From contig JAIFMH010000034.1 in the NCBI GenBank assembly GCA_020048595.1, positions 1 to 38,693 of the forward strand: a DNA stretch of 38,693 bases, read 5' to 3'. This stretch comes from Bacteroidota bacterium. GTDB lineage: Bacteria > Bacteroidota > Bacteroidia > Bacteroidales > UBA4417. Made by a program: the position numbers and the translations under genes. Below, one piece after another: positions 1 through 38,693 of the stretch (positions within the stretch are counted from its first letter, which is position 1; each line of letters begins with the position of its first letter). The notes below the pieces were generated by a model that saw nothing but the letters and a program-made list of their open reading frames with translations, had not been told where the DNA came from and searched no databases.

Positions 1-1481
1 AGCAGGGCATTGTCCATTACAGGACGATCGATGTTTTCGCCCCAGTCGCCCCAGTCCCAGCCACCATCGCGGTGAACCAAAAGACCGTCCGGGCCAAGTT
101 TCCACAAATCCAGATAATGTTTTACCGCAGGGTAGGCGTGTTTGATCGTAGCATTATCACCTGTGTATAGATAATAATACCAGAATCCATGCATACCGAT
201 GCTCGAAAGCATTTGCCCGGGAAGTTCCTTGTCCCAACTTCCGGCAGGAACGGGAGAATACAGCACACCATCAGGTTTCTGCCAGTCGACCAGATTGAGA
301 ATAGATTTTTTAATCAGCGGCTGTGCTTTCAGGTCGCACGAATGTAAAATCTCACCCAACACGATAGCGGCATCGCCCCACCACTGGGCACGTTCGCGGT
401 CGGGGTCCTGGATGGCATCGCGCATATTCACGTTCATTGTGTTACGGCATTTCAACCACAACGAGTTCAGAAAAAGATCGTCGCAATCGAAACTGCCGGT
501 AAACTCGGTATTGTAGCGGGTTTCGCGGTAGCAAAGTTCCAGTATTTCGACTCCGGAAGGAATGCTGTAAATCATCCAGTGACCGTTCAGGTAGGCCAGG
601 CTTTCAAATTCCTGAACGCCCTCTTTGGTAACATATTCCGAGCGGTAGTTGTATTCGCTACCCCCTTTGTAATTGTCGGTACGCATGTCGATGGTCAATC
701 CTGCCGGAGCTTTTATCTTCAGGTAGGGCGAAATGGTAATGTTACGGGGAAGAGTGGCAATAATGGGTTTGCCATCGCTAATCTTCGGCAGTTGGGCATC
801 GTTTTCATATTTGGTCAACGTTTCCACTTTCCAAAGCGGGATGGGCCGCTCAACGAGTTTGTTCCAGGGGGCGGCAGGCGGAGTGCCCAAGGTCATGGCC
901 TGAGACCAGGACGAATCATCGAAATCAGGAGCATTCCAGTTCCCGATATCTTTCCGGGCATCAAAATGAATGTTGTCGTCGGGCATGCGGTAATTAGGAT
1001 GAGGTTCGCCGGTAACCCCATAAGCGGGATGGCGCATGGCCTTCCATGTTTGATCGGTACCTGTAATTTTGTCGTCGATATTAAATTCGGCTACTAATCC
1101 GGCTTTGCCGCTGTTCTTGTGCGAAAACCCGTCTTTGCCCCAGTACCACGATAAAATTGCAATAGTGTTTCCCCCCTTTTTCAGGAACCGGCTAACATCC
1201 ACCACATCAAAATAGGTGTCGTTGGGATTGGGGCCACGTTTCAGGCCTCCTTCGTAAACCACTAGCTCACCATTCACCCAAAGCCAGTATTTCGAATCGA
1301 CAGCTATCCGGGCGGTTGCCTTTTGGGGCTTCGCGGACAGGTCAATGTTTTTCCGAAACACCTGCCAGATGTTGGTGTCGTTTTTGCTCTCAACAGCTGA
1401 GATCCATTGGGATTGCCACGATTGAGCCTGTGAGCTGAAAACAGCTAAAAACAGAAATAAAAAAAGGATGGATTTCTTCAT
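1..1481 (-). CDS. Secreted alpha-L-rhamnosidase-like (GH78-type) glycoside hydrolase; C-terminus lies outside the window
   Basis: Absent from the supplied ORF track because it has no stop in the window. Hand translation of the minus strand from ATG 1481..1479 stays open to position 1. It gives MKKSILFLFLFLAVFSSQAQ (signal peptide), then SWQSQWISAV..FRKNIDL..WLWVNGELV..YFDVVDVSRFLKKGGNTIAIL (rhamnosidase N-terminal-domain pattern), then QDPDRERAQWWGDA and GGWDWGDWGEN (six-hairpin domain-like motifs). The + strand ORFs 199..516 and 579..1097 are antisense shadows. Confidence 0.65.
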   Translation of the reverse strand, partial: MKKSILFLFLFLAVFSSQAQSWQSQWISAVESKNDTNIWQVFRKNIDLSAKPQKATARIAVDSKYWLWVNGELVVYEGGLKRGPNPNDTYFDVVDVSRFLKKGGNTIAILSWYWGKDGFSHKNSGKAGLVAEFNIDDKITGTDQTWKAMRHPAYGVTGEPHPNYRMPDDNIHFDARKDIGNWNAPDFDDSSWSQAMTLGTPPAAPWNKLVERPIPLWKVETLTKYENDAQLPKISDGKPIIATLPRNITISPYLKIKAPAGLTIDMRTDNYKGGSEYNYRSEYVTKEGVQEFESLAYLNGHWMIYSIPSGVEILELCYRETRYNTEFTGSFDCDDLFLNSLWLKCRNTMNVNMRDAIQDPDRERAQWWGDAAIVLGEILHSCDLKAQPLIKKSILNLVDWQKPDGVLYSPVPAGSWDKELPGQMLSSIGMHGFWYYYLYTGDNATIKHAYPAVKHYLDLWKLGPDGLLVHRDGGWDWGDWGENIDRPVMDNAL

Positions 1482-1507
1482 TTGATAAAATTTTAACTTC
1501 ATTAAAT

Positions 1508-2089
1508 CTATATTGATAAAGATCGCACGGTCTCCAGCATGGTAAGAATATTTTCTTCCGGGGTGTCATCCTGCACGTTGTGGGCAGGAGCAATGATGTA
1601 ACCTCCATGATTGCCCAGTATTTTTGCCCTTCGCGTTACTTCTTCCCTGATCTGTTCAGGAGTCCGGTTGGGCAATAAATCCTGCACACAAATGCCCCCA
1701 AAAAATGAAATTGAACGACCAAACTCTTCTGAAAGGCTTTCAGGCTCCATGTTGGAAGCCATCGGCTGAATCGGATTCAAGAAATCGAGCCCCAGTTCAA
1801 TAAATTCGGGAATAAGTGGCCGGATTGCGCCGCAGGTGTGCCATGCTATCTTGATTTCCTGATTTACCTGCCTGAACTCATGGAAAATCCTCCATTGAAC
1901 CTTCTGCTGATCCATCTGCCTGATGCGGTTAGCCATCAGATTAGATACTTCGATTTCGATCGTATTTAGCCCTGGGTTTAGAAGTTTCCCAATTCTGGTC
2001 GTAAAAGGGATACTCCACAGGATACCGGCGTCCTGACCATTATTTCTCATTTGCAATCTTCTTTTATGATTTTTTATTTCGTAAGCCAT
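1508..2089 (-). pseudogene. Chimeric gene remnant: C-terminal tail of a jelly-roll glycoside hydrolase fused to the C-terminal third of a uroporphyrinogen-decarboxylase (URO-D/MtaA)-like protein
   Basis: Residues ~35-55 (KLLNPGLNTIEIEVSNLMANRI) match the G-x-N-x-IEI-x-V-x-N-L-x-x-NR tail typical of Bacteroidota GH C-termini. From ~QWRIFHEF onward, IAWHTCGAIRPLIPEFIELGLDFLNPIQP...FFGGICVQDLLP..TPEQIREEV...GGYIIAPAHNVQDDTPEENILTMLETV is the C-terminal part of URO-D-like proteins, and the N-terminal two thirds are missing. The 5' end overlaps the symporter gene by 26 nt. Confidence 0.5.
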
Positions 2090-3611
2090 AAAGCATCAAC
2101 TTTTCGTCAACAGGCTTTCCTTTAAACAGGTAGCTGGCACCCCAACCGACAAAGAACAGTACAAAATGACTGTAAACGCCAAGCATATAGGTGTGATGAG
2201 GAAAATTGAGATTGCCCAAATCCCAAAGTAGTTGTTTTGTCCCGTTCACTTCGTGACTGGTGGTTGTAAGCGTAGCCCAAGCTGTAAAAAGAATACAGGC
2301 AACCATGCCAACATACAATCCTTTCTCATTTGCCTTTGGAATCAGAATACCAAGCAGGAACATCCCAACAATTCCGGCAGAGAAAATGGCATATAATCCA
2401 AATACTACTCCAAGTACACCTTCTCCCCCCCAGTAGTAATAAATGGTGGCTATCACCGCCGAAAGCAATCCGGAAACCACGATGATTATCCGTGCCATCC
2501 TGAGTTTTTTGTGGTCGTTTACATTCTTTTTAAAGCGGGCATAAAAGTCTTCCACACCAATGGCGGAAAGACAGTTAATATCTGAAGCTATTGTGGAAAT
2601 GGCTGCAGCTATCAAAGCTGCAATGATAAATCCTTTAACTCCTACCGGAAGTTGGGTGGTAATGAAGTGCGGAAATACACCTTCGCTGACCATTCCTTCC
2701 GGTAACAACCCGGGAGAAAGTTTATAAAATGCAAATAAAGCTGAGCCTATAAACATGAACATTGCCCATAACGGAACACTCAACAATACTCCAATCAGAG
2801 AAGCCCTGATTGCTTCCTTATCGGATTTGGCTGCCAGGTAACGCTGAACAATGGTTTGATCGGTTCCATATTTTTGAAGAGCATAAAATATTCCATTGAT
2901 CGCCATCACGATAAAAGTAAGTTTGGCGAAATCAATATTGTAAGGACTAAAACTGATTTTGTTCGCTTCGTTCATCACCCTGAAAACCTCTGCCGGTCCT
3001 CCCGCCGGGACAAAAAGAATAATGCCGATACAAATCAAGCCTCCCAGCATCAGCCAGATTCCCTGGAAAACATCCATCCAGATCACACCTTCAAGGCCGC
3101 CAAAGAAGGTAATTACAATGATGGCGATCGTTACAATCCATATTGTAGTAAGTACATCGGCTCCCATCATTGTTCCCAGGGCCAGACTCATCAGATAAAC
3201 TACAGTTCCCAGTTTTGAGAAATGCATCAGCATGAATGCCATGGAGCTGTAAATGCGGGCAGGCAATCCAAATCGCTTCTCAAAATACTCATAGGCGCTT
3301 ATTCCTATTGACCTCCTGAACAAGGGAACTATGAATCCGATCAACCCCACAAGTACAACTGGCACCATCAATCCCTGCACCAACAATAACCAGTTTGACT
3401 TAAATCCTGTTGCAGGGTAAGCCAGAAAGGTAATACTGCTGATAAGAGTTGCCATAATTGAAATACCAATTGCCCATGGAGGGATGTTTCGTCCCCCTGT
3501 AAAAAATTTATCAGAAGTTTTCTGTCTTTTGGCGAAAAACATCCCAATGTAAATGGCAACCGCCACAGATAAAATAATAATTGAATAATCAATCCATCCT
3601 ATTGTTCCCAT
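2064..3611 (-). CDS. Sodium:solute symporter (SSS/SLC5 family), probable acid-sugar importer
   Basis: 515 aa, polytopic. The N-terminus IDYSIIILSVAVAIYIGMFFAKRQKTSDKFFTGGRNIPPWAIGISIMATLISSITFLAYP is a classic SSS signature. It lies in an operon with acid-sugar enzymes. Confidence 0.9.
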   Translation of the reverse strand: MGTIGWIDYSIIILSVAVAIYIGMFFAKRQKTSDKFFTGGRNIPPWAIGISIMATLISSITFLAYPATGFKSNWLLLVQGLMVPVVLVGLIGFIVPLFRRSIGISAYEYFEKRFGLPARIYSSMAFMLMHFSKLGTVVYLMSLALGTMMGADVLTTIWIVTIAIIVITFFGGLEGVIWMDVFQGIWLMLGGLICIGIILFVPAGGPAEVFRVMNEANKISFSPYNIDFAKLTFIVMAINGIFYALQKYGTDQTIVQRYLAAKSDKEAIRASLIGVLLSVPLWAMFMFIGSALFAFYKLSPGLLPEGMVSEGVFPHFITTQLPVGVKGFIIAALIAAAISTIASDINCLSAIGVEDFYARFKKNVNDHKKLRMARIIIVVSGLLSAVIATIYYYWGGEGVLGVVFGLYAIFSAGIVGMFLLGILIPKANEKGLYVGMVACILFTAWATLTTTSHEVNGTKQLLWDLGNLNFPHHTYMLGVYSHFVLFFVGWGASYLFKGKPVDEKLMLYGLRNKKS

Positions 3612-3616
3612 AAAAT

Positions 3617-4765
3617 TTACTTTTTAACATTAATATTTGATTCATTTTTTTTGAAGTTCCAGATTTGTTCAGGGAATTGATAACTCCCCGGTTTTATTGT
3701 TATATATATATTGTCTTTGTTTCTGTTTTTCATTCTGACAACCCCCGGGGCATATTCGAATGTGGGTATAAATTGTGTGTAATTCAGCTTATAGAGTATT
3801 GCCGAGGTTGTTGCTCCGCCTTCAATAACCAACTCATTGACATTCACTTTGGAAAGGATATTACTTACCACTTCAGACATTAAATTCTTTATTTTGTCTG
3901 CTGCCTCTTTTCCCTGCAAAACAGGTTCTCCGATGGCAAGAATTGCATTTTCTCCTTTTTGCATGATAGCAACCACTTCCGAAGCGTAATCATTTATCTT
4001 CTTTTCGCAGTCGGGAGTATCAATGATCAGGGGCGACAGGTAAGTAACATACGCACCACTTGCGGATGATTTTTCAACTTCCTTCCTGCTGTTGGCAAAA
4101 GCGCTACCACGAACAAACAAGGCATTTTTCAGCACAGGAAAAATTGTTTTACCTGTTAAAGTATGATGACCCATGATTTCAAGAAATGCCGCGAAGAAAG
4201 CAGCAGAACCGGCAAGGATAGTTTCGTAATTCCTTAATCGGGCAGCACTTTTCAGATCTTCTTCTGATGTGGCATCCTTGATTGAAATATCGGGATGTTT
4301 TGCACTTTCAACCCCAACAATTTCCTTTACTGCTGAACTCTTCGCCGGGAAATCCGGGTCTTTCGAAAAACCTGTTTCATGCAGGGGAATACCATCAATA
4401 TAATAGGTGCCTTTCATGATTATCCTGCCCGAAGCGGGATTTGCAGGACATAAGACCACTTTCTTTTTACTTTCTGCCTTTAATTGCGCAACCAGCTCTG
4501 CCATTACATGACCGCGTAGCACAGAATCGGTTTTCTTGAAAATAGATTCAATTCCACCGACTGTTAAATTACTTACCGTGTGATAGGTGATTTTTTCAGC
4601 GTCTTCCACACACATCGACCGGGAATCGGTTGAAACTACCCAGAGGTCTGCATCAGGACAAGGGATGTCAGAAAGGGTCGAAAGCACCACCCTGAGTCCG
4701 TATCTGAGTCCGATTCCGGCAATCTCGGCTCCACCGGTAATATCGTCGGCTATTACTGCTATCAT
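3617..4765 (-). CDS. Four-carbon acid-sugar kinase family protein (DUF1537; DtnK/OtnK-like)
   Basis: N-terminus MIAVIADDITGGAEIAGIGL matches the ADD(F/I)TGA motif of DUF1537 kinases. There is a 4-nt overlap with the upstream PdxA-family gene, which is the diagnostic pairing. Confidence 0.85.
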   Translation of the reverse strand: MIAVIADDITGGAEIAGIGLRYGLRVVLSTLSDIPCPDADLWVVSTDSRSMCVEDAEKITYHTVSNLTVGGIESIFKKTDSVLRGHVMAELVAQLKAESKKKVVLCPANPASGRIIMKGTYYIDGIPLHETGFSKDPDFPAKSSAVKEIVGVESAKHPDISIKDATSEEDLKSAARLRNYETILAGSAAFFAAFLEIMGHHTLTGKTIFPVLKNALFVRGSAFANSRKEVEKSSASGAYVTYLSPLIIDTPDCEKKINDYASEVVAIMQKGENAILAIGEPVLQGKEAADKIKNLMSEVVSNILSKVNVNELVIEGGATTSAILYKLNYTQFIPTFEYAPGVVRMKNRNKDNIYITIKPGSYQFPEQIWNFKKNESNINVKK

Positions 4766-5781
4766 TTCTTGGATGTTGTCATTCTTATGGTATAATCGAT
4801 AGAAGTAAGCATGGCCTTTTCACTGGCAATGCCCTTTCCGGCAATTTCAAAGGCAGTACCATGATCAACCGATACTCTGATAATTGGAAGTCCCAGCGTA
4901 ATATTCACACCTTCAACATCCAAAGTCTTTTTGGATTTATTATAATTGAAACCCACCACTTTGAAAGGAATGTGCCCCTGATCGTGGTACATGGCCACGC
5001 AACCATCATACATACCGCCAATGGCTTTTGAAAAGAGTGTATCGGGAGGAACGGGACCTGTAACGTTTAATCCTTCACTTTGCAATGCTTTAATTGCCGG
5101 TATAATCTCCCTTTCCTCTTCCCAGCCAAACAGTCCGTTATCGCCCGAATGAGGATTAAGTCCTGCCACTGCAATTCTTGGTTCGGCAATGCCAAAACCC
5201 CTGCAGGCATCATACAAAAGTCTGGACACTTCAATAATCCGGTCTTTCTGTACACGGTCGCAGGCCTCACGCAGCGATACATGTGTGGATACATGAATAA
5301 CACGCAGATTATTGTGAACCAGCAACATGGCGTACTTTTTAGTATTGGTATAATGGGCATAAATTTCGGTATGTCCCGAGAAATGAAAACCGGCCAGGTT
5401 GATGGCTTCCTTGTTGATGGGCGCTGTAACCGTAGCATCCACTTCACCGCTTTTGGCCAATTCGATTACTTTTACAATGGATTCAAATGCAGCTCTGCCC
5501 GCTTCGGCCGATACGACTCCGTATGCTACATTTTGCTTGAAATTGGCCAGGTCAAACACATCGATGGTGCCATACCTGCTTTTAGCATCGCGGATATTAC
5601 TAATTGCATTGACTTTCAGTGCAACATTCAAAAAGTCAACTGCCTGCTGTATCACTCCTGCATCACCCACCACAACAGGCTTGCATTGCGAGTAAACTGA
5701 TCTTTTCAGAAGCGCTTTTACTATGATCTCCGGGCCGATTCCCGCAGGATCGCCCATTGAAATTCCAATAATTGGTTTCAT
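4762..5781 (-). CDS. pdxA: PdxA-family NAD-dependent decarboxylating dehydrogenase (PdxA2-like, 4-phospho-tetronate dehydrogenase candidate)
   Basis: MKPIIGISMGDPAGIGPEII..., HFSGHTE, GLNPHSGDNG and VDHGTAFEIAGKG are PdxA hallmarks. Adjacency to a DUF1537 kinase argues for a catabolic PdxA2 role rather than B6 synthesis. Confidence 0.85.
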   Translation of the reverse strand: MKPIIGISMGDPAGIGPEIIVKALLKRSVYSQCKPVVVGDAGVIQQAVDFLNVALKVNAISNIRDAKSRYGTIDVFDLANFKQNVAYGVVSAEAGRAAFESIVKVIELAKSGEVDATVTAPINKEAINLAGFHFSGHTEIYAHYTNTKKYAMLLVHNNLRVIHVSTHVSLREACDRVQKDRIIEVSRLLYDACRGFGIAEPRIAVAGLNPHSGDNGLFGWEEEREIIPAIKALQSEGLNVTGPVPPDTLFSKAIGGMYDGCVAMYHDQGHIPFKVVGFNYNKSKKTLDVEGVNITLGLPIIRVSVDHGTAFEIAGKGIASEKAMLTSIDYTIRMTTSKK

Positions 5782-6689
5782 TATTTAAGTTTATATTTTT
5801 TGATTATTTTTTGAGTTTCTTTTATTATCTCTTTTTGCTCTGCAACGGCAATATCGGTTAACGGGGGTAACGCATAAGGTTGACACAAGCCTAATACACT
5901 CATCATCACTTTCAGTGCCTGTAACGAATTCCCCAATGTCCTGCCCGACTGGTAAATTTTGGCAATTTCGTCCGTTTCCATTTGAAGCTGTTCAACCTTT
6001 TGCCATTGTTCAGCCTTAGCATATTCACACATAGCGCGGAACATTCCGGGAGCAAAGTTGCCGGTACTGGGTACGAGTCCATCGGCCCCAAGTTGTAAGG
6101 CTTTTGCCGATACGGCTGCATAGCCCAGAAAATAGGAAAAGTTTTCCCTGTCTTTAAAAAGTTTTAAACACTGCTCCATGCGGGCTTCGTCCCTTTCCGA
6201 ATCCTTGAAACCGCATATGTGCTTTACTTTACTTAGTTCATTCACCACTTCAACGGGGATCGACATTTTGGTTGTAGATGGAATATTATAAACCATCATC
6301 GGAAAATTGATTCTTTCAGCTAGGGTTTTGAAATACCCAAACATCTGTTCGGAAGTTAAGGGGTAATAATAAGGCAAAATTGAAACGATGACATCGGCAC
6401 CTGCCTGAATGTATGCCTTGGCATTAGCAATATTCTCTTCCACACAGTTACCACAGATGCCTGCATAAATCTTTACCCTTCCGGCAACAGTTTCTGAAGC
6501 CAGCTTTACAAGCCTCCTGCTCTCATCCATTGAGACAGAAGGTGATTCTCCGGTAGTCCCAAGTACCAGCATTGAAACACCATTTCGGGCAAGGAAATCT
6601 GCAATTTTAACAACTGCAGTCTCGTCTAATTTCCGTTCACTGCTAACGGGCGTAACCATTGGGACAATAACCCCATTATACTTTTTCAT
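5781..6689 (-). CDS. DapA/NanA-family class I aldolase (pyruvate lyase or dehydratase acting on a 2-keto-3-deoxy acid sugar)
   Basis: GVIVPMVTPV..., LVLGTTGESPSVS and YNIPSTT motifs are typical of the DHDPS/N-acetylneuraminate lyase family. TAATG overlap with the pdxA-like gene. Confidence 0.85.
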   Translation of the reverse strand: MKKYNGVIVPMVTPVSSERKLDETAVVKIADFLARNGVSMLVLGTTGESPSVSMDESRRLVKLASETVAGRVKIYAGICGNCVEENIANAKAYIQAGADVIVSILPYYYPLTSEQMFGYFKTLAERINFPMMVYNIPSTTKMSIPVEVVNELSKVKHICGFKDSERDEARMEQCLKLFKDRENFSYFLGYAAVSAKALQLGADGLVPSTGNFAPGMFRAMCEYAKAEQWQKVEQLQMETDEIAKIYQSGRTLGNSLQALKVMMSVLGLCQPYALPPLTDIAVAEQKEIIKETQKIIKKYKLK

Positions 6690-6703
6690 TATAGCAATTT
6701 ATA

Positions 6704-7849
6704 TTAGAATAATTTATGATAGATTGATTTTGCATCTTCCAGCGTTAGTTCCCTCGGGTTGTTTTTCAACAAGCGTTGCACGCCCATGGCTTTGGTTGCC
6801 AGGCCGTCGACACTGGACTTATCAATTCCCAAAGCGGATAGTTTTGTTGGCACATTACAGGATACCAGCAATTCAGTCAGTTTCTCAACTGCCTGCCTAA
6901 TCATTGCTGTTTCCGGCAACGAGCTGTCCACACCCAGCGCAGCAGCAATTTGTGCATGCTTTTTTACATCAGCCGGTGCATTAAATTCGAAAACAGCAGG
7001 CAGCAGGATGGCATTGGCCAAACCGTGGGGGATATGAAATTCACCACCCAAAGGATAAGATAAAGCATGAACTGCCGATGTATTGACAGGCCCCAGGCAT
7101 AACCCACCATAATAACTTCCAATAGATAGATTGGTACGTGCCTGCATATCCGTACCATCGTGATAAGCCCTGAGCAGACTGCCCGCAATCAGGCGAACTC
7201 CCTCCAGAGCATACAAATCAATCAGCGGATGTGCAAATTTGTTGGTGTATGCTTCGATGCAATGGCAAAGGGCATCAATACCCGTTTCGGCAGTTATTGA
7301 AGGAGGCATGCCAACAGTAAGTACCGGATCCACAATCACCAAATCAGGCACCAGAAACGGACTGATAATCCCTTTCTTCATGTTATCAGTTTCATCTAAC
7401 AGAATGGAATTGGGCGACGATTCGCTGCCCGTTCCGGAAGTGGAGGGTATGCAGGCGAGAAATGTTGACCTACCATTCAGATTACCTATACCTATCATTT
7501 CGGTGATGCTTTGCCTGTTGTTTATTTTTGCAGCAATAACTTTTGCAACATCCATTACGCTTCCGCCACCTATGCCTGCCACAGCATCGATTGGTTGTTT
7601 ATTCAACGATGCCAGAATTGCCTCCACATCATTAATGGTTGGCTCTTTTTGAATGGGGTCAATCAGTATAGCTGAAATGTCATTGGCTTCCAATGCGGGT
7701 AACAAACCTGAAGCAATATTCCGAAGCGGAGAAGCTATGATACAAAGCAGGTTTTTTATACCCATGTTTTTTAGTTCATCCGGTAATTGCAACAGGGCAT
7801 TCTCTCCAAACAGCACCTTCCGGGGCTGTGAAATTGATAATTGTCTCAT
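6704..7849 (-). CDS. Iron-containing (group III) alcohol dehydrogenase
   Basis: GIGGGSVMDVAK nucleotide-binding motif and the His cluster (HCIEAY, HALSYPLGGEFHIPHG) of the Fe-ADH family. Confidence 0.9.
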   Translation of the reverse strand: MRQLSISQPRKVLFGENALLQLPDELKNMGIKNLLCIIASPLRNIASGLLPALEANDISAILIDPIQKEPTINDVEAILASLNKQPIDAVAGIGGGSVMDVAKVIAAKINNRQSITEMIGIGNLNGRSTFLACIPSTSGTGSESSPNSILLDETDNMKKGIISPFLVPDLVIVDPVLTVGMPPSITAETGIDALCHCIEAYTNKFAHPLIDLYALEGVRLIAGSLLRAYHDGTDMQARTNLSIGSYYGGLCLGPVNTSAVHALSYPLGGEFHIPHGLANAILLPAVFEFNAPADVKKHAQIAAALGVDSSLPETAMIRQAVEKLTELLVSCNVPTKLSALGIDKSSVDGLATKAMGVQRLLKNNPRELTLEDAKSIYHKLF

Positions 7850-7852
7850 AGT

Positions 7853-9013
7853 TTATGGTTTCCAGATCGTTTCTGCAATATGTTGCTGTGGATTTTCCTT
7901 TGTAGCCCAATAATAAAGAGCCACGAGTTTATTTTTATGGTTTACCGCCAGGCGCGGATATCCGAAATCCTTGTCGCCAAATTTGTCAGGTTGGAAGTCA
8001 TCCCTTACAATCAATTCCTCACCCCAGCTTTTTCCACCGTCGGAACTAATCCTTGCAAAAAGTTTTGCCCTGGTACGGTCGCCATAAGCACAGGCTATCC
8101 TACCGTCATTGAGTGCCACTATTGCCGGAGGATTTCCGTTCCCTTCGCCCGTTTCACCTACACGGCTCAGAAAACTCCAGGTCTTACCATTATCAGCAGA
8201 ACCATAAGCATCCACCCAGCAAACATCTTTATCGAGCATGCGTCGACGTAAAGCAACAGTTATTGAACCATCTTTCAGACGGCATACCGCAGGCATTACA
8301 GCACGGTATGGGTCACTGAGCGGCACAATCCATGTTACAAACCGGAATGATTTGCCACCATCGGTAGTTTCGGCTACATAGGTTTTGTCTTTCCCGGAAC
8401 CATTTTGCTTTGGCCTGGCTGACATAAACACCAAACACGAGGTTGGTCCGGTCACCAGATATCCGGTTCGTGAAGTACAAATCATTCCCGAAAGATTAGG
8501 GTCTTCCATCAGACCGTTGAAACGATAGGGCCCACGCCAGTTTTTACCCTTGTTTTCCGAAATAAAAAAAGCTCCGTCCGGGTCGAGTGAACCATGATAC
8601 CCAATTCCCATCACCCGCATGGCAAAACCCGGGGCTTTAAAATTTATCTGTCCGGGTGAGGCGACAGGTTCCAAACCATCGCCAACAAAATTTGACGGGT
8701 CTTCCTGTTTCCAAGTCTTTCCCCCATCGGTGCTGCGTGCCAGCCGGCTTTTGATATTCCTGGTCGTATCCGACATTCCTTCGATGTTATGACCTTTTTG
8801 CTCGACAAATCTGCCATACGAATATCCCACCAGAATTTCCTTTCCATTGTCCCATGACCAAACACCATTGTTGGCGGGCCATCCACCAAACTTGTTTTTT
8901 TCCTGAAATGCTATACCATTTTTTGCACCTTTTACTGTTTGTGCATCAGTACTTTTAAAGCCAATCAACAGCAGAGTGGCAATTATCCATGTCAGATTTA
9001 CTGTTCTTTTCAT
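7853..9013 (-). CDS. Secreted BNR/Asp-box repeat protein, sialidase-fold beta-propeller (exo-alpha-(keto-deoxy)ulosonidase candidate)
   Basis: Signal peptide, then four Asp-box motifs: STDGGKTW, TTDGGKSF, SADNGKTW and SSDGGKSW. Confidence 0.8.
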   Translation of the reverse strand: MKRTVNLTWIIATLLLIGFKSTDAQTVKGAKNGIAFQEKNKFGGWPANNGVWSWDNGKEILVGYSYGRFVEQKGHNIEGMSDTTRNIKSRLARSTDGGKTWKQEDPSNFVGDGLEPVASPGQINFKAPGFAMRVMGIGYHGSLDPDGAFFISENKGKNWRGPYRFNGLMEDPNLSGMICTSRTGYLVTGPTSCLVFMSARPKQNGSGKDKTYVAETTDGGKSFRFVTWIVPLSDPYRAVMPAVCRLKDGSITVALRRRMLDKDVCWVDAYGSADNGKTWSFLSRVGETGEGNGNPPAIVALNDGRIACAYGDRTRAKLFARISSDGGKSWGEELIVRDDFQPDKFGDKDFGYPRLAVNHKNKLVALYYWATKENPQQHIAETIWKP

Positions 9014-9121
9014 TTTTTATATAGATTAATTCTCATTTGAGAAAAAAATTTACTTAAACTAAATTCAGAGCCCAACTGTGTTATCCTTTGCTTTCCATCG
9101 GTAAAAAATTGGTTTTCGATT

Positions 9122-12100
9122 TCATTGCTTGTCCTTATTGTTGATCTTCTGTGTGTCCAGCCATTCTCCATCGTGGAACCGGACGATAACAGGGGCGGAC
9201 TGATAGTTCTTACCGGGTTTGCCACCGTTGCAGTCCACGAAGTTGAATTCGACTCCTATCGGCAGACCGCGCAATTCGTCGGGCCGGGGCCAGTTGCCGT
9301 CTTCGCGGAGGCTGGCGCCGCTCGGAAGCAGGCGCATTTGGGCCACGATCGCGCGGTTATCCTGATCGTGCGCACCGATATACACCCAAGGACCGGGAGT
9401 TGGTGACCGAAAGGCGATCCATGGCTCGCCCAAGGTCACAGGCAGGCCGTCCCCCCCGAATTGCCTACCCATTTCCTGTCGATAGCCGAAGAACTGCTCT
9501 GGTGCGTCGCCGCCAAACGAGTAATTCTTGAAGGTGCGGAAGATGTCCGCCTTGATGGTGGTTTTCTTCGCATCGAGATGCACGAACTGGGTGGCTTTGA
9601 GTTGGCCCTGATTGGTCCCGAGACCCTGGATGCCGCCGAGGACGGGGAAATATGTTTCGCCTACCGCATACGGTGTCCGGTTCTCGATCGTGAGGTTGAA
9701 CACGACTCCGCCCCCAACCAGTTCGAGTGTCTGCGTGACAGACACATCGTATTTCTCGCCGAGGTAATTGGCGAGGGGACCTGTCCAGGTCAGCACAAGC
9801 TTTCCGCCTTCCATACGGGCGGACGAGAGCTTCTGCCTGGCACCGATGATCCAATTGGCCTCGATGTCCTGCCACGGCTCCTTGCCCGGCAAGGTCAGCC
9901 CGAACATCCAGCTTCCGGCAAGGCGCGGTTCGAGGATCAGGTCGAGCTTGCTCCGCTTGTCATGAATTCGGGTTACAGAGCCATTTTTGCGACTGACCTC
10001 AACCAATATGTTCCCGTCCTCCAGCTTGACGGAGCGTGCCGGATTAAAAGCCGGCAACTCTGGCACCGGCGTTTCATTCGGCACACGGGCGATGGCCAGA
10101 CGTTGTGGAACGGTTGCACGTGTCGGTACAGTCTTTTCCTCCAACTCCTCGACAAACAGAATCTGCTCCGCCGCAATGGTGATGGAAGCCGGCAGATTCA
10201 CGACATGGCTTTCGAGGCCGGGCTGATGAATCCTCACGCTGGGCGACCTGGCCTTGTCGAATCCAGTCACCGCCATGGTCTGCGGGTCCATCTTCGCGTT
10301 GGTCAGAATGCAGGCCCGGAGGGCGGTGCGGCGATTGCGGAAGACGTTGAACTCAACTCCTGCCGGCACCGGCTTTTCCATTGTCACTCCATTGTGACCA
10401 AGCACTTCTCCCTGGAAAACCGTTTCCTGAAGTTGGTCCCGGATGCGCTTCACATCGCGGATATGCTCGTTGAGTCCTTCCATCACTTTAAGGTCCATTC
10501 CTCCGGAAAATTTCATTGGTGTGATCATGACGTGGTGACCGTCGCGGACCAGGTTGTTGACCAACAGGTAGTCGTAGGCATCCTTCAGACCTTCCGTCTC
10601 GGCGAGCTCGGGGAAGAGGGCGCGGGTGAAGGATCGGGGAGTGCCGACCCACCACTCGCTACTGCCAAACTGCAACATACGGTCCCAGTTGCATTCAAAG
10701 GACATCGCCCAGTTGGGGTTGTGCTTCCGGCAAGCAGCGAGGACTTCTTTGGATTGCAGGATCGCGCCTTCCCACGTCGTCATGTCCGGGCTCATCGGTG
10801 ATTCGGGATTGAACGAGAGAAAATCCGGGTACATCTTGTCCACATGCACGCCGTCAGCGCCAATTTTGGCCAGTGCCTCGAACTGGTCGGTGATGATCTT
10901 CCGGAACTGCGGGAAACCGAGGTCCGCCTTGGTCATCAACCGCGGATATCCCATCCGGCCCCAAAGCGAACCGTAACCCCAGCCCACGTTCCAGGTGAGG
11001 TCGCCGTTTTCCTTCCACTCGCGATACTTTTGCAGCTCGTCCTGATACCAACGGGTGTTGAGCGTCATCACCTGATAGTTGACGAAGAAGTACACCTTGA
11101 CCCCCATTTTGTGACAGGCACGGATGCCCTCCTCGAGGTCCTTCCAGGTGCCCAGGCGCGGATCGGGCGTGTAGTAGGGAAGCCCGTTGTCATGGCCGCA
11201 GGTCTCCCAACCGCTGATCTGAACGGCGTTGATGCCGTAATCCTTGGCCGCTTTCGCCCAGCGGGGGATGTCTTTGAAGGTGTAGTTGATGGTTCCTTCC
11301 GGCAGCATGAACATCGTGAACACAAAGAACGACTCCTTGCGAATCCAGTCCTTTCCGGGGTCGGCCAAACCAAAGGTGCGCGTGAAGAAATCCCGATAGA
11401 CGCGCCCCGCCTCGCGCCAGCCGCCATCCACGATCTTCAACACCACGGGCGAGCCGTCGAACGATTCGCCCGGCGGCGTGAACGGCAGGTGCCGCACTGA
11501 GGCGAACACATCCTTCACTATCCCTGTGCCTTGTTCCTCGAACCGGAATTCCTTGGCGCGGGCGATTTCATCGTGGGAGGCGAAATAAAGCGATTTTCCT
11601 GCTGACATACTCTCGATGCAGGCGAAGGACATGCTTGCCTGCCCGGGATATTCGAAAGTCGATATTCCAAAGGGTGGTTCGACTTTCTTCGATGTAAATC
11701 CTCGGACCGGCGCCCATAGCATGCCATCGGTTGGTTTGCCGGGCGAACCGAACTTTGCCAACCCGCCAATAAGCGGATAAGAAGCTGAACGGATCTTGCC
11801 CGCCGTGCGGTTGTCCAGATGCAGCCTGAACTCCAGAGCGTTGCCGGAGGTCTGCACCTCCATCCTTACGGCGACCTCGTGTGCAGCGCCGTCGGTGTCT
11901 TTCATCGGGCCGTTCCACTTCAGTGTAATCCCGCCAGACCTGCGGGTGACTTCAGTTAGGTATTGCTCCCGGCCCAGGATCGTCACCGTCTTGTTCCCCG
12001 GCAGGCCGAGTTCCAGACGGAAGTTCCCGGCCAATTCCGGCGACGATGACAACTCGATGCCACTTTGCTTGTCGAGGATGCGGCTGATCCGGCCGAAGAC

Positions 12101-12244
12101 CGAATCGATTTCGACTACTACTTGTTCGTTCCCGAGAAGAACAGGTATTTGGTTTGCCTTATTAACGGCCTGTGCTTTAATGATACTAAAAGCAATCAAT
12201 AGTAATGTGACACTAATCAATATGAAATTGAATGTTCTTCTCAT
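9122..12244 (-). CDS. GC-rich secreted 1040-aa protein: beta-sandwich N-module plus TIM-barrel-like glycoside-hydrolase-like module, followed by a second truncated copy of the N-module (unclassified family)
   Basis: Long ORF with an AT-rich signal-peptide region (MRRTFNFILISVTLLLIAFSIIKAQA) that switches to GC-rich codons. The central GINAVQISGWE...MGVKVYFFVNYQ...GADGVHVDKMYP looks like a TIM-barrel GH-like domain. The N-module (about residues 38-290) recurs at about residues 740-1030. The start overlaps the stop of 12241..14244 by ATGA. Confidence 0.8.
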   Translation of the reverse strand: MRRTFNFILISVTLLLIAFSIIKAQAVNKANQIPVLLGNEQVVVEIDSVFGRISRILDKQSGIELSSSPELAGNFRLELGLPGNKTVTILGREQYLTEVTRRSGGITLKWNGPMKDTDGAAHEVAVRMEVQTSGNALEFRLHLDNRTAGKIRSASYPLIGGLAKFGSPGKPTDGMLWAPVRGFTSKKVEPPFGISTFEYPGQASMSFACIESMSAGKSLYFASHDEIARAKEFRFEEQGTGIVKDVFASVRHLPFTPPGESFDGSPVVLKIVDGGWREAGRVYRDFFTRTFGLADPGKDWIRKESFFVFTMFMLPEGTINYTFKDIPRWAKAAKDYGINAVQISGWETCGHDNGLPYYTPDPRLGTWKDLEEGIRACHKMGVKVYFFVNYQVMTLNTRWYQDELQKYREWKENGDLTWNVGWGYGSLWGRMGYPRLMTKADLGFPQFRKIITDQFEALAKIGADGVHVDKMYPDFLSFNPESPMSPDMTTWEGAILQSKEVLAACRKHNPNWAMSFECNWDRMLQFGSSEWWVGTPRSFTRALFPELAETEGLKDAYDYLLVNNLVRDGHHVMITPMKFSGGMDLKVMEGLNEHIRDVKRIRDQLQETVFQGEVLGHNGVTMEKPVPAGVEFNVFRNRRTALRACILTNAKMDPQTMAVTGFDKARSPSVRIHQPGLESHVVNLPASITIAAEQILFVEELEEKTVPTRATVPQRLAIARVPNETPVPELPAFNPARSVKLEDGNILVEVSRKNGSVTRIHDKRSKLDLILEPRLAGSWMFGLTLPGKEPWQDIEANWIIGARQKLSSARMEGGKLVLTWTGPLANYLGEKYDVSVTQTLELVGGGVVFNLTIENRTPYAVGETYFPVLGGIQGLGTNQGQLKATQFVHLDAKKTTIKADIFRTFKNYSFGGDAPEQFFGYRQEMGRQFGGDGLPVTLGEPWIAFRSPTPGPWVYIGAHDQDNRAIVAQMRLLPSGASLREDGNWPRPDELRGLPIGVEFNFVDCNGGKPGKNYQSAPVIVRFHDGEWLDTQKINNKDKQ
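9150..12135. other. GC-rich compositional island 1 (putative horizontally acquired coding body)
   Basis: An abrupt shift by eye from AT-rich to GC-rich sequence. Long arginine/proline-rich antisense shadow ORFs (9461..10801, 10844..11500) occur only here. Boundaries are approximate (tens of nt). Confidence 0.7.
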
Positions 12245-14244
12245 TTTTTCTTTGTTTCTATGTATTTTATTATCGATTCTAAAACAATACCTGATTCAAA
12301 AGGCCTTAGATTGTGGGGGTTTGGTACAGCATTCGGTCCGTAAAATTCATTAACCATACCAAACATCTGAACTATGTTGCTATCTATCAGCGTGTTAAAA
12401 ACATTATCTTTTCGTTTGTCGTTCAGTTCTGTAAGACCATACAGTAAATAGCCCATGGTATTTCCGCTAAATCCTTCGGTTTCATTGGGTACCATTGGTA
12501 AAAATCCGGTCGTTGGGTTGATATATTCAGCCATACTTTTTGCCGTAATTTTTTCCATTTCATTCGTTAGTTCAACTCCAAACCACAAGGGCATAAGTCC
12601 AAAATTCGTAACACGATAGTCAAAAAAAGTGTTATCCCTTCTTTTTGCCCAATCCAAATATCCTAAATCGCTGTTAAAGAAGTTTATTTCAATTGATTCG
12701 AGCAGTTTTTGTTTGTAATTTTCATAGGTTGATATTTCCGGTTTCAAATGACTTAATTCCAGGTATTGAATATAAAAATCCAATGAAGCGACACAGGAGG
12801 CAAGTGATGTTAATGACCAAATATCCTTATGAAAACCCGGAAGGCCAATCGAAATTCCATTTATAATGCCAATAATTTCACCATCTTTCTTCACAGTGTA
12901 TTGTTCGGTTTCATCGCCATTAAATGGTAGTAGCCAATTCTCTTCTTTGGCATGTCGAAGCTGGATATCTATGGCGTATTTTAGTAAATCATGGTTTTGC
13001 TTTAGAAAATTCAGGTCATGATTGATTTTATATATATCACGCATGAGCATCACAACATATGCCGGGCATTCTGCATATTGATTACCGCCATAATGGGTAT
13101 GCGAATCATATCCCATTTGAACAGAATTGGGTATCTCTTTAAATACCCCGAATTTATGGTTTGTAATCTCAATAAACTTTTCTGCCTCCTTTGTAAAACC
13201 ACAGCTTAACAAACCTCGGCATGCGCTATATGAATCACGGATATATGAAAATGCATAGCTTCTGACGCCGGGAATAAAACCACCGCAACGATTTTGTTGC
13301 ATCTTAATGCCAATCAGCATCGACTCAATAATGTCATTGACTCTTTGTTCACGAGATTTGGCAATATTTCCCTGTTTCAGCCAATTTTTCCAATATTTTA
13401 CCGTAGCATCAATATCCTTCCGAATACTCCTGGCATGAATATTTTTCAGGGAGTCGTCCAATTTTTCTGTACTTTCATCAACGAAATAGTGCATTAATGA
13501 AACTTCCTTATTCCCGGTTGTTGGAATCGTTATTTCTCCTGTGGAAAGAATGGGTGTAGTGTCAGTAGTACCAATAAATGGAAGATCTTTAAAAAGCACT
13601 AACAAATACCTGTTTTTCCAATTTCCACCATCTCCGTTTCCAAAAAGAGGAGCTGTTGTATCAGCATGGAATAAAACACCGGAATTCTTATATAGTGAAG
13701 ATTTAATATTTTCTCCCGGAGTAATCTCTGAAGACACTTCCACTACTTGCGTATGTTTCCCTGAATTATTTTCAAAGACAATATGCCTGACATACAAAGG
13801 GCTATTGCTTACAACAAAGTCTAACACATGAATTTTAAGGTCACCCACCTGAGAGCAACCATAATACATGCCGGTACCTTTTAATCTGTGGATATTTACA
13901 GTAAGAATCTCCTGTTTTTTATTGATTTGTAATAGTAGTTTCGCAGACTTGATAAAGTTTGGAGATGTATAATCCGGTCCTATTAAAAAATCCAGGTTCC
14001 CATGTATATCCCCGCCACCTCCAATTATTCCATTTCCAATAAAATATCGCTCGCTATTCGTATTTAACCATTGCACTGTATCAGGTAAATTGATAGCTCC
14101 AGCTTTTATTTTCTTTTGACTGAATTCGTTACATCCGCTAAAAAGCAAAATGCCCAGAATTATAATAACCTGAAGTCTCATTTGTTTTAAGATTCCAGTA
14201 AGACGTATTAAAAGTGATGCAAAAATTATTGATATGGTTTTCAT
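12241..14244 (-). CDS. Six-hairpin (alpha/alpha)6 glycosidase-like lipoprotein (GH15-like?); likely true start at ATG 14181
   Basis: The internal start MRLQVIIILGILLFSGC gives a lipobox (FSGC). The later GGFIPGVRSYAFSYIRDSYSACRGLL resembles the Y-x-W/I-RD motif of glucoamylase-type six-hairpin enzymes. AT-rich, native-looking. Confidence 0.7.
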   Translation of the reverse strand: MKTISIIFASLLIRLTGILKQMRLQVIIILGILLFSGCNEFSQKKIKAGAINLPDTVQWLNTNSERYFIGNGIIGGGGDIHGNLDFLIGPDYTSPNFIKSAKLLLQINKKQEILTVNIHRLKGTGMYYGCSQVGDLKIHVLDFVVSNSPLYVRHIVFENNSGKHTQVVEVSSEITPGENIKSSLYKNSGVLFHADTTAPLFGNGDGGNWKNRYLLVLFKDLPFIGTTDTTPILSTGEITIPTTGNKEVSLMHYFVDESTEKLDDSLKNIHARSIRKDIDATVKYWKNWLKQGNIAKSREQRVNDIIESMLIGIKMQQNRCGGFIPGVRSYAFSYIRDSYSACRGLLSCGFTKEAEKFIEITNHKFGVFKEIPNSVQMGYDSHTHYGGNQYAECPAYVVMLMRDIYKINHDLNFLKQNHDLLKYAIDIQLRHAKEENWLLPFNGDETEQYTVKKDGEIIGIINGISIGLPGFHKDIWSLTSLASCVASLDFYIQYLELSHLKPEISTYENYKQKLLESIEINFFNSDLGYLDWAKRRDNTFFDYRVTNFGLMPLWFGVELTNEMEKITAKSMAEYINPTTGFLPMVPNETEGFSGNTMGYLLYGLTELNDKRKDNVFNTLIDSNIVQMFGMVNEFYGPNAVPNPHNLRPFESGIVLESIIKYIETKKK

Positions 14245-14271
14245 TGTTTTTATAATTTAAAAGGTTTCAAT

Positions 14272-16260
14272 TTACCGGCCAAACCCGAATGGTTTCTTTA
14301 CCGTTTACGGGGGGCGCCGGACGTTGCATGTATACGGCGCAGTCGCGTCCGAGCCGATCTTCACCCCGTCCACATAGAACTCCACGTTCGTGATGGCACC
14401 GTATGACGTTGTCGCCGAAACCTTGATAGGCGCCGTAGTCCCAGCGGTCACCGTCGCACCGTTTGTTGAAAATCATGTTCATGGCGCCTCGATCCTGACG
14501 CGCTGCACCTGGAAGACCGCCGGGGTCGGCAGCGGCACGTCGACGGCGGCATCGACGCCCTTGTTGTCGGTGACCCCGCGCCAGACACCTGTGCGCAAGG
14601 ACAGCCGCTGCAAGGTCTTGGCGTCCGCCTCGGCCACGGCCAGTTCCTGCGCCGCGCCGCCATTGACATGCACGTTGTAGCGGCCCGCCTCCGCATCGGC
14701 GACGATGACCAGGGAGAGCTTCTCTCCCGCCGTGTATGTGCCGAGGTCAACGGCGTTGTTCCCGTCCGCCGCCTGCACCGTGCCGGTCTCAGTCAGCACC
14801 ACACGCACCGGCCGGCGGCTGGCGGGATCGCAGAGTTCGATCTCCAGCCGGGCGTTGGCCTGGGCCGGCGTCAGTTCCAGTTCGACCCGAACCTTTGCCG
14901 ATTCAGGGAACACGCGCACGGCGCGGGCGTAGTCGAAGGGATCGCCGTCGCGCAGTTCCAGGCTGCGTTTCCCGGCGTTCTCGACGACAGTCACAGGTGC
15001 CCACTTCGGGCTGTAGAGATTCCATCCCGGCACGACGGCGTTGGGCGTGGCCTTCGTGAAATCGTCCGTCGGGAACGCGGTCTCGTCCGGTTTGACCGGC
15101 AGAGCGATGCGCGACACCCAGATGTCTTCCTTGTTGACGCTGTAGACCAGCCACAGCGCCTGCTTCGTGTCCGCGAACGTACCGTCATCGGCCCACTCGG
15201 CCAGCCCGCGCACGTACTGCGCGCCGGGATTCTTGTACTTTCCCGGATAGCGAAGCGGGGGAAGTTCGCCATGGACTACCCGCAGGTCGCGGAATTCGCG
15301 GCCGTCATCGCCGTGAACGATGACAAGGGGATAACGGATTTGCCGGCCCGGGTCAGGGTTGTAGGCAAGGGCGAAACGGCCATCGTCCGTTCTTTGCCCC
15401 CAGATCTTGCCAGATCCAGCCAGCAGCGACGGTGGCTGCACCGGCCGTGACCAGGTCTGGCCATTGTCATCCGACAACGTCACAAGTCCCATCTTGCACA
15501 GACCGACCAATGCCCCGTCCTGGCGGTGGTAGAAGCAGAGGGCCTTGCCGAACTTCCAGAAACCGACGCTGTTCAACTCCTTGTCGGCATGCCACTTCAT
15601 GCGGAGGTCGCCGAGATAGACACCGTAGTCCTGCTGTTCCAGGAGAAGGTTGCTTCCAGCGGCTTCGCGGCAGGCCGCCACAAAACCGGCATCCGTTGAC
15701 GTCTCGAAAGACGGCAGCAGATCCGGCAGCGGGGCGATCAAGGTGAACACCTCGCCGAGCTGATGATCGGCCGTGATCTCCCGGACCAGCAGCACCTTCT
15801 TCTCGGCCTCGCTGACCGTGCTGTCAGCCGTATTGCCGGCGCAGAACGCCAGCATCCGCCCGTTGGTGGCGCGGTAGAAGTAGAAACGAGCGGCACAGGA
15901 GACCTTGCGCGGGAAGAGATCAGCCGGCGCGGACCACTGCCAACCGTCCCTCGATGTCGCATATACGACCTTGTAGGGAGGAACGTCCTCGTCCTTCGGC
16001 GTCATGGCCCAGGCGGCATAGATCCGGCCCTTCCAGACCGCCAGGTCCTGGTGGTGGGCGTAGGTCCAGCCGTCGCCATCGGCCTGCTCCGGCTGGTTGC
16101 GGCTCGCACGCAGGATCTGGATGTTCTGCACGCCGACGACGGGTTTCAGCCCGCCATCGGGCAACTGCAGGTTGAGGCGGCCTTGTTCATTGCCGCTGAC
16201 CACGATGGGCGTGCTCTTTTCCTGCGCGGCGAGTGGCGATGGGGTCATCAAATTGAGGGC
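14272..16260. other. GC-rich compositional island 2
   Basis: Same visual criteria as island 1. Shadow ORFs 14668..15450 and 15763..16281 occur on the + strand. The lower boundary falls inside the Ig-like remnant and the upper boundary inside the signal peptide. Confidence 0.7.
14305..14478 (-). pseudogene. Truncated bacterial Ig-like (Big_7-type) domain remnant, in frame with the upstream gene behind two TGA codons
   Basis: Reading on in the frame of 14479..16290 gives ...RIEAP TGA T TGA FSTNGATVTAGTTAPIKVSATTSYGAITNVEFYVDGVKIGSDATAPYTCNVRRPP TAA. The pattern NGAT-x-TAG...VEFY-x-DG-x-x-(I/L)G-x-D-x-x-APY is the first ~55 aa of an Ig-like domain and is cut off where the GC-rich DNA ends. Track ORF 14267..14482 is a different frame over the same DNA. 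Confidence 0.5.
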
Positions 16261-16290
16261 GATAATCATCATTATCAATAATCTTTTCAT
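14479..16290 (-). CDS. GC-rich secreted sialidase-fold/BNR-like propeller protein with a C-terminal LamG/jelly-roll-like domain
   Basis: 603 aa with signal peptide MKRLLIMMIIALNLMTPSPLAAQ. It has Asp-box-like motifs (SRDGWQWS, SDDNGQTWS) and a C-terminal beta-sandwich-like region. The body uses GC-rich codons and the first ~10 codons are AT-rich. Confidence 0.75.
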   Translation of the reverse strand: MKRLLIMMIIALNLMTPSPLAAQEKSTPIVVSGNEQGRLNLQLPDGGLKPVVGVQNIQILRASRNQPEQADGDGWTYAHHQDLAVWKGRIYAAWAMTPKDEDVPPYKVVYATSRDGWQWSAPADLFPRKVSCAARFYFYRATNGRMLAFCAGNTADSTVSEAEKKVLLVREITADHQLGEVFTLIAPLPDLLPSFETSTDAGFVAACREAAGSNLLLEQQDYGVYLGDLRMKWHADKELNSVGFWKFGKALCFYHRQDGALVGLCKMGLVTLSDDNGQTWSRPVQPPSLLAGSGKIWGQRTDDGRFALAYNPDPGRQIRYPLVIVHGDDGREFRDLRVVHGELPPLRYPGKYKNPGAQYVRGLAEWADDGTFADTKQALWLVYSVNKEDIWVSRIALPVKPDETAFPTDDFTKATPNAVVPGWNLYSPKWAPVTVVENAGKRSLELRDGDPFDYARAVRVFPESAKVRVELELTPAQANARLEIELCDPASRRPVRVVLTETGTVQAADGNNAVDLGTYTAGEKLSLVIVADAEAGRYNVHVNGGAAQELAVAEADAKTLQRLSLRTGVWRGVTDNKGVDAAVDVPLPTPAVFQVQRVRIEAP

Positions 16291-16325
16291 AAAAACAATT
16301 TTTTAGTTAAAAATCTAATTTGAAT
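16211..16325 (-). repeat. Leader module copy A (5' proximal region plus 27 signal-peptide codons), direct repeat of 27553..27667
   Basis: Hand alignment gives 72/80 identical nt over the coding part, plus ~35 nt upstream with a 2-nt indel. Peptides are MKRLLIMMIIALNLMTPSPLAAQEKST and MKRLLIMMIIAYNLMIPSPLTAQEKST. Similarity stops abruptly after EKST. Confidence 0.9.
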
Positions 16326-16385
16326 ATTATGTACCGGTAATACTCCTAGTTCATACTTTCTCCTTGTTGTTGTTTGTAGTTTCCT

Positions 16386-16419
16386 AAGTTCATTGGCCAA
16401 ACCGGAAGCTAATGAACTT
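16386..16419. other. Stem-loop (9-bp arms aagttcatt / aatgaactt, 16-nt loop) in the intergenic region
   Basis: Arms are perfectly complementary by inspection, and no U-tract follows. The function is unknown. Confidence 0.25.
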
Positions 16420-16586
16420 CCTCCTGCTCAATGTGGTTTGCAGCATTTATGTAACGTTTTTTATCAGGTTCACGCATAATTATTCACTTCCAAAATCTTG
16501 CACAGTCTTTTCTAGTTTATAAATTCCAATACTTCAAGAAAATTCATTTTGCCCATGACTTAAACTCTGAAGTCATATTTTTAGTT

Positions 16587-17624
16587 TTAAATAGGTTTCC
16601 AGTAGAATATTGCCAACCCTGCCGGATCAAGCTTTTCAGTAAATTCAGCAATTTCCTCTTCATTTAACTCTCCATTGACTATAACACTCTTTGAAGCAGC
16701 CTGAATTTTTTTGCATGACTCAAGAATCAATTCTTTCCTGAATACCCCTGTTTCTCTTTCAATTGTTACTTCTACAGCTTTCAAATTTTCTATCTCAAGT
16801 ACCGCATCAAGGATATGCAAGCCGCATGCATGCATATGCAGCATACTGTATGGAAACTTATCAATGATCTTTTTGTCAAACTCCAGAAAATGCTCTTTGT
16901 AATCATTTAGTGAAAAGAGATTGGAAGCATCTATCTGGTAGTCTAAAATCGGTCCTGGCGCAAACACACTCCAGGCTGAAACGTATCCGCCTTTCCATGG
17001 CTGCCGCATATCAATATTTCGCTGTGCTGTCAAAATATATAATTCTGCAAATTTTTCCGCCAGTTTTGCAACCTTCTCAGGGCAGAGATACATAGAAGTG
17101 CACAACATTTCCTCACCCATGAATGCAGCAAGCATATCGATAACGCCTCTAAAATGAAGCTGTCTCACAGCTAAATCAACTCCTGCTTTATCAATAAGTT
17201 TTTTCATGACATTATTCATTACCTCAAACCATTCGGATTTCAAAGCACCTTCTACTGTGAATTCATCCATTGCATTTTCAATATCTACCGATACCGGTTT
17301 TGAAGAGCAGCTGAAAGCTGAAGCATAAATCGGGCATCCTATTACCGCCTCCATCCAGGCCTCAGAATATAGACATCCTGCAAAATTAACCATATCACCG
17401 TTAACCGGTTCAGGTTTGCTTTTCCCTTCTCCCACTAATCTGGAAATATCAATATCTTCGGGAAGCACTTTTTCAGGGTCTATAATCTCTCTGCCGCCCT
17501 TTACAGGATATGGCTTTTTATTGAAACCGTTAAAAGGTATTCTTGCCAATAGCGGTTCTTTGTTTGTAAGCTTCCAGAATTCCTTATTCTTTTCAATCAC
17601 TTTGCTTATTACTTTTTCATCCAT
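16587..17624 (-). CDS. Cytoplasmic hypothetical protein, possibly a URO-D/MtaA-like TIM-barrel superfamily member
   Basis: 345-aa ORF with no signal peptide. HMHACGLHILDAVLEIENLKAVEV weakly resembles the H-x-CG...D region of URO-D-like proteins. The family assignment is weak. Confidence 0.5.
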   Translation of the reverse strand: MDEKVISKVIEKNKEFWKLTNKEPLLARIPFNGFNKKPYPVKGGREIIDPEKVLPEDIDISRLVGEGKSKPEPVNGDMVNFAGCLYSEAWMEAVIGCPIYASAFSCSSKPVSVDIENAMDEFTVEGALKSEWFEVMNNVMKKLIDKAGVDLAVRQLHFRGVIDMLAAFMGEEMLCTSMYLCPEKVAKLAEKFAELYILTAQRNIDMRQPWKGGYVSAWSVFAPGPILDYQIDASNLFSLNDYKEHFLEFDKKIIDKFPYSMLHMHACGLHILDAVLEIENLKAVEVTIERETGVFRKELILESCKKIQAASKSVIVNGELNEEEIAEFTEKLDPAGLAIFYWKPI

Positions 17625-17737
17625 ATTCGTATCGTCGCTCCTTTGCTACGCATTATCTTAATTTTTTCTTAAACATTATACCTCTCATATATTCTGACTA
17701 TTATTTTTTATCCTTTACCGATTTGTTGAAGAAGCAT

Positions 17738-17962
17738 TTAGGGGTCATTCCAGTTAGTATTGTGCGATTTCCCTTTTTGTAAACCAGCTGCAATAAAAAA
17801 ATTACTGAAACCAGCCGAGTTTAAACTATCATTCAGGCCCTGCCAAACGCTTTCGATTGCCCCTGTTTTAAGAGCCTCCTGATAATTTGCCTGAGCCAAA
17901 CAAGTCAGATTAATAAATAGTATGAGTTGTAATGCAATGATTTTTCGATTGGTTGACTTCAT
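17738..17962 (-). CDS. Small hypothetical secreted protein, or an N-terminal gene remnant
   Basis: 74 aa with a signal-like N-terminus (IIALQLILFINLTCLAQA). No recognisable domain. Confidence 0.25.
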   Translation of the reverse strand: MKSTNRKIIALQLILFINLTCLAQANYQEALKTGAIESVWQGLNDSLNSAGFSNFFIAAGLQKGKSHNTNWNDP

Positions 17963-17986
17963 TTTTTTCGTTTTAATAAACGATAT

Positions 17987-18436
17987 TCAAACCTTAACTT
18001 TCACAACTACTTTTCTAATAGGCATGCTCTTACCGGAAATGACCTTTGGCATGTGAAGGTCCTGTGGATACATAATGGCAAACATCCCTTTGGTATATCT
18101 GATCATATCTGGATTCCCGATAAATAACCAGTAATCCTCCTTTTCGTGGTAAGGCTCTGATATTTCCTGATTGTTCAGCCATTCATAGCCAATACACTCT
18201 TCACCTTCAATCATAAAATGAATATCAATGTAATTTTTGTGCGCCTCTAAAAGGCTTTCATCCAACGATTTTGTGGTACATTCCACTACCATTGCATACA
18301 CATTTTTTCCATCAAGAGCATACTCTCCTGATTCAACTTTTGAGAAATCGGTTTCACTTAAATACTGAAGGGCTGTTTTAATACGTTCGCCCAAACCAAA
18401 ATAAAGTGTGGCATTTGAAATGTGATCTGTAATCAT
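17987..18436 (-). CDS. YhcH/YjgK/YiaL family protein (DUF386; NanQ-like sugar-acid anomerase/isomerase family)
   Basis: 149 aa. The pattern ...ALQYL...G.Y.LDG..VYA.V......ES.LEAH..YIDIH..I.GEE.IG is typical for the family. Confidence 0.8.
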   Translation of the reverse strand: MITDHISNATLYFGLGERIKTALQYLSETDFSKVESGEYALDGKNVYAMVVECTTKSLDESLLEAHKNYIDIHFMIEGEECIGYEWLNNQEISEPYHEKEDYWLFIGNPDMIRYTKGMFAIMYPQDLHMPKVISGKSMPIRKVVVKVKV

Positions 18437-18456
18437 CTTTTTTGTTTTTTAAATTA

Positions 18457-18846
18457 TTAGTTTCTATTTTTTTCTCCAAAAACATCACGCACTGCCTCAA
18501 GGTATTTATACCCCGAGCGCAAATCCGGTTCGAGGTAACTTCCTTCAGTCCACTCGTTCCAGCAATTAATATTAAAAGTATTGCCACAATCAGGATTATT
18601 CTTCATGAATAATTTAGTTTCCTCCAATGCAGCCTTGAAAGCTTCCGGGGTATTTCCTCCCATTTTTGCCATAAACGGATAGCCAATATCAACCAGAGAA
18701 TCGTTCTGGTTTGTTCGCGGACTTGCATCCCAGCCCATGGTTACATTCGGGAAATAGGAAACACCATAATCTGTTTTTGCCTTCTCCCAATGTTCGAAAT
18801 AGCGGTCTCGAACCCAGTTGTAATCGGTTTGCGTTTCCTCTCTCAT
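18457..18846 (-). pseudogene. 5'-truncated WbsX / GH99-like family fragment (C-terminal ~130 aa only)
   Basis: YFPNVTMGWDASPR and NCWNEWTEGSYLEPD match the C-terminal part of WbsX-type proteins, whose full length I recall as about 370-400 aa. The upstream sequence is AT-rich with stops in frame. Confidence 0.55.
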
Positions 18847-18903
18847 GGTGATAAATTTTAATGAATTATTATTGACAAATCATTAATTATCAGTAATATA
18901 ATA

Positions 18904-20096
18904 TCAGAAAAAATCATTCCCATCAGACTTTGATTTTGGCCTCACCATAAACAATAGGATAGCACATATTATCATGATTAAAGCTGCGAACTGATACATA
19001 TTACTGAGATTTATGTTCGAGTCACGCAAAACCCCACCGGCATATATTGCCAAAGCATTGGCATCATATTGGAATCTCCGAACGCTCGTGTAAAAGAAAA
19101 TATCATAAAAGCAAAAATTGCAAGAGGTAGAATTGTAGTCCAGCTTGCTAAAAAAATGCAAGGTGCAGCTATTAAAAGGCCAATAGCAGGAACATGAATC
19201 CTTGAAAGGCGGTTTTTCCGGCTCCACCTGTCTGCAATAAAACCGCCGAAAAGTAATCCACCTATTGCTGCAGGATATAAATAACCAGTTGCATAAAGTC
19301 CGGCAATACCCTGGGAAAGGTTGAAATTTTCCTTATAGTATGTAGGGAGCCATCCCATCACTAGCCAACCGACAACTCCTAAAAGACCCCAGTATCCAAG
19401 CATCAAAAGAAAAGATCTCTTCCTAAACAGATCCCTTATACCTACAAAAAAGTTGATTTTACGCTCGGCTTTTCTTGTAATATTGTTTACAACATTTTTT
19501 GGTGGATCCTTAAGAAAAACCGCGACAACTATTGAATACACTATCCCCGCAACACCAAAAGAGATGAATAAAAAGTTCCAGGAATGATTTTCGGCAAGTA
19601 ATCCACCAAGAAATCCCAGACTCGATCCAACAAAAATTCCTGTCATATGAATTCCTGTTGCCAGGGAACGGGTAGAACTTCGGTGGTAATCTGCTATAAG
19701 TGCCAACGCTGCAGGAATATAACCTGCTTCACTTATACCCATTAATATCCGGGTAATCAATAATTGTTCAAATGTTCTTGAGTAAGCTGTCAACCATGTT
19801 ACTGCTGACCAGACTAATAAGCTTACGATAACAACACGGCTGCGATTAAATCTATCTGCAAGAAATCCTGCAAAAGGACTAAATATCCCATATGTCCATA
19901 AAAAAGCTGAAGTTAGAAGACCGAATTGAGCATCACTCATCGGAATTGCGTCGATAATTGAAGATCGCATAGTAGTGATCATTATACGATCGAGATAATT
20001 TAAGGCACCTATAAAAAAAAGTAATACAACTACAAGCCATGCGCCTTTTGGTAATTTTGATTCCGGAGTTAGTATCTCAGATGGAGTAATAGACAT
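18904..20096 (-). pseudogene. MFS transporter (ACS/hexuronate-type) with an internal deletion and frameshift near the 3' end
   Basis: Frame 1 (19011..20096) encodes TM1-10 and ends ...FGDSNMMPMLWQYMPVGFCVTRT*. The expected TM11-12 (..ALAIYAGGVLRDSNINLSNMYQFAALIMIICAILLFMV..) is encoded in another frame (18904..~19065). The usual ~20 aa between MPxLxQ and the (I/L)Y-x-GG-x-LRD segment appear to be missing. Confidence 0.5.
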
Positions 20097-20219
20097 TTGC
20101 GTTTGGTTTAAATTTAGAAAACTCTCTTTAAATGGTTAATCACTGACTCAGCCAGATTCTCTCCTTATCTGATAAACGATTGTTAATTATTTAGACCGTC
20201 ATCGAAACATGAAATTACC

Positions 20220-21143
20220 CTACTCTTTTTGTCTATCCCATACTGCCGGAGTAAAAAGCCAATTAGGTGCCCCATTTAATTTATCTTCTATTGTATTTAT
20301 TATTCCTTGATTAAGTGGTTTAGAATCAATTAGTTTAGCATTTTCATGTATATGTTCAGGATTATCTGCGCCTATAACAAGAGAGTTAACATACTTAAGG
20401 CTTTTAACATAGGAAACAGCCAGTTGGGCGACTGATATATTCATTTCTTCGGCAATTTCATTTATTTTTATTAAATACTTACCTATTTCTTTCAGGTTGC
20501 CCTTCAAATTTGTCGGATTTAAATAAAAGAGCCCCTGTAAAAATACACTCCTTGCAAAAACCAGTTTATTTTGAAGCCTCCGGGCACCATCCCCTTTGGT
20601 GATTCTCATATCAAGCATATTTACTGGAATTTGAAAGGCATGATAGATATCATTTTCCAGCATTACTTCAATTTCGTCAAATTCGTAACAAGAAGCTCCT
20701 GCCAATTTTATTATACCCTTGTCCAAAAGGTTTTCATAGACTTTTGTTATTTTATTCCCGAATGTTGAATACTCTTTTGCATTATGAATTAAAAGTATGT
20801 CTAGGTAATCTGTGTTGAGGTTTTTTAATGATTTTTCAACTGATCTCATCATAACAATTTCGACATCAGATGCACTAATCTTGCCTAATTGAAATTTAGT
20901 AACTATTGATATATCAGATCTTCTTATTTTGTAAGCTGATAAATATTTCCCGATAACTTTTTCAGAATCACCATAATCGGCTGCAGTGTCAATACAATTG
21001 ACACCAGAGGCGAGTGCTGAATCTAATATTCTGAATGCCTTTTCCTCGTCCGGTTTTCCTTCATTATTGGCAATACCATAATTTAAACCTAACTGGACAG
21101 TTCCCAAAGTCAACTTAGAAATTGAATTATTATATTCCATCAT
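20220..21143 (-). CDS. Aldo/keto reductase
   Basis: LGTVQLGLNYG...AFRILDSALASGVNCIDTAADYGDSEKVIG is the canonical AKR N-terminal pattern. Confidence 0.9.
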   Translation of the reverse strand: MMEYNNSISKLTLGTVQLGLNYGIANNEGKPDEEKAFRILDSALASGVNCIDTAADYGDSEKVIGKYLSAYKIRRSDISIVTKFQLGKISASDVEIVMMRSVEKSLKNLNTDYLDILLIHNAKEYSTFGNKITKVYENLLDKGIIKLAGASCYEFDEIEVMLENDIYHAFQIPVNMLDMRITKGDGARRLQNKLVFARSVFLQGLFYLNPTNLKGNLKEIGKYLIKINEIAEEMNISVAQLAVSYVKSLKYVNSLVIGADNPEHIHENAKLIDSKPLNQGIINTIEDKLNGAPNWLFTPAVWDRQKE

Positions 21144-21206
21144 TAATTATCCTATTTAATTTGTATTGTTTTTTTATTCACACCCTCTTTCAACAGTTTA
21201 TAGCAA

Positions 21207-22013
21207 TTAACTCTTCCCATCGTATATACTGCTTGTTGTATCGGGTATATTCTTAAAATTGGAAACAATTCCGGTGATATACTGGCTCAATCCTACAACA
21301 TCGGCTCCCATGTTGATAAATCTGTATCCCATATCTATTAATTCTTTAAGGTTGCCTGCTGAACCTACCGTGCCAGCGAATTTACCATGCTTTATAGCTA
21401 CCTCAGCAACTCTTTTCCTCGCCTTTAAAAGCGCTGGATGATCCCATTGCCCTGGTGCACCGATTCCCTGGCTGAAGTCCCCTGGTCCGAAAAATAGCAT
21501 ATCAATCCCTTCAAGTGCTGCAATTTCTTCAAGCTCATCTAAAGGCTCAGGATCTTCGATCTGAACTGATATAAATCTCCTCTCATTAGCCTGCTTAATG
21601 TATTCTTTAACATCGATAGTGCTATAGGCACCATCTGCATTTCCTCCATCGAGGGGTCGCCTGCCAACTGGATGAAAGCGGGTCATCTTTACTACATTCT
21701 TAGCATCAGCAAGACTCATGATATGAGGAACCATTATTCCGGATGCATCCATTTCCAAAGGTTTAATAAGATCACTATAGCTTCCTCTGGGAACCCTCAC
21801 CATGATGTCGGTATTATGAGCCTTGGAAGCCAGGATCTGTTTTTCAACGGCTGAAAAGTCATTCGGTGTATGTTCCATATCAGTCCATATACAATCAATA
21901 CCCGACAAGGCTGCTACCTCGCAGACACGTGAATCAAAAAGGTTAAGCTTGATACAGCTGACAATCCCTCCTGTCCTTAGTTTATCCAAAACTTTACTTT
22001 GTCTCATTTCCAT
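21207..22013 (-). CDS. HpcH/HpaI-family class II aldolase (2-keto-3-deoxy acid-sugar aldolase)
   Basis: CIWTDMEHTPNDF, MVRVP and QIEDPEPLDELEEIAALEGIDMLFFGPGDFSQGIG are typical for GarL/YfaU/HpaI-type aldolases. Confidence 0.9.
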   Translation of the reverse strand: MEMRQSKVLDKLRTGGIVSCIKLNLFDSRVCEVAALSGIDCIWTDMEHTPNDFSAVEKQILASKAHNTDIMVRVPRGSYSDLIKPLEMDASGIMVPHIMSLADAKNVVKMTRFHPVGRRPLDGGNADGAYSTIDVKEYIKQANERRFISVQIEDPEPLDELEEIAALEGIDMLFFGPGDFSQGIGAPGQWDHPALLKARKRVAEVAIKHGKFAGTVGSAGNLKELIDMGYRFINMGADVVGLSQYITGIVSNFKNIPDTTSSIYDGKS

Positions 22014-22077
22014 AATTAAAAACTCCTATATTATAATTTAAATTTAGTAAGTATATTTTCCCCTGTTCGGCTTTATA

Positions 22078-22887
22078 TTACCAGGCTGTCCAGCCACCAT
22101 CGATAATAATGTTTGATCCTGTCATATAGCTTGATGCATCGGATGCTAGAAGTATTAATGCCCCTGCCAACTCCTCCGGTCTTCCTGCTCTTCCCATCAT
22201 AGTTTTTGCATGTAATTTCTGTTTGAAATCTTCGGTCAGGTTCCCTTTTGGGTTGGGAAATGGTCCTGGTGTAATGCTGTTTACTCTGATATTTTTACCG
22301 GCAAGATGGCCTGCACAGTATCTTGTAAATTGCAATACTCCGGCTTTCGCCGCACCGTACTGTGGTGGATTGTTCTGCCCGCTCGTACCATAAATCCCCG
22401 GATCAGGAGATACTATCCCGTACATAGATGCGATATTGATAATATTCCCTACTCCATTTTCATAAAAATACGGGAGCACCTCCCTTGTGCATCTGAATGT
22501 TATATTAAGTGTACCATCTATGCCTGTTTCCCAGATTTCATCGGACATCTCGTCGATGGAATGAGTGGCAACCTTTTTCCCGCCAGCTCCTCCTCCGTAA
22601 ACCGCACAGTTAATTAAAACATCGATCCTGCCGTGCAGGTTTTTTACCTTTGCAAACATTTCCCTTGTTGAATCTGTACTTGAAAGATCACATTTGAGTA
22701 CTTTCAGATTCTCAGCCAGATCATCTCCACCTGCAATTTCAACAGGCTTTTTTTCTGCAATGTCAGCTATCACTACTGTCCCTCCGGCTTCAAGAAGGGC
22801 TTTTGACATGGCACTTCCAATGTAACCGATGCCTCCGGTTATGAGAATAACTTTACTTTTTAGGCTTAATAAATCTTTAATGTTCAT
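22078..22887 (-). CDS. SDR-family oxidoreductase
   Basis: ITGGIGYIGSAM (TGxxxGxG) together with the YGAAKAG catalytic YxxxK motif. Confidence 0.9.
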   Translation of the reverse strand: MNIKDLLSLKSKVILITGGIGYIGSAMSKALLEAGGTVVIADIAEKKPVEIAGGDDLAENLKVLKCDLSSTDSTREMFAKVKNLHGRIDVLINCAVYGGGAGGKKVATHSIDEMSDEIWETGIDGTLNITFRCTREVLPYFYENGVGNIINIASMYGIVSPDPGIYGTSGQNNPPQYGAAKAGVLQFTRYCAGHLAGKNIRVNSITPGPFPNPKGNLTEDFKQKLHAKTMMGRAGRPEELAGALILLASDASSYMTGSNIIIDGGWTAW

Positions 22888-22899
22888 AATATCATGTCA

Positions 22900-24534
22900 T
22901 TAATGGGTGCGATCTAGAAATACGAAGGAATATATGTCAGCGTCTCTGATTACGAAACGCAGGCGCACCGGTTTCCCGGCAAGAGTGGAGAGATCGGGAT
23001 TTGCCTTCCAGCTTACAGCTCTTTCGAGATTGTCTCCATAAATCTCATGACAATCGGCTAAACTAAAGCCGGGTAAAGACCGACCATCAATATCCTGAAC
23101 CTCAATACGAACGGAGCCTGCTGCAGAGGTTGAGACATTCAGAAACAATGTATTTCCGGTAAACGTGATAGGTTTGGTGACCATCTCACCCCCGACAAGC
23201 GGAGCATGCAGGGATACAAAACCATCGATGCGTATGTTGTATCTGCGGATGATGGCCCCTCTATCTTGGTTTTTCCTTTCAAGGAAATATAACGAAAGTT
23301 CAGGTGGAGCATCCTCTATAGCGGAGCTGGTTTCCACAATACCCCAATTCTGGTACATGTCGCCATAGAACCAGCCGCCTTTATTTCTCAACCCAGGGCG
23401 AAGAAAAGCCTCAGGCCAGATACGGAAATTATGTCGGTCGCGGCTCGACATGATCATACCCTCTGTTAGAGCTGTACCCAGTCTGCGGGTTTCTTTTGCA
23501 CGTGTATACCTGTAATCATATTCCGGCAGGGCCTTTGCTGACTCCGTCCAGCCACGATCGATGTAACGTGTTGGAAAACCTATCAACAGGTGGGGTGCAC
23601 GGTAATATGGTATAATCTGATTCGTATACAACTCGCTAACCCGGCCCGATGGATACTCCTTCCCCGCAGTATCTTTCGCAGACACCGATAAAGCATTGTG
23701 ATTGCCCGGATCAACGATGGCTGAATAGCCGAGGAACACGGGGTCTGTCCAATTGAGGAAATCATGCGATGTCTCGGTCATGATATCGCGCCCTTTATCG
23801 CTTCCGGAGTTTATGAGATTCCAATTACCCTCAGCCCCTCCCCTAAAGGTCCGATGGTATGCACGATATTCACCTTGCAGCTCATCCCAGAAAGCGAGAT
23901 TCTGTGAATCGAAGTCACCCTTGGTGACAACTGGCACTGAATCCATTAACTTCCAATTGATACCATCAGATGACTTATATGCATACAGCCCTTTTTTTCC
24001 AACTGTTATTCCGAGTGCTTTGTACTTTGCGTCTGCCATGCACTCCGGATTTGTGTCAATGAAGGGTGAAAAACTTTCATTACCTGAGTCCAGAATAATA
24101 TTGTTCTTTTTTGATCCATTATATGAAAAGAGACCCAGCTCCGGCCTTATCCAGTGGATGCCATCTTGACTTTCAGCGTAACAGTAAACATTACGCGTGG
24201 TCGGCCGGTCTTTTCCATTAAGATAGGAAATATGCCTGCCACGGTAGTACATACGGTATTTAGTACTATCCTTAAAAACCGTTACATAGCCGGTTCCATT
24301 ACCTTCCCATGGTTCATTAGTCTCTAGGGCAATGTCCTGTGGAGTTGGATGTTGCATTTGTAATTCGGTCTTACCCGAAAGACGTTCAATAAGGTAGTCG
24401 TCCACAAATAATTCCCTATTACTGCCTAATCTGATTATTTCGTTGTTAACAGTCTTTTCTGAACATTTGTAACCTGATATGGTAATAAAGAGTACAATTA
24501 ATAAAAGTTGGTTTTTCATATAAATGATTTTCAT
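22900..24534 (-). CDS. Secreted beta-propeller-type putative glycoside hydrolase with a C-terminal jelly-roll domain (unclassified family); AT-rich homologue of 26157..27632
   Basis: Shares with 26157..27632 the blocks ELFVDD, CYAES-DGI-W, F-PF-DT-P---DA-YKAL, ELYTNQ--PY-RAPH, FLRPGL, DGF-S, GGE--TKP--FTG--LF-N-ST-AAGS-R-E-QD, LPGF and GKPVRLRF--R--D-YSF-F. The start may be the second Met (MKNQLLL). Confidence 0.8.
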   Translation of the reverse strand: MKIIYMKNQLLLIVLFITISGYKCSEKTVNNEIIRLGSNRELFVDDYLIERLSGKTELQMQHPTPQDIALETNEPWEGNGTGYVTVFKDSTKYRMYYRGRHISYLNGKDRPTTRNVYCYAESQDGIHWIRPELGLFSYNGSKKNNIILDSGNESFSPFIDTNPECMADAKYKALGITVGKKGLYAYKSSDGINWKLMDSVPVVTKGDFDSQNLAFWDELQGEYRAYHRTFRGGAEGNWNLINSGSDKGRDIMTETSHDFLNWTDPVFLGYSAIVDPGNHNALSVSAKDTAGKEYPSGRVSELYTNQIIPYYRAPHLLIGFPTRYIDRGWTESAKALPEYDYRYTRAKETRRLGTALTEGMIMSSRDRHNFRIWPEAFLRPGLRNKGGWFYGDMYQNWGIVETSSAIEDAPPELSLYFLERKNQDRGAIIRRYNIRIDGFVSLHAPLVGGEMVTKPITFTGNTLFLNVSTSAAGSVRIEVQDIDGRSLPGFSLADCHEIYGDNLERAVSWKANPDLSTLAGKPVRLRFVIRDADIYSFVFLDRTH

Positions 24535-24604
24535 GATTTATTTTTTTATAACATGGATTTGTCGGGAGAGTGTTCAAGCCATTTTAATGGAGTATTTAAA
24601 TCCA

Positions 24605-26005
24605 TCAAAAATTAGCTGCATTCTGAACCTTAAATACCCAGGCATACTGGCACGGATTTGTAGCTGGTGACATCGCAGGCGGAGTAATAATCAGTTTTTT
24701 ACCTGAAACCGAATATTTTACTTTGCCTTTAAAACCAAGCATTGAAACCGATTTGGTAGAACCAATTCCTTCAACTACAATCGGTTTATCCTGCCATTTG
24801 GTAACAATCACATACAAATCAGCGCCTTTTTTGGTGAAATAAACAGTCGTTTCAGGTTTTACAATAGGAGCTTTGTCCCATTTGCGAGTGCTATAAATGG
24901 CTTCGCCGTTTACTTTCAGCCATGCGCCCATATCGGACAGGCGTTGTTGCATGATCTCAGGAATACGACCATCTGCTGTTGGCCCAATGTTGAGTAACAG
25001 GTTTCCACCACGAGCAACCTTGTTTATCAGGATATGTACCAACTCTTCTGAAGTGGAATAATCCTCCAGCACTTCGTTCCGGTTGTAACCAAACGAACCA
25101 GCTGTACCCCGGCATTCTTCCCAAGGATGTTCAAATTTGGTGTCGTTCGCATTACCCTCGTACACCAAATCGTATTCGGTGGTATAATATCCGCCATGTT
25201 TGCTGCGGGTTTCTTTACCCCAGCGGTCGTTTACCACTACGGTGTTTTTTACGGGAGATTCGTTATAAAGCCAGGCCAAAAATTGGGTGCTTTTCCATGC
25301 TTCACTTGGGTGATCCCATTCTCCGTCGGAATAAACCACGTCGGGTTCATAGCGGGTCACCAGATCTTTCATCTGCGGAATCATGTGATCGTCAACGTAT
25401 TTGCCAAGGTCAGATTTATACAAAGGGTTGAACCATTCGTAAAGCGAATAATAAAAGCCCATGTGCAATCCACTTGCTTTCACCGATTTGGTCAGATCGC
25501 CACACAAATCGCGGTGCGGACCAACATCAACTGAGTTCCAGTTCCAGCTCTGTGCACTAGGCCAAAGTGTAAAGCCATCGTGGTGTTTGGAGGCCAATAC
25601 AATGTATTTGGCACCTGCTTCTTTAAATCGTTCAGCCCATTCGTCGGGATTGAACATTTCAGCTTTGAACTGATTGGCAAAATCCTGGTATTTAAAATCT
25701 TTTCCATACACCTGATTGTGATAGTCGATAAAAAAATGTTGTACTTTGGATGGGTTTACCAAACGGCTCCAGTACCATTCGGCATATTGTTCGTAAACAC
25801 CCACCTTATCGCGTTTGGTTGGACTATAAGCCGGTACTGAATACAATCCCCAAAAAATAAAAATCCCGAATTTGGCATCTTCGAACCATGTTGGAACAGG
25901 ACGACTGTCGATGGATGACCAGTTAGGCTGGTAGGTTTTTTGTGAAAACCCATGCAGTAAAGCAATAAAGAGAAATACAAATACTAAAATGATTGATTTT
26001 TTCAT
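24605..26005 (-). CDS. Alpha-L-fucosidase, GH29
   Basis: Signal peptide, then YQPNWSSIDSRPVPTWFEDAKFGIFIFWGLYSVPAY, AEWYW and KYIVLASKHHDGFTLWPS, which are classic GH29 motifs. Confidence 0.9.
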   Translation of the reverse strand: MKKSIILVFVFLFIALLHGFSQKTYQPNWSSIDSRPVPTWFEDAKFGIFIFWGLYSVPAYSPTKRDKVGVYEQYAEWYWSRLVNPSKVQHFFIDYHNQVYGKDFKYQDFANQFKAEMFNPDEWAERFKEAGAKYIVLASKHHDGFTLWPSAQSWNWNSVDVGPHRDLCGDLTKSVKASGLHMGFYYSLYEWFNPLYKSDLGKYVDDHMIPQMKDLVTRYEPDVVYSDGEWDHPSEAWKSTQFLAWLYNESPVKNTVVVNDRWGKETRSKHGGYYTTEYDLVYEGNANDTKFEHPWEECRGTAGSFGYNRNEVLEDYSTSEELVHILINKVARGGNLLLNIGPTADGRIPEIMQQRLSDMGAWLKVNGEAIYSTRKWDKAPIVKPETTVYFTKKGADLYVIVTKWQDKPIVVEGIGSTKSVSMLGFKGKVKYSVSGKKLIITPPAMSPATNPCQYAWVFKVQNAANF

Positions 26006-26026
26006 ATTTAAATATTTTTGTGTTAC

Positions 26027-26043
26027 TTAAATATCTAATTTGA
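26027..26043 (-). promoter_or_regulatory. Conserved 17-nt upstream box (gene orientation TCAAATTAGATATTTAA), also at 16307..16323 and 27651..27667
   Basis: 16/17 identical to the boxes upstream of the two GC-rich genes. All three lie 16-21 nt upstream of the ATG. It contains a TAGAT(T/A)TT stretch loosely resembling the Bacteroidota -7 element TAnnTTTG. Confidence 0.35.
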
Positions 26044-26051
26044 TTTTTTTG

Positions 26052-26070
26052 AACCGGAAATACTCCGGTT
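26052..26070. other. Short hairpin (aaccgga aatac tccggtt) at the lower edge of GC island 3
   Basis: Perfect 7-bp arms. No U-tract follows on the minus strand, so it is not a canonical terminator for the upstream gene. Confidence 0.25.
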
Positions 26071-27605
26071 TGTGGGCAAAAGAGGGCAGGCTGGCCTCCA
26101 CTTCTTTCAGGAAATCGACGATTCCGTTGGAGGTGCAGGCCGAACCCGGTCTCCTTCTACTTGCTGTGGAATCGGAACGAATACACATCGCACTCGCGCA
26201 TCGCGAATCGCAGGCGCACCGGTTTCCCTGCGATGGCAGCAAGGTTCGGGTTGTTCTTCCATCTCACCCGCCGCTCGATCGCGTCGCCGATGACGGCCTG
26301 GCAATCATCCATGCCGAACCCCGGTAGTGCCTGGCCCGAAGCGTCCTGGATCTCGACCCGCAGCGAGCCGGCTGCCCCGGTGCTGAAGTTCACGAACAGG
26401 GAATCACCTGTGAAGATCAGGGGCTTCGTCAGCAGTTCGCCGCCGTCGGCGCCGGCGTTCACGGAGATGAAGCCGTCGGTCCGCAGGGTGTAGCGATCGC
26501 CGCTTATTGTATTATAGATGGACATCTCCTCGGGGCCTGTCGGCACGACATTCAGTGATACGTAGTTCGCCCTTTGTTCCCATCTTGCCGGATCCAAGCC
26601 TGGCCGGATGAAGGCCTCCCTGAAGGTGCGCTGATATGAAGCGGAACCGGCGCGCATCGTCATGAGCATGATGTCGGTGGAGCCGTAGTTGCCCTCCACC
26701 GGCTCTCCCATCTCGATGCCCATCATGAATCTACTCGGCAATGCGACATAGATATGCGGCGCGCGGAAATAGGGATGCGTCTGATTCGTGTAGAGTTGTT
26801 CGCCCGGAAGATTGGCATCGGTGTCGACCAGCGGAGTCCAGGTGATGAAGTCGGTCGAGGTCGTCCGACCGACTCGCCGCTGGAACTTCTTGTACGGATC
26901 CGTCTGTGGAGGCTCGATCATGCCCCAGGTGCGGACAAAACAGACATAGCAGTTCTCGGCCTCGGACCAGAAGGCCGGACTCGACGAATCGAAGGGCCAG
27001 GGCGTTCCGGGGGCCTGATTCGGCGTTTTTATGACAGGCGCGTCCTGGATCTTGCTCCAGTGGATACCATCGGCGCTCTTGAAAGCGATCAGTCCGGTCC
27101 CTCCCGATCCCGCCAGCGCTTTGTACCGGGCGTCCGGTGCGACACCGGGCCGGGTGTCGAGGAAGGGGGTGAAGTTGTGGGTGAACGGAGCCTGGCGGGC
27201 CAGGATCACATTGCCGCCCTTCGAGCTTTGGATCTTTGTGATGCCCAGGTCGGGGAACGTCCATTCGATACCGTCGCGGCTTTCCGCATAGCAGGTGATC
27301 TCGTTCGGTTCGTTGTCTGCGTTGCGCTCCTGTCGCCCCTTATCGTACCCGGGAATGTCGGAACGATAGTACGCCCGGTAGAGATCCCCGTCCTTGATGA
27401 TGGTGCCGTACGCGCCGCTCGGCAGGGGACTCCTGGCGGGCGCTTGCCTGACCGGCGCATGCAATCGGAACGCGACGCCCGTCATGCGCTCGACGAGCAG
27501 GTCGTCGACGAAAAGCTCCAGTCGTGTGCCTATCTCAACGGGTTTCATGCTCGTGCTCTTCTCCTGTGCGGTGAGTGGCGATGGGATCATCAGATTGTAG
27601 GCGAT
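26060..27605. other. GC-rich compositional island 3
   Basis: Same visual criteria as the other islands. Shadow ORF 26754..27623 lies on the + strand. The GC-rich tract extends ~100 nt beyond the stop codon. Confidence 0.7.
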
Positions 27606-27632
27606 GATCATCATTATCAATAATCTTTTCAT
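26157..27632 (-). CDS. GC-rich secreted beta-propeller-type putative glycoside hydrolase with a C-terminal jelly-roll domain; xenologue of 22900..24534
   Basis: 491 aa with signal peptide MKRLLIMMIIAYNLMIPSPLTAQ, shared with 14479..16290. The motif blocks listed for 22900..24534 are conserved (roughly 40% identity by eye). The body uses GC-rich codons. Confidence 0.85.
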   Translation of the reverse strand: MKRLLIMMIIAYNLMIPSPLTAQEKSTSMKPVEIGTRLELFVDDLLVERMTGVAFRLHAPVRQAPARSPLPSGAYGTIIKDGDLYRAYYRSDIPGYDKGRQERNADNEPNEITCYAESRDGIEWTFPDLGITKIQSSKGGNVILARQAPFTHNFTPFLDTRPGVAPDARYKALAGSGGTGLIAFKSADGIHWSKIQDAPVIKTPNQAPGTPWPFDSSSPAFWSEAENCYVCFVRTWGMIEPPQTDPYKKFQRRVGRTTSTDFITWTPLVDTDANLPGEQLYTNQTHPYFRAPHIYVALPSRFMMGIEMGEPVEGNYGSTDIMLMTMRAGSASYQRTFREAFIRPGLDPARWEQRANYVSLNVVPTGPEEMSIYNTISGDRYTLRTDGFISVNAGADGGELLTKPLIFTGDSLFVNFSTGAAGSLRVEIQDASGQALPGFGMDDCQAVIGDAIERRVRWKNNPNLAAIAGKPVRLRFAMRECDVYSFRFHSK

Positions 27633-27667
27633 AAAAATATTTTTTAATTGTTAAAAATCTAATTTTA
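27553..27667 (-). repeat. Leader module copy B, direct repeat of 16211..16325
   Basis: See copy A. Both copies have the same orientation and lie 11.3 kb apart. Confidence 0.9.
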
Positions 27668-27779
27668 CAATGGCATCGGAAGAAGAATTATTTGCCAATA
27701 CTTGCAGCCTTGGATTAACCTGAAATATATTTACAAAATTCCGCCGGAAACCGTCATAAAGCAGATCATTTTTATAATT

Positions 27780-27851
27780 AAAGAACTCATCCCAATGAGG
27801 CGTCTTCTAAAAAGTTATTCTGACTTTTCCAACCCCAGGGATGAGTTCTTT
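27780..27851. repeat. Perfect 14-bp inverted repeat (AAAGAACTCATCCC ... GGGATGAGTTCTTT) with a 44-nt spacer
   Basis: Checked by hand: arms are 27780..27793 and 27838..27851. It lies between the susD-like stop and leader module B. Confidence 0.6.
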
Positions 27852-27975
27852 ACAGGAAAGCATAGGAGCTAAACCGTTATGACAGATTATAAGTGATTAC
27901 CAGTACTTATTTCAGGAAACGCAAATTTCTGTTTCCATCATAATATGATCCATGAGCATTCACTTCAGATAATCG

Positions 27976-29460
27976 CTAATAACCAGGGTTCTGTGTAACT
28001 TTTGGCTCCAAGCTTAATATTTCTGTGCTAATAGGCCATAATAATATCCAATCCTGACCTGTGCGAGTCCGCAAACTGGGAACTTGCTCGTATTGCTTGC
28101 CAAATCTCAATAAATCCCACCAGAGTTTCCCCTCATAGAGGAATTCAAGGCGTCGCTCATCAAGAATGGCCGCATCATTTGCATCTTTGGTGCCACTTAC
28201 AAAAACATGTGAGGCATAATTGGCCCCAAAAGCACGTTGCCTTATCTTATTAATCTCAGCAGAAGGATCCTGACCTAAAGCATTTTTCGCTTCGGCTTTC
28301 AGCAGCACAATATCTGCATATCTGTAGATTACAACATCATCATAAAAGCGCCTCGTGCCTGAAATTACCAAACCATCAAACTTCTTTTGAACTGTAGTTG
28401 CGAATACAGTATAATTACCATTGGCATCTTTTCTAAATAATTCAGTGAAAGAAGCGGCCCGGCGCAAATCATCATTCAGGAACTTGGCGCGGGTTTCATT
28501 ATGAACTCTCCATACATTTGCTCCAGAGCAAACTCCAAGTGAAGCTATTACTGCAGGATCAATATCAGTTTGCAGCTCTACTGCTAATGCATACATATTT
28601 TGCATCCAGGTTTCACCTGACTGTAATTCCTTGTAATTAGATGCCATAATGATTTCTTTATTGCCTTTGTTATCATAATCAAACACTCTACTGAAATCTG
28701 GCAGCAGGGCAACATCACTTGCTTCTATCTCGTTACAGGCATTCAGAGCTGTTGTAAAATCGGCCTGCCCGCCACTCAACTTTTTGCCTGTCCATAAATA
28801 TACATCTGCCTTAAGCGCATTGGCGCCATTCTTTGACCACTTATTTCTTCCGGCAGGATATGTATTATTGGGAAATAGTGCAATAGCATCATCGATATCC
28901 TTCTTAATTAACGCGAAGATATCTGCCACAGGTGTTCTTTCCCTATTAATAACATTAGGATCATATGCTTCAGTTGGTTCAGTCACCTTGGGAACAGCAC
29001 CCCAGGTTCTTACCATCACATAATACATAAATGCCCGCATCGTGAGCGCCTGTGCTAATATGCTTTTTTTATCGTCTTCATTTTGGAAAGTTATACCAGG
29101 TATATATTTCAGAATCAGATTTGCATCAAGAATGGTTGTATAACAGGTACTCCAATTCGGCCCGGCATTGGCTGGGAGTGAAGTTAAATTATTTTCGCGG
29201 ATCATAAAATTCAAATCAGCATTATTACCTCGATCAAAGTCCTGGCTTCTTGCCTCCCCCCATACCATTAAATTCCACCACGTCAATTGTCTGGCTCTAT
29301 CATACATTCCATTTAATGCTCCATTAGCATCGTTTTGCGTTTTGAAGAAGGAAGTAACAGAAATCTGGCTCACTGGCTGCAGATCAAGAGTCTTGGTACA
29401 AGAAAGACATAGAAACAAGCCAATCGCTATAACTATCGATATTTTATCAATTTTTTTCAT
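27976..29460 (-). CDS. SusD/RagB-family outer-membrane glycan-binding lipoprotein
   Basis: Lipobox (LCLSC), typical SusD N-terminal helices (FFKTQNDANGALNGMY) and the C-terminal RRLEFLYEGKLWWDLLR motif. It lies immediately downstream of the susC-like gene. Confidence 0.9.
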   Translation of the reverse strand: MKKIDKISIVIAIGLFLCLSCTKTLDLQPVSQISVTSFFKTQNDANGALNGMYDRARQLTWWNLMVWGEARSQDFDRGNNADLNFMIRENNLTSLPANAGPNWSTCYTTILDANLILKYIPGITFQNEDDKKSILAQALTMRAFMYYVMVRTWGAVPKVTEPTEAYDPNVINRERTPVADIFALIKKDIDDAIALFPNNTYPAGRNKWSKNGANALKADVYLWTGKKLSGGQADFTTALNACNEIEASDVALLPDFSRVFDYDNKGNKEIIMASNYKELQSGETWMQNMYALAVELQTDIDPAVIASLGVCSGANVWRVHNETRAKFLNDDLRRAASFTELFRKDANGNYTVFATTVQKKFDGLVISGTRRFYDDVVIYRYADIVLLKAEAKNALGQDPSAEINKIRQRAFGANYASHVFVSGTKDANDAAILDERRLEFLYEGKLWWDLLRFGKQYEQVPSLRTRTGQDWILLWPISTEILSLEPKVTQNPGY

Positions 29461-29481
29461 TTTATCTAAATTAATGGTTAT

Positions 29482-32400
29482 TTAAAAGCCAATACTTACA
29501 CCGAATATGATGTTTCGTGGATTAGGAAACGCGGAGTCAGTGCTAGTCGCTTCGGGGTTCAATCCGGGGTATTTAGTGAAATAGTACAAATTATTCCCGG
29601 TCACATTTAATCTTAAATCAGCAATATTAAGTTTCTGGAGAATTTTATTTGGTAAATTATAGGATAATGTTACTTCTCTTAAACACCAGAAATCCGTTTT
29701 TGGATACTGCCCGGAAGGTTGTCTGGTAGAATGAAAATTTCTTTGAGCAATCTGATCTGCCCAATAATATCTGGGTATATCTGTAACATCCCCATCATTC
29801 ATCCAGGATCTGAGAAGGTCATTTGAGAGGTTACCTAACCCAGAAGGACAACCAAGATATCGACCATAATTTTCATAATATACTGTACCTCCTAACGTGT
29901 AATCCATACGGGAATAGAGTTGTATGCCTTTATAACTAAATGTATTTGAAAACCCGCCTGTTGTTGTGGGATACGGATTCCCAAGATATACATAATCTCT
30001 TGTGTCTGTTATACCGTTACCATCTGTATCCAGCCAGATAAAATCGCCTCCATATTTTTTCTTGTCTGGGGTCGTAATAATCATATCTGTCGGGGCATTA
30101 GCAGCTTCTGCGTTCGTAGCATAAACGCCAATAGATTGAAAACCATAGAAATCATTAATTCTGCCACCTTCCTGCAAACCGCCTTTCCACATATATGTTT
30201 CTGTTCCGGCGTCCCATACATAAAATCCTCCAACACGGTTATTGGGCTGACCATTATCAGGAAGCTTAAGTATTTTTGTTTTGACATCTGCTATATTAAG
30301 AGAGATATTCCATTGGAAATCCGATGTGGCCGGAAGAACATTTACATTCAATTCAACTTCATTACCCCGGTTTTCAAGTGACCCGTAATTTGTGAAGATG
30401 CTTGCAAACCCTGTAGACCGAGGCAGGTTAAGGGATGTTAGCAACTGATCTGTGTGCCTTATGTAAGTATCAAAAAGGATGTTCACCCTGTTATTGAATA
30501 GCCCGAAATCCATTCCAAAATCCAGCGTTTTAGATTGTTCCCATTGGAGGTTTTGATTAGGCAAAACTGTCACTGCTAATGAGGCAGCGTTGTTATATTG
30601 TGACCCTGAACCGACCGTTCCCTGGGCCGTATAGGGTCCCAGTCCGCTTATATTACCATTAACTCCGTAACTTGTTCTTAGTTTTAATTTTAGCAGATTC
30701 GCAGGAATTACGCTCCAGAAATTTTCCTTATCAATGTTCCATCCCAGAGAAATCCCGGGGAATGCCCCCCATCTACTTTTTGATCCTAAATTGGATGCAC
30801 CGTCGTATCTCAAACTTGCATTAAAAAGATATTTTTCTTTGTAATTGTATGTAACTCTTGTAAAATACCCTGCAATCGCCAGCTTACTTTCTGTACCGGT
30901 TACAGATGTAGGCCTGCCTGAAGCATTTAACGTTGGTATCAAATTGGTAGCGGCGTTATCCCCTGCGGCATAAAGATAGTAATTATTAGTCTCCCAGTAA
31001 GAGAAGCCTGCCTTGACTTCTAGGTTATGCACATTATTAATAGATTTTGCATAAGTAAATACTCCCTCGGCTTGCGGATTGAAATTCTTGGTATAACTTG
31101 CATTAGCCACACGGGAGGTAACAAGTGAAGTAGGTCCGTTCCAATAATCCATCTGAAAAAATCTGTTATACTGGTTTGTCTGATAGAAAGAAAACTGTGG
31201 ATCAAAAGTTAAGCCGGGAATTATCTTCCATGTTGCCCCTAAAACTAAAGTTAAGTCGTTTAAATTTCTATTGGGTTTCATGGTATTAAAAATGTATTCT
31301 GGAGGAGTATAATCCATACCACGGAAACCCGTAGCAAAGGTTCCATCTTCAAAGTAAAGCTTCATTGTTGGTGGGGTATCCATCATGATTTTAAAAATGT
31401 TAAAATCTCCACTAGCTGCACCCTGGCTTACGTCACGACTAGTTGAATTTGTATATGCTACTCTCCAAAAAGCTTGAATGTTATCTGTTACTTTAATGCT
31501 TGAGGACAAATTCAGGGAATACCGTTTATAGTTGGTGTAAACAGCGACCCCTTCTCCATCAAGGTAACCAATACCCAGATTGAAAGTTGCCTTTTCAGTT
31601 CCACCTGATACATTTAAATTATGATTATGGGAAATTGCAGTTCTGAAAAGAAGATGCTGCCAATCTGTATCTGAAAATAGTAATGTTTTGGAAGGATCAA
31701 CAGGATCAGGCATGCTCTGCCAACCTTGATCTAACTTATACTGGTTCTGAGGTGTAAGATACTGAACACTACTCCAGGTATTATTGGTCAGATCATTACC
31801 TGTTCCAAAAGCACTAGCGGTAACTAAATTAGATAAACGAATCGCGTTCCCTGGTAAAGAAGCAGTAGCAACAGTTCCCAACCTTTGATAATAAAGGTAA
31901 TCTCTTGCGTTCATCAGATCATAAAACCTGATATTATTGGAAAGGGATAAATCATAATTATATGTTACCCTGGTTGTTCCAGCTTTCCCTGATTTGGTAT
32001 TAATAATTACTACACCATTAGAACCCCGTGCCCCATAAATTGAAGTAGCAGCTGCATCCTTCAAAACCTGGAGTGACTCAACGTCTGCAGGATTAATACT
32101 CGTCATATCGTTCCTGATAACCCCATCTACGATATACAAAGGAGCTGCACCATCAGGATTATTAATAGAAGTGCCCCCTCTGATTATAACCTGTGGTGAG
32201 GTACCTGGCATCCCTGAAGTGCTTTGAACCCGCACTCCTGCCAAAGTACCTGTCATAGATTGACCAACATTTGCATAAGGAATACTTTCGAGAACTTTTG
32301 AGTCAAGTTTTGAAATAGAAGTGGTCATAACTTGTCTTGACTGTCTTCCATAACCAACAACCACAACGTCATCCAGACCAACTGCCATCTCATTCATAGT

Positions 32401-33021
32401 TACATCTATTTGGGTTGATGTCCCGATGGGGATTTCCTGGGATTGCATCCCGATAAATGTGAAGGTCAGACTCTGCGCTCCCTGTGGAACAGCAAGAGTG
32501 TATTTACCATTAGAATCTGTTATCGCACCTGTTGTTGTTCCGGTTACAACCACATTAGCACCAGGTATTGGACCATTCTTGTCGGTAACAGTTCCGGTAA
32601 TTGTTTTTTGCTGTTCCTGGTTAATAACCTCAGTAAAATTTTTTTGGTCGGCTTTGTTTGTCAATACAATTTGCCGGTCAACAACTGTATAAGCCACGTC
32701 GGCTCCCTCAAAAATGCTGTTAAGGACTTCAGAGATCTTCTGATCTTTAAATTCCCCCGATACTTTTCGATCGACATCTACAAGTTTACTGTTGTATAGA
32801 AAGAAGAACTCGCTTTCATCTTCGATCTGATGAAGAACTTCTTTGACTGATGCATCCTTAAGTTGCAGAGTCAATTTTGTGAACTGGGCATACGCTTCCG
32901 TTGCCATTAGTTGTGTAAGACTGACCAAAAACAGAATTACCGATAGTTTCATAGTCATCCAGATTTTTCGGAAAGCATCATTTTTTTGACACTCCCTGGT
33001 TAGATAAAGGGTTTTTTTCAT
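29482..33021 (-). CDS. SusC/RagA-family TonB-dependent transporter with an N-terminal STN (anti-sigma signalling) and carboxypeptidase-regulatory-like domains
   Basis: STN region LQLKDASVKEVLHQIEDESEFFFLYNS...VAYTVVDRQIVL, then ITGTVTDKNGPIPGANVVVTGTTTGAITDSNGKYTL, a TonB box/plug and a C-terminal barrel ending ...IIFGVSIGF. The likely true start is the internal MTMKLSVILFLVSL. Confidence 0.95.
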   Translation of the reverse strand: MKKTLYLTRECQKNDAFRKIWMTMKLSVILFLVSLTQLMATEAYAQFTKLTLQLKDASVKEVLHQIEDESEFFFLYNSKLVDVDRKVSGEFKDQKISEVLNSIFEGADVAYTVVDRQIVLTNKADQKNFTEVINQEQQKTITGTVTDKNGPIPGANVVVTGTTTGAITDSNGKYTLAVPQGAQSLTFTFIGMQSQEIPIGTSTQIDVTMNEMAVGLDDVVVVGYGRQSRQVMTTSISKLDSKVLESIPYANVGQSMTGTLAGVRVQSTSGMPGTSPQVIIRGGTSINNPDGAAPLYIVDGVIRNDMTSINPADVESLQVLKDAAATSIYGARGSNGVVIINTKSGKAGTTRVTYNYDLSLSNNIRFYDLMNARDYLYYQRLGTVATASLPGNAIRLSNLVTASAFGTGNDLTNNTWSSVQYLTPQNQYKLDQGWQSMPDPVDPSKTLLFSDTDWQHLLFRTAISHNHNLNVSGGTEKATFNLGIGYLDGEGVAVYTNYKRYSLNLSSSIKVTDNIQAFWRVAYTNSTSRDVSQGAASGDFNIFKIMMDTPPTMKLYFEDGTFATGFRGMDYTPPEYIFNTMKPNRNLNDLTLVLGATWKIIPGLTFDPQFSFYQTNQYNRFFQMDYWNGPTSLVTSRVANASYTKNFNPQAEGVFTYAKSINNVHNLEVKAGFSYWETNNYYLYAAGDNAATNLIPTLNASGRPTSVTGTESKLAIAGYFTRVTYNYKEKYLFNASLRYDGASNLGSKSRWGAFPGISLGWNIDKENFWSVIPANLLKLKLRTSYGVNGNISGLGPYTAQGTVGSGSQYNNAASLAVTVLPNQNLQWEQSKTLDFGMDFGLFNNRVNILFDTYIRHTDQLLTSLNLPRSTGFASIFTNYGSLENRGNEVELNVNVLPATSDFQWNISLNIADVKTKILKLPDNGQPNNRVGGFYVWDAGTETYMWKGGLQEGGRINDFYGFQSIGVYATNAEAANAPTDMIITTPDKKKYGGDFIWLDTDGNGITDTRDYVYLGNPYPTTTGGFSNTFSYKGIQLYSRMDYTLGGTVYYENYGRYLGCPSGLGNLSNDLLRSWMNDGDVTDIPRYYWADQIAQRNFHSTRQPSGQYPKTDFWCLREVTLSYNLPNKILQKLNIADLRLNVTGNNLYYFTKYPGLNPEATSTDSAFPNPRNIIFGVSIGF

Positions 33022-33097
33022 AACTTTGAAATGTTTTTAGTTAACTACTAATTTCTTCGGTTTAACTTTCGACCAGGAATGAGAACCGAATTTCATG

Positions 33098-33129
33098 CCG
33101 GGGATGATAAGGTTTAAAATCCTCCCCGG
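33098..33129. other. Stem-loop (ccgggga ... tccccgg) between the fecR-like and susC-like genes
   Basis: 7-bp perfect arms with an 18-nt loop. The T-run lies on the + strand side only, so it is not a canonical minus-strand terminator. It could be a processing or attenuation element. Confidence 0.3.
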
Positions 33130-33137
33130 TATTTTTT

Positions 33138-34187
33138 CTATTTATTTTTCTTCATAAGGTAAATCTTTTGTTTTGTAAAATCACCGTCAGGCAATACTTT
33201 GCTTTCGATAATCCGATAATCGATCGGTGCAGAGATTTTCAATAAGTTCAATACCTGCCTGAGGTTTTCATTTCTGAATGTTGCTTTATAAATATACTCG
33301 TTAATTTCAGGGTCTTCGATAATTATTTCGACATTGAACCAGCGGTTCAACCGTTTCACTACATCTTCCATAGAATCGTCCTGAAAAATAAGATTTCCAT
33401 CCCGCCATGCGATATATTTTTCGGGGTTAACTTCTTCCATACTGACTTTTTGAAATTCTTCTTTATAAACAGCTCTTTGTCCGGGATGCATTGTGCCATA
33501 TTCTTTTGTATTCTGTCCTTCATCTGCTGACAATTTTACCTTTCCTTCAATAAGTATCACTTCGGATTGTGTTTCGTCAGAATAACTTACTACATTAAAA
33601 GATGTGCCCAAAACATCAATATTAAGCTCCTTTGCATTTACCCTGAAAGGCTGTTTTTCATTTTTTGCCACCTCAAAAAATGCTTCCCCTTTCAATTTGA
33701 CCTCCCTTAAATTGGGCGGAAAATGTGTTGGAAATTGTAATTCTGAACCGGAATTAAGCCATACCTTTGTCCCGTCAGGCAAGGAAAACTCTGAAACCAT
33801 TCCCTGCCGGGATGAAACAGTTTGTATAACCAAATTTTCTTTCTGTTCTTTTTTCAGAGAGAGATTTTGTATTGTCTGGTAACCTGAAAAAATTAATACC
33901 GGAAGTAATAAAATCGCAGCGATACGCTGAATAATTATTCTCCATTCCGAATATTTATTCTCATGTAATCTTTTATTGACTTTTCTCAATGCTTCAAATG
34001 AGTTGAACTTTTCCATCTCATTTAATAAAGGTATTGCCTCCCATGCTTTGTAGCATTCCAGATAAACCGATTCATTTTCAGTAGATTCTTTTCTCCACTC
34101 ATCGATCATGGACCTTTCATTTTCAGACAAATCGCCTGATAAATAACCCGGAAGCAAATCCTCAACTTCACTCAAACTCAACTTCAT
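33138..34187 (-). CDS. FecR-family anti-sigma factor / transmembrane sensor
   Basis: N-terminal anti-sigma region, a single TM (IAAILLLPVLIFSGY), a periplasmic FecR domain (FSLPDGTKVWLNSGSEL...FEV...FRV) and a C-terminal DUF4974-like region. Confidence 0.9.
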   Translation of the reverse strand: MKLSLSEVEDLLPGYLSGDLSENERSMIDEWRKESTENESVYLECYKAWEAIPLLNEMEKFNSFEALRKVNKRLHENKYSEWRIIIQRIAAILLLPVLIFSGYQTIQNLSLKKEQKENLVIQTVSSRQGMVSEFSLPDGTKVWLNSGSELQFPTHFPPNLREVKLKGEAFFEVAKNEKQPFRVNAKELNIDVLGTSFNVVSYSDETQSEVILIEGKVKLSADEGQNTKEYGTMHPGQRAVYKEEFQKVSMEEVNPEKYIAWRDGNLIFQDDSMEDVVKRLNRWFNVEIIIEDPEINEYIYKATFRNENLRQVLNLLKISAPIDYRIIESKVLPDGDFTKQKIYLMKKNK

Positions 34188-34237
34188 TTTTCTATTTTAT
34201 TATTAAACATTAATGCCCTTCTTGGACTTATTAATAC

Positions 34238-34326
34238 TAAGACGACAATATCAAGCTACACACATATACAAAAAAGTATTTTTTTTGCATTTATTTTTAG
34301 AAAGGAATTCAGATACTTTATTTACC
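34238..34326 (-). promoter_or_regulatory. Conserved ~90-nt element copy R1 in the sigma/anti-sigma intergenic region (candidate ECF-type promoter; core ATATGTGTG-N12-GTCGTCTTA in gene orientation)
   Basis: Hand alignment with 35295..35384 gives about 70% identity overall, with two fully conserved blocks. The GTCGTC block resembles the CGTC -10 element common in ECF-dependent promoters. Confidence 0.4.
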
Positions 34327-34888
34327 GGATCAAAAAAGTGATGAACCAGAACGGAAGAAAATCAGCAAGTTCCTTTCTGAGGATTTTCAGTGCGTTACTG
34401 ATCTGCAGTTCAACAGTGCGTTTGGATATTTCTAATTTTTCGGATATATCTTTATTTGATAAGCTTTCTATCCGACTTAGCTCAAATATCTCACGGCATC
34501 TTGGTGAAAGTTTTTCAAGACTTTTCTGAATGGTTTGGCGAAGTTCAGATTCTGAGAAATAATTATCTGCTGAGTTGTTGGAGGACTCTGACGAGAAGAG
34601 GAAATATGTCTGATATTTCTCAGTAACCTTCTTGTGTTTCCGGTAGTCGAAACAGCGGTTTTTAACACTTGCAAAGAGGTACGCTTTAAGGGATGACTGG
34701 ATTTGTAGTTTTGGCGCCTCTACCCAGAGAGTAACAAACAGCTCCTGAACAAGATCTTCAACTGTTTCACGATCGTTAACATACTGCATAGAAAAGGCAC
34801 AAAGAGATGAGTAGTAATAGTTGAAAATATAATCAAATGCTACTTTGTCTCTTCTTCCAAGCGCTTCAATCAGTAACAGATCTTTCAA
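34322..34888 (-). CDS. ECF (sigma-70 family, group 4) RNA polymerase sigma factor
   Basis: AFDYIFNYYYSSLCAFSMQYVNDRETVEDLVQELFVTLW (region 2) and REIFELSRIESLSNKDISEKLEISKRTVELQISNALKILR (region 4 HTH). It apparently uses a TTG start, because a TGA lies in frame 3 codons upstream. Confidence 0.9.
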   Translation of the reverse strand: MKDLLLIEALGRRDKVAFDYIFNYYYSSLCAFSMQYVNDRETVEDLVQELFVTLWVEAPKLQIQSSLKAYLFASVKNRCFDYRKHKKVTEKYQTYFLFSSESSNNSADNYFSESELRQTIQKSLEKLSPRCREIFELSRIESLSNKDISEKLEISKRTVELQISNALKILRKELADFLPFWFITFLIR

Positions 34889-35030
34889 GTAAGGTCATTT
34901 AGGCTTGCTAAATATAATAAAATTTCTAATAGATTGTATTTTGGCAGATTTTTTTTCGAACAGACAATTATATATCATACTCCAATTTATGCATGCCTGC
35001 ATAATCAGTCAGTATTATCAAATCTCTGAT

Positions 35031-35065
35031 TTAAAAAAGAGAGGCTGCCCTTTTGAGACAGCCTC
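35031..35065 (-). terminator. Rho-independent terminator (minus-strand orientation) with no CDS upstream of it
   Basis: The minus strand reads GAGGCTG tctcaaaaggg CAGCCTC followed by TCTTTTTTAA. There is no ORF of 60 aa or more between it and the araC-like gene at 35760. Confidence 0.6.
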
Positions 35066-35294
35066 AACCCTAACCACACCAACTAACTAACCAATTCCAA
35101 CCTACCTGCTCTTCATTTCAAAAGACTAAAATGAAACCATTGTGACTTCTATTTGTAATAAATTCCCTGATATGAACAAGGAAAAATTTTCCGATTTATA
35201 GTAACTGATAGTACCGATCAAACAATTTGTAAATCCTCTTTTATTTAATTTCACTTAGTTATAAATCTCTATATGCGTTTCCCACATTTGATAA

Positions 35295-35384
35295 TAAGAC
35301 GACTAAATTGAGTGGCACACATATCCCAAAAAATTATTTTTGCTGCAGGAATTTTAATAAAGGTAGTTTAATACCTTATCTTAG
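35295..35384 (-). promoter_or_regulatory. Conserved ~90-nt element copy R2 (orphan copy of R1) in the 870-bp non-coding region
   Basis: See R1. The conserved blocks TAAGACGAC and CACACATAT (+ strand) have the same spacing. Similarity runs up to a TAA that corresponds to the sigma stop codon in R1. Confidence 0.4.
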
Positions 35385-35759
35385 TTGATTAAAATGCAGG
35401 AGAGCCGTAATCTTGATAATCATACAGCTTTTTTCCCAATAAAGAAACGCAGCGAGACAAAAGAAGGAGCTCAAAAGGCTGCTTCTTCCTTTGTAATATT
35501 ATTAAAACTCTGAACCAAGAAAAAGTCTATTCTAACTAAACAAACCGCCCAGATTACTTTTTTAATTGGTTAACGATTTGATAATTAATTGATAATCAGT
35601 AGAAATTTAATTTCAAAAAAACCATTCAAAACATTCTTACCATTTGATTGGATTATCTAAAATTAGATCTTAATTAATTTAAGACTTAGGAATTAATTTA
35701 CTAAATTATGAACTATATTTACAGAAATTAATAATAATTCTTAATTATGTGTTAATATT

Positions 35760-36614
35760 ATGGATGTTACATTTGAAAAACTTATAGTTGACGAACATGG
35801 CGTCTTTCATTATCAGGAATTTAAGCAGCCACGCTTTACATCACCTTTTCATCTTCATGATGAATTTGAGATTATTTTAATCGTTAAAAGTCATGGCAAA
35901 CTTTACGTAGGGTCAAATGTTACCAATTTCAATGATGGAGATTTGTACTTTTTCGCTTGCGGACTGCCCCATTGTTTCTATAATACACATGGTTACGAAA
36001 AAGGAAATGAAATGGCCCATGCTATTACAATATTTTTTAAGAAAGACTTTCTTGGAAATGATTTTTTTGAGAAAACTGAAAGTACTATACTTAATAAATT
36101 TATAAAAAAATCAGAAAGAGGCATTCAAATTATTCATCCTTCACAGTCTCTTATTGAAAGGATATTTAATTTATCTCGAAAGACAAATCTTGAAAAAGTC
36201 TCCGATTTATTATTGATTTTAAATGAGTTATCAATTACTAAGAATGCTAAAGTGCTTAGTATTGGCGATATGTTTTCATCTTCAAGTATGGTGGATTCCA
36301 GGATTATAAATGATGTATTCAATTATGTTGCTGGAAACTTCCAGCAGGAAATTAGTTTAATGGAAGCTGCCTCAAGAGCCAATATGCAGAAATCCGCATT
36401 TTGCAGGTATTTCAAGCGAAAAACGAAAAAAACATTTACACATTTCGTAAACGAAACCCGGATCATGCATGCACAAAAACTGCTCGCTGAAACAGATAAA
36501 ACAATTATTGAGATAGCTTTTGACTGCGGGTACCTGAATACTTCATATTTTAATCGTCAGTTCCGACTTTTCTGTAAAGTATCACCTATGACATTCAGGG
36601 CAATAGTAAAATAA
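35760..36614 (+). CDS. AraC-family transcriptional regulator (cupin sensor plus C-terminal HTH)
   Basis: N-terminal cupin-like FHLHDEFEIILIV...GDLYFFACGLPH and a C-terminal AraC HTH (FCRYFKRKTKKTFTHFVNETRIMHAQKLL...IAFDCGYLNTSYFNRQF). It is the only convincing + strand gene. Confidence 0.9.
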   Translation: MDVTFEKLIVDEHGVFHYQEFKQPRFTSPFHLHDEFEIILIVKSHGKLYVGSNVTNFNDGDLYFFACGLPHCFYNTHGYEKGNEMAHAITIFFKKDFLGNDFFEKTESTILNKFIKKSERGIQIIHPSQSLIERIFNLSRKTNLEKVSDLLLILNELSITKNAKVLSIGDMFSSSSMVDSRIINDVFNYVAGNFQQEISLMEAASRANMQKSAFCRYFKRKTKKTFTHFVNETRIMHAQKLLAETDKTIIEIAFDCGYLNTSYFNRQFRLFCKVSPMTFRAIVK

Positions 36615-36615
36615 G

Positions 36616-36845
36616 CTACCAGAAATAATAATAAAAAATAATCACAAGAGCCACTACTCCTGCTGAAAAAATGACATCCCAATTATTCCAACTCTTGCGT
36701 GTTTCAGCGACTTGTTCAGGAGTTTGGGAGAAATAAGTAATTCCCTTTAGTTGCGTTTCGGTTGCTTTTGGTGTTATTTTGCGGTTAAATACTCCTAAAA
36801 TAAACACGGCCGCAATGCCCGGAGCAATAAGAGACTGTGATATTT
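36616..36845 (-). pseudogene. 3'-terminal remnant of a sodium:solute symporter gene (last TM helices only)
   Basis: In the frame of track ORF 36616..36807, extended upstream, the sequence reads SLIAPGIAAVFILGVFNRKITPKATETQLKGITYFSQTPEQVAETRKSWNNWDVIFSAGVVALVIIFYYYFW. This matches the characteristic C-terminus of Bacteroidota SGLT-type symporters. The homology starts right after the stop of 36846..38048, so ~90% of the gene is missing. Confidence 0.55.
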
Positions 36846-38048
36846 TTAAATGTGATAAATACAGCTTGAAGATAGGATTCTGGTAATTACTTTGCGATCA
36901 TCGGTCGAATGTAATCCACACAAATTGTTTAAAACATAAGGAAGGCCTCTTTTATAGAGTGTTTCCGAAAATTCTATATCACCCTGGAACATATTCCCTC
37001 TTTCGTCTTTAGCTCTGAAACAAAGACCATTAGTAAAAGTCCGCAATATTTTATCTACTGGCGATTTAGTTTGCATACCGTCAATAAACGGACTGAGAAT
37101 CCTGTCATTCCTGTGCAGTTTCCTTTTCAAATCGCAACCTACTCTGAAGACAGTATCACCTAAAGCACGGTTTTCAAAACGGAATAACAGGTCATCGGTA
37201 TGATCGGTAAGTTCTGCAAGGGTAAACTCATTAGGATATTTTCTCATTAGAACATTAGCACTCTGCAGCATGGCACTCCGGGTAAATTTTTTGACAGAAG
37301 AGATCTTCAATATGTCAGCTAGATAAATAACTGTAGGGGCAACCAGAAATCCGCTATATGCAGCAGCAGCATGGCCAAAATTATGAATGTGTGATTTACG
37401 GTCAACCCAGGCTTTAATATTGTCTTTGGGTGCAAGCCCTTTAACGTCAGGGATCGGATTTTTAAAAGCTTTTTTATCCAGTATCAATGTATTATATGGC
37501 TCTGCATATACAAGGAGTGGATCTTTTTCCTGCTCTTCTATTGGCATTATTGGCACCATTTTGCCAATACTTGTTTCAATAAGTCCCACAAGATCGTCTA
37601 ATGGATAGTCTTGATCCATAACCTTGCATAGCATATCCCGTACGTAAAGATTAGCGTCATGCATATTTTCAGCCAGAATGATATCTAATGGTTTTCTCCC
37701 AAATTTCTTATATCGTTGTGAAAGTCCCTTCGCTATTATGGGAATTACTTGTGGTAAAGCTCGCTGGCCCACTGAGATGGCTGTAATGTCACAGTCCGAT
37801 AGCTCTTCAGTCACCTTATCCGTATCAGTTCCCATAACACCCCTGACGTTGCGAACATAGATGATCTCATCGGCCTGTGAACTTTTAATTACAACCTTAT
37901 ACTCGTTTAAACGGTTCAGCTCTCTAATTACAGGCTCATAAACATCAACAAACACGACTTCATAATCCGACAGGGCAAATAACTGACCAATAAATGATCG
38001 TCCAATCTTACCTGCTCCAAAGAGTACAAGCTTCTTCATTATAAACAC
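36846..38048 (-). CDS. Mannitol dehydrogenase family protein (MtlD-like polyol-phosphate/polyol dehydrogenase)
   Basis: N-terminal Rossmann motif KLVLFGAGKIGRSFIGQLF, typical for mannitol-1-phosphate 5-dehydrogenase-like enzymes. Length ~400 aa. Confidence 0.75.
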   Translation of the reverse strand: MFIMKKLVLFGAGKIGRSFIGQLFALSDYEVVFVDVYEPVIRELNRLNEYKVVIKSSQADEIIYVRNVRGVMGTDTDKVTEELSDCDITAISVGQRALPQVIPIIAKGLSQRYKKFGRKPLDIILAENMHDANLYVRDMLCKVMDQDYPLDDLVGLIETSIGKMVPIMPIEEQEKDPLLVYAEPYNTLILDKKAFKNPIPDVKGLAPKDNIKAWVDRKSHIHNFGHAAAAYSGFLVAPTVIYLADILKISSVKKFTRSAMLQSANVLMRKYPNEFTLAELTDHTDDLLFRFENRALGDTVFRVGCDLKRKLHRNDRILSPFIDGMQTKSPVDKILRTFTNGLCFRAKDERGNMFQGDIEFSETLYKRGLPYVLNNLCGLHSTDDRKVITRILSSSCIYHI

Positions 38049-38057
38049 GGTTATTTA

Positions 38058-38693
38058 CTAAATATCATTTACTGAAACCTCTAAAACATTGGTTGTACTT
38101 TCACCTGGCTTTAACATGGGCAATCTATTTTCCTCCCGCAGTACATTACGTGATTTACAGAGAACATTACACGGTTCGATGCCAAGGACATATTCGCCGT
38201 AACCCATCATTTTCCACTCGCTTACATAGGGAAGTTGTCTGATGTTGAAATTGATGCTGACAGCAGTTCCAATCTTTTTATTTATTATGGTGACGCCAGT
38301 TTCTCCCTTATCGTTTCCTTTCATTGTATGAAAGAATACCTCTTCATTGTAAGATGGTTGAGGTTTGATAAAACTTCTGAATTCTTTAATACCGGGAACG
38401 GCATTCACATCATGAGGTACCGTATTCAAAGGATCAATTACCAGTTCAGTATCTTCCGATAACAATGGGTAACCGAAATTCATGTGGTACAGTATGGTAT
38501 ATGGACTTGGTTGGTTTCCGAAATTGGTTATCTTATCAGTTATACGAATCACATTTTCCCCGCTTATTGAAGCTATCTCCCGCTCCATTCTCATTTTTTT
38601 CCCAAACAAAAAACCCTCTTCAGCAATTCCCCTTACCTTATACTTATAATCATTGCCTTCCCAACCCGAGAGGTCGGCAAACTGCCTGACCGG
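38058..38693 (-). CDS. Aldose 1-epimerase-fold protein (DUF4432-like); N-terminus outside the window
   Basis: The frame stays open upstream of the track start to the window end (PVRQFADLSGWEGNDYKYKVRGIAEEGFLFGKKMRMEREI...). NQPSPYTILYHMNFGYPLL and GYGEYVLGIEPCN resemble galactose-mutarotase-like proteins. Confidence 0.65.
   Translation of the reverse strand, partial: PVRQFADLSGWEGNDYKYKVRGIAEEGFLFGKKMRMEREIASISGENVIRITDKITNFGNQPSPYTILYHMNFGYPLLSEDTELVIDPLNTVPHDVNAVPGIKEFRSFIKPQPSYNEEVFFHTMKGNDKGETGVTIINKKIGTAVSINFNIRQLPYVSEWKMMGYGEYVLGIEPCNVLCKSRNVLREENRLPMLKPGESTTNVLEVSVNDI

Follow-up and report, generated by a model that had tools for sequence, protein, structure and literature searches.

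The D-threonate route, reportedly described by Zhang et al. in 2016, pairs DtnK, a DUF1537 kinase, with PdxA2, a decarboxylating D-threonate-4-phosphate dehydrogenase. The D-glucarate/galactarate pathway employs the GarL aldolase, the tartronate-semialdehyde reductase GarR and the glycerate kinase GarK. The D-apiose pathways of Carter et al. (2018) are said to comprise an aplK, aptA/aptB transketolase route and DUF1537-based apionate routes; to our knowledge, they include no lyase, Fe-dependent alcohol dehydrogenase (Fe-ADH) or PdxA.

Dha is a rare acid sugar with seven carbons that occurs in the plant pectin RG-II. The RG-II loci of Bacteroides thetaiotaomicron encode BT1020 (GH143/GH142), BT0997 (GH138), BT1003 (GH127), GH78 and GH106 enzymes, and have been described for depolymerisation only, with no fate given for the freed Dha. 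We know of no characterised Dha hydrolase other than the GH143 domain of BT1020, the one characterised member of that family. This hydrolase is the N-terminal domain of the protein (PMC6811678, PMC13501991), and secretion of Kdo by B. thetaiotaomicron has been reported (bioRxiv 10.64898/2026.03.13.711244). A pathway for Dha breakdown was not found in the searchable literature, in line with what a sequence-only reading of the DNA studied here had stated. Here we analyse an operon within a 38,693-nucleotide stretch of Bacteroidota DNA (hereafter the window) and compare it with these systems.

Results

A six-gene operon at the end of a polysaccharide utilisation locus

The operon consists of six co-directional, tightly packed ORFs on the minus strand (9013..2064), separated in gene order by +3, +14, −1, −4 and +5 nt, such that the PdxA-like and kinase genes overlap by 4 nt. 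The sequence-only reading had reported six packed genes with gaps from −4 to +14 nt, encoding BNR, Fe-ADH, NanA/DapA lyase, PdxA, DUF1537 and SSS proteins; the ORF coordinates and spacing match this description, and Pfam recovered all six families. The whole set is located at the 3′ end of a polysaccharide utilisation locus of the Bacteroidota type, whose core (27976..34888, minus strand; Pfam) encodes an ECF sigma factor, a FecR anti-sigma factor, a SusC-like TonB receptor with an STN domain and a SusD-like protein, and heads the co-directional array. The GH29 gene previously noted in the locus was located at 24605-26005 (Pfam). Searches against Pfam, NCBIfam and PDB sequences did not recover the GH78-like gene noted alongside it, and the sole rhamnosidase trace in the window is a GH106 C-terminal remnant (1508-2089). 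GH28 and PL1, typical RG-II backbone enzymes, are absent from the window's locus.

The lyase gene (5781..6689, minus strand) encodes a 302-aa class I pyruvate lyase of the DHDPS/NanA family (Pfam DHDPS, E 7e-60) that falls below every curated equivalog cut-off, including the NCBIfam cut-offs for dapA (173, cut-off 206), nanA (106-132 bits, cut-offs 281-382), KdgD (78 bits, cut-off 374), KDG-aldolase and HpaI. It retains K162, Y134 and GTTGE, and carries Thr in place of Arg138, which is essential in DapA. Assignment as DapA was rejected on this substitution and the missed dapA cut-off, and assignment as NanA or KdgD on scores far below both cut-offs; the last of these also disfavours the earlier alternative of a KdgD-type dehydratase. 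A KDSERD motif is invariant across 18 Bacteroidales sequences and is represented by KDSE in high-GC orthologues. We propose that this enzyme is a Dha aldolase producing pyruvate and D-threuronate.

The Fe-ADH (6704..7849, minus strand; 381 aa; Pfam Fe-ADH and ADH_Fe_C, E 2e-52) has its top NCBIfam matches among lactaldehyde reductase and 4-hydroxybutyrate dehydrogenase types, none of which reaches its cut-off. Succinate-semialdehyde reductases, which belong to the same family, carry out the deoxy analogue of the reaction proposed for it, namely reduction of D-threuronate (D-tartrate semialdehyde) to D-threonate.

The PdxA2-like dehydrogenase (4762..5781, minus strand; 339 aa; Pfam PdxA, E 1e-109) scored 286 bits against D-threonate 4-phosphate dehydrogenase (PDB 6e85), 274 against PdxA2 (2hi1) and 206 against E. 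coli PdxA. It passed TIGR00557 pdxA (355 bits, cut-off 290) and reached 324 bits against the NCBIfam D-threonate-4-phosphate dehydrogenase model (cut-off 583). The proposed activity is NAD-dependent oxidative decarboxylation of 4-phospho-D-threonate to DHAP and CO2. The DUF1537 (four-carbon acid-sugar) kinase (3617..4765, minus strand; 382 aa; Pfam SBD_N, E 3.5e-35, and NBD_C, E 9e-9) has D-threonate kinase as its top NCBIfam match (111 bits, cut-off 450), and PDB DUF1537 structures align to its N-terminal domain only. Cassette kinases constitute one family (28-63% identity), separate from a second DUF1537 type in Prevotella loci, and a D-threonate 4-kinase role is proposed. As with DtnK/PdxA2, genes of the two families lie side by side with translational coupling, the predicted end is DHAP plus CO2, and structures of the PdxA2 type are the best matches to the PdxA. 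However, the operon's kinase and PdxA are divergent, lie below the equivalog cut-offs and could have a related substrate instead, for instance D-erythronate or a branched tetronate. Moreover, the described route starts from imported free D-threonate, whereas here a lyase and a reductase lie upstream. The last gene encodes a sodium:solute symporter (2064..3611, minus strand; 515 aa; Pfam SSF, E 2e-42; NCBIfam sss superfamily), which is proposed to import the free acid sugar across the inner membrane.

Five of the six genes form a conserved cassette

A lyase-anchored neighbourhood comparison covered 80 Bacteroidales genome loci (Prevotella, Duncaniella, Bacteroides, Tannerella and others). A conserved cassette of lyase, SSS, Fe-ADH, PdxA and kinase is present in about 61-74 of the 80 loci and contiguous in most, at lyase identities of 49-57%. 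The SSS gene was present in 71-76 loci, usually directly 3′ of the lyase, PdxA in 68-70 and Fe-ADH in 61-63, the last being absent from nine or so cassettes; locus L083 has the lyase and DUF1537 kinase without PdxA. The lyase and SSS genes co-occur with the PdxA and kinase genes in more than 60 loci and in distant phyla, usually in an interleaved order (lyase, SSS, Fe-ADH, PdxA, kinase). The grouping is not due to chance: all but one of the six genes have homologues that sit side by side in most of 80 independent loci.

The remaining gene encodes a periplasmic BNR/sialidase-fold protein (7853..9013, minus strand; 386 aa; Pfam BNR_2/BNR, E 1e-13) whose N-terminus, MKRTVNLTWIIATLLLIGFKSTDAQ, reads as a signal peptide. 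Its AlphaFold model is a sialidase-type beta-propeller (pLDDT 91.6), with which Foldseek retrieved sialidases and the uncharacterised structure 5hx0 (TM 0.6-0.7). Across phyla, members of the family share 58-70% identity. The gene also lies upstream of Fe-ADH in L081, L082 and L085, and homologues adjoin GH143 genes in L130-L133, L141, L148, L164 and L166; around the lyase it was found in one of the 80 genome loci. It is thus a lineage-specific addition outside the conserved core. The protein is a candidate exo-ulosonidase that might release Dha or Kdo.

The cassette is coupled to GH143 and other RG-II genes

Elsewhere in the window, a stand-alone GH143-like protein is encoded at 14479-16290 (minus strand; Pfam Beta-prop_BT_1020 and Sialidase-like_CBM); its residues 40-585 align with residues 37-590 of BT1020 (PDB 5mqr; phmmer E 2.7e-87), and unlike BT1020 it has no GH142 domain. 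In base composition the gene looks foreign within the locus (GC 0.64, GC3 0.81). This most informative neighbour lies outside the interval considered in the sequence-only reading, where it was missed. That reading had assigned Dha release to the operon's sialidase-fold hydrolase; the BNR fold is real, but judged by homology the likeliest Dha releaser in the locus is the GH143 homologue and not necessarily the BNR protein.

Cassette and GH143 genes are coupled in the window, in its 95% relative L085, in high-GC loci (L142, L145, L147, L126, L158 and L127), in a Verrucomicrobiota MAG (L164) and in Bacteroidales loci (L041, L004 and L002). A reciprocal GH143-seeded scan covered 62 metagenome loci whose flanks spanned 3 kb or more, and cassette genes were directly adjacent in seven; L085 excepted, these have GC contents of 0.61-0.71 and thus represent unrelated lineages. 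The gene order is Fe-ADH, DHDPS, DUF1537, PdxA, GH143, SSS, GH138 in L142; SSS, Fe-ADH, DHDPS, DUF1537, PdxA, GH143 in L145; and PdxA, GH143, SSS in L147. In L164, DHDPS, PdxA and DUF1537 genes are followed by three GH143 genes, a BNR homologue and GH127, and such tandem GH143 paralogues, also seen in L141, suggest more than one specificity in GH143. In a Tannerella MAG (L041), a BT1020-like 1105-aa gene, GH78 and GH127 precede the cassette on a single strand. Around the 80 lyase-centred genome loci, GH143 occurred within 10 kb in only three, and about two thirds have no recognisable pectin gene close by.

The resemblance to the B. thetaiotaomicron RG-II loci extends beyond the GH143 homologues of the window, L041 and L164: GH138, an RG-II chain-A galacturonidase family, occurs in L142 and Prevotella loci, and GH127, GH78 and GH106 flank the cassette. 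In about 8-12 Prevotella loci, the cassette adjoins a FucI-like isomerase, an FGGY kinase and a split transketolase, a set that looks like the D-apiose route. Like the cassette, the D-apiose pathways concern a rare RG-II sugar and are encoded in dedicated small operons, some with DUF1537 kinases; they differ in substrate and chemistry. Genes of the D-apiose route are named aplK, aptA and aptB (PMC13001218).

Two further genes of the window's locus bear on the lyase step. One encodes another pyruvate aldolase, which belongs to the HpcH type (Pfam, NCBIfam); this family acts on C6/C7 diacids, and the protein could be an alternative Dha aldolase. The other encodes a YhcH/YjgK/YiaL protein (17987..18436, minus strand; Pfam DUF386, E 1e-43, full length). 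By analogy with E. coli YhcH, an anomerase feeding NanA (PMC8141875), it is a candidate for supplying the lyase with open-chain ulosonic acid, and a DUF386 gene near the cassette is not conserved at the other loci.

Discussion

The analysis shows the gene content, the conservation of the cassette and its physical linkage to GH143 and other RG-II genes; every substrate and reaction is inferred, and on this reading the cassette most likely degrades Dha to pyruvate, DHAP and CO2 (probability about 0.68). According to this model, a periplasmic hydrolase of the GH143 type, perhaps together with the BNR protein, would free Dha from an RG-II-like glycan, followed by import through the SSS symporter. 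The NanA-like class I lyase, forming a Schiff base on K162, would then split the C3-C4 bond to yield pyruvate and D-threuronate, a step that a YhcH-type anomerase may aid through ring opening. Reduction of the aldehyde by the Fe-ADH would produce D-threonate and with it the sole primary hydroxyl of the molecule, on which the DUF1537 kinase would act to form 4-phospho-D-threonate. Oxidation at C3 by the PdxA2-like enzyme, with decarboxylation, would give DHAP and CO2, making the net conversion (Dha + ATP → pyruvate + DHAP + CO2) redox-neutral. By our own chemical reasoning, a reductase is needed before a terminal kinase only for a 2-keto-3-deoxy dicarboxylic acid. An independent Fischer-projection derivation from the D-lyxo configuration agreed with the earlier one in giving D-threonate. 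The Dha to D-threonate to DHAP route, put forward in the sequence-only reading on the carbon arithmetic C7 = C3 + C4, is supported, as an inferred series of steps, by cassette conservation and by the coupling, in unrelated lineages, to GH143, the family of the BT1020 Dha hydrolase. The GarL/GarR/GarK pathway follows the same chemical plan one carbon shorter, with a diacid cleaved to pyruvate and an aldehyde-acid that is reduced and phosphorylated. However, all families are non-homologous (DHDPS versus HpcH type, Fe-ADH versus beta-hydroxyacid dehydrogenase, DUF1537 versus glycerate kinase), and the cassette route would need an extra oxidative decarboxylation to reach triose phosphate.

The association with RG-II genes alone does not point to Dha specifically, and the cassette might serve another RG-II acid sugar, with aceric acid or a modified ulosonic acid as candidates, which we consider unlikely. 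With aceric acid, the Fe-ADH would reduce C1, the DUF1537 enzyme would phosphorylate, and PdxA would oxidatively decarboxylate a branched tetronate-like acid. DUF1537 kinases of the apiose routes reportedly also act on branched C5 acids (Carter 2018), and the kinase and PdxA score far under the D-threonate equivalog cut-offs. In addition, the cassette adjoins GH127 in L041 and L164, and the aceric-acid hydrolase BT1003 belongs to this family (PMC13501991). However, aceric acid lacks a 2-keto-3-deoxy motif, so that the pyruvate lyase, the most conserved gene, would be without a role, while cleavage of Kdo would give D-arabinose, unusable by the kinase or PdxA. Furthermore, the glycosidase inside the L142 and L145 cassettes is GH143, with GH138 next to it in L142.

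It is quite improbable that the DHDPS enzyme is a non-aldolase of its family, such as a KdgD-like dehydratase/decarboxylase, with Dha or a hexarate-derived keto-deoxy diacid as its substrate and a separate tetronate as that of the kinase and PdxA. KdgD has the same fold and a keto-deoxy diacid substrate, it is among the weaker NCBIfam matches of the lyase, and the lyase subfamily is uncharacterised and has a KDSERD motif of its own. Against this, the KdgD score is far under its cut-off, and a dehydratase product would leave Fe-ADH, kinase and PdxA unsupplied, though their genes are contiguous across phyla.

Equally doubtful is an arrangement of two unrelated adjacent modules, one for uptake and cleavage of sialic acid, Kdn or Kdo (sialidase-fold protein, SSS, NanA-like lyase) and one for D-threonate/D-erythronate salvage (DUF1537 and PdxA2). 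One half does resemble a nan cluster with an SSS transporter and YhcH anomerase, since, as in the sialic acid system, a hydrolase of the sialidase fold is combined with uptake of a 2-keto-3-deoxy acid sugar, a class I pyruvate lyase of the NanA fold and a DUF386 gene in the locus; the other half resembles the DtnK/PdxA2 pair, and L083 lacks PdxA. However, the halves co-occur, usually interleaved, in the more than 60 loci and distant phyla described above, the lyase is no NanA equivalog, and the context is plant pectin rather than host sialoglycans. Moreover, ManNAc kinase, epimerase, NagA and NagB are absent, and in their place are a reductase, a kinase and a decarboxylating dehydrogenase.

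That housekeeping DapA (lysine) and PdxA (vitamin B6) genes sit in a glycan locus by chance is hardly credible: relatives are publicly annotated as '4-hydroxy-tetrahydrodipicolinate synthase' and the pdxA model is passed, but the lyase has lost Arg138 and misses the dapA cut-off, the PdxA is closer to PdxA2, known to be mis-annotated as PdxA (PMC9997740), and the genes are tightly packed with a transporter and kinase and coupled to GH143 genes.

If the Dha reading is correct, the cassette would encode a breakdown route for Dha, a sugar for which no such pathway was found described. D-threonate would then be an internal intermediate derived from a C7 diacid, and the cassette would thereby provide a natural source of D-threonate.

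Results

A catabolic gene set within a polysaccharide utilisation locus

Read from sequence alone, six genes between 2064 and 9013 had been taken for an operon that converts Dha, a seven-carbon acid sugar of rhamnogalacturonan II (RG-II), or a similar acid through D-threonate to DHAP. The description of the genes was correct. Six tightly spaced minus-strand ORFs were assigned by Pfam to the families claimed: a BNR_2/BNR protein (7853-9013), an Fe-ADH with an ADH_Fe_C domain (6704-7849), a DHDPS lyase (5781-6689), a PdxA protein (4762-5781), a DUF1537 kinase with SBD_N and NBD_C domains (3617-4765) and an SSF-family SSS symporter (2064-3611), with gaps in that order of +3, +14, -1, -4 and +5 nt. 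These ORFs form the 3′ end of a long co-directional minus-strand array that is a Bacteroidota polysaccharide utilisation locus, in which the SusC and SusD genes are adjacent and regulators and glycoside hydrolases lie on the same strand. By Pfam, the array holds an ECF sigma factor and FecR anti-sigma factor (33138-34888), a SusC-like receptor with an STN domain (29482-33021), a SusD-like protein (27976-29460) and a GH29 fucosidase (24605-26005), together with several proteins that lack a family assignment.

The GH78-like gene attributed to this locus by the sequence-only reading was not recovered, as neither Pfam nor PDB sequence searches of the unassigned proteins found one in the window. 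Those PDB searches, made with the 667-, 1040-, 544- and 491-aa proteins, returned nothing useful; a polyubiquitin match of the 544-aa protein (22900-24534) was an artefact with no significant stretch. The sole trace of a rhamnosidase is in a short ORF (1508-2089): its N-terminal part corresponds to the C-terminal end of a GH106 rhamnosidase and is fused to a C-terminal portion from an MtaA/URO-D-like methyltransferase. Because the backbone enzymes GH28 and PL1 are also missing from the locus, its target glycan may be either an RG-II fragment or another Dha-containing polymer. A promoter and terminator scan gave matches at or below chance, Bacteroidota promoters lying outside the models of the scan.

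The 544-aa and 491-aa (26157-27632) proteins match the same regions of related contigs and therefore look like paralogues. Signs of gene decay were seen at 17625-19227 and 1508-2089; the MFS transporter gene at 19011-20096 appears frameshifted, with its tail apparently contained in 18904-19227 (a piece without a family match), and the ORF at 18457-18846 retains just the last quarter of a WbsX/GH99-like protein.

A GH143 homologue in the same locus

The most informative neighbour of the six genes lies outside the interval originally considered. The gene at 14479-16290 encodes a 603-aa protein with Pfam domains Beta-prop_BT_1020 (PF24067) and Sialidase-like_CBM (PF22585), and its residues 40-585 align with residues 37-590 of BT1020 in PDB 5mqr (phmmer, E 2.7e-87). 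This full-length homology to the N-terminal beta-propeller and CBM-like domain of BT1020 identifies it as a homologue of GH143, a family for which we know of a single characterised member. The N-terminal domain of BT1020 founded GH143 and cleaves Dha from chain D of RG-II (PMC6811678, PMC13501991). The earlier choice of the Dha-releasing hydrolase needs correction: the likeliest candidate is the GH143 homologue, and not necessarily the BNR protein.

The locus also contains a complete YhcH/YjgK/YiaL (DUF386) gene at 17987-18436 on the minus strand. E. coli YhcH is an anomerase that hands open-chain sialic acid to the NanA lyase (PMC8141875), and by analogy the gene fits a pathway built on an ulosonic-acid lyase. 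No YhcH homologue was found near the cassette described below in other loci, and for this reason YhcH was not counted as part of its core.

Conservation of a five-gene cassette in Bacteroidales

A search with the lyase returned approximately 1,500 relatives, of which 18 were aligned and used to scan one genome per species, and 80 loci were kept. Nearly all of these are titled Bacteroidales (Prevotella, Duncaniella, Bacteroides, Phocaeicola, Tannerella), with lyase identities of 49-57%, and many originate from rumen or gut samples. Searches by tblastn detected the lyase in all 80 loci, the SSS symporter in 76, PdxA in 70, the kinase in 64 and the Fe-ADH in 63; the Fe-ADH was missing from about nine cassettes. 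Combining tblastn with ORF clustering across the 80 loci gave the order lyase, SSS, Fe-ADH, PdxA, kinase, almost always contiguous. Since all other surrounding genes vary, these five genes constitute a self-contained cassette.

Genes recognisably related to pectin, RG-II or apiose were located within 10 kb of the cassette in 26 of the 80 loci. In a Tannerella MAG (L041), a BT1020-like full-length gene (1105 aa), a GH78 rhamnosidase and a GH127 gene precede the cassette on one strand. In L004 a GH143-like gene adjoins the Fe-ADH, and GH28 and GH95 genes follow the SSS symporter, while L002 carries GH143-like, BNR-like and SusC genes upstream of the lyase. Most Bacteroidales cassettes are not beside GH143. 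Apiose is another RG-II sugar, and in 8-12 Prevotella loci genes for a FucI-like isomerase, an FGGY kinase and a split transketolase precede the cassette. These neighbours match the described D-apiose transketolase route, whose named genes are aplK, aptA and aptB (PMC13001218).

Further genes were observed around the cassette. Four Prevotella loci (L007, L035, L048 and L078, approximately 2800-8400 in each) contain a second, different DUF1537 kinase beside the apiose-like genes and the cassette, along with a BKACE (beta-keto acid cleavage) enzyme, an Asp/Glu-racemase-like protein and an MFS transporter; these genes are candidates for a route, not described so far, that handles a further acid sugar, for instance aceric acid or apionate. 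In two Bacteroidales MAGs the gene immediately before the lyase encodes a corrinoid (B12)-binding protein (L003, 2138-2770; L004, 9272-9904), and an MtaA/URO-D-like methyltransferase gene lies near GH143 in a high-GC contig (L127, 7536-8597). Together they hint at corrinoid-dependent O-demethylation of methylated RG-II sugars.

Reciprocal scans from GH143 and the BNR protein

Metagenome contigs were scanned with a GH143 alignment, and of the 80 loci kept 62 had at least 3 kb of flanking sequence. Cassette genes were immediately adjacent to GH143 in seven of these 62. The gene order was Fe-ADH, DHDPS, DUF1537, PdxA, GH143, SSS in L142, where PdxA and GH143 overlap by 4 nt; SSS, Fe-ADH, DHDPS, DUF1537, PdxA, GH143 in L145; PdxA, GH143, SSS in L147; PdxA, GH143 in both L126 and L158; and DUF1537, GH143 in L127. 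The seventh, L085, is the 95% relative of the window and has the same synteny. Excluding L085, these contigs have 61-71% GC and lyases that are 42-47% identical to that of the window, and they therefore represent distant lineages; their lyases share its GTTGE, YN(I/M)PxTT and KDSE motifs. After the SSS symporter, L142 has a gene that matches BPa0997 (PDB 6hzf, E 8e-232). We take BPa0997 to be a galacturonidase of family GH138 acting on RG-II, in agreement with the BT0997 entry in PMC13501991. Prevotella loci have, next to the cassette, a gene that shares 43% identity with the one in L142.

The 1040-aa and 667-aa proteins of the window are not homologous to the similar-sized neighbours of GH143 in L145 and L127. 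Three genes of the window have a foreign base composition: those for a DUF6259 protein (9122-12244, GC3 0.72), for the GH143 homologue (14479-16290, 0.81) and for the 491-aa protein (26157-27632, 0.77), compared with GC3 of 0.27-0.45 for their neighbours. One of the three overlaps a low-GC gene by 4 nt. Because high-GC bacteria have GH143 inside the same cassette, this composition suggests gene-by-gene acquisition from high-GC donors.

A third set of loci started from homologues of the BNR protein. A Verrucomicrobiota MAG (L164) contains DHDPS, PdxA and DUF1537 genes followed by three GH143 genes in tandem and then by a BNR homologue and GH127, and in L166 GH143 and BNR genes, two of each, occur with GH106. 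The tandem GH143 paralogues hint at several specificities. L165 was not counted as a cassette, its DHDPS protein being only 25% identical and not an orthologue; there (OW818647.1, a complete genome, 8030-11092) the distant DHDPS gene precedes genes for an aldo-keto reductase and a BNR homologue, GH106 and GH127 lie close by, and the same logic of lyase plus reductase may have been built from different families.

Chance alone would bring two single-copy genes to within 10 kb of each other in well under 1% of genomes. Set against this figure, the repeated and differently arranged coupling of GH143 and the cassette in several phyla strongly supports a shared substrate.

The BNR protein had been proposed as the hydrolase that releases Dha. 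Analysis supported its sialidase-type fold and a probable secretion signal: the N-terminus is signal-peptide-like, the AlphaFold model (pLDDT 91.6) is a sialidase-type propeller, and the protein shows the six-bladed propeller and Asp boxes of GH33-type sialidases (Pfam BNR/BNR_2, AlphaFold, Foldseek). However, the gene is outside the conserved cassette, occurring in only one of the 80 lyase loci; in the lineage of the window it lies upstream of the Fe-ADH (L081/L082, 82% lyase identity; L085, 95%). Among solved structures the uncharacterised Dfer_1899 is nearest to the model, and many sialidases come next (Foldseek, TM ~0.6, 10-17% identity), and sequence matches to sialidases are marginal (E 3e-5 or weaker), the best being the uncharacterised 5hx0. 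The 390-aa family is 58-70% identical across Bacteroidota, KSB1 and Verrucomicrobiota, and its members (L164, L166, L131, L148) are repeatedly found beside GH143, GH106 and GH127; a cupin protein is often close by. The family may represent glycoside hydrolases of a kind not yet described that act on ulosonic acids, and if the Dha reading is true it would be a second such family beside GH143.

Identities of the cassette enzymes

The lyase is a member of the DHDPS/NanA superfamily (Pfam DHDPS, E 7e-60) that keeps the Schiff-base lysine K162, the catalytic Y134 and the carboxylate-binding GxxGE motif (G44-T-T-G-E48), all invariant in an alignment of 18 Bacteroidales sequences; K162, Y134 and E48 are still invariant after high-GC and more distant relatives are added. 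A KDSERD motif after the lysine is invariant in the family. In DapA, Arg138 (E. coli numbering) binds aspartate semialdehyde. The lyase motif YNIPSTT has a threonine at this position, which we placed from the E. coli motif YNVPSRT, and this residue, T140, is invariant among the 18 sequences. Every curated NCBIfam model tested (dapA, NanA, KDG aldolase and KdgD) scored the lyase below its cut-off. A DapA identity was rejected on score (TIGR00674, 173 against 206) and on the replacement of the arginine by threonine; NanA (132 against 281 and 106 against 382), KDG aldolase (125 against 390) and KdgD (78 against 374) were rejected on score.

The PdxA protein (Pfam PdxA, E 1e-109) is nearer to PdxA2 than to PdxA of the PLP pathway, scoring 286 bits with the D-threonate-4-phosphate dehydrogenase 6e85 and 274 with Salmonella PdxA2 (2hi1), compared with 206 for E. 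coli 1ps6. It misses the equivalog cut-off for D-threonate 4-phosphate dehydrogenase (NF002891, 324 against 583 bits). PdxA2 is known as a catabolic paralogue that is hard to annotate (PMC9997740). The PdxA and kinase genes overlap by 4 nt in the window and are adjacent in about 64 of the 80 loci as well as in L142, L145 and L164. The kinase is a genuine two-domain DUF1537 protein (SBD_N, PF07005, E 3.5e-35; NBD_C, PF17042, E 8.8e-9), with an N-terminal domain that matches the DUF1537 structures 4xfr, 4xfm and 1yzy. Its best curated match is D-threonate kinase (NF047819; 111 bits, cut-off 450), with residues 2-154 alone in the alignment, and the cassette kinases form a separate family of their own. 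Judged on sequence, the protein is a divergent family member rather than a demonstrable DtnK orthologue. According to NCBIfam matches, the Fe-ADH family already includes succinate-semialdehyde reductases, which catalyse the deoxy counterpart of the reduction proposed below.

A proposed route from Dha to DHAP

The steps of the model follow established reaction types. Open-chain Dha is 4,5,6-trihydroxy-2-oxoheptanedioate. The pyruvate lyase would cut it at C3-C4 to give pyruvate and OHC-CHOH-CHOH-COOH, which, given the D-lyxo configuration (Fischer projection: C4 left, C5 left, C6 right), would be D-threuronate. The Fe-ADH would then reduce the aldehyde, and because the threaric skeleton is C2-symmetric the product would be D-threonate; re-derivation from the D-lyxo projection confirmed the stereochemistry argued earlier. 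Finally, the DUF1537 kinase and the PdxA2-like enzyme would take D-threonate to DHAP and CO2 by published steps. As Dha carries a carboxylate at both ends, a terminal kinase would have to await a reductase that makes the primary alcohol, which would explain the presence of an alcohol dehydrogenase beside an acid-sugar kinase. The glucarate route (GarL, GarR, GarK) has the same plan, whereas the Dha route would involve one carbon more and other enzyme families.

A competing candidate for the aldolase is present in the locus itself. A second pyruvate-aldolase module on the minus strand (19011-22887) comprises an HpcH/HpaI/GarL-type class II aldolase, an SDR, an aldo-keto reductase and an acid-sugar MFS transporter of galactonate type. 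The HpcH-type aldolase could also act on a C7 diacid, which weakens the case for the lyase as the Dha aldolase, and the module could either serve keto-deoxy acids derived from fucose or rhamnose or act as a different route for a C6/C7 diacid. None of the 80 lyase loci contains the module. Kdo and aceric acid were rejected as substrates on chemistry, as neither explains all five genes: D-arabinose would result from the cleavage of Kdo, and a pyruvate lyase has nowhere to act on aceric acid.

Discussion

The conservation of the cassette and its coupling to GH143 and RG-II genes support the reading of these genes as a Dha pathway, to which we assign a probability of roughly two in three; its individual reactions are inferred. 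We regard it as also probable, if a little less so, that the cassette provides the missing Dha route, in which a new NanA-like aldolase and a reductase acting on D-threuronate would feed the DtnK/PdxA2 module. The proposed system combines known enzyme families and ends in a known module.

RG-II, which has Dha among its signature sugars, is considered the most complex of the plant glycans, and although its depolymerisation by gut Bacteroides has been mapped enzyme by enzyme, the fate of its unusual acid sugars has not. Full-text literature searches (heptulosaric/Dha catabolism, aldolase, lyase, threonate) found no Dha catabolic pathway. According to an RG-II preprint of March 2026, pathways by which other gut microbes would use secreted Kdo are unconfirmed; Dha is not addressed there. 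For specialists in pectin degradation and genomic enzymology, the proposed route offers a concrete answer to this gap that is directly testable with four readily expressible enzymes. Public annotation names the cassette genes generically or wrongly ('4-hydroxy-tetrahydrodipicolinate synthase' is one such name), and the only cluster name for the lyase homologues is 'dihydrodipicolinate synthase family protein'; a defined route would correct this widespread DapA/PdxA annotation.

If true, the pathway would explain the natural source of D-threonate, the DtnK/PdxA2 substrate, and would be widespread among Prevotella, Muribaculaceae and Bacteroides of the rumen and gut and among Verrucomicrobiota-like bacteria of soil or freshwater. 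A defined Dha route would close some of the carbon balance for pectin fermentation in gut and rumen, and would predict cross-feeders that live on the sugars freed by primary degraders.

Follow-up and report, generated by a model that had tools for sequence, protein, structure and literature searches.

The window, the whole 38,693-nt stretch of metagenomic DNA analyzed here (43.5% GC), is a SusC/SusD polysaccharide-utilization locus (PUL) of a low-GC freshwater Bacteroidota; the host label Prolixibacteraceae derives from one protein name within a 90% cluster. The PUL core spans 27976..34888 and the locus also holds three GC-rich chimeric genes, designated g1, g2 and g3.

7853..9013, minus strand: AT-type BNR/sialidase-like gene, signal peptide at 8915-9013
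9122..12244, minus strand: g1, chimeric gene for a 1040-aa DUF6259 protein, GC3 0.716
14479..16290, minus strand: g2, chimeric gene for a 603-aa GH143-like sialidase-fold enzyme, GC3 0.810
22900..24534, minus strand: AT-type resident paralogue of g3, 544 aa, 41% amino acid identity to g3
24605..26005, minus strand: AT-type GH29 alpha-L-fucosidase, in a cluster (at least 90% identity) with a member named Prolixibacteraceae bacterium
26157..27632, minus strand: g3, chimeric gene of 491 aa, predicted five-bladed beta-propeller plus beta-sandwich protein (GH43/32/130-like fold), GC3 0.774
27976..29460, minus strand: SusD-like, PUL core
29482..33021, minus strand: SusC-like, PUL core
33138..34187, minus strand: FecR-type anti-sigma, PUL core
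34322..34888, minus strand: ECF sigma, PUL core

The GC-rich blocks, at 9150-12135 (58.3% GC), 14272-16260 (64.1%) and 26060-27605 (60.7%), stand on a background of 40.0% GC (44.8% at 1-9000 and 38.3% right of 12300); the first-pass annotation, which placed the remainder of the window well under 40%, thus slightly overstated a real difference. The antisense shadow ORFs that it listed do lie inside the blocks, nearly but not strictly exclusively, as one of 206 aa (5080..5700) lies outside. Both GC3 and codon usage depart from those of 20 neighboring genes (GC3 mean 0.370, sd 0.053, maximum 0.448), with z-scores of 6.5, 8.2 and 7.6 for g1, g2 and g3; their codon choice is that of genes on donor-type contigs (CTG/CTC, CGC/CGG, ATC), unlike that of the neighbors, which prefer TTA/CTT, AGA and ATT. 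All three genes are intact (dN/dS 0.14-0.49). Each starts AT-rich, over ~32 codons of signal peptide in g1 and ~10 codons in g2 and g3, and continues GC3-rich in an unbroken frame, which confirms the earlier observation of host-type codons over the first ~10-30 positions.

All sequences used for comparison are metagenome assemblies. In line with the high-GC donor that had been proposed, each gene body has close homologues on contigs of 60-66% GC: g1 is 88.4% identical over 3025 nt (window 9155-12153) to a 60% GC contig (L020), g2 shares 81% identity with a contig of 63% GC (L039) from position 16211, right past codon 27, and g3, with donor homology beginning at codon 14, is 94.8% identical over 1426 nt to three contigs of 66% GC (L016, L017, L023). 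The g3 protein also shows 86-91% identity to genes of MAGs that carry the labels Chthoniobacteraceae, Verrucomicrobia and Verrucomicrobiales, their contigs measuring 28-138 kb and having an even 62-66% GC; dN/dS is 0.33-0.44 for g3 and 0.25 for g1. The Pfam architecture of g2 comprises a BT_1020-type propeller and a sialidase-like CBM, and the protein matches PDB 5mqr (BT1020; E = 2.7e-87). As judged from these sequence comparisons, a recent origin of the three glycan-degrading genes in high-GC PVC-group bacteria appears largely supported, the closest relatives of g3 being in Verrucomicrobiota MAGs, one of them labelled Chthoniobacteraceae. The N-termini of the donor homologues are unrelated to those of g1-g3 and GC-rich; the donor promoter, ribosome-binding region and N-terminal part of the export signal appear to have been replaced in frame by an AT-rich Bacteroidota-type 5' region. 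In place of the g2 leader, the closest homologues have either a PA14 domain or a signal peptide of their own, and g2 appears to have lost the whole N-terminal PA14 domain of its donor.

The leader of g1 is a separate case from that of g2 and g3.

12154..12244, minus strand: host-type leader of g1, codons 1-30 (MRRTFNFILISVTLLLIAFSIIKAQAVNKA), GC 0.31

The g1 start overlaps the stop of the AT-type gene upstream by ATGA (12241-12244), as previously noticed. Identity to the donor drops from ~90% to ~40% at codon ~30-40, and the leader has no similarity to the donor N-terminus (40-48% nucleotide identity). GC3 reaches 0.9 only from codon ~46; because codons 41-60 of the donor-type gene are already GC3-poor (0.5), this apparent switch lies later than the true junction. 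The signal peptides of g1 and 7853..9013 are paralogous (score 59 versus 17.4±3.6 for shuffles), the one in g1 being a diverged copy of that of its AT-rich neighbor. The same leader is present in P0448 and in the g1 orthologue of L019, which is 89% identical with a GC3 of 0.62; the orthologue in L021 has a GC3 of 0.53.

The 5' and 3' surroundings of g2 and g3 contain the following elements.

14272..14478, minus strand: GC-rich non-coding tail past the g2 stop, a dead Ig-like domain fragment (..ITNVEFYVDGVKIGSDATAPYTCNV)
16210..16290, minus strand: g2 leader, 27 codons (MKRLLIMMIIALNLMTPSPLAAQEKST)
16303..16346, minus strand: g2 upstream element, a degenerate palindrome and AAATTAGATTTTTAAC (possible Bacteroidota -7 promoter box), then an A/T-rich 5'UTR
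16351..16411, minus strand: remnant of another type of 5' region (aactacaaacaacaacaaggagaaagtATGAA)
26023..26156, minus strand: g3 3' unit, a GC-rich 3'UTR of ~90 nt, palindrome CCGGAGTATTTCCGG (26054-26068) and box AAATTAGATATTTAAG (26026-26041)
27552..27593, minus strand: donor-derived part of the g3 leader, codons 14-27 (LMIPSPLTAQEKST), the final part of the verrucomicrobial signal peptide native to g3
27601..27665, minus strand: host-type part of the g3 leader, a promoter-like box, A/T-rich 5'UTR and codons 1-11 (MKRLLIMMIIA)
27672..27774, minus strand: 103-nt remnant of a gene for 631 aa, intact in L004 (99% identical to L004 4294-4396)

The 5' ends of g2 and g3 fall within the two copies of a 99-nt direct repeat with 88% identity (16205-16303 and 27547-27645), and an upstream element of 16-44 nt at 16303-16346, 27643-27665 and 26023-26066 brackets g3. 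The blocks had been described as lacking an integrase, transposase, tRNA or att-like repeat; the first three are indeed absent, with no integrase or transposase domain among the scanned ORFs of at least 150 aa and no tRNA or Rfam family in the window, but repeats do sit at the blocks. From -30 to +32 the g3 leader agrees with a fucosidase-like gene of AT type in L009, whose L007 copy places it ~0.9 kb past the left end of the window; from +40 the leader is identical, nucleotide for nucleotide, to L013, L024 and L025 (..GLLLMMTPSPLAAQEKSTS). The leader common to g2 and g3 is on this evidence itself a chimera, host-type to +32 and donor-type from +40. Since its codons 14-27 are the tail of the donor signal peptide of g3, g2 received a second-hand copy of the already chimeric g3 leader. 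The first-pass proposal of fusion to a resident promoter and signal peptide holds for the AT-rich part and fails for these donor-derived codons.

The chimeric leader, ~150 nt long with its upstream box, A/T-rich 5'UTR and 27 codons, was copied to g2 and also to a third GC-rich gene, seen in sister strains. It is found in at least 10 different upstream contexts and on several cargoes, namely g2-type genes, joined through variable in-frame linkers (PIVV, GIMV, GMFEAGESAPIVV, GMCEAGESATRAAPIVV), g3-type genes and a GC-rich gene of 534 aa; some leaders have no cargo. A search of 1.84 billion cluster representatives with 30 aa of the leader returned two proteins only, and no cargo type is known beyond these three. 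At least three separate fusions are represented, in agreement with the suggestion of repeated recruitment. The boundaries lie inside coding sequence, as had been stated, at the 5' side (codons ~30, ~27 and ~13 in g1, g2 and g3) but not at the 3' side, where they fall near the stop codon in g1 (an approximate position), ~200 nt past it in g2 and ~100 nt past it in g3.

Comparison of related loci revealed near-identical strains in which the AT flanks are 98-99.4% identical, the GC-rich cargo differs and the breakpoints lie at the leader or the 3' unit. An indel of 2.9 kb relative to L003 falls exactly at 16346/16347, the edge of the g2 upstream element, and in L003 and L037 a 5' region of the 16351..16411 type heads two more GC-rich genes, absent from the window. 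In L011, 22895-26005 (g3 paralogue and fucosidase) is swapped for the leader and the GC-rich 534-aa g3 paralogue; in L002 the cargo is deleted; and L008 has a chimeric 3' end, with the last ~15 codons of the 22900..24534 gene swapped for the 3' end of g3. The remnant at 27672..27774 marks a deletion that reaches to the 5' border of the g3 leader element. In the window the g3 3' unit adjoins the AT-type fucosidase gene, just upstream of it; in L003, L006 and L011 it lies directly before the leader of the GC-rich gene that follows. The g2 tail differs in L003 and L006, where another GC-rich remnant, of 160 nt, takes the place of its inner 118 nt between identical flanks. The g3 gene is also internally mosaic, with 240 nt over which L004 and a Chthoniobacteraceae MAG are 100% identical, and this mosaic could come in part from assemblers mixing co-occurring alleles.

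The initiation regions of g1-g3 (-30 to +40) have 20-23% GC and folding energies (MFE) of -3.7 to -7.1 kcal/mol, as in resident genes. For g3 the value is -4.9 kcal/mol versus -19 to -21 at donor g3 starts; native donor starts range from -15 to -21 for g2 and g3, and reach only -5.8 at the annotated g1 start. Positions -6 and -8 to -13 of the leader are A, and -3 is T; as A at -3, -6, -12 and -13 are positive determinants (PMC6847099), the fit is partial. Shine-Dalgarno sequences are not recognized by Bacteroidia ribosomes (PMC7797042). The promoter box is a candidate, by resemblance to TAnnTTTG. We infer that the graft would give a foreign gene a local promoter for Bacteroidia, an A-rich initiation region free of structure, suited to ribosomes that disregard Shine-Dalgarno sequences, and the first part of a signal peptide acceptable to the host Sec system. 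Once several copies are present, the leader and the g3 3' unit may act as homology handles, as the breakpoint positions suggest, at which GC-rich cargo could be inserted, deleted, swapped or re-exported; such handles would make near-identical strains differ at exactly these points. The best explanation, and in our judgment a probable one, is that enzyme genes of high-GC verrucomicrobial/PVC origin were fitted with host-type leaders in a low-GC PUL and that the leader may serve as a recombination handle. As far as the capture itself goes, the interpretation offered by the first-pass annotation appears largely supported by comparison with relatives.

The fusions themselves pre-date this contig, being common to several strains and to L037, a 114-kb contig with 60% GC over the 21 kb seen, and they may have formed elsewhere than at this locus; some transfers may have run in either direction. 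Ready-made arrival is possible because the same GC-rich genes, leaders included, occur in L037, L038 and L022, 96-98% identical and in GC-rich context; the fusions would then have arisen in another Bacteroidota or in the L037 lineage and arrived complete by homologous recombination among relatives, the repeated leader being a mere by-product of duplication without a role in capture. The occurrence of the fusions on many contigs and in more distant relatives (the g1 orthologues in L019 and L021) fits this account. We nevertheless consider it unlikely, as the AT-rich half of the leader matches the AT-type gene of L009, whose L007 copy belongs to the neighborhood of the window's left end, the g1 leader matches an adjacent resident gene, and breakpoints between strains 98-99% identical fall at the leader. 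Moreover, the L037 cluster looks inserted, because native L037 genes have GC-rich starts and RHS fragments and MITE insertions flank the cluster, together with ABC-transporter genes. Import of finished fusions overlaps with local capture, and the two differ only on the site of fusion and the role of the leader.

Joining of reads from a high-GC organism to a low-GC contig by the assembler is very improbable and already largely refuted. The metagenomic origin of the data, the contigs that break off at the leader (L001 at both ends, L005, L010, L012), as repeats do in assembly graphs, and the exact g2 protein of the window, which has no other record, would be compatible with it. However, every junction is in frame with a proper signal peptide, and six in-frame joins by chance are not credible; the g2 3' flank and g3 3' unit recur in L003, L004, L006 and L011; and contigs of several other assemblies (other JGI metagenome records, an NCBI WGS metagenome, a TPA MAG, an ENA assembly and Logan assemblies) reproduce the junctions. 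Arrival of whole genes with AT-rich starts that were donor-native or point-mutated under selection, to which the GC3-poor codons 41-60 of donor-type g1 might point, is the least probable account and is rejected on donor comparisons, since donor starts are GC-rich (GC3 0.8-0.9 over the first 10 codons) with unrelated N-termini, identity leaps from ~40% to ~90% within a few codons, and the leader and upstream region are 88% identical between two genes that lack homology to each other.

Capture through a host-type leader resembles several known systems in part. Conjugative elements brought porphyranase or agarase loci from marine Bacteroidetes into gut Bacteroides, and there too foreign carbohydrate-active enzyme genes join a SusC/SusD locus and vary by strain; here, by contrast, the donors belong to another phylum (Verrucomicrobiota/PVC) across a 20-point GC gap, single genes rather than islands are involved, without integrase, tRNA or ICE genes, and the 5' boundary is inside coding sequence. 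Bacteroides insertion sequences with outward promoters activate foreign or silent genes (cfiA, cepA, erm), likewise answering the failure of foreign promoters and initiation regions in Bacteroidia, but the present leader has no attached insertion sequence, is conserved over only ~60-150 nt, and enters the coding sequence to give a signal peptide start. As in integron cassette arrays, one type of expression module serves varied cargo, with presence or absence by strain and 'empty' sites; unlike them, there is no IntI integrase, attI or attC, each cargo has its own leader copy, and the products are in-frame protein fusions with variable linkers, fitting general or illegitimate recombination. The Mycoplasma vlp/vsa systems and the SusC/SusD shufflon of Bacteroides fragilis recombine paralogues within one genome through site-specific invertases and inverted repeats; they share the near-identical upstream region and signal peptide on differing mature proteins and recombination at the 5' part, whereas non-homologous foreign enzymes and direct repeats are found here, with no recombinase nearby. 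In the polymorphic toxins (Rhs, CdiA-CT), which undergo C-terminal displacement, a conserved N-terminal homology arm similarly permits 3' cargo of other composition to be swapped between strains; in our case the conserved part is just a ~27-codon leader and the cargoes are glycoside-hydrolase-like enzymes. Finally, nematodes, fungi and ciliates have acquired bacterial glycoside hydrolase genes that gained host signal peptides, which is the same fitting of a transferred enzyme body with a recipient-type export signal, but the fusions described here link different bacterial phyla, are recent (dS ~0.1), have recurred with a single leader and may run in both directions.

The window has a GC content of 43.5% overall and of 40.0% outside three GC-rich blocks, which are listed here with the three genes g1, g2 and g3.

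GC-rich blocks and genes of the window, with the deviation of GC3 from that of neighbouring genes (z)
9150-12135: GC-rich block, 58.3% GC
14272-16260: GC-rich block, 64.1% GC
26060-27605: GC-rich block, 60.7% GC
9122..12244, minus strand: g1, GC3 0.716, z = 6.5
14479..16290, minus strand: g2, GC3 0.810, z = 8.2
26157..27632, minus strand: g3, GC3 0.774, z = 7.6

The neighbour reference comprised 20 genes with a mean GC3 of 0.370 (sd 0.053, maximum 0.448), against which the three genes differ, with z of 6.5-8.2, as the first-pass annotation had expected from the sequence alone. Their choice of leucine, arginine and isoleucine codons is that of high-GC, donor-type contigs and unlike that of the neighbours. 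The long antisense ORFs that had been described are present (9461..10801, 14668..15450 and 26754..27623), inspection bore out the AT-rich starts and unbroken frames of g1-g3, and the ATGA overlap at 12241-12244 is real. The earlier statement that no element flanks the blocks stands for tRNA genes (none in the window) and for integrases and transposases (no such Pfam domain in the window ORFs scanned); it had missed the repeats shared by the 5' ends of g2 and g3. No Rfam family matched the window, and an NCBIfam search returned nothing useful.

The nearest homologues of the gene bodies come from high-GC sources, as had been proposed: contigs of 60-66% GC and, for g3, Verrucomicrobiota MAGs. g3 is 94.8% identical over 1426 nt to copies on two contigs of 66% GC (L016 and L017), and to the same degree to a copy on a 27.6-kb contig of a Chthoniobacteraceae MAG (L023, 62% GC); copies about 90% identical lie on Verrucomicrobia or Verrucomicrobiales contigs of up to 138 kb with an even GC content of 66-67% (L013, L024 and L025). 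The dS between g3 and these copies is only 0.10-0.22, its GC content (0.612) is that of the donor copies (0.613-0.616), and no amelioration of g3 is visible. g1 is 88.4% identical over 3025 nt to a gene on L020 (60% GC), and g2 is 81% identical over 1742 nt to a gene on L039 (63% GC), which has PVC-typical neighbours. The best protein relatives of g2 (75-81%) are on metagenomic contigs similar to L039, and the exact g2 protein of the window is not on record elsewhere. All three bodies are much closer to a compositionally different lineage than to sequences of host composition. An IS3-type OrfA (HTH_Tnp_1; 3531-3833) lies just downstream of the donor-type g1 in L020. Orthologues of g1 are also found on two low-GC contigs, and GC3 runs from 0.75 in the donor-type copy of L020 to 0.72 in the window, 0.62 in L019 (5215-8355) and 0.53 in L021 (459-3593); this fall may be an amelioration series or may mark separate acquisitions.

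The 5' ends of g2 and g3 have in common a 99-nt direct repeat (88% identical) that spans ~13 nt upstream and 27 codons and encodes the leader peptide MKRLLIMMIIA[L/Y]NLM[T/I]PSPL[A/T]AQEKST. An upstream element, AAATTAGATTTTTAAC, with a palindrome ahead of it, stands before g2, g3 and the AT-type fucosidase gene downstream of g3 (24605..26005). The 5' end of g3 was aligned nucleotide by nucleotide with an AT-type gene of contig L009 and with a native verrucomicrobial gene: positions -30 to +32 correspond to the fucosidase-like gene of L009 (MKRLLTMMIIALIMVNTFTINAQ..) and those from +40 onward to the verrucomicrobial gene (..AAGLLLMMTPSPLAAQEKSTSLKP..), with a crossover zone of about 7 nt. Because the host-type match ends at +32 and the donor match begins at +40, the g3 leader is chimeric, with a 5'UTR and 11 codons of host type and the last 14 codons from the donor's own signal peptide. 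Contig L007, which is 90% identical to the first 1889 nt of the window, has another copy of the L009-type gene; this match places such a gene ~0.9 kb beyond the left end of the window, on the same strand. The fucosidase-like gene, which has the first 11 codons of the leader, is intact in L009 (3794-5002; 385 aa from the leader ATG); in L007 (~3716-3913) a one-A change in a poly-A run close behind the signal peptide shifts its frame, which could be a sequencing error or reflect a slippage-prone tract.

The similarity of g2 to L039 and to all close homologues starts exactly past codon 27 (PIVVSGNEQ..), and these homologues have a PA14 domain or GC-rich signal peptides of their own in place of the leader. 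Since homology begins only there, the g2 leader is second-hand: g2 received the already chimeric g3-type leader, including a piece of the signal peptide of g3's donor. Codons 1-40 of g1 are 40-48% identical to L020 and the later codons 83-98%, with BLAST homology beginning at 12153 (codon 31). When the replaced part, MRRTFNFILISVTLLLIAFSIIKAQAVNKANQ, is aligned with MKRTVNLTWIIATLLLIGFKSTDAQTVKGAKN, the signal peptide of the AT-type neighbour 7853..9013, the score is 59, compared with at most 26 for other signal peptides of the window and 17.4±3.6 for shuffles. The visible GC3 switch of g1 comes later than the junction, at about codon 46, since the donor gene, too, is poor in GC3 over codons 41-60. 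Donor similarity is thus lost abruptly within coding sequence with the frame kept, and the replacing segment is homologous to recipient-type sequence (for g3 via L009, for g1 via 7853..9013). The proposed fusion to a resident promoter and signal peptide stands as far as the 5'UTR and 11 codons are host-type, and has to be amended in that the leader is partly donor-derived and, in g2, second-hand. Taken together, we regard horizontal transfer with 5' chimerism as very probable for g1-g3.

Two other origins of the AT-rich 5' ends, that point mutations ameliorated them and that the donor genes start AT-rich themselves, were rejected on the donor comparisons; an IS-borne promoter as their source was likewise considered and rejected. 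An assembly artefact would produce junctions unique to one assembly, and was rejected on finding the same in-frame junctions in other JGI metagenome contigs (L002-L008, L010 and L011), an NCBI WGS metagenome (L009 and L012), a TPA MAG (L001), Logan assemblies (L019) and an ENA assembly (protein P0001, 98% identical, from a cluster of 59 members), and also in contigs L022 and L037 and protein P0448. Several of these contigs (L001, a 2.6-kb contig, at both ends; L005, L010 and L012) end inside or just past the leader, as would be expected of a repeat that these genomes hold in several copies.

The leader precedes cargo of several kinds. It is joined in frame to g2-type genes through variable linkers (AQEKST followed by PIVV, GIMV, GMFEAGESAPIVV or GMCEAGESATRAAPIVV), a leader scan found it before g3-type genes too, and it heads a GC-rich 534-aa paralogue of the AT-type 544-aa gene (22900..24534), as AQEKST-AGESATLAVAPLRIG.. 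in L011 and AQEKST-GIGEAGKSATRAAPAAVAPLRIG.. in L037. It also occurs without cargo, as a 45-aa ORF in L002 and as 10 codons in L001. A separate scan of genome contigs with the leader found one contig only, and a phmmer search with the 30-aa leader against 1.84 billion cluster representatives gave only 2 matches. The small number probably arises from native N-termini in the sequences that represent the cargo families, and the result says little on cargo diversity. The sole match in a synteny search with the 667-aa AT-type gene was a 51% match in Saprospiraceae, and hence no 'empty' ancestral locus was found in a named genome.

Comparison with syntenic, near-identical contigs, as the first-pass annotation had suggested, showed that where the AT-type flanks are 98-99.4% identical to the window the GC-rich content varies. 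L003 has two extra GC-rich genes (545 and 348 aa) inserted exactly at window position 16346/16347; in L011 the leader and the 534-aa gene replace window positions 22895-26005; and in L002 the leader lies ~40 nt from an SDR gene. In L004 a DDE transposase fragment (8803-9348) separates the g3 unit from the fucosidase ATG, and the upstream context differs, with a 103-nt remnant of the L004 context kept in the window at 27672-27774. In L008 (2461-2700) the AT-type 544-aa gene ends not in its own last ~15 codons but in the 3' end and 3'UTR of g3, with the crossover in a 20-nt stretch (GGGAAACCGGTGCGCCTGCG) identical in both paralogues (compared with window positions 22900-22960 and 26157-26231). 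From these differences, the breakpoints gather at two places, the leader element and the g3 3' unit (26023..26156). Whether the leader acts as a recombination handle we consider evenly balanced.

The 5' junctions of g1-g3 lie inside coding sequence, as the first-pass annotation had claimed of the acquisition boundaries generally; the 3' junctions are outside it, that of g1 being placed only approximately, near the stop codon. The homology of g1 to donor proteins extends to the C-terminus, and its DNA homology to L020 stops at 9155, 31 nt inside the stop codon (9122-9124). Past the stop of g2 come ~200 nt of GC-rich DNA in which a dead fragment of an Ig-like domain remains. In place of the Ig-like remnant at window positions 14330-14446 (118 nt), L003 (2394-2553) and L006 (782-941) have, between identical flanks, a 160-nt GC-rich remnant that bears no obvious relation to it. 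g3 is followed by a GC-rich 3'UTR of ~90 nt, a palindrome and a promoter-like box, and its similarity to the sampled donors stops 11 nt past the stop codon. The palindrome (CCGGAGTATTTCCGG, 26054-26068) lies ~20 nt upstream of the promoter-like box and has equivalents in L003, L005, L006, L011 and L037; as a terminator it is too weak and has no T-run, and it could be a candidate regulator binding site.

The g3 copies that carry the leader are interspersed among those with native signal peptides, with identities of 94-98%; the gene is a mosaic. The last 240 nt of g3 in L004 are 100% identical to the Chthoniobacteraceae MAG copy, and the L004 and window copies of g3 differ by 5.7% between flanks that differ by only 1-2.3%. 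This mosaicism and excess divergence suggest repeated allele import, and assemblers mixing co-occurring alleles could contribute to the pattern.

Leader-bearing genes are also found in L037 (positions 1-21461 of a 113,934-bp contig; 60% GC over the 21 kb seen) and, similarly in GC-rich context, in L038 and L022. The L037 cluster is flanked by RHS fragments on both sides and by an ABC sugar transporter (GC3 0.84), and looks like an insertion into an Rhs gene. A 163-nt MITE with 26-nt terminal inverted repeats (GGAAGTAGGGACAGACTGATTATTCG / CGAATAATCAGTCTGTCCCTACTTCC) has five copies in the 21 kb and occurs in L022 and L038 as well.

MITE copies in L037
3377-3539
6288-6450
11673-11835
14469-14631
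15315-15477

One of these copies lies directly upstream of the leader ATG, one in the other shared 5'UTR and one in an RHS coding remnant. Native L037 genes have GC-rich starts, and L037, L023 and L018 have a short repeat family in common. The most economical reading is a return of leader-tagged genes to a verrucomicrobial-type genome; transfer the other way is possible. The recruitment of donor DNA put forward in the first-pass annotation holds in substance, with the qualifications that the fusions pre-date this contig and that some transfers may have run in either direction. Leader-carrying short contigs have been binned as 'Planctomycetia bacterium' and 'Verrucomicrobia bacterium' (L022, which equals L040, JBKDUV010000174.1, and protein P0440); either such genes are truly present in high-GC organisms or binning by composition misassigned GC-rich pieces of the Bacteroidota locus.

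The surrounding locus is a PUL, with adjoining genes for a SusC-like TonB-dependent transporter and a SusD-like lipoprotein, linked glycan-degrading enzymes and a dedicated regulator (ECF sigma and FecR-type anti-sigma).

SusC/SusD-like pair of the PUL
29482..33021, minus strand: SusC-like, with STN, CarboxypepD_reg and Plug domains; cluster members named SusC/RagA
27976..29460, minus strand: SusD-like, with SusD_RagB and SusD-like_3 domains

The enzymes include a GH29 fucosidase, BNR proteins, a GH143-like protein and a DUF6259 protein, and sugar-acid catabolic genes are also present. g2 resembles the N-terminal sialidase-fold module of BT1020 (PDB 5mqr, E = 2.7e-87) and has the Pfam domains Beta-prop_BT_1020 and Sialidase-like_CBM. 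g1 is the DUF6259 protein, with only marginal matches to the PDB by sequence. g3 has no match in Pfam or, by sequence, in the PDB; its predicted structure (pLDDT 72, medium confidence) is similar to GH43/32/130-type glycosidases, which have a five-bladed propeller, and ends in a beta-sandwich; the AT-type gene 22900..24534 of the same locus is 41% identical to it. One member of the fucosidase 90% cluster is named Prolixibacteraceae bacterium, by which the host can only loosely be called Prolixibacteraceae-like. The MFS transporter gene (19011-20096) encodes 361 aa here and 419 aa in L003; since it lacks a 76-nt segment (deletion at 19050/19051) and its C-terminus is out of frame, it is probably a pseudogene or an assembly error.

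That genes enter PULs by horizontal transfer is already known. What is unusual here is the recent, cross-phylum nature of the transfer, the precise in-frame replacement of 5' ends, and the way in which a single chimeric leader is used again and again on non-homologous cargo, with strains varying as if by cassettes. The earlier contrast with classical islands and ICEs survived examination: the ORFs scanned have no Pfam domain of an integrase, transposase or transfer gene, the window has no tRNA target, and its repeats, being copies of the leader and of the promoter-like element, are no att sites. Integron cassette arrays have IntI, attI and attC, whereas here no integrase was found, the joints are in frame with variable linkers and, in place of the imperfect inverted repeats of attC, the sole palindrome has a 5-bp stem (CCGGAgtattTCCGG); the locus was not assigned to integron-like systems. 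A shufflon has an invertase, inverted repeats and silent copies without a 5' end, in contrast to the direct repeats on one strand seen here; shufflon or expression-site switching was rejected, as each gene has its own leader and a recombinase was not found. A literature search on signal-peptide replacement after transfer into Bacteroidota found the pattern undescribed within the limited body searched.

More tentatively, the portable leader (promoter box, Shine-Dalgarno-independent initiation and signal-peptide start) might serve as a docking handle by which a freshwater Prolixibacteraceae-like population keeps sampling genes and alleles of co-resident Verrucomicrobiota, swaps them between loci and returns leader-tagged genes to a high-GC genome. 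If true, this would be a two-way cross-phylum gene pool, kept by recombination within coding sequence without a dedicated mobile element. The leader is also a traceable marker with which lake metagenome series could be followed for very recent exchange of genes between Verrucomicrobiota and Bacteroidota. Composition-based binning may misplace genes of this kind and short contigs.

Genes transferred into Bacteroidia, whose promoters are unusual, are considered to face expression and export as major barriers. This locus appears to show a natural bypass, in which a short host leader is grafted in frame on foreign enzymes and reused. The Bacteroidetes -7 promoter consensus is TAnnTTTG, and a candidate box resembling it, TAGATTTT, lies ~25 nt upstream of the ATG. 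Bacteroidia ribosomes initiate without Shine-Dalgarno pairing, and initiation in Flavobacterium johnsoniae depends on low mRNA structure and on upstream A at -3, -6, -12 and -13 (PMC6847099, PMC7797042). From -30 to +40, g1-g3 have 20-23% GC and an MFE of -3.7 to -7.1 kcal/mol, similar to resident genes (-3.1 to -5.8) and unlike the native donor starts of g2 and g3 (-15 to -21); the annotated g1 start in L020 reaches only -5.8, which is within the range of resident genes. In the g3 leader, A stands at -6 and from -8 to -13, and T at -3. All copies are intact, with dN/dS of 0.14-0.49. On balance, these features suggest that the host leader would probably help the expression and export of the foreign genes. 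The native and chimeric 5' ends are concrete testable constructs, and offer a natural design rule for the expression of high-GC enzymes in Bacteroidota. L003 holds a tandem duplication (5760-5800 and 7395-7445) of another shared 5' region, aactacaaacaacaacaaggagaaagtATGAAGATGAGACAT, which there heads the 545-aa gene and the 348-aa gene, an amidohydrolase-like gene with a twin-arginine-type signal; a remnant lies in the window at 16351-16411. This region holds an SD-like AAGGAG, which Bacteroidia ribosomes should ignore.

Follow-up and report, generated by a model that had tools for sequence, protein, structure and literature searches.

A stretch of about 120 nt, made up of an upstream box and a secretion signal, starts two unrelated and recently acquired GC-rich enzyme genes in a sugar-utilisation locus of the window, the 38,693-nt Bacteroidota contig analysed here. 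Taken whole, the explanation we find reasonably probable is that a 5′ gene module was grafted serially onto horizontally acquired glycan-degrading genes and serves there as an adaptor. The structural history by itself, meaning that the module is truly duplicated, that its leader is chimeric and that it passed in the direction from gene B towards gene A, very probably holds, while the balance is about even for the adaptor function read from the sequence. All genes under study lie on the minus strand, in a locus ordered ECF sigma, anti-sigma, SusC, SusD and then the enzymes.

The 5′ module is common to positions 16210–16346 of gene A (14479–16290, 603 aa) and 27552–27667 of gene B (26157–27632, 491 aa), and a repeat search aligned 16205–16303 with 27547–27645 (99 nt, 88% identity). 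Codons 1–27 of the leader, at 16210..16290 in copy A and 27552..27632 in copy B, share 73 of 81 nt, with 36/39 identical in the AT-rich part and 37/42 in the GC-rich part, and the translations begin MKRLLIMMIIALNLMTPSPLAAQEKST (A) and MKRLLIMMIIAYNLMIPSPLTAQEKST (B). Upstream, an exact 16-nt block (AAATTAGATTTTTAAC) is found in both copies and matches continue to about −35 with one 2-nt indel; the longest perfect tract between the copies is 31 nt (TTTTTATGAAAAGATTATTGATAATGATGAT). Directly past codon 27, identity drops to background (14/60 over the next 60 nt, 81/300 over the next 300 nt). The GC fraction jumps from ~0.1–0.2 to ~0.6–0.67 near coding nt 39–42 in both copies, and the mature proteins are unrelated (best BLASTP E = 0.014 over 54 aa). 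These values bear out what the sequence-only reading had described: a direct repeat heading two genes, the two leader peptides, a sharp end of similarity ahead of unrelated mature proteins, and an AT-to-GC switch at the same place inside each copy.

Read from its sequence, the leader is a layered chimera, in which the box and codons 1–13 are AT-rich and Bacteroidota-like and codons 14–27 are the end of the native signal peptide of B. The body of gene B (26157..27551, 57–64% GC) belongs to an uncharacterised family common in PVC bacteria, with no Pfam match and no significant PDB relative. Its homologues in contigs of uniformly 62–70% GC natively encode ..GATGACCCCATCGCCACTCGCCGCGCAGGAGAAGAGCACGAGC.., and the native signal peptide in the GC-rich lineage reads MF..IH.LSAAVAAGLLLMMTPSPLAAQEKST/SMKP (slash, cleavage site); this ancestral peptide already carried AAQ at its end. 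In copy B, the AT-rich replacement occupies 27594–27632 and the ancestral end of B occupies 27552–27593, which runs on into the mature protein (..QEKST SMKP..). In nucleotides, the B body of the window shares 96.5% identity with its counterpart in a verrucomicrobial-type contig (L028) and 94.7% with one from a GC-rich contig (L019) that carries the native signal peptide. On a tree of the mature B proteins the leader types are intermixed, and therefore leader and body recombine separately. By its sequence, gene B comes, with its native signal peptide, from a GC-rich verrucomicrobial/PVC-type lineage; in the allele present here, all DNA upstream of ..TTGATGA was swapped for AT-rich DNA consisting of the upstream box and codons 1–13 (MKRLLIMMIIA.N), resulting in a chimeric signal peptide. 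A native source of the AT-rich half was looked for and not found.

The sequence-only reading had left two options, a junction made once and then copied or a common leader used twice. The second is excluded, for the leader's GC-rich 3′ half was ancestrally the end of the signal peptide of B itself, and only copying could have brought it to A; the first is supported. The proposed host origin of the leader stands for the upstream box and the first ~13 codons, which look host-derived, and falls for the GC-rich half. Likewise, the contrary idea that the shared N-terminus came with the genes from their donors is half true of B, since donor-type homologues carry ...TPSPLAAQEKSTS, and untrue of A.

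Gene A shows the copying from the receiving side. Its body (14479..16209, 63–69% GC) is GH143-like and comprises a BT_1020-like beta-propeller and a sialidase-like CBM, matching PDB 5MQR with E = 2.7e-87. The leader of A consists of an AT-rich half at 16252–16290 and a GC-rich half at 16210–16251, and the latter is identical at 40 of 42 nt to native B of a GC-rich contig (L012). Only A's own close alleles (at least 90% identity) carry this leader. In the other A homologues (at most 81% identity) the signal peptides are unrelated, and the point where homology sets in coincides with the repeat end, at PIVVSGNEQ right behind the leader for every non-leader homologue.

A sister-strain allele of A (L003) is longer at the junction by 42 nt and reads leader, GMCEAGESATRAAP, then IVVSGNEQ. 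The extra segment consists of the end of the signal peptide and the opening codons of the mature protein of gene C, a paralogue of B that stands as a third body behind the same leader in two contigs (L025, L028). It matches native C, whose signal peptide reads ..VPSMCEA/GESATLAAP AAVAPLRIG (P0310/L026), at 29/30 nt, with the junction at the shared CGAGCATG, the same 8-nt microhomology at which C is joined to the leader of B. The C-derived 42 nt in long A and the join of C to the B leader therefore make B to C to A the likely order, and direct copying from B to A, as originally proposed, gives way to a route that most probably ran through gene C. Parsimony is the basis for placing C before A; an unobserved A allele with an MKMRHS-type signal peptide would permit A then C. 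In that likely order, the complete chimeric 5′ end was joined first to C at the microhomology and from C to the unrelated A, carrying along 14 C codons, of which the A allele in the window later lost 13 (39 nt). The module would have spread between genes that lie close together, through recombination that is illegitimate or relies on short homology.

As the notion of a reusable cassette had implied, the module has been reused: it heads no fewer than three distinct gene bodies (A, B and C) and also persists as two kinds of body-less stump, one of 10 codons (L002/L023/L024) and a solo leader of 27 codons (L027). The upstream box of copy A (16291..16346, ..GGAGTATTACCGGTACATAATATTCAAATTAGATTTTTAACTAAAAAATTGTTTTT), which a deletion junction at ~16346–16349 truncates on the far side, also precedes leader-B (L023/L024/L028), leader-A (L003/L005/L006) and the stump (L002). 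Beyond that junction lies the stump of a second shared 5′ unit (16347..16384, minus strand; ACTACAAACAACAACAAGGAGAAAGT ATG AAC TAG), which in sister strains heads two GC-rich genes, X1 and X2, both absent from the window. The box of copy B is a short form (27633..27667) whose similarity to copy A ends at ~−35, and homology between the window and a relative (L004) begins only at −14. Just upstream of the B module, a 103-nt internal gene fragment (27672..27774) marks a rearrangement scar; the same relative has the gene in question intact. The 3′ flank of B (26006..26156) holds 20 nt co-transferred with B, the only part beyond the stop codon common to the copy in a GC-rich genome, followed by a spacer (CGTCGATTTCCTGAAAGAAGTGGAGGCCAG..) and a third upstream box immediately before the start codon of GH29. 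This spacer and box also precede leader-A (L003/L006) and the leader stump (L023/L024).

Intact leader-B and leader-C occur as AT-rich islets in verrucomicrobial-type contigs (L028/L029), and therefore the module is not restricted to the AT-rich host. The grafting may have taken place elsewhere, with the finished fusions then imported. By this account, which we regard as possible although doubtful, a verrucomicrobial-type or third genome was where the chimeric leader arose or was assembled and where it spread to C and A, and the window organism imported A and B with the leader attached, the module being a passenger of repeated cross-phylum transfer and not a host adaptation. Consistent with it, the arrangement X1-X2-leaderC-559aa-box+leaderB lies within 56–68% GC DNA of L028/L029 beside genes that cluster with Verrucomicrobiota MAG proteins, the B bodies of window and L028 share the 96.5% identity given above, the upstream homology of L028 to a Bacteroidota contig (L023) exceeds 110 nt, and L028 holds a "C-long" junction intermediate to the long A allele. 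However, the box and leader start of L028 form an islet of 16–36% GC, foreign to that genome and typical of Bacteroidota intergenic and 5′ regions. Every leader-A context with flanking DNA is AT-rich Bacteroidota (window, L003, L006), and the spacer and box also stand directly ahead of the native AT-rich GH29 gene.

Under the preferred reading of serial grafting, the module would supply what GC-rich foreign genes lack in Bacteroidota, a translation start and an export signal. Its initiation region appears A/U-rich and weakly structured, which would suit ribosomes that work without Shine-Dalgarno pairing; Bacteroidia ribosomes ignore Shine-Dalgarno sequences (PMC7797042, PMC9976891). Predicted mRNA folding from −30 to +40 gives −4 to −7 kcal/mol where the start is chimeric and around −5 where the gene is native to Bacteroidota, as against −13 to −21 kcal/mol for native GC-rich starts, while the mean unpaired probability at the start codon separates chimeric from native starts less cleanly than folding energy does. 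The encoded peptide is a predicted Sec/signal-peptidase-I signal, and cleavage at ..PLAA/QEKST would expose an N-terminal Gln in accordance with the Bacteroidetes Q-rule. Like the Q-rule peptides described in PMC5837995 and PMC10653852, it has an MKR n-region, a 12-residue hydrophobic core, no lipobox cysteine and a predicted AA/Q cleavage; unlike them, its cleavage-site half is of GC-rich foreign origin. Donor-type signal peptides of A homologues end AA/EP or AA/DA, without Gln. An expression role for the upstream box, implied when the repeat was called an expression and secretion cassette, is putative: no sigma-70-type site above background and no Rfam match were found in the box, and there is only a near-match to the Bacteroidetes −33/−7 motifs.

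The two copies had also been seen as a substrate for RecA-mediated deletion or amplification of the intervening 11.3 kb, which is only a possibility; that such programmed variation of the locus is their main role seems improbable. As direct repeats the copies lie 11,342 nt apart and share the 31-nt perfect tract, and loci of close relatives differ by indels with end points adjoining modules. Nevertheless, overall identity is only ~88–90%, the minimum that RecA needs for efficient pairing lies close to 31 nt, and the observed breakpoints fall at microhomologies or elsewhere in the box, not leader to leader. No recombination product of the two window copies, including the predicted SusD–leader-A deletion product, was found among the contigs, and an exact-match look-up of the window SusD protein returned nothing. 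The two copies would instead be by-products of the grafting history and not a dedicated recombination device.

A dedicated integron-like or transposon-borne system that places promoter-plus-leader units before incoming genes is very improbable. The module does occur in many different genomic contexts, an IS adjoins the flank of B in L004 and a MITE-like element abuts leader-C in L028, but Pfam scans of the window's 26 ORFs gave no integrase, recombinase or transposase, the module lacks attC-like or inverted-repeat ends, and its junctions differ by copy, lie at microhomologies and have variable upstream end points (−14, −35, beyond −110). The present case resembles integron gene cassettes, whose captured ORFs are expressed from a promoter of the platform, only in the concept of expression signals in cis to incoming genes; here there is no integrase or attC/attI, and the junctions are irregular and inside coding sequence. 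Chance or artefact, be it convergent signal-peptide sequence or chimeric assembly of this metagenomic contig at a repeat present in genomes of two phyla, which could in principle mislead an assembler, is effectively refuted. The window has two copies of a 26-nt core for which 100 dinucleotide-preserving shuffles predict 0.00, and the identity is one of DNA, extending to synonymous sites and to the non-coding sequence upstream. Independent assemblies from other samples show these in-frame AT/GC junctions again (JGI, ENA and Logan contigs L003, L004, L006, L022–L025), and where the islands give way to AT-rich DNA, their 3′ ends are no shared repeats.

Conserved 5′ modules of promoter and signal peptide stand on divergent surface-protein genes in the "upstream homology box" of Borrelia and the variable lipoprotein genes of Mycoplasma. 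As there, near-identical upstream DNA and leader precede unrelated mature sequences and recombination between copies is implied. Those lipoprotein (SPII) families, however, each belong to one genome and serve antigenic variation. The genes here are of foreign origin, lie in a polysaccharide utilisation locus and encode SPI enzymes predicted to be periplasmic, and nothing points to phase or antigenic variation. The Borrelia box is mentioned in PMC6719511. Chimeric genes that gain a recipient-type N-terminal targeting or signal sequence after transfer are well documented into eukaryotes, for example the arthropod HGT-fusion genes (PMC13389597). Those too join a foreign catalytic body in frame to an N-terminus of other origin with a compositional break inside the ORF, whereas in this case genes were exchanged across bacterial phyla, the signal peptide itself contains the graft point, one graft is reused serially with its route recorded as nested passenger codons, and the graft is also found back in a GC-rich genome. 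Acquisition of CAZymes by Bacteroidota polysaccharide utilisation loci likewise brings compositionally foreign glycoside-hydrolase-like genes into a SusC/SusD locus; the emphasis here is on the rebuilding and sharing of the imports' 5′ ends, not on transfer.

Two further genes of the locus carry leaders of their own. The gene at 22900–24534 (minus strand, 544 aa, 45% GC) was correctly called a native paralogue; it is related to both B and C, is 36% identical to B and has a lipoprotein-type leader. A third GC-rich gene, DUF6259 (9122..12244, minus strand, 1040 aa), has a different AT-rich host-type leader and is an independent case of 5′ replacement. The other leaders of the window end KA/QA (DUF6259) and FS/QK (GH29).

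Pfam scans identify the window as a Bacteroidota-type polysaccharide utilisation locus, in which an ECF sigma factor (34322–34888) is followed by a FecR-type anti-sigma factor, a SusC protein with an STN domain, SusD, and then enzymes and sugar-acid catabolic genes. GC content lies mostly at 33–46%, with three genes at 57–69%: genes A and B and a DUF6259 gene. Residues 40–585 of A match PDB 5MQR, the GH143 domain of BT1020 (E = 2.7e-87), and Pfam assigns Beta-prop_BT_1020 and Sialidase-like_CBM; by homology, the body of A is a predicted GH143-type hydrolase. Past its stop codon, ~180 nt of GC-rich (0.47–0.67) non-coding DNA (about 14298–14478) appears to be left over from the next gene downstream in the donor, after which AT-rich host DNA returns. 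For B, Pfam and PDB searches gave no domain and no significant solved structural relative. A native paralogue of B (22900–24534, 544 aa, 45% GC) is 36% identical to it, and the GH29 gene is also native, falling in one cluster (≥90% identity) with a protein from a Prolixibacteraceae MAG. Between SusD and the module heading B lies a rearrangement scar, a 103-nt fragment (27672–27774) matching, at 99% identity, the interior of a 631-aa gene that is intact in the related locus L004 (3617–5512). Judged by its gene content (1508–9013 and 16587–24534), the locus may serve the use of a fucosylated glycan containing ulosonic acid: besides the GH143-like enzyme, GH29 and a BNR sialidase-like protein, there are aldolases of the DHDPS family and HpcH type, a four-carbon acid-sugar kinase with a PdxA-like enzyme, YhcH/DUF386, and transporters of the MFS and SSF families.

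Genes A (14479–16290, minus strand, 603 aa) and B (26157–27632, minus strand, 491 aa) translate to the N-terminal peptides quoted in the sequence-only reading, and the shared 5′ repeat proposed there is real. A repeat finder and a computed alignment give 88% identity over 99 nt (16205–16303 versus 27547–27645), with 73 of 81 nt identical in codons 1–27, and a 26-nt core present twice in the window occurs in none of 100 shuffles. Past the leader, identity falls to 14/60 in the next 60 nt and 81/300 in the next 300 nt. Upstream of both starts lies an exact 16-nt block, AAATTAGATTTTTAAC, with scattered matches to about −35, and the longest perfect tract between the two copies is 31 nt. The AT-to-GC switch described earlier likewise falls inside the repeat at the same place in both copies, where GC steps from ~0.15 to ~0.65 near coding nt 39–42.

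The two halves of the leader have different owners. Among 800 scored homologues of A, the leader is present in one 98% allele only; the others (≤81% identity) carry unrelated signal peptides, with homology beginning at PI(V/I)V.G(D/N)EQ, where the repeat ends, and the nearest leader-less homologue lies on a contig (L021) of 63% GC throughout. In homologues of B (79–91% identity), signal peptides of the kind MFSSIHTLSAAVAAGLLLMMTPSPLAAQEKSTSLKP are found, on contigs (L012, L015 and L019) of 62–70% GC end to end. Their DNA reads ..TTGATGATGACCCCATCGCCACTCGCCGCGCAGGAGAAGAGCACGAGC.., to which the GC-rich half of the leader of A is identical at 40 of 42 nt. By this comparison, the GC-rich 3′ half of the leader is the ancestral signal-peptide end of B, and the AT-rich additions are codons 1–13 and the upstream DNA only. 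Since the GC-rich half is native to B, the direction of travel is set, from B towards A. The same match bears out the earlier suggestion of a single fusion that was later copied to other genes, with the refinement that the leader is itself a chimera, host-type in the AT-rich codons 1–13 and upstream DNA and donor (B) sequence in the GC-rich half.

In three other loci (L002, L023 and L024), a full upstream box precedes a 10-codon stump, MKRLLIMMII-stop, joined in frame to the final 35 codons of a WbsX-like gene. This in-frame junction is why the WbsX-like gene was considered as the native owner of the AT-rich half, and it was rejected on the start of the intact gene, MKLLPMKNT.., which has a lipobox. 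The window itself has only the C-terminal third of a WbsX-like gene (18457–18846, minus strand; Pfam positions 253–350 of 350), to which the tail joined to the stump in those three loci is related. When the window genes were compared, no other began with a leader resembling that of the module.

Genome and metagenome collections were scanned with the 23-nt leader core. The genome scan gave one true locus (L002) and one chance match in a spirochaete, five of the nine metagenome matches were by chance, and a 54-aa concatenate of both leader variants used as a protein query gave one candidate, which is no complete list of the genes headed by the leader. The true matches of the scans add several copies of the module, and a third gene body, C, also carries it. 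The flanks of L003, L004 and L006 are 98–99% identical to the window, and L022, L023 and L024 carry more distant leader-B genes (77–81% aa identity) in which the called start is an internal MMII, with the full leader present in the DNA. Gene C is a paralogue of B (38% identity). The leader heads it in L025 and L028, and in L006 gene C is found two genes upstream of A.

The route of the leader can be read from codons left at its junctions. The native-type signal peptide of C, from an exhaustive representative search, is MKMRHSPRRSPRLWTLVAAIVLTLEVPSMCEA/GESATLAAPAAVAPLRIG (P0310, at locus L026; here and below the slash marks the predicted cleavage site). In the sister strain L003, gene A (616 aa) reads leader-GMCEAGESATRAAP-IVVSGNEQ, and its extra stretch is identical to native C at 29 of 30 nt. 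The B/C junction is an 8-nt microhomology (native B, ACGAGCATGAAA; native C, CCGAGCATGTGT; hybrid, ACGGGCATGTGT), and the long junction recurs in C of L028 (QEKST-GIGEAGKSATRAAP-AAVAPLRIG). Gene A of the window differs from the L003 allele by the loss of exactly 13 codons, and that of L006 is trimmed slightly differently (QEKSTGIMVSG). The most parsimonious order is passage of the leader from B to C to A, with trimming afterwards. We infer the C-before-A step, because an A allele with an MKMRHS-type signal peptide may also have existed; with that step so taken, the nested passenger codons are a rare case in which the order of events can be read off directly. Some A alleles read AYN, for which gene conversion between the leaders of A and B was considered and rejected: of the four possible site combinations only three occur, so ancestral polymorphism explains the pattern.

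The leader-C gene has an in-frame stop in L025 (121–330) and is reduced by deletion to a solo 27-codon leader in L027 (1378–1515), so that imported genes are decaying in some lineages. In L027, whose upstream flank is common to L025, the solo leader immediately precedes the orthologue of the window's SDR gene, a position taken in the window by the native B paralogue (22900–24534).

In a neighbour-joining tree of the mature B proteins, genes with chimeric and native leaders are interleaved, and the module and the gene bodies thus move independently. The body of the window's B is 96.5% identical at the nucleotide level to L028, 94.7% to L019, which has a native signal peptide, and 94.3% to L004; more distant copies stand at 85% (L023) and 81% (L022). 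L028 comes from a 114-kb contig of 56–68% GC and is corroborated by L029 of another sample. Its neighbouring genes cluster with Verrucomicrobiota MAG proteins. The locus runs in the order ECF sigma, X1, X2, leader-C gene, 559-aa gene, box with leader-B gene, and GH141-like gene, X1 and X2 being GC-rich genes known from sister strains. Within this contig, the box and leader start form an islet of 16–36% GC. The chimeric genes have therefore crossed between an AT-rich and a GC-rich genome at least twice in total. With gene bodies near-identical at 96.5%, the exchange between Bacteroidota and verrucomicrobial-type genomes is, on sequence divergence, recent, and it was probably bidirectional. Proteins ≥90% identical bear the MAG labels Opitutae, Verrucomicrobia and Proteobacteria; some of these, at first taken as mis-binned, may be true verrucomicrobial copies, on contigs that are short. 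The picture of a reusable leader stands in that the leader was copied onto several genes; it needs amending in that the leader also occurs in a verrucomicrobial-type genome and most probably reached A via a third gene.

The DNA upstream of the module differs widely between contexts. Matching to the window sets in at −14 in L004 and beyond −110 in L023 and L028, compared with about −35 for the window's B, and the spacer and box found behind B also precede GH29 in the window and leader-A in L003 and L006. In L004, an IS-like element with two opposite-strand ORFs (8803–9723) lies between the spacer/box of B and the GH29 start codon. L028 contains a MITE-like element of ~170 nt with 19-nt terminal inverted repeats (GGGACAGACTGATTATTCG / CGAATAATCAGTCTGTCCC), at about 6290–6450, 3400–3540 and 11690–11850. 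The copies lie upstream of X1, of the leader-C gene and of the GH141-like gene.

The translated leaders of A and B have a positively charged n-region, MKR, a hydrophobic h-region, LLIMMIIALNLM, within the 7–15-residue range, and a c-region ..P-L-A-A/Q-E-K-S-T with small or neutral residues at −1 and −3 and Gln at +1, as predicted by inspection. No Cys occurs in the first 30 residues of either protein, and hence no lipobox. Judged by eye on published cleavage criteria (−1/−3, no lipobox, Gln +1; PMC5837995), these predicted features are those of a Sec/signal peptidase I signal peptide of the Bacteroidetes Q-rule type. An N-terminal Gln is exposed in most SPI substrates of Bacteroidetes (PMC5837995, PMC10653852), and the donor-type signal peptides of the homologues of A end in AA/EP or AA/DA. 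Shine-Dalgarno pairing is not used by Bacteroidia ribosomes (PMC7797042, PMC9976891). Predicted folding over −30 to +40 is weak for the chimeric 5′ ends (−4 to −7 kcal/mol), like that of the window's native genes, compared with −13 to −21 kcal/mol for the GC-rich starts that B and the homologue of A have natively. The DUF6259 gene (9122–12244, minus strand, 1040 aa; leader about 12143–12244) starts with an AT-rich host-type leader, MRRTFNFILISVTLLLIAFSIIKA/QA, and its ≥90% identical cluster mates have donor-type starts such as MEMIRTLLTIFLLILSLTAASA/ADQ, with homology from PVLL, which makes it, on these alignments, an independent 5′ replacement reaching the same solution with a different leader. 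From the weak folding, the n/h/c layout, the AA/Q site and this parallel, we infer that the module would act as an expression-and-export adaptor for GC-rich imports and would spread among clustered genes by short-homology or illegitimate recombination.

The box may also contain a promoter. The Bacteroidota consensus is −33 TTTG / −7 TAnnTTTG with 19–21 nt spacing, and the best promoter-like reading of the full box (TTTC, 19 nt, TAGA(T/G)TTT, ending ~23 nt before the ATG) is a near-match. Of the window copies, A has TTAC for TTTC and B is without the −33 part. On the coding strand, scans for sigma-70 promoters and for terminators found no site above background, and an Rfam search gave no family. 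A box hairpin, CCGGAGTATTTCCGG, was discarded as a conserved element, being broken in L003 and L005. It seems doubtful that box (promoter or 5′-UTR), structure-free start and dual-compatible signal peptide together form a compact, naturally evolved cross-phylum adaptor that lets genes for secreted glycan-degrading proteins pass in both directions between Bacteroidota and Verrucomicrobiota, secures expression in both and is actively propagated from gene to gene for its portability; were this so, the MKMRHS.. leader with its Shine-Dalgarno site would be the verrucomicrobial counterpart.

The earlier note also proposed RecA-mediated deletion or amplification of the intervening 11.3 kb. Homologous recombination requires direct orientation and a perfect tract of at least about 25–30 nt, and the window copies, which are direct repeats separated by 11,342 nt and share the 31-nt tract, make RecA-dependent exchange conceivable. 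Among the related loci examined, a limited search and thus weak evidence, there was no deletion junction, circle or amplification product, and an exact-match look-up of the window's SusD protein gave no entry. Structural differences among the relatives occur at microhomologies and other points in the box, with no leader-to-leader crossovers. An integron or mobile gene-cassette system was rejected, as Pfam scans found no integrase or transposase in the 26 window ORFs, the repeat finder found no inverted repeats bounding the module, and the junctions are variable. Chimeric assembly is untenable because independent assemblies of several origins show the AT/GC junctions again, in frame, and the GC-rich islands end at unshared 3′ points, 20 nt past the stop of B and after the ~180-nt remnant past that of A.

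The case belongs with known phenomena, namely N-terminal chimeras formed after transfer and 5′ leader modules common to several genes, and is not a new kind of system. Between phyla that differ greatly in GC content, promoter types and translation-initiation rules, barriers to expression are considered to limit transfer. Here, only the first ~120 nt of each import would be rebuilt and the rebuilt piece recycled for the next, a natural bypass of that barrier. An ORF of discordant GC content whose AT-rich 5′ end recurs in its neighbours may thus serve as a genomic signature of domesticated imports, and for heterologous secretion in Bacteroidota the module is a natural candidate leader.

A second shared 5′ unit, comprising a strong Shine-Dalgarno site, CAACAACAAGGAGAAAGT, and MKMRHS.., heads X1, X2 and native C. 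It lies at 5740–5830 and 7380–7470 in L003, as a tandem duplication, at 3540–3570 in L028 and at 380–500 in L026. X1 and C have almost the entire signal peptide in common, with bodies only 27% identical. The window lacks the ~2.9 kb carrying X1 and X2 and retains a stump of the MKMRHS unit (ATG AAC TAG) at 16347–16384 on the minus strand.
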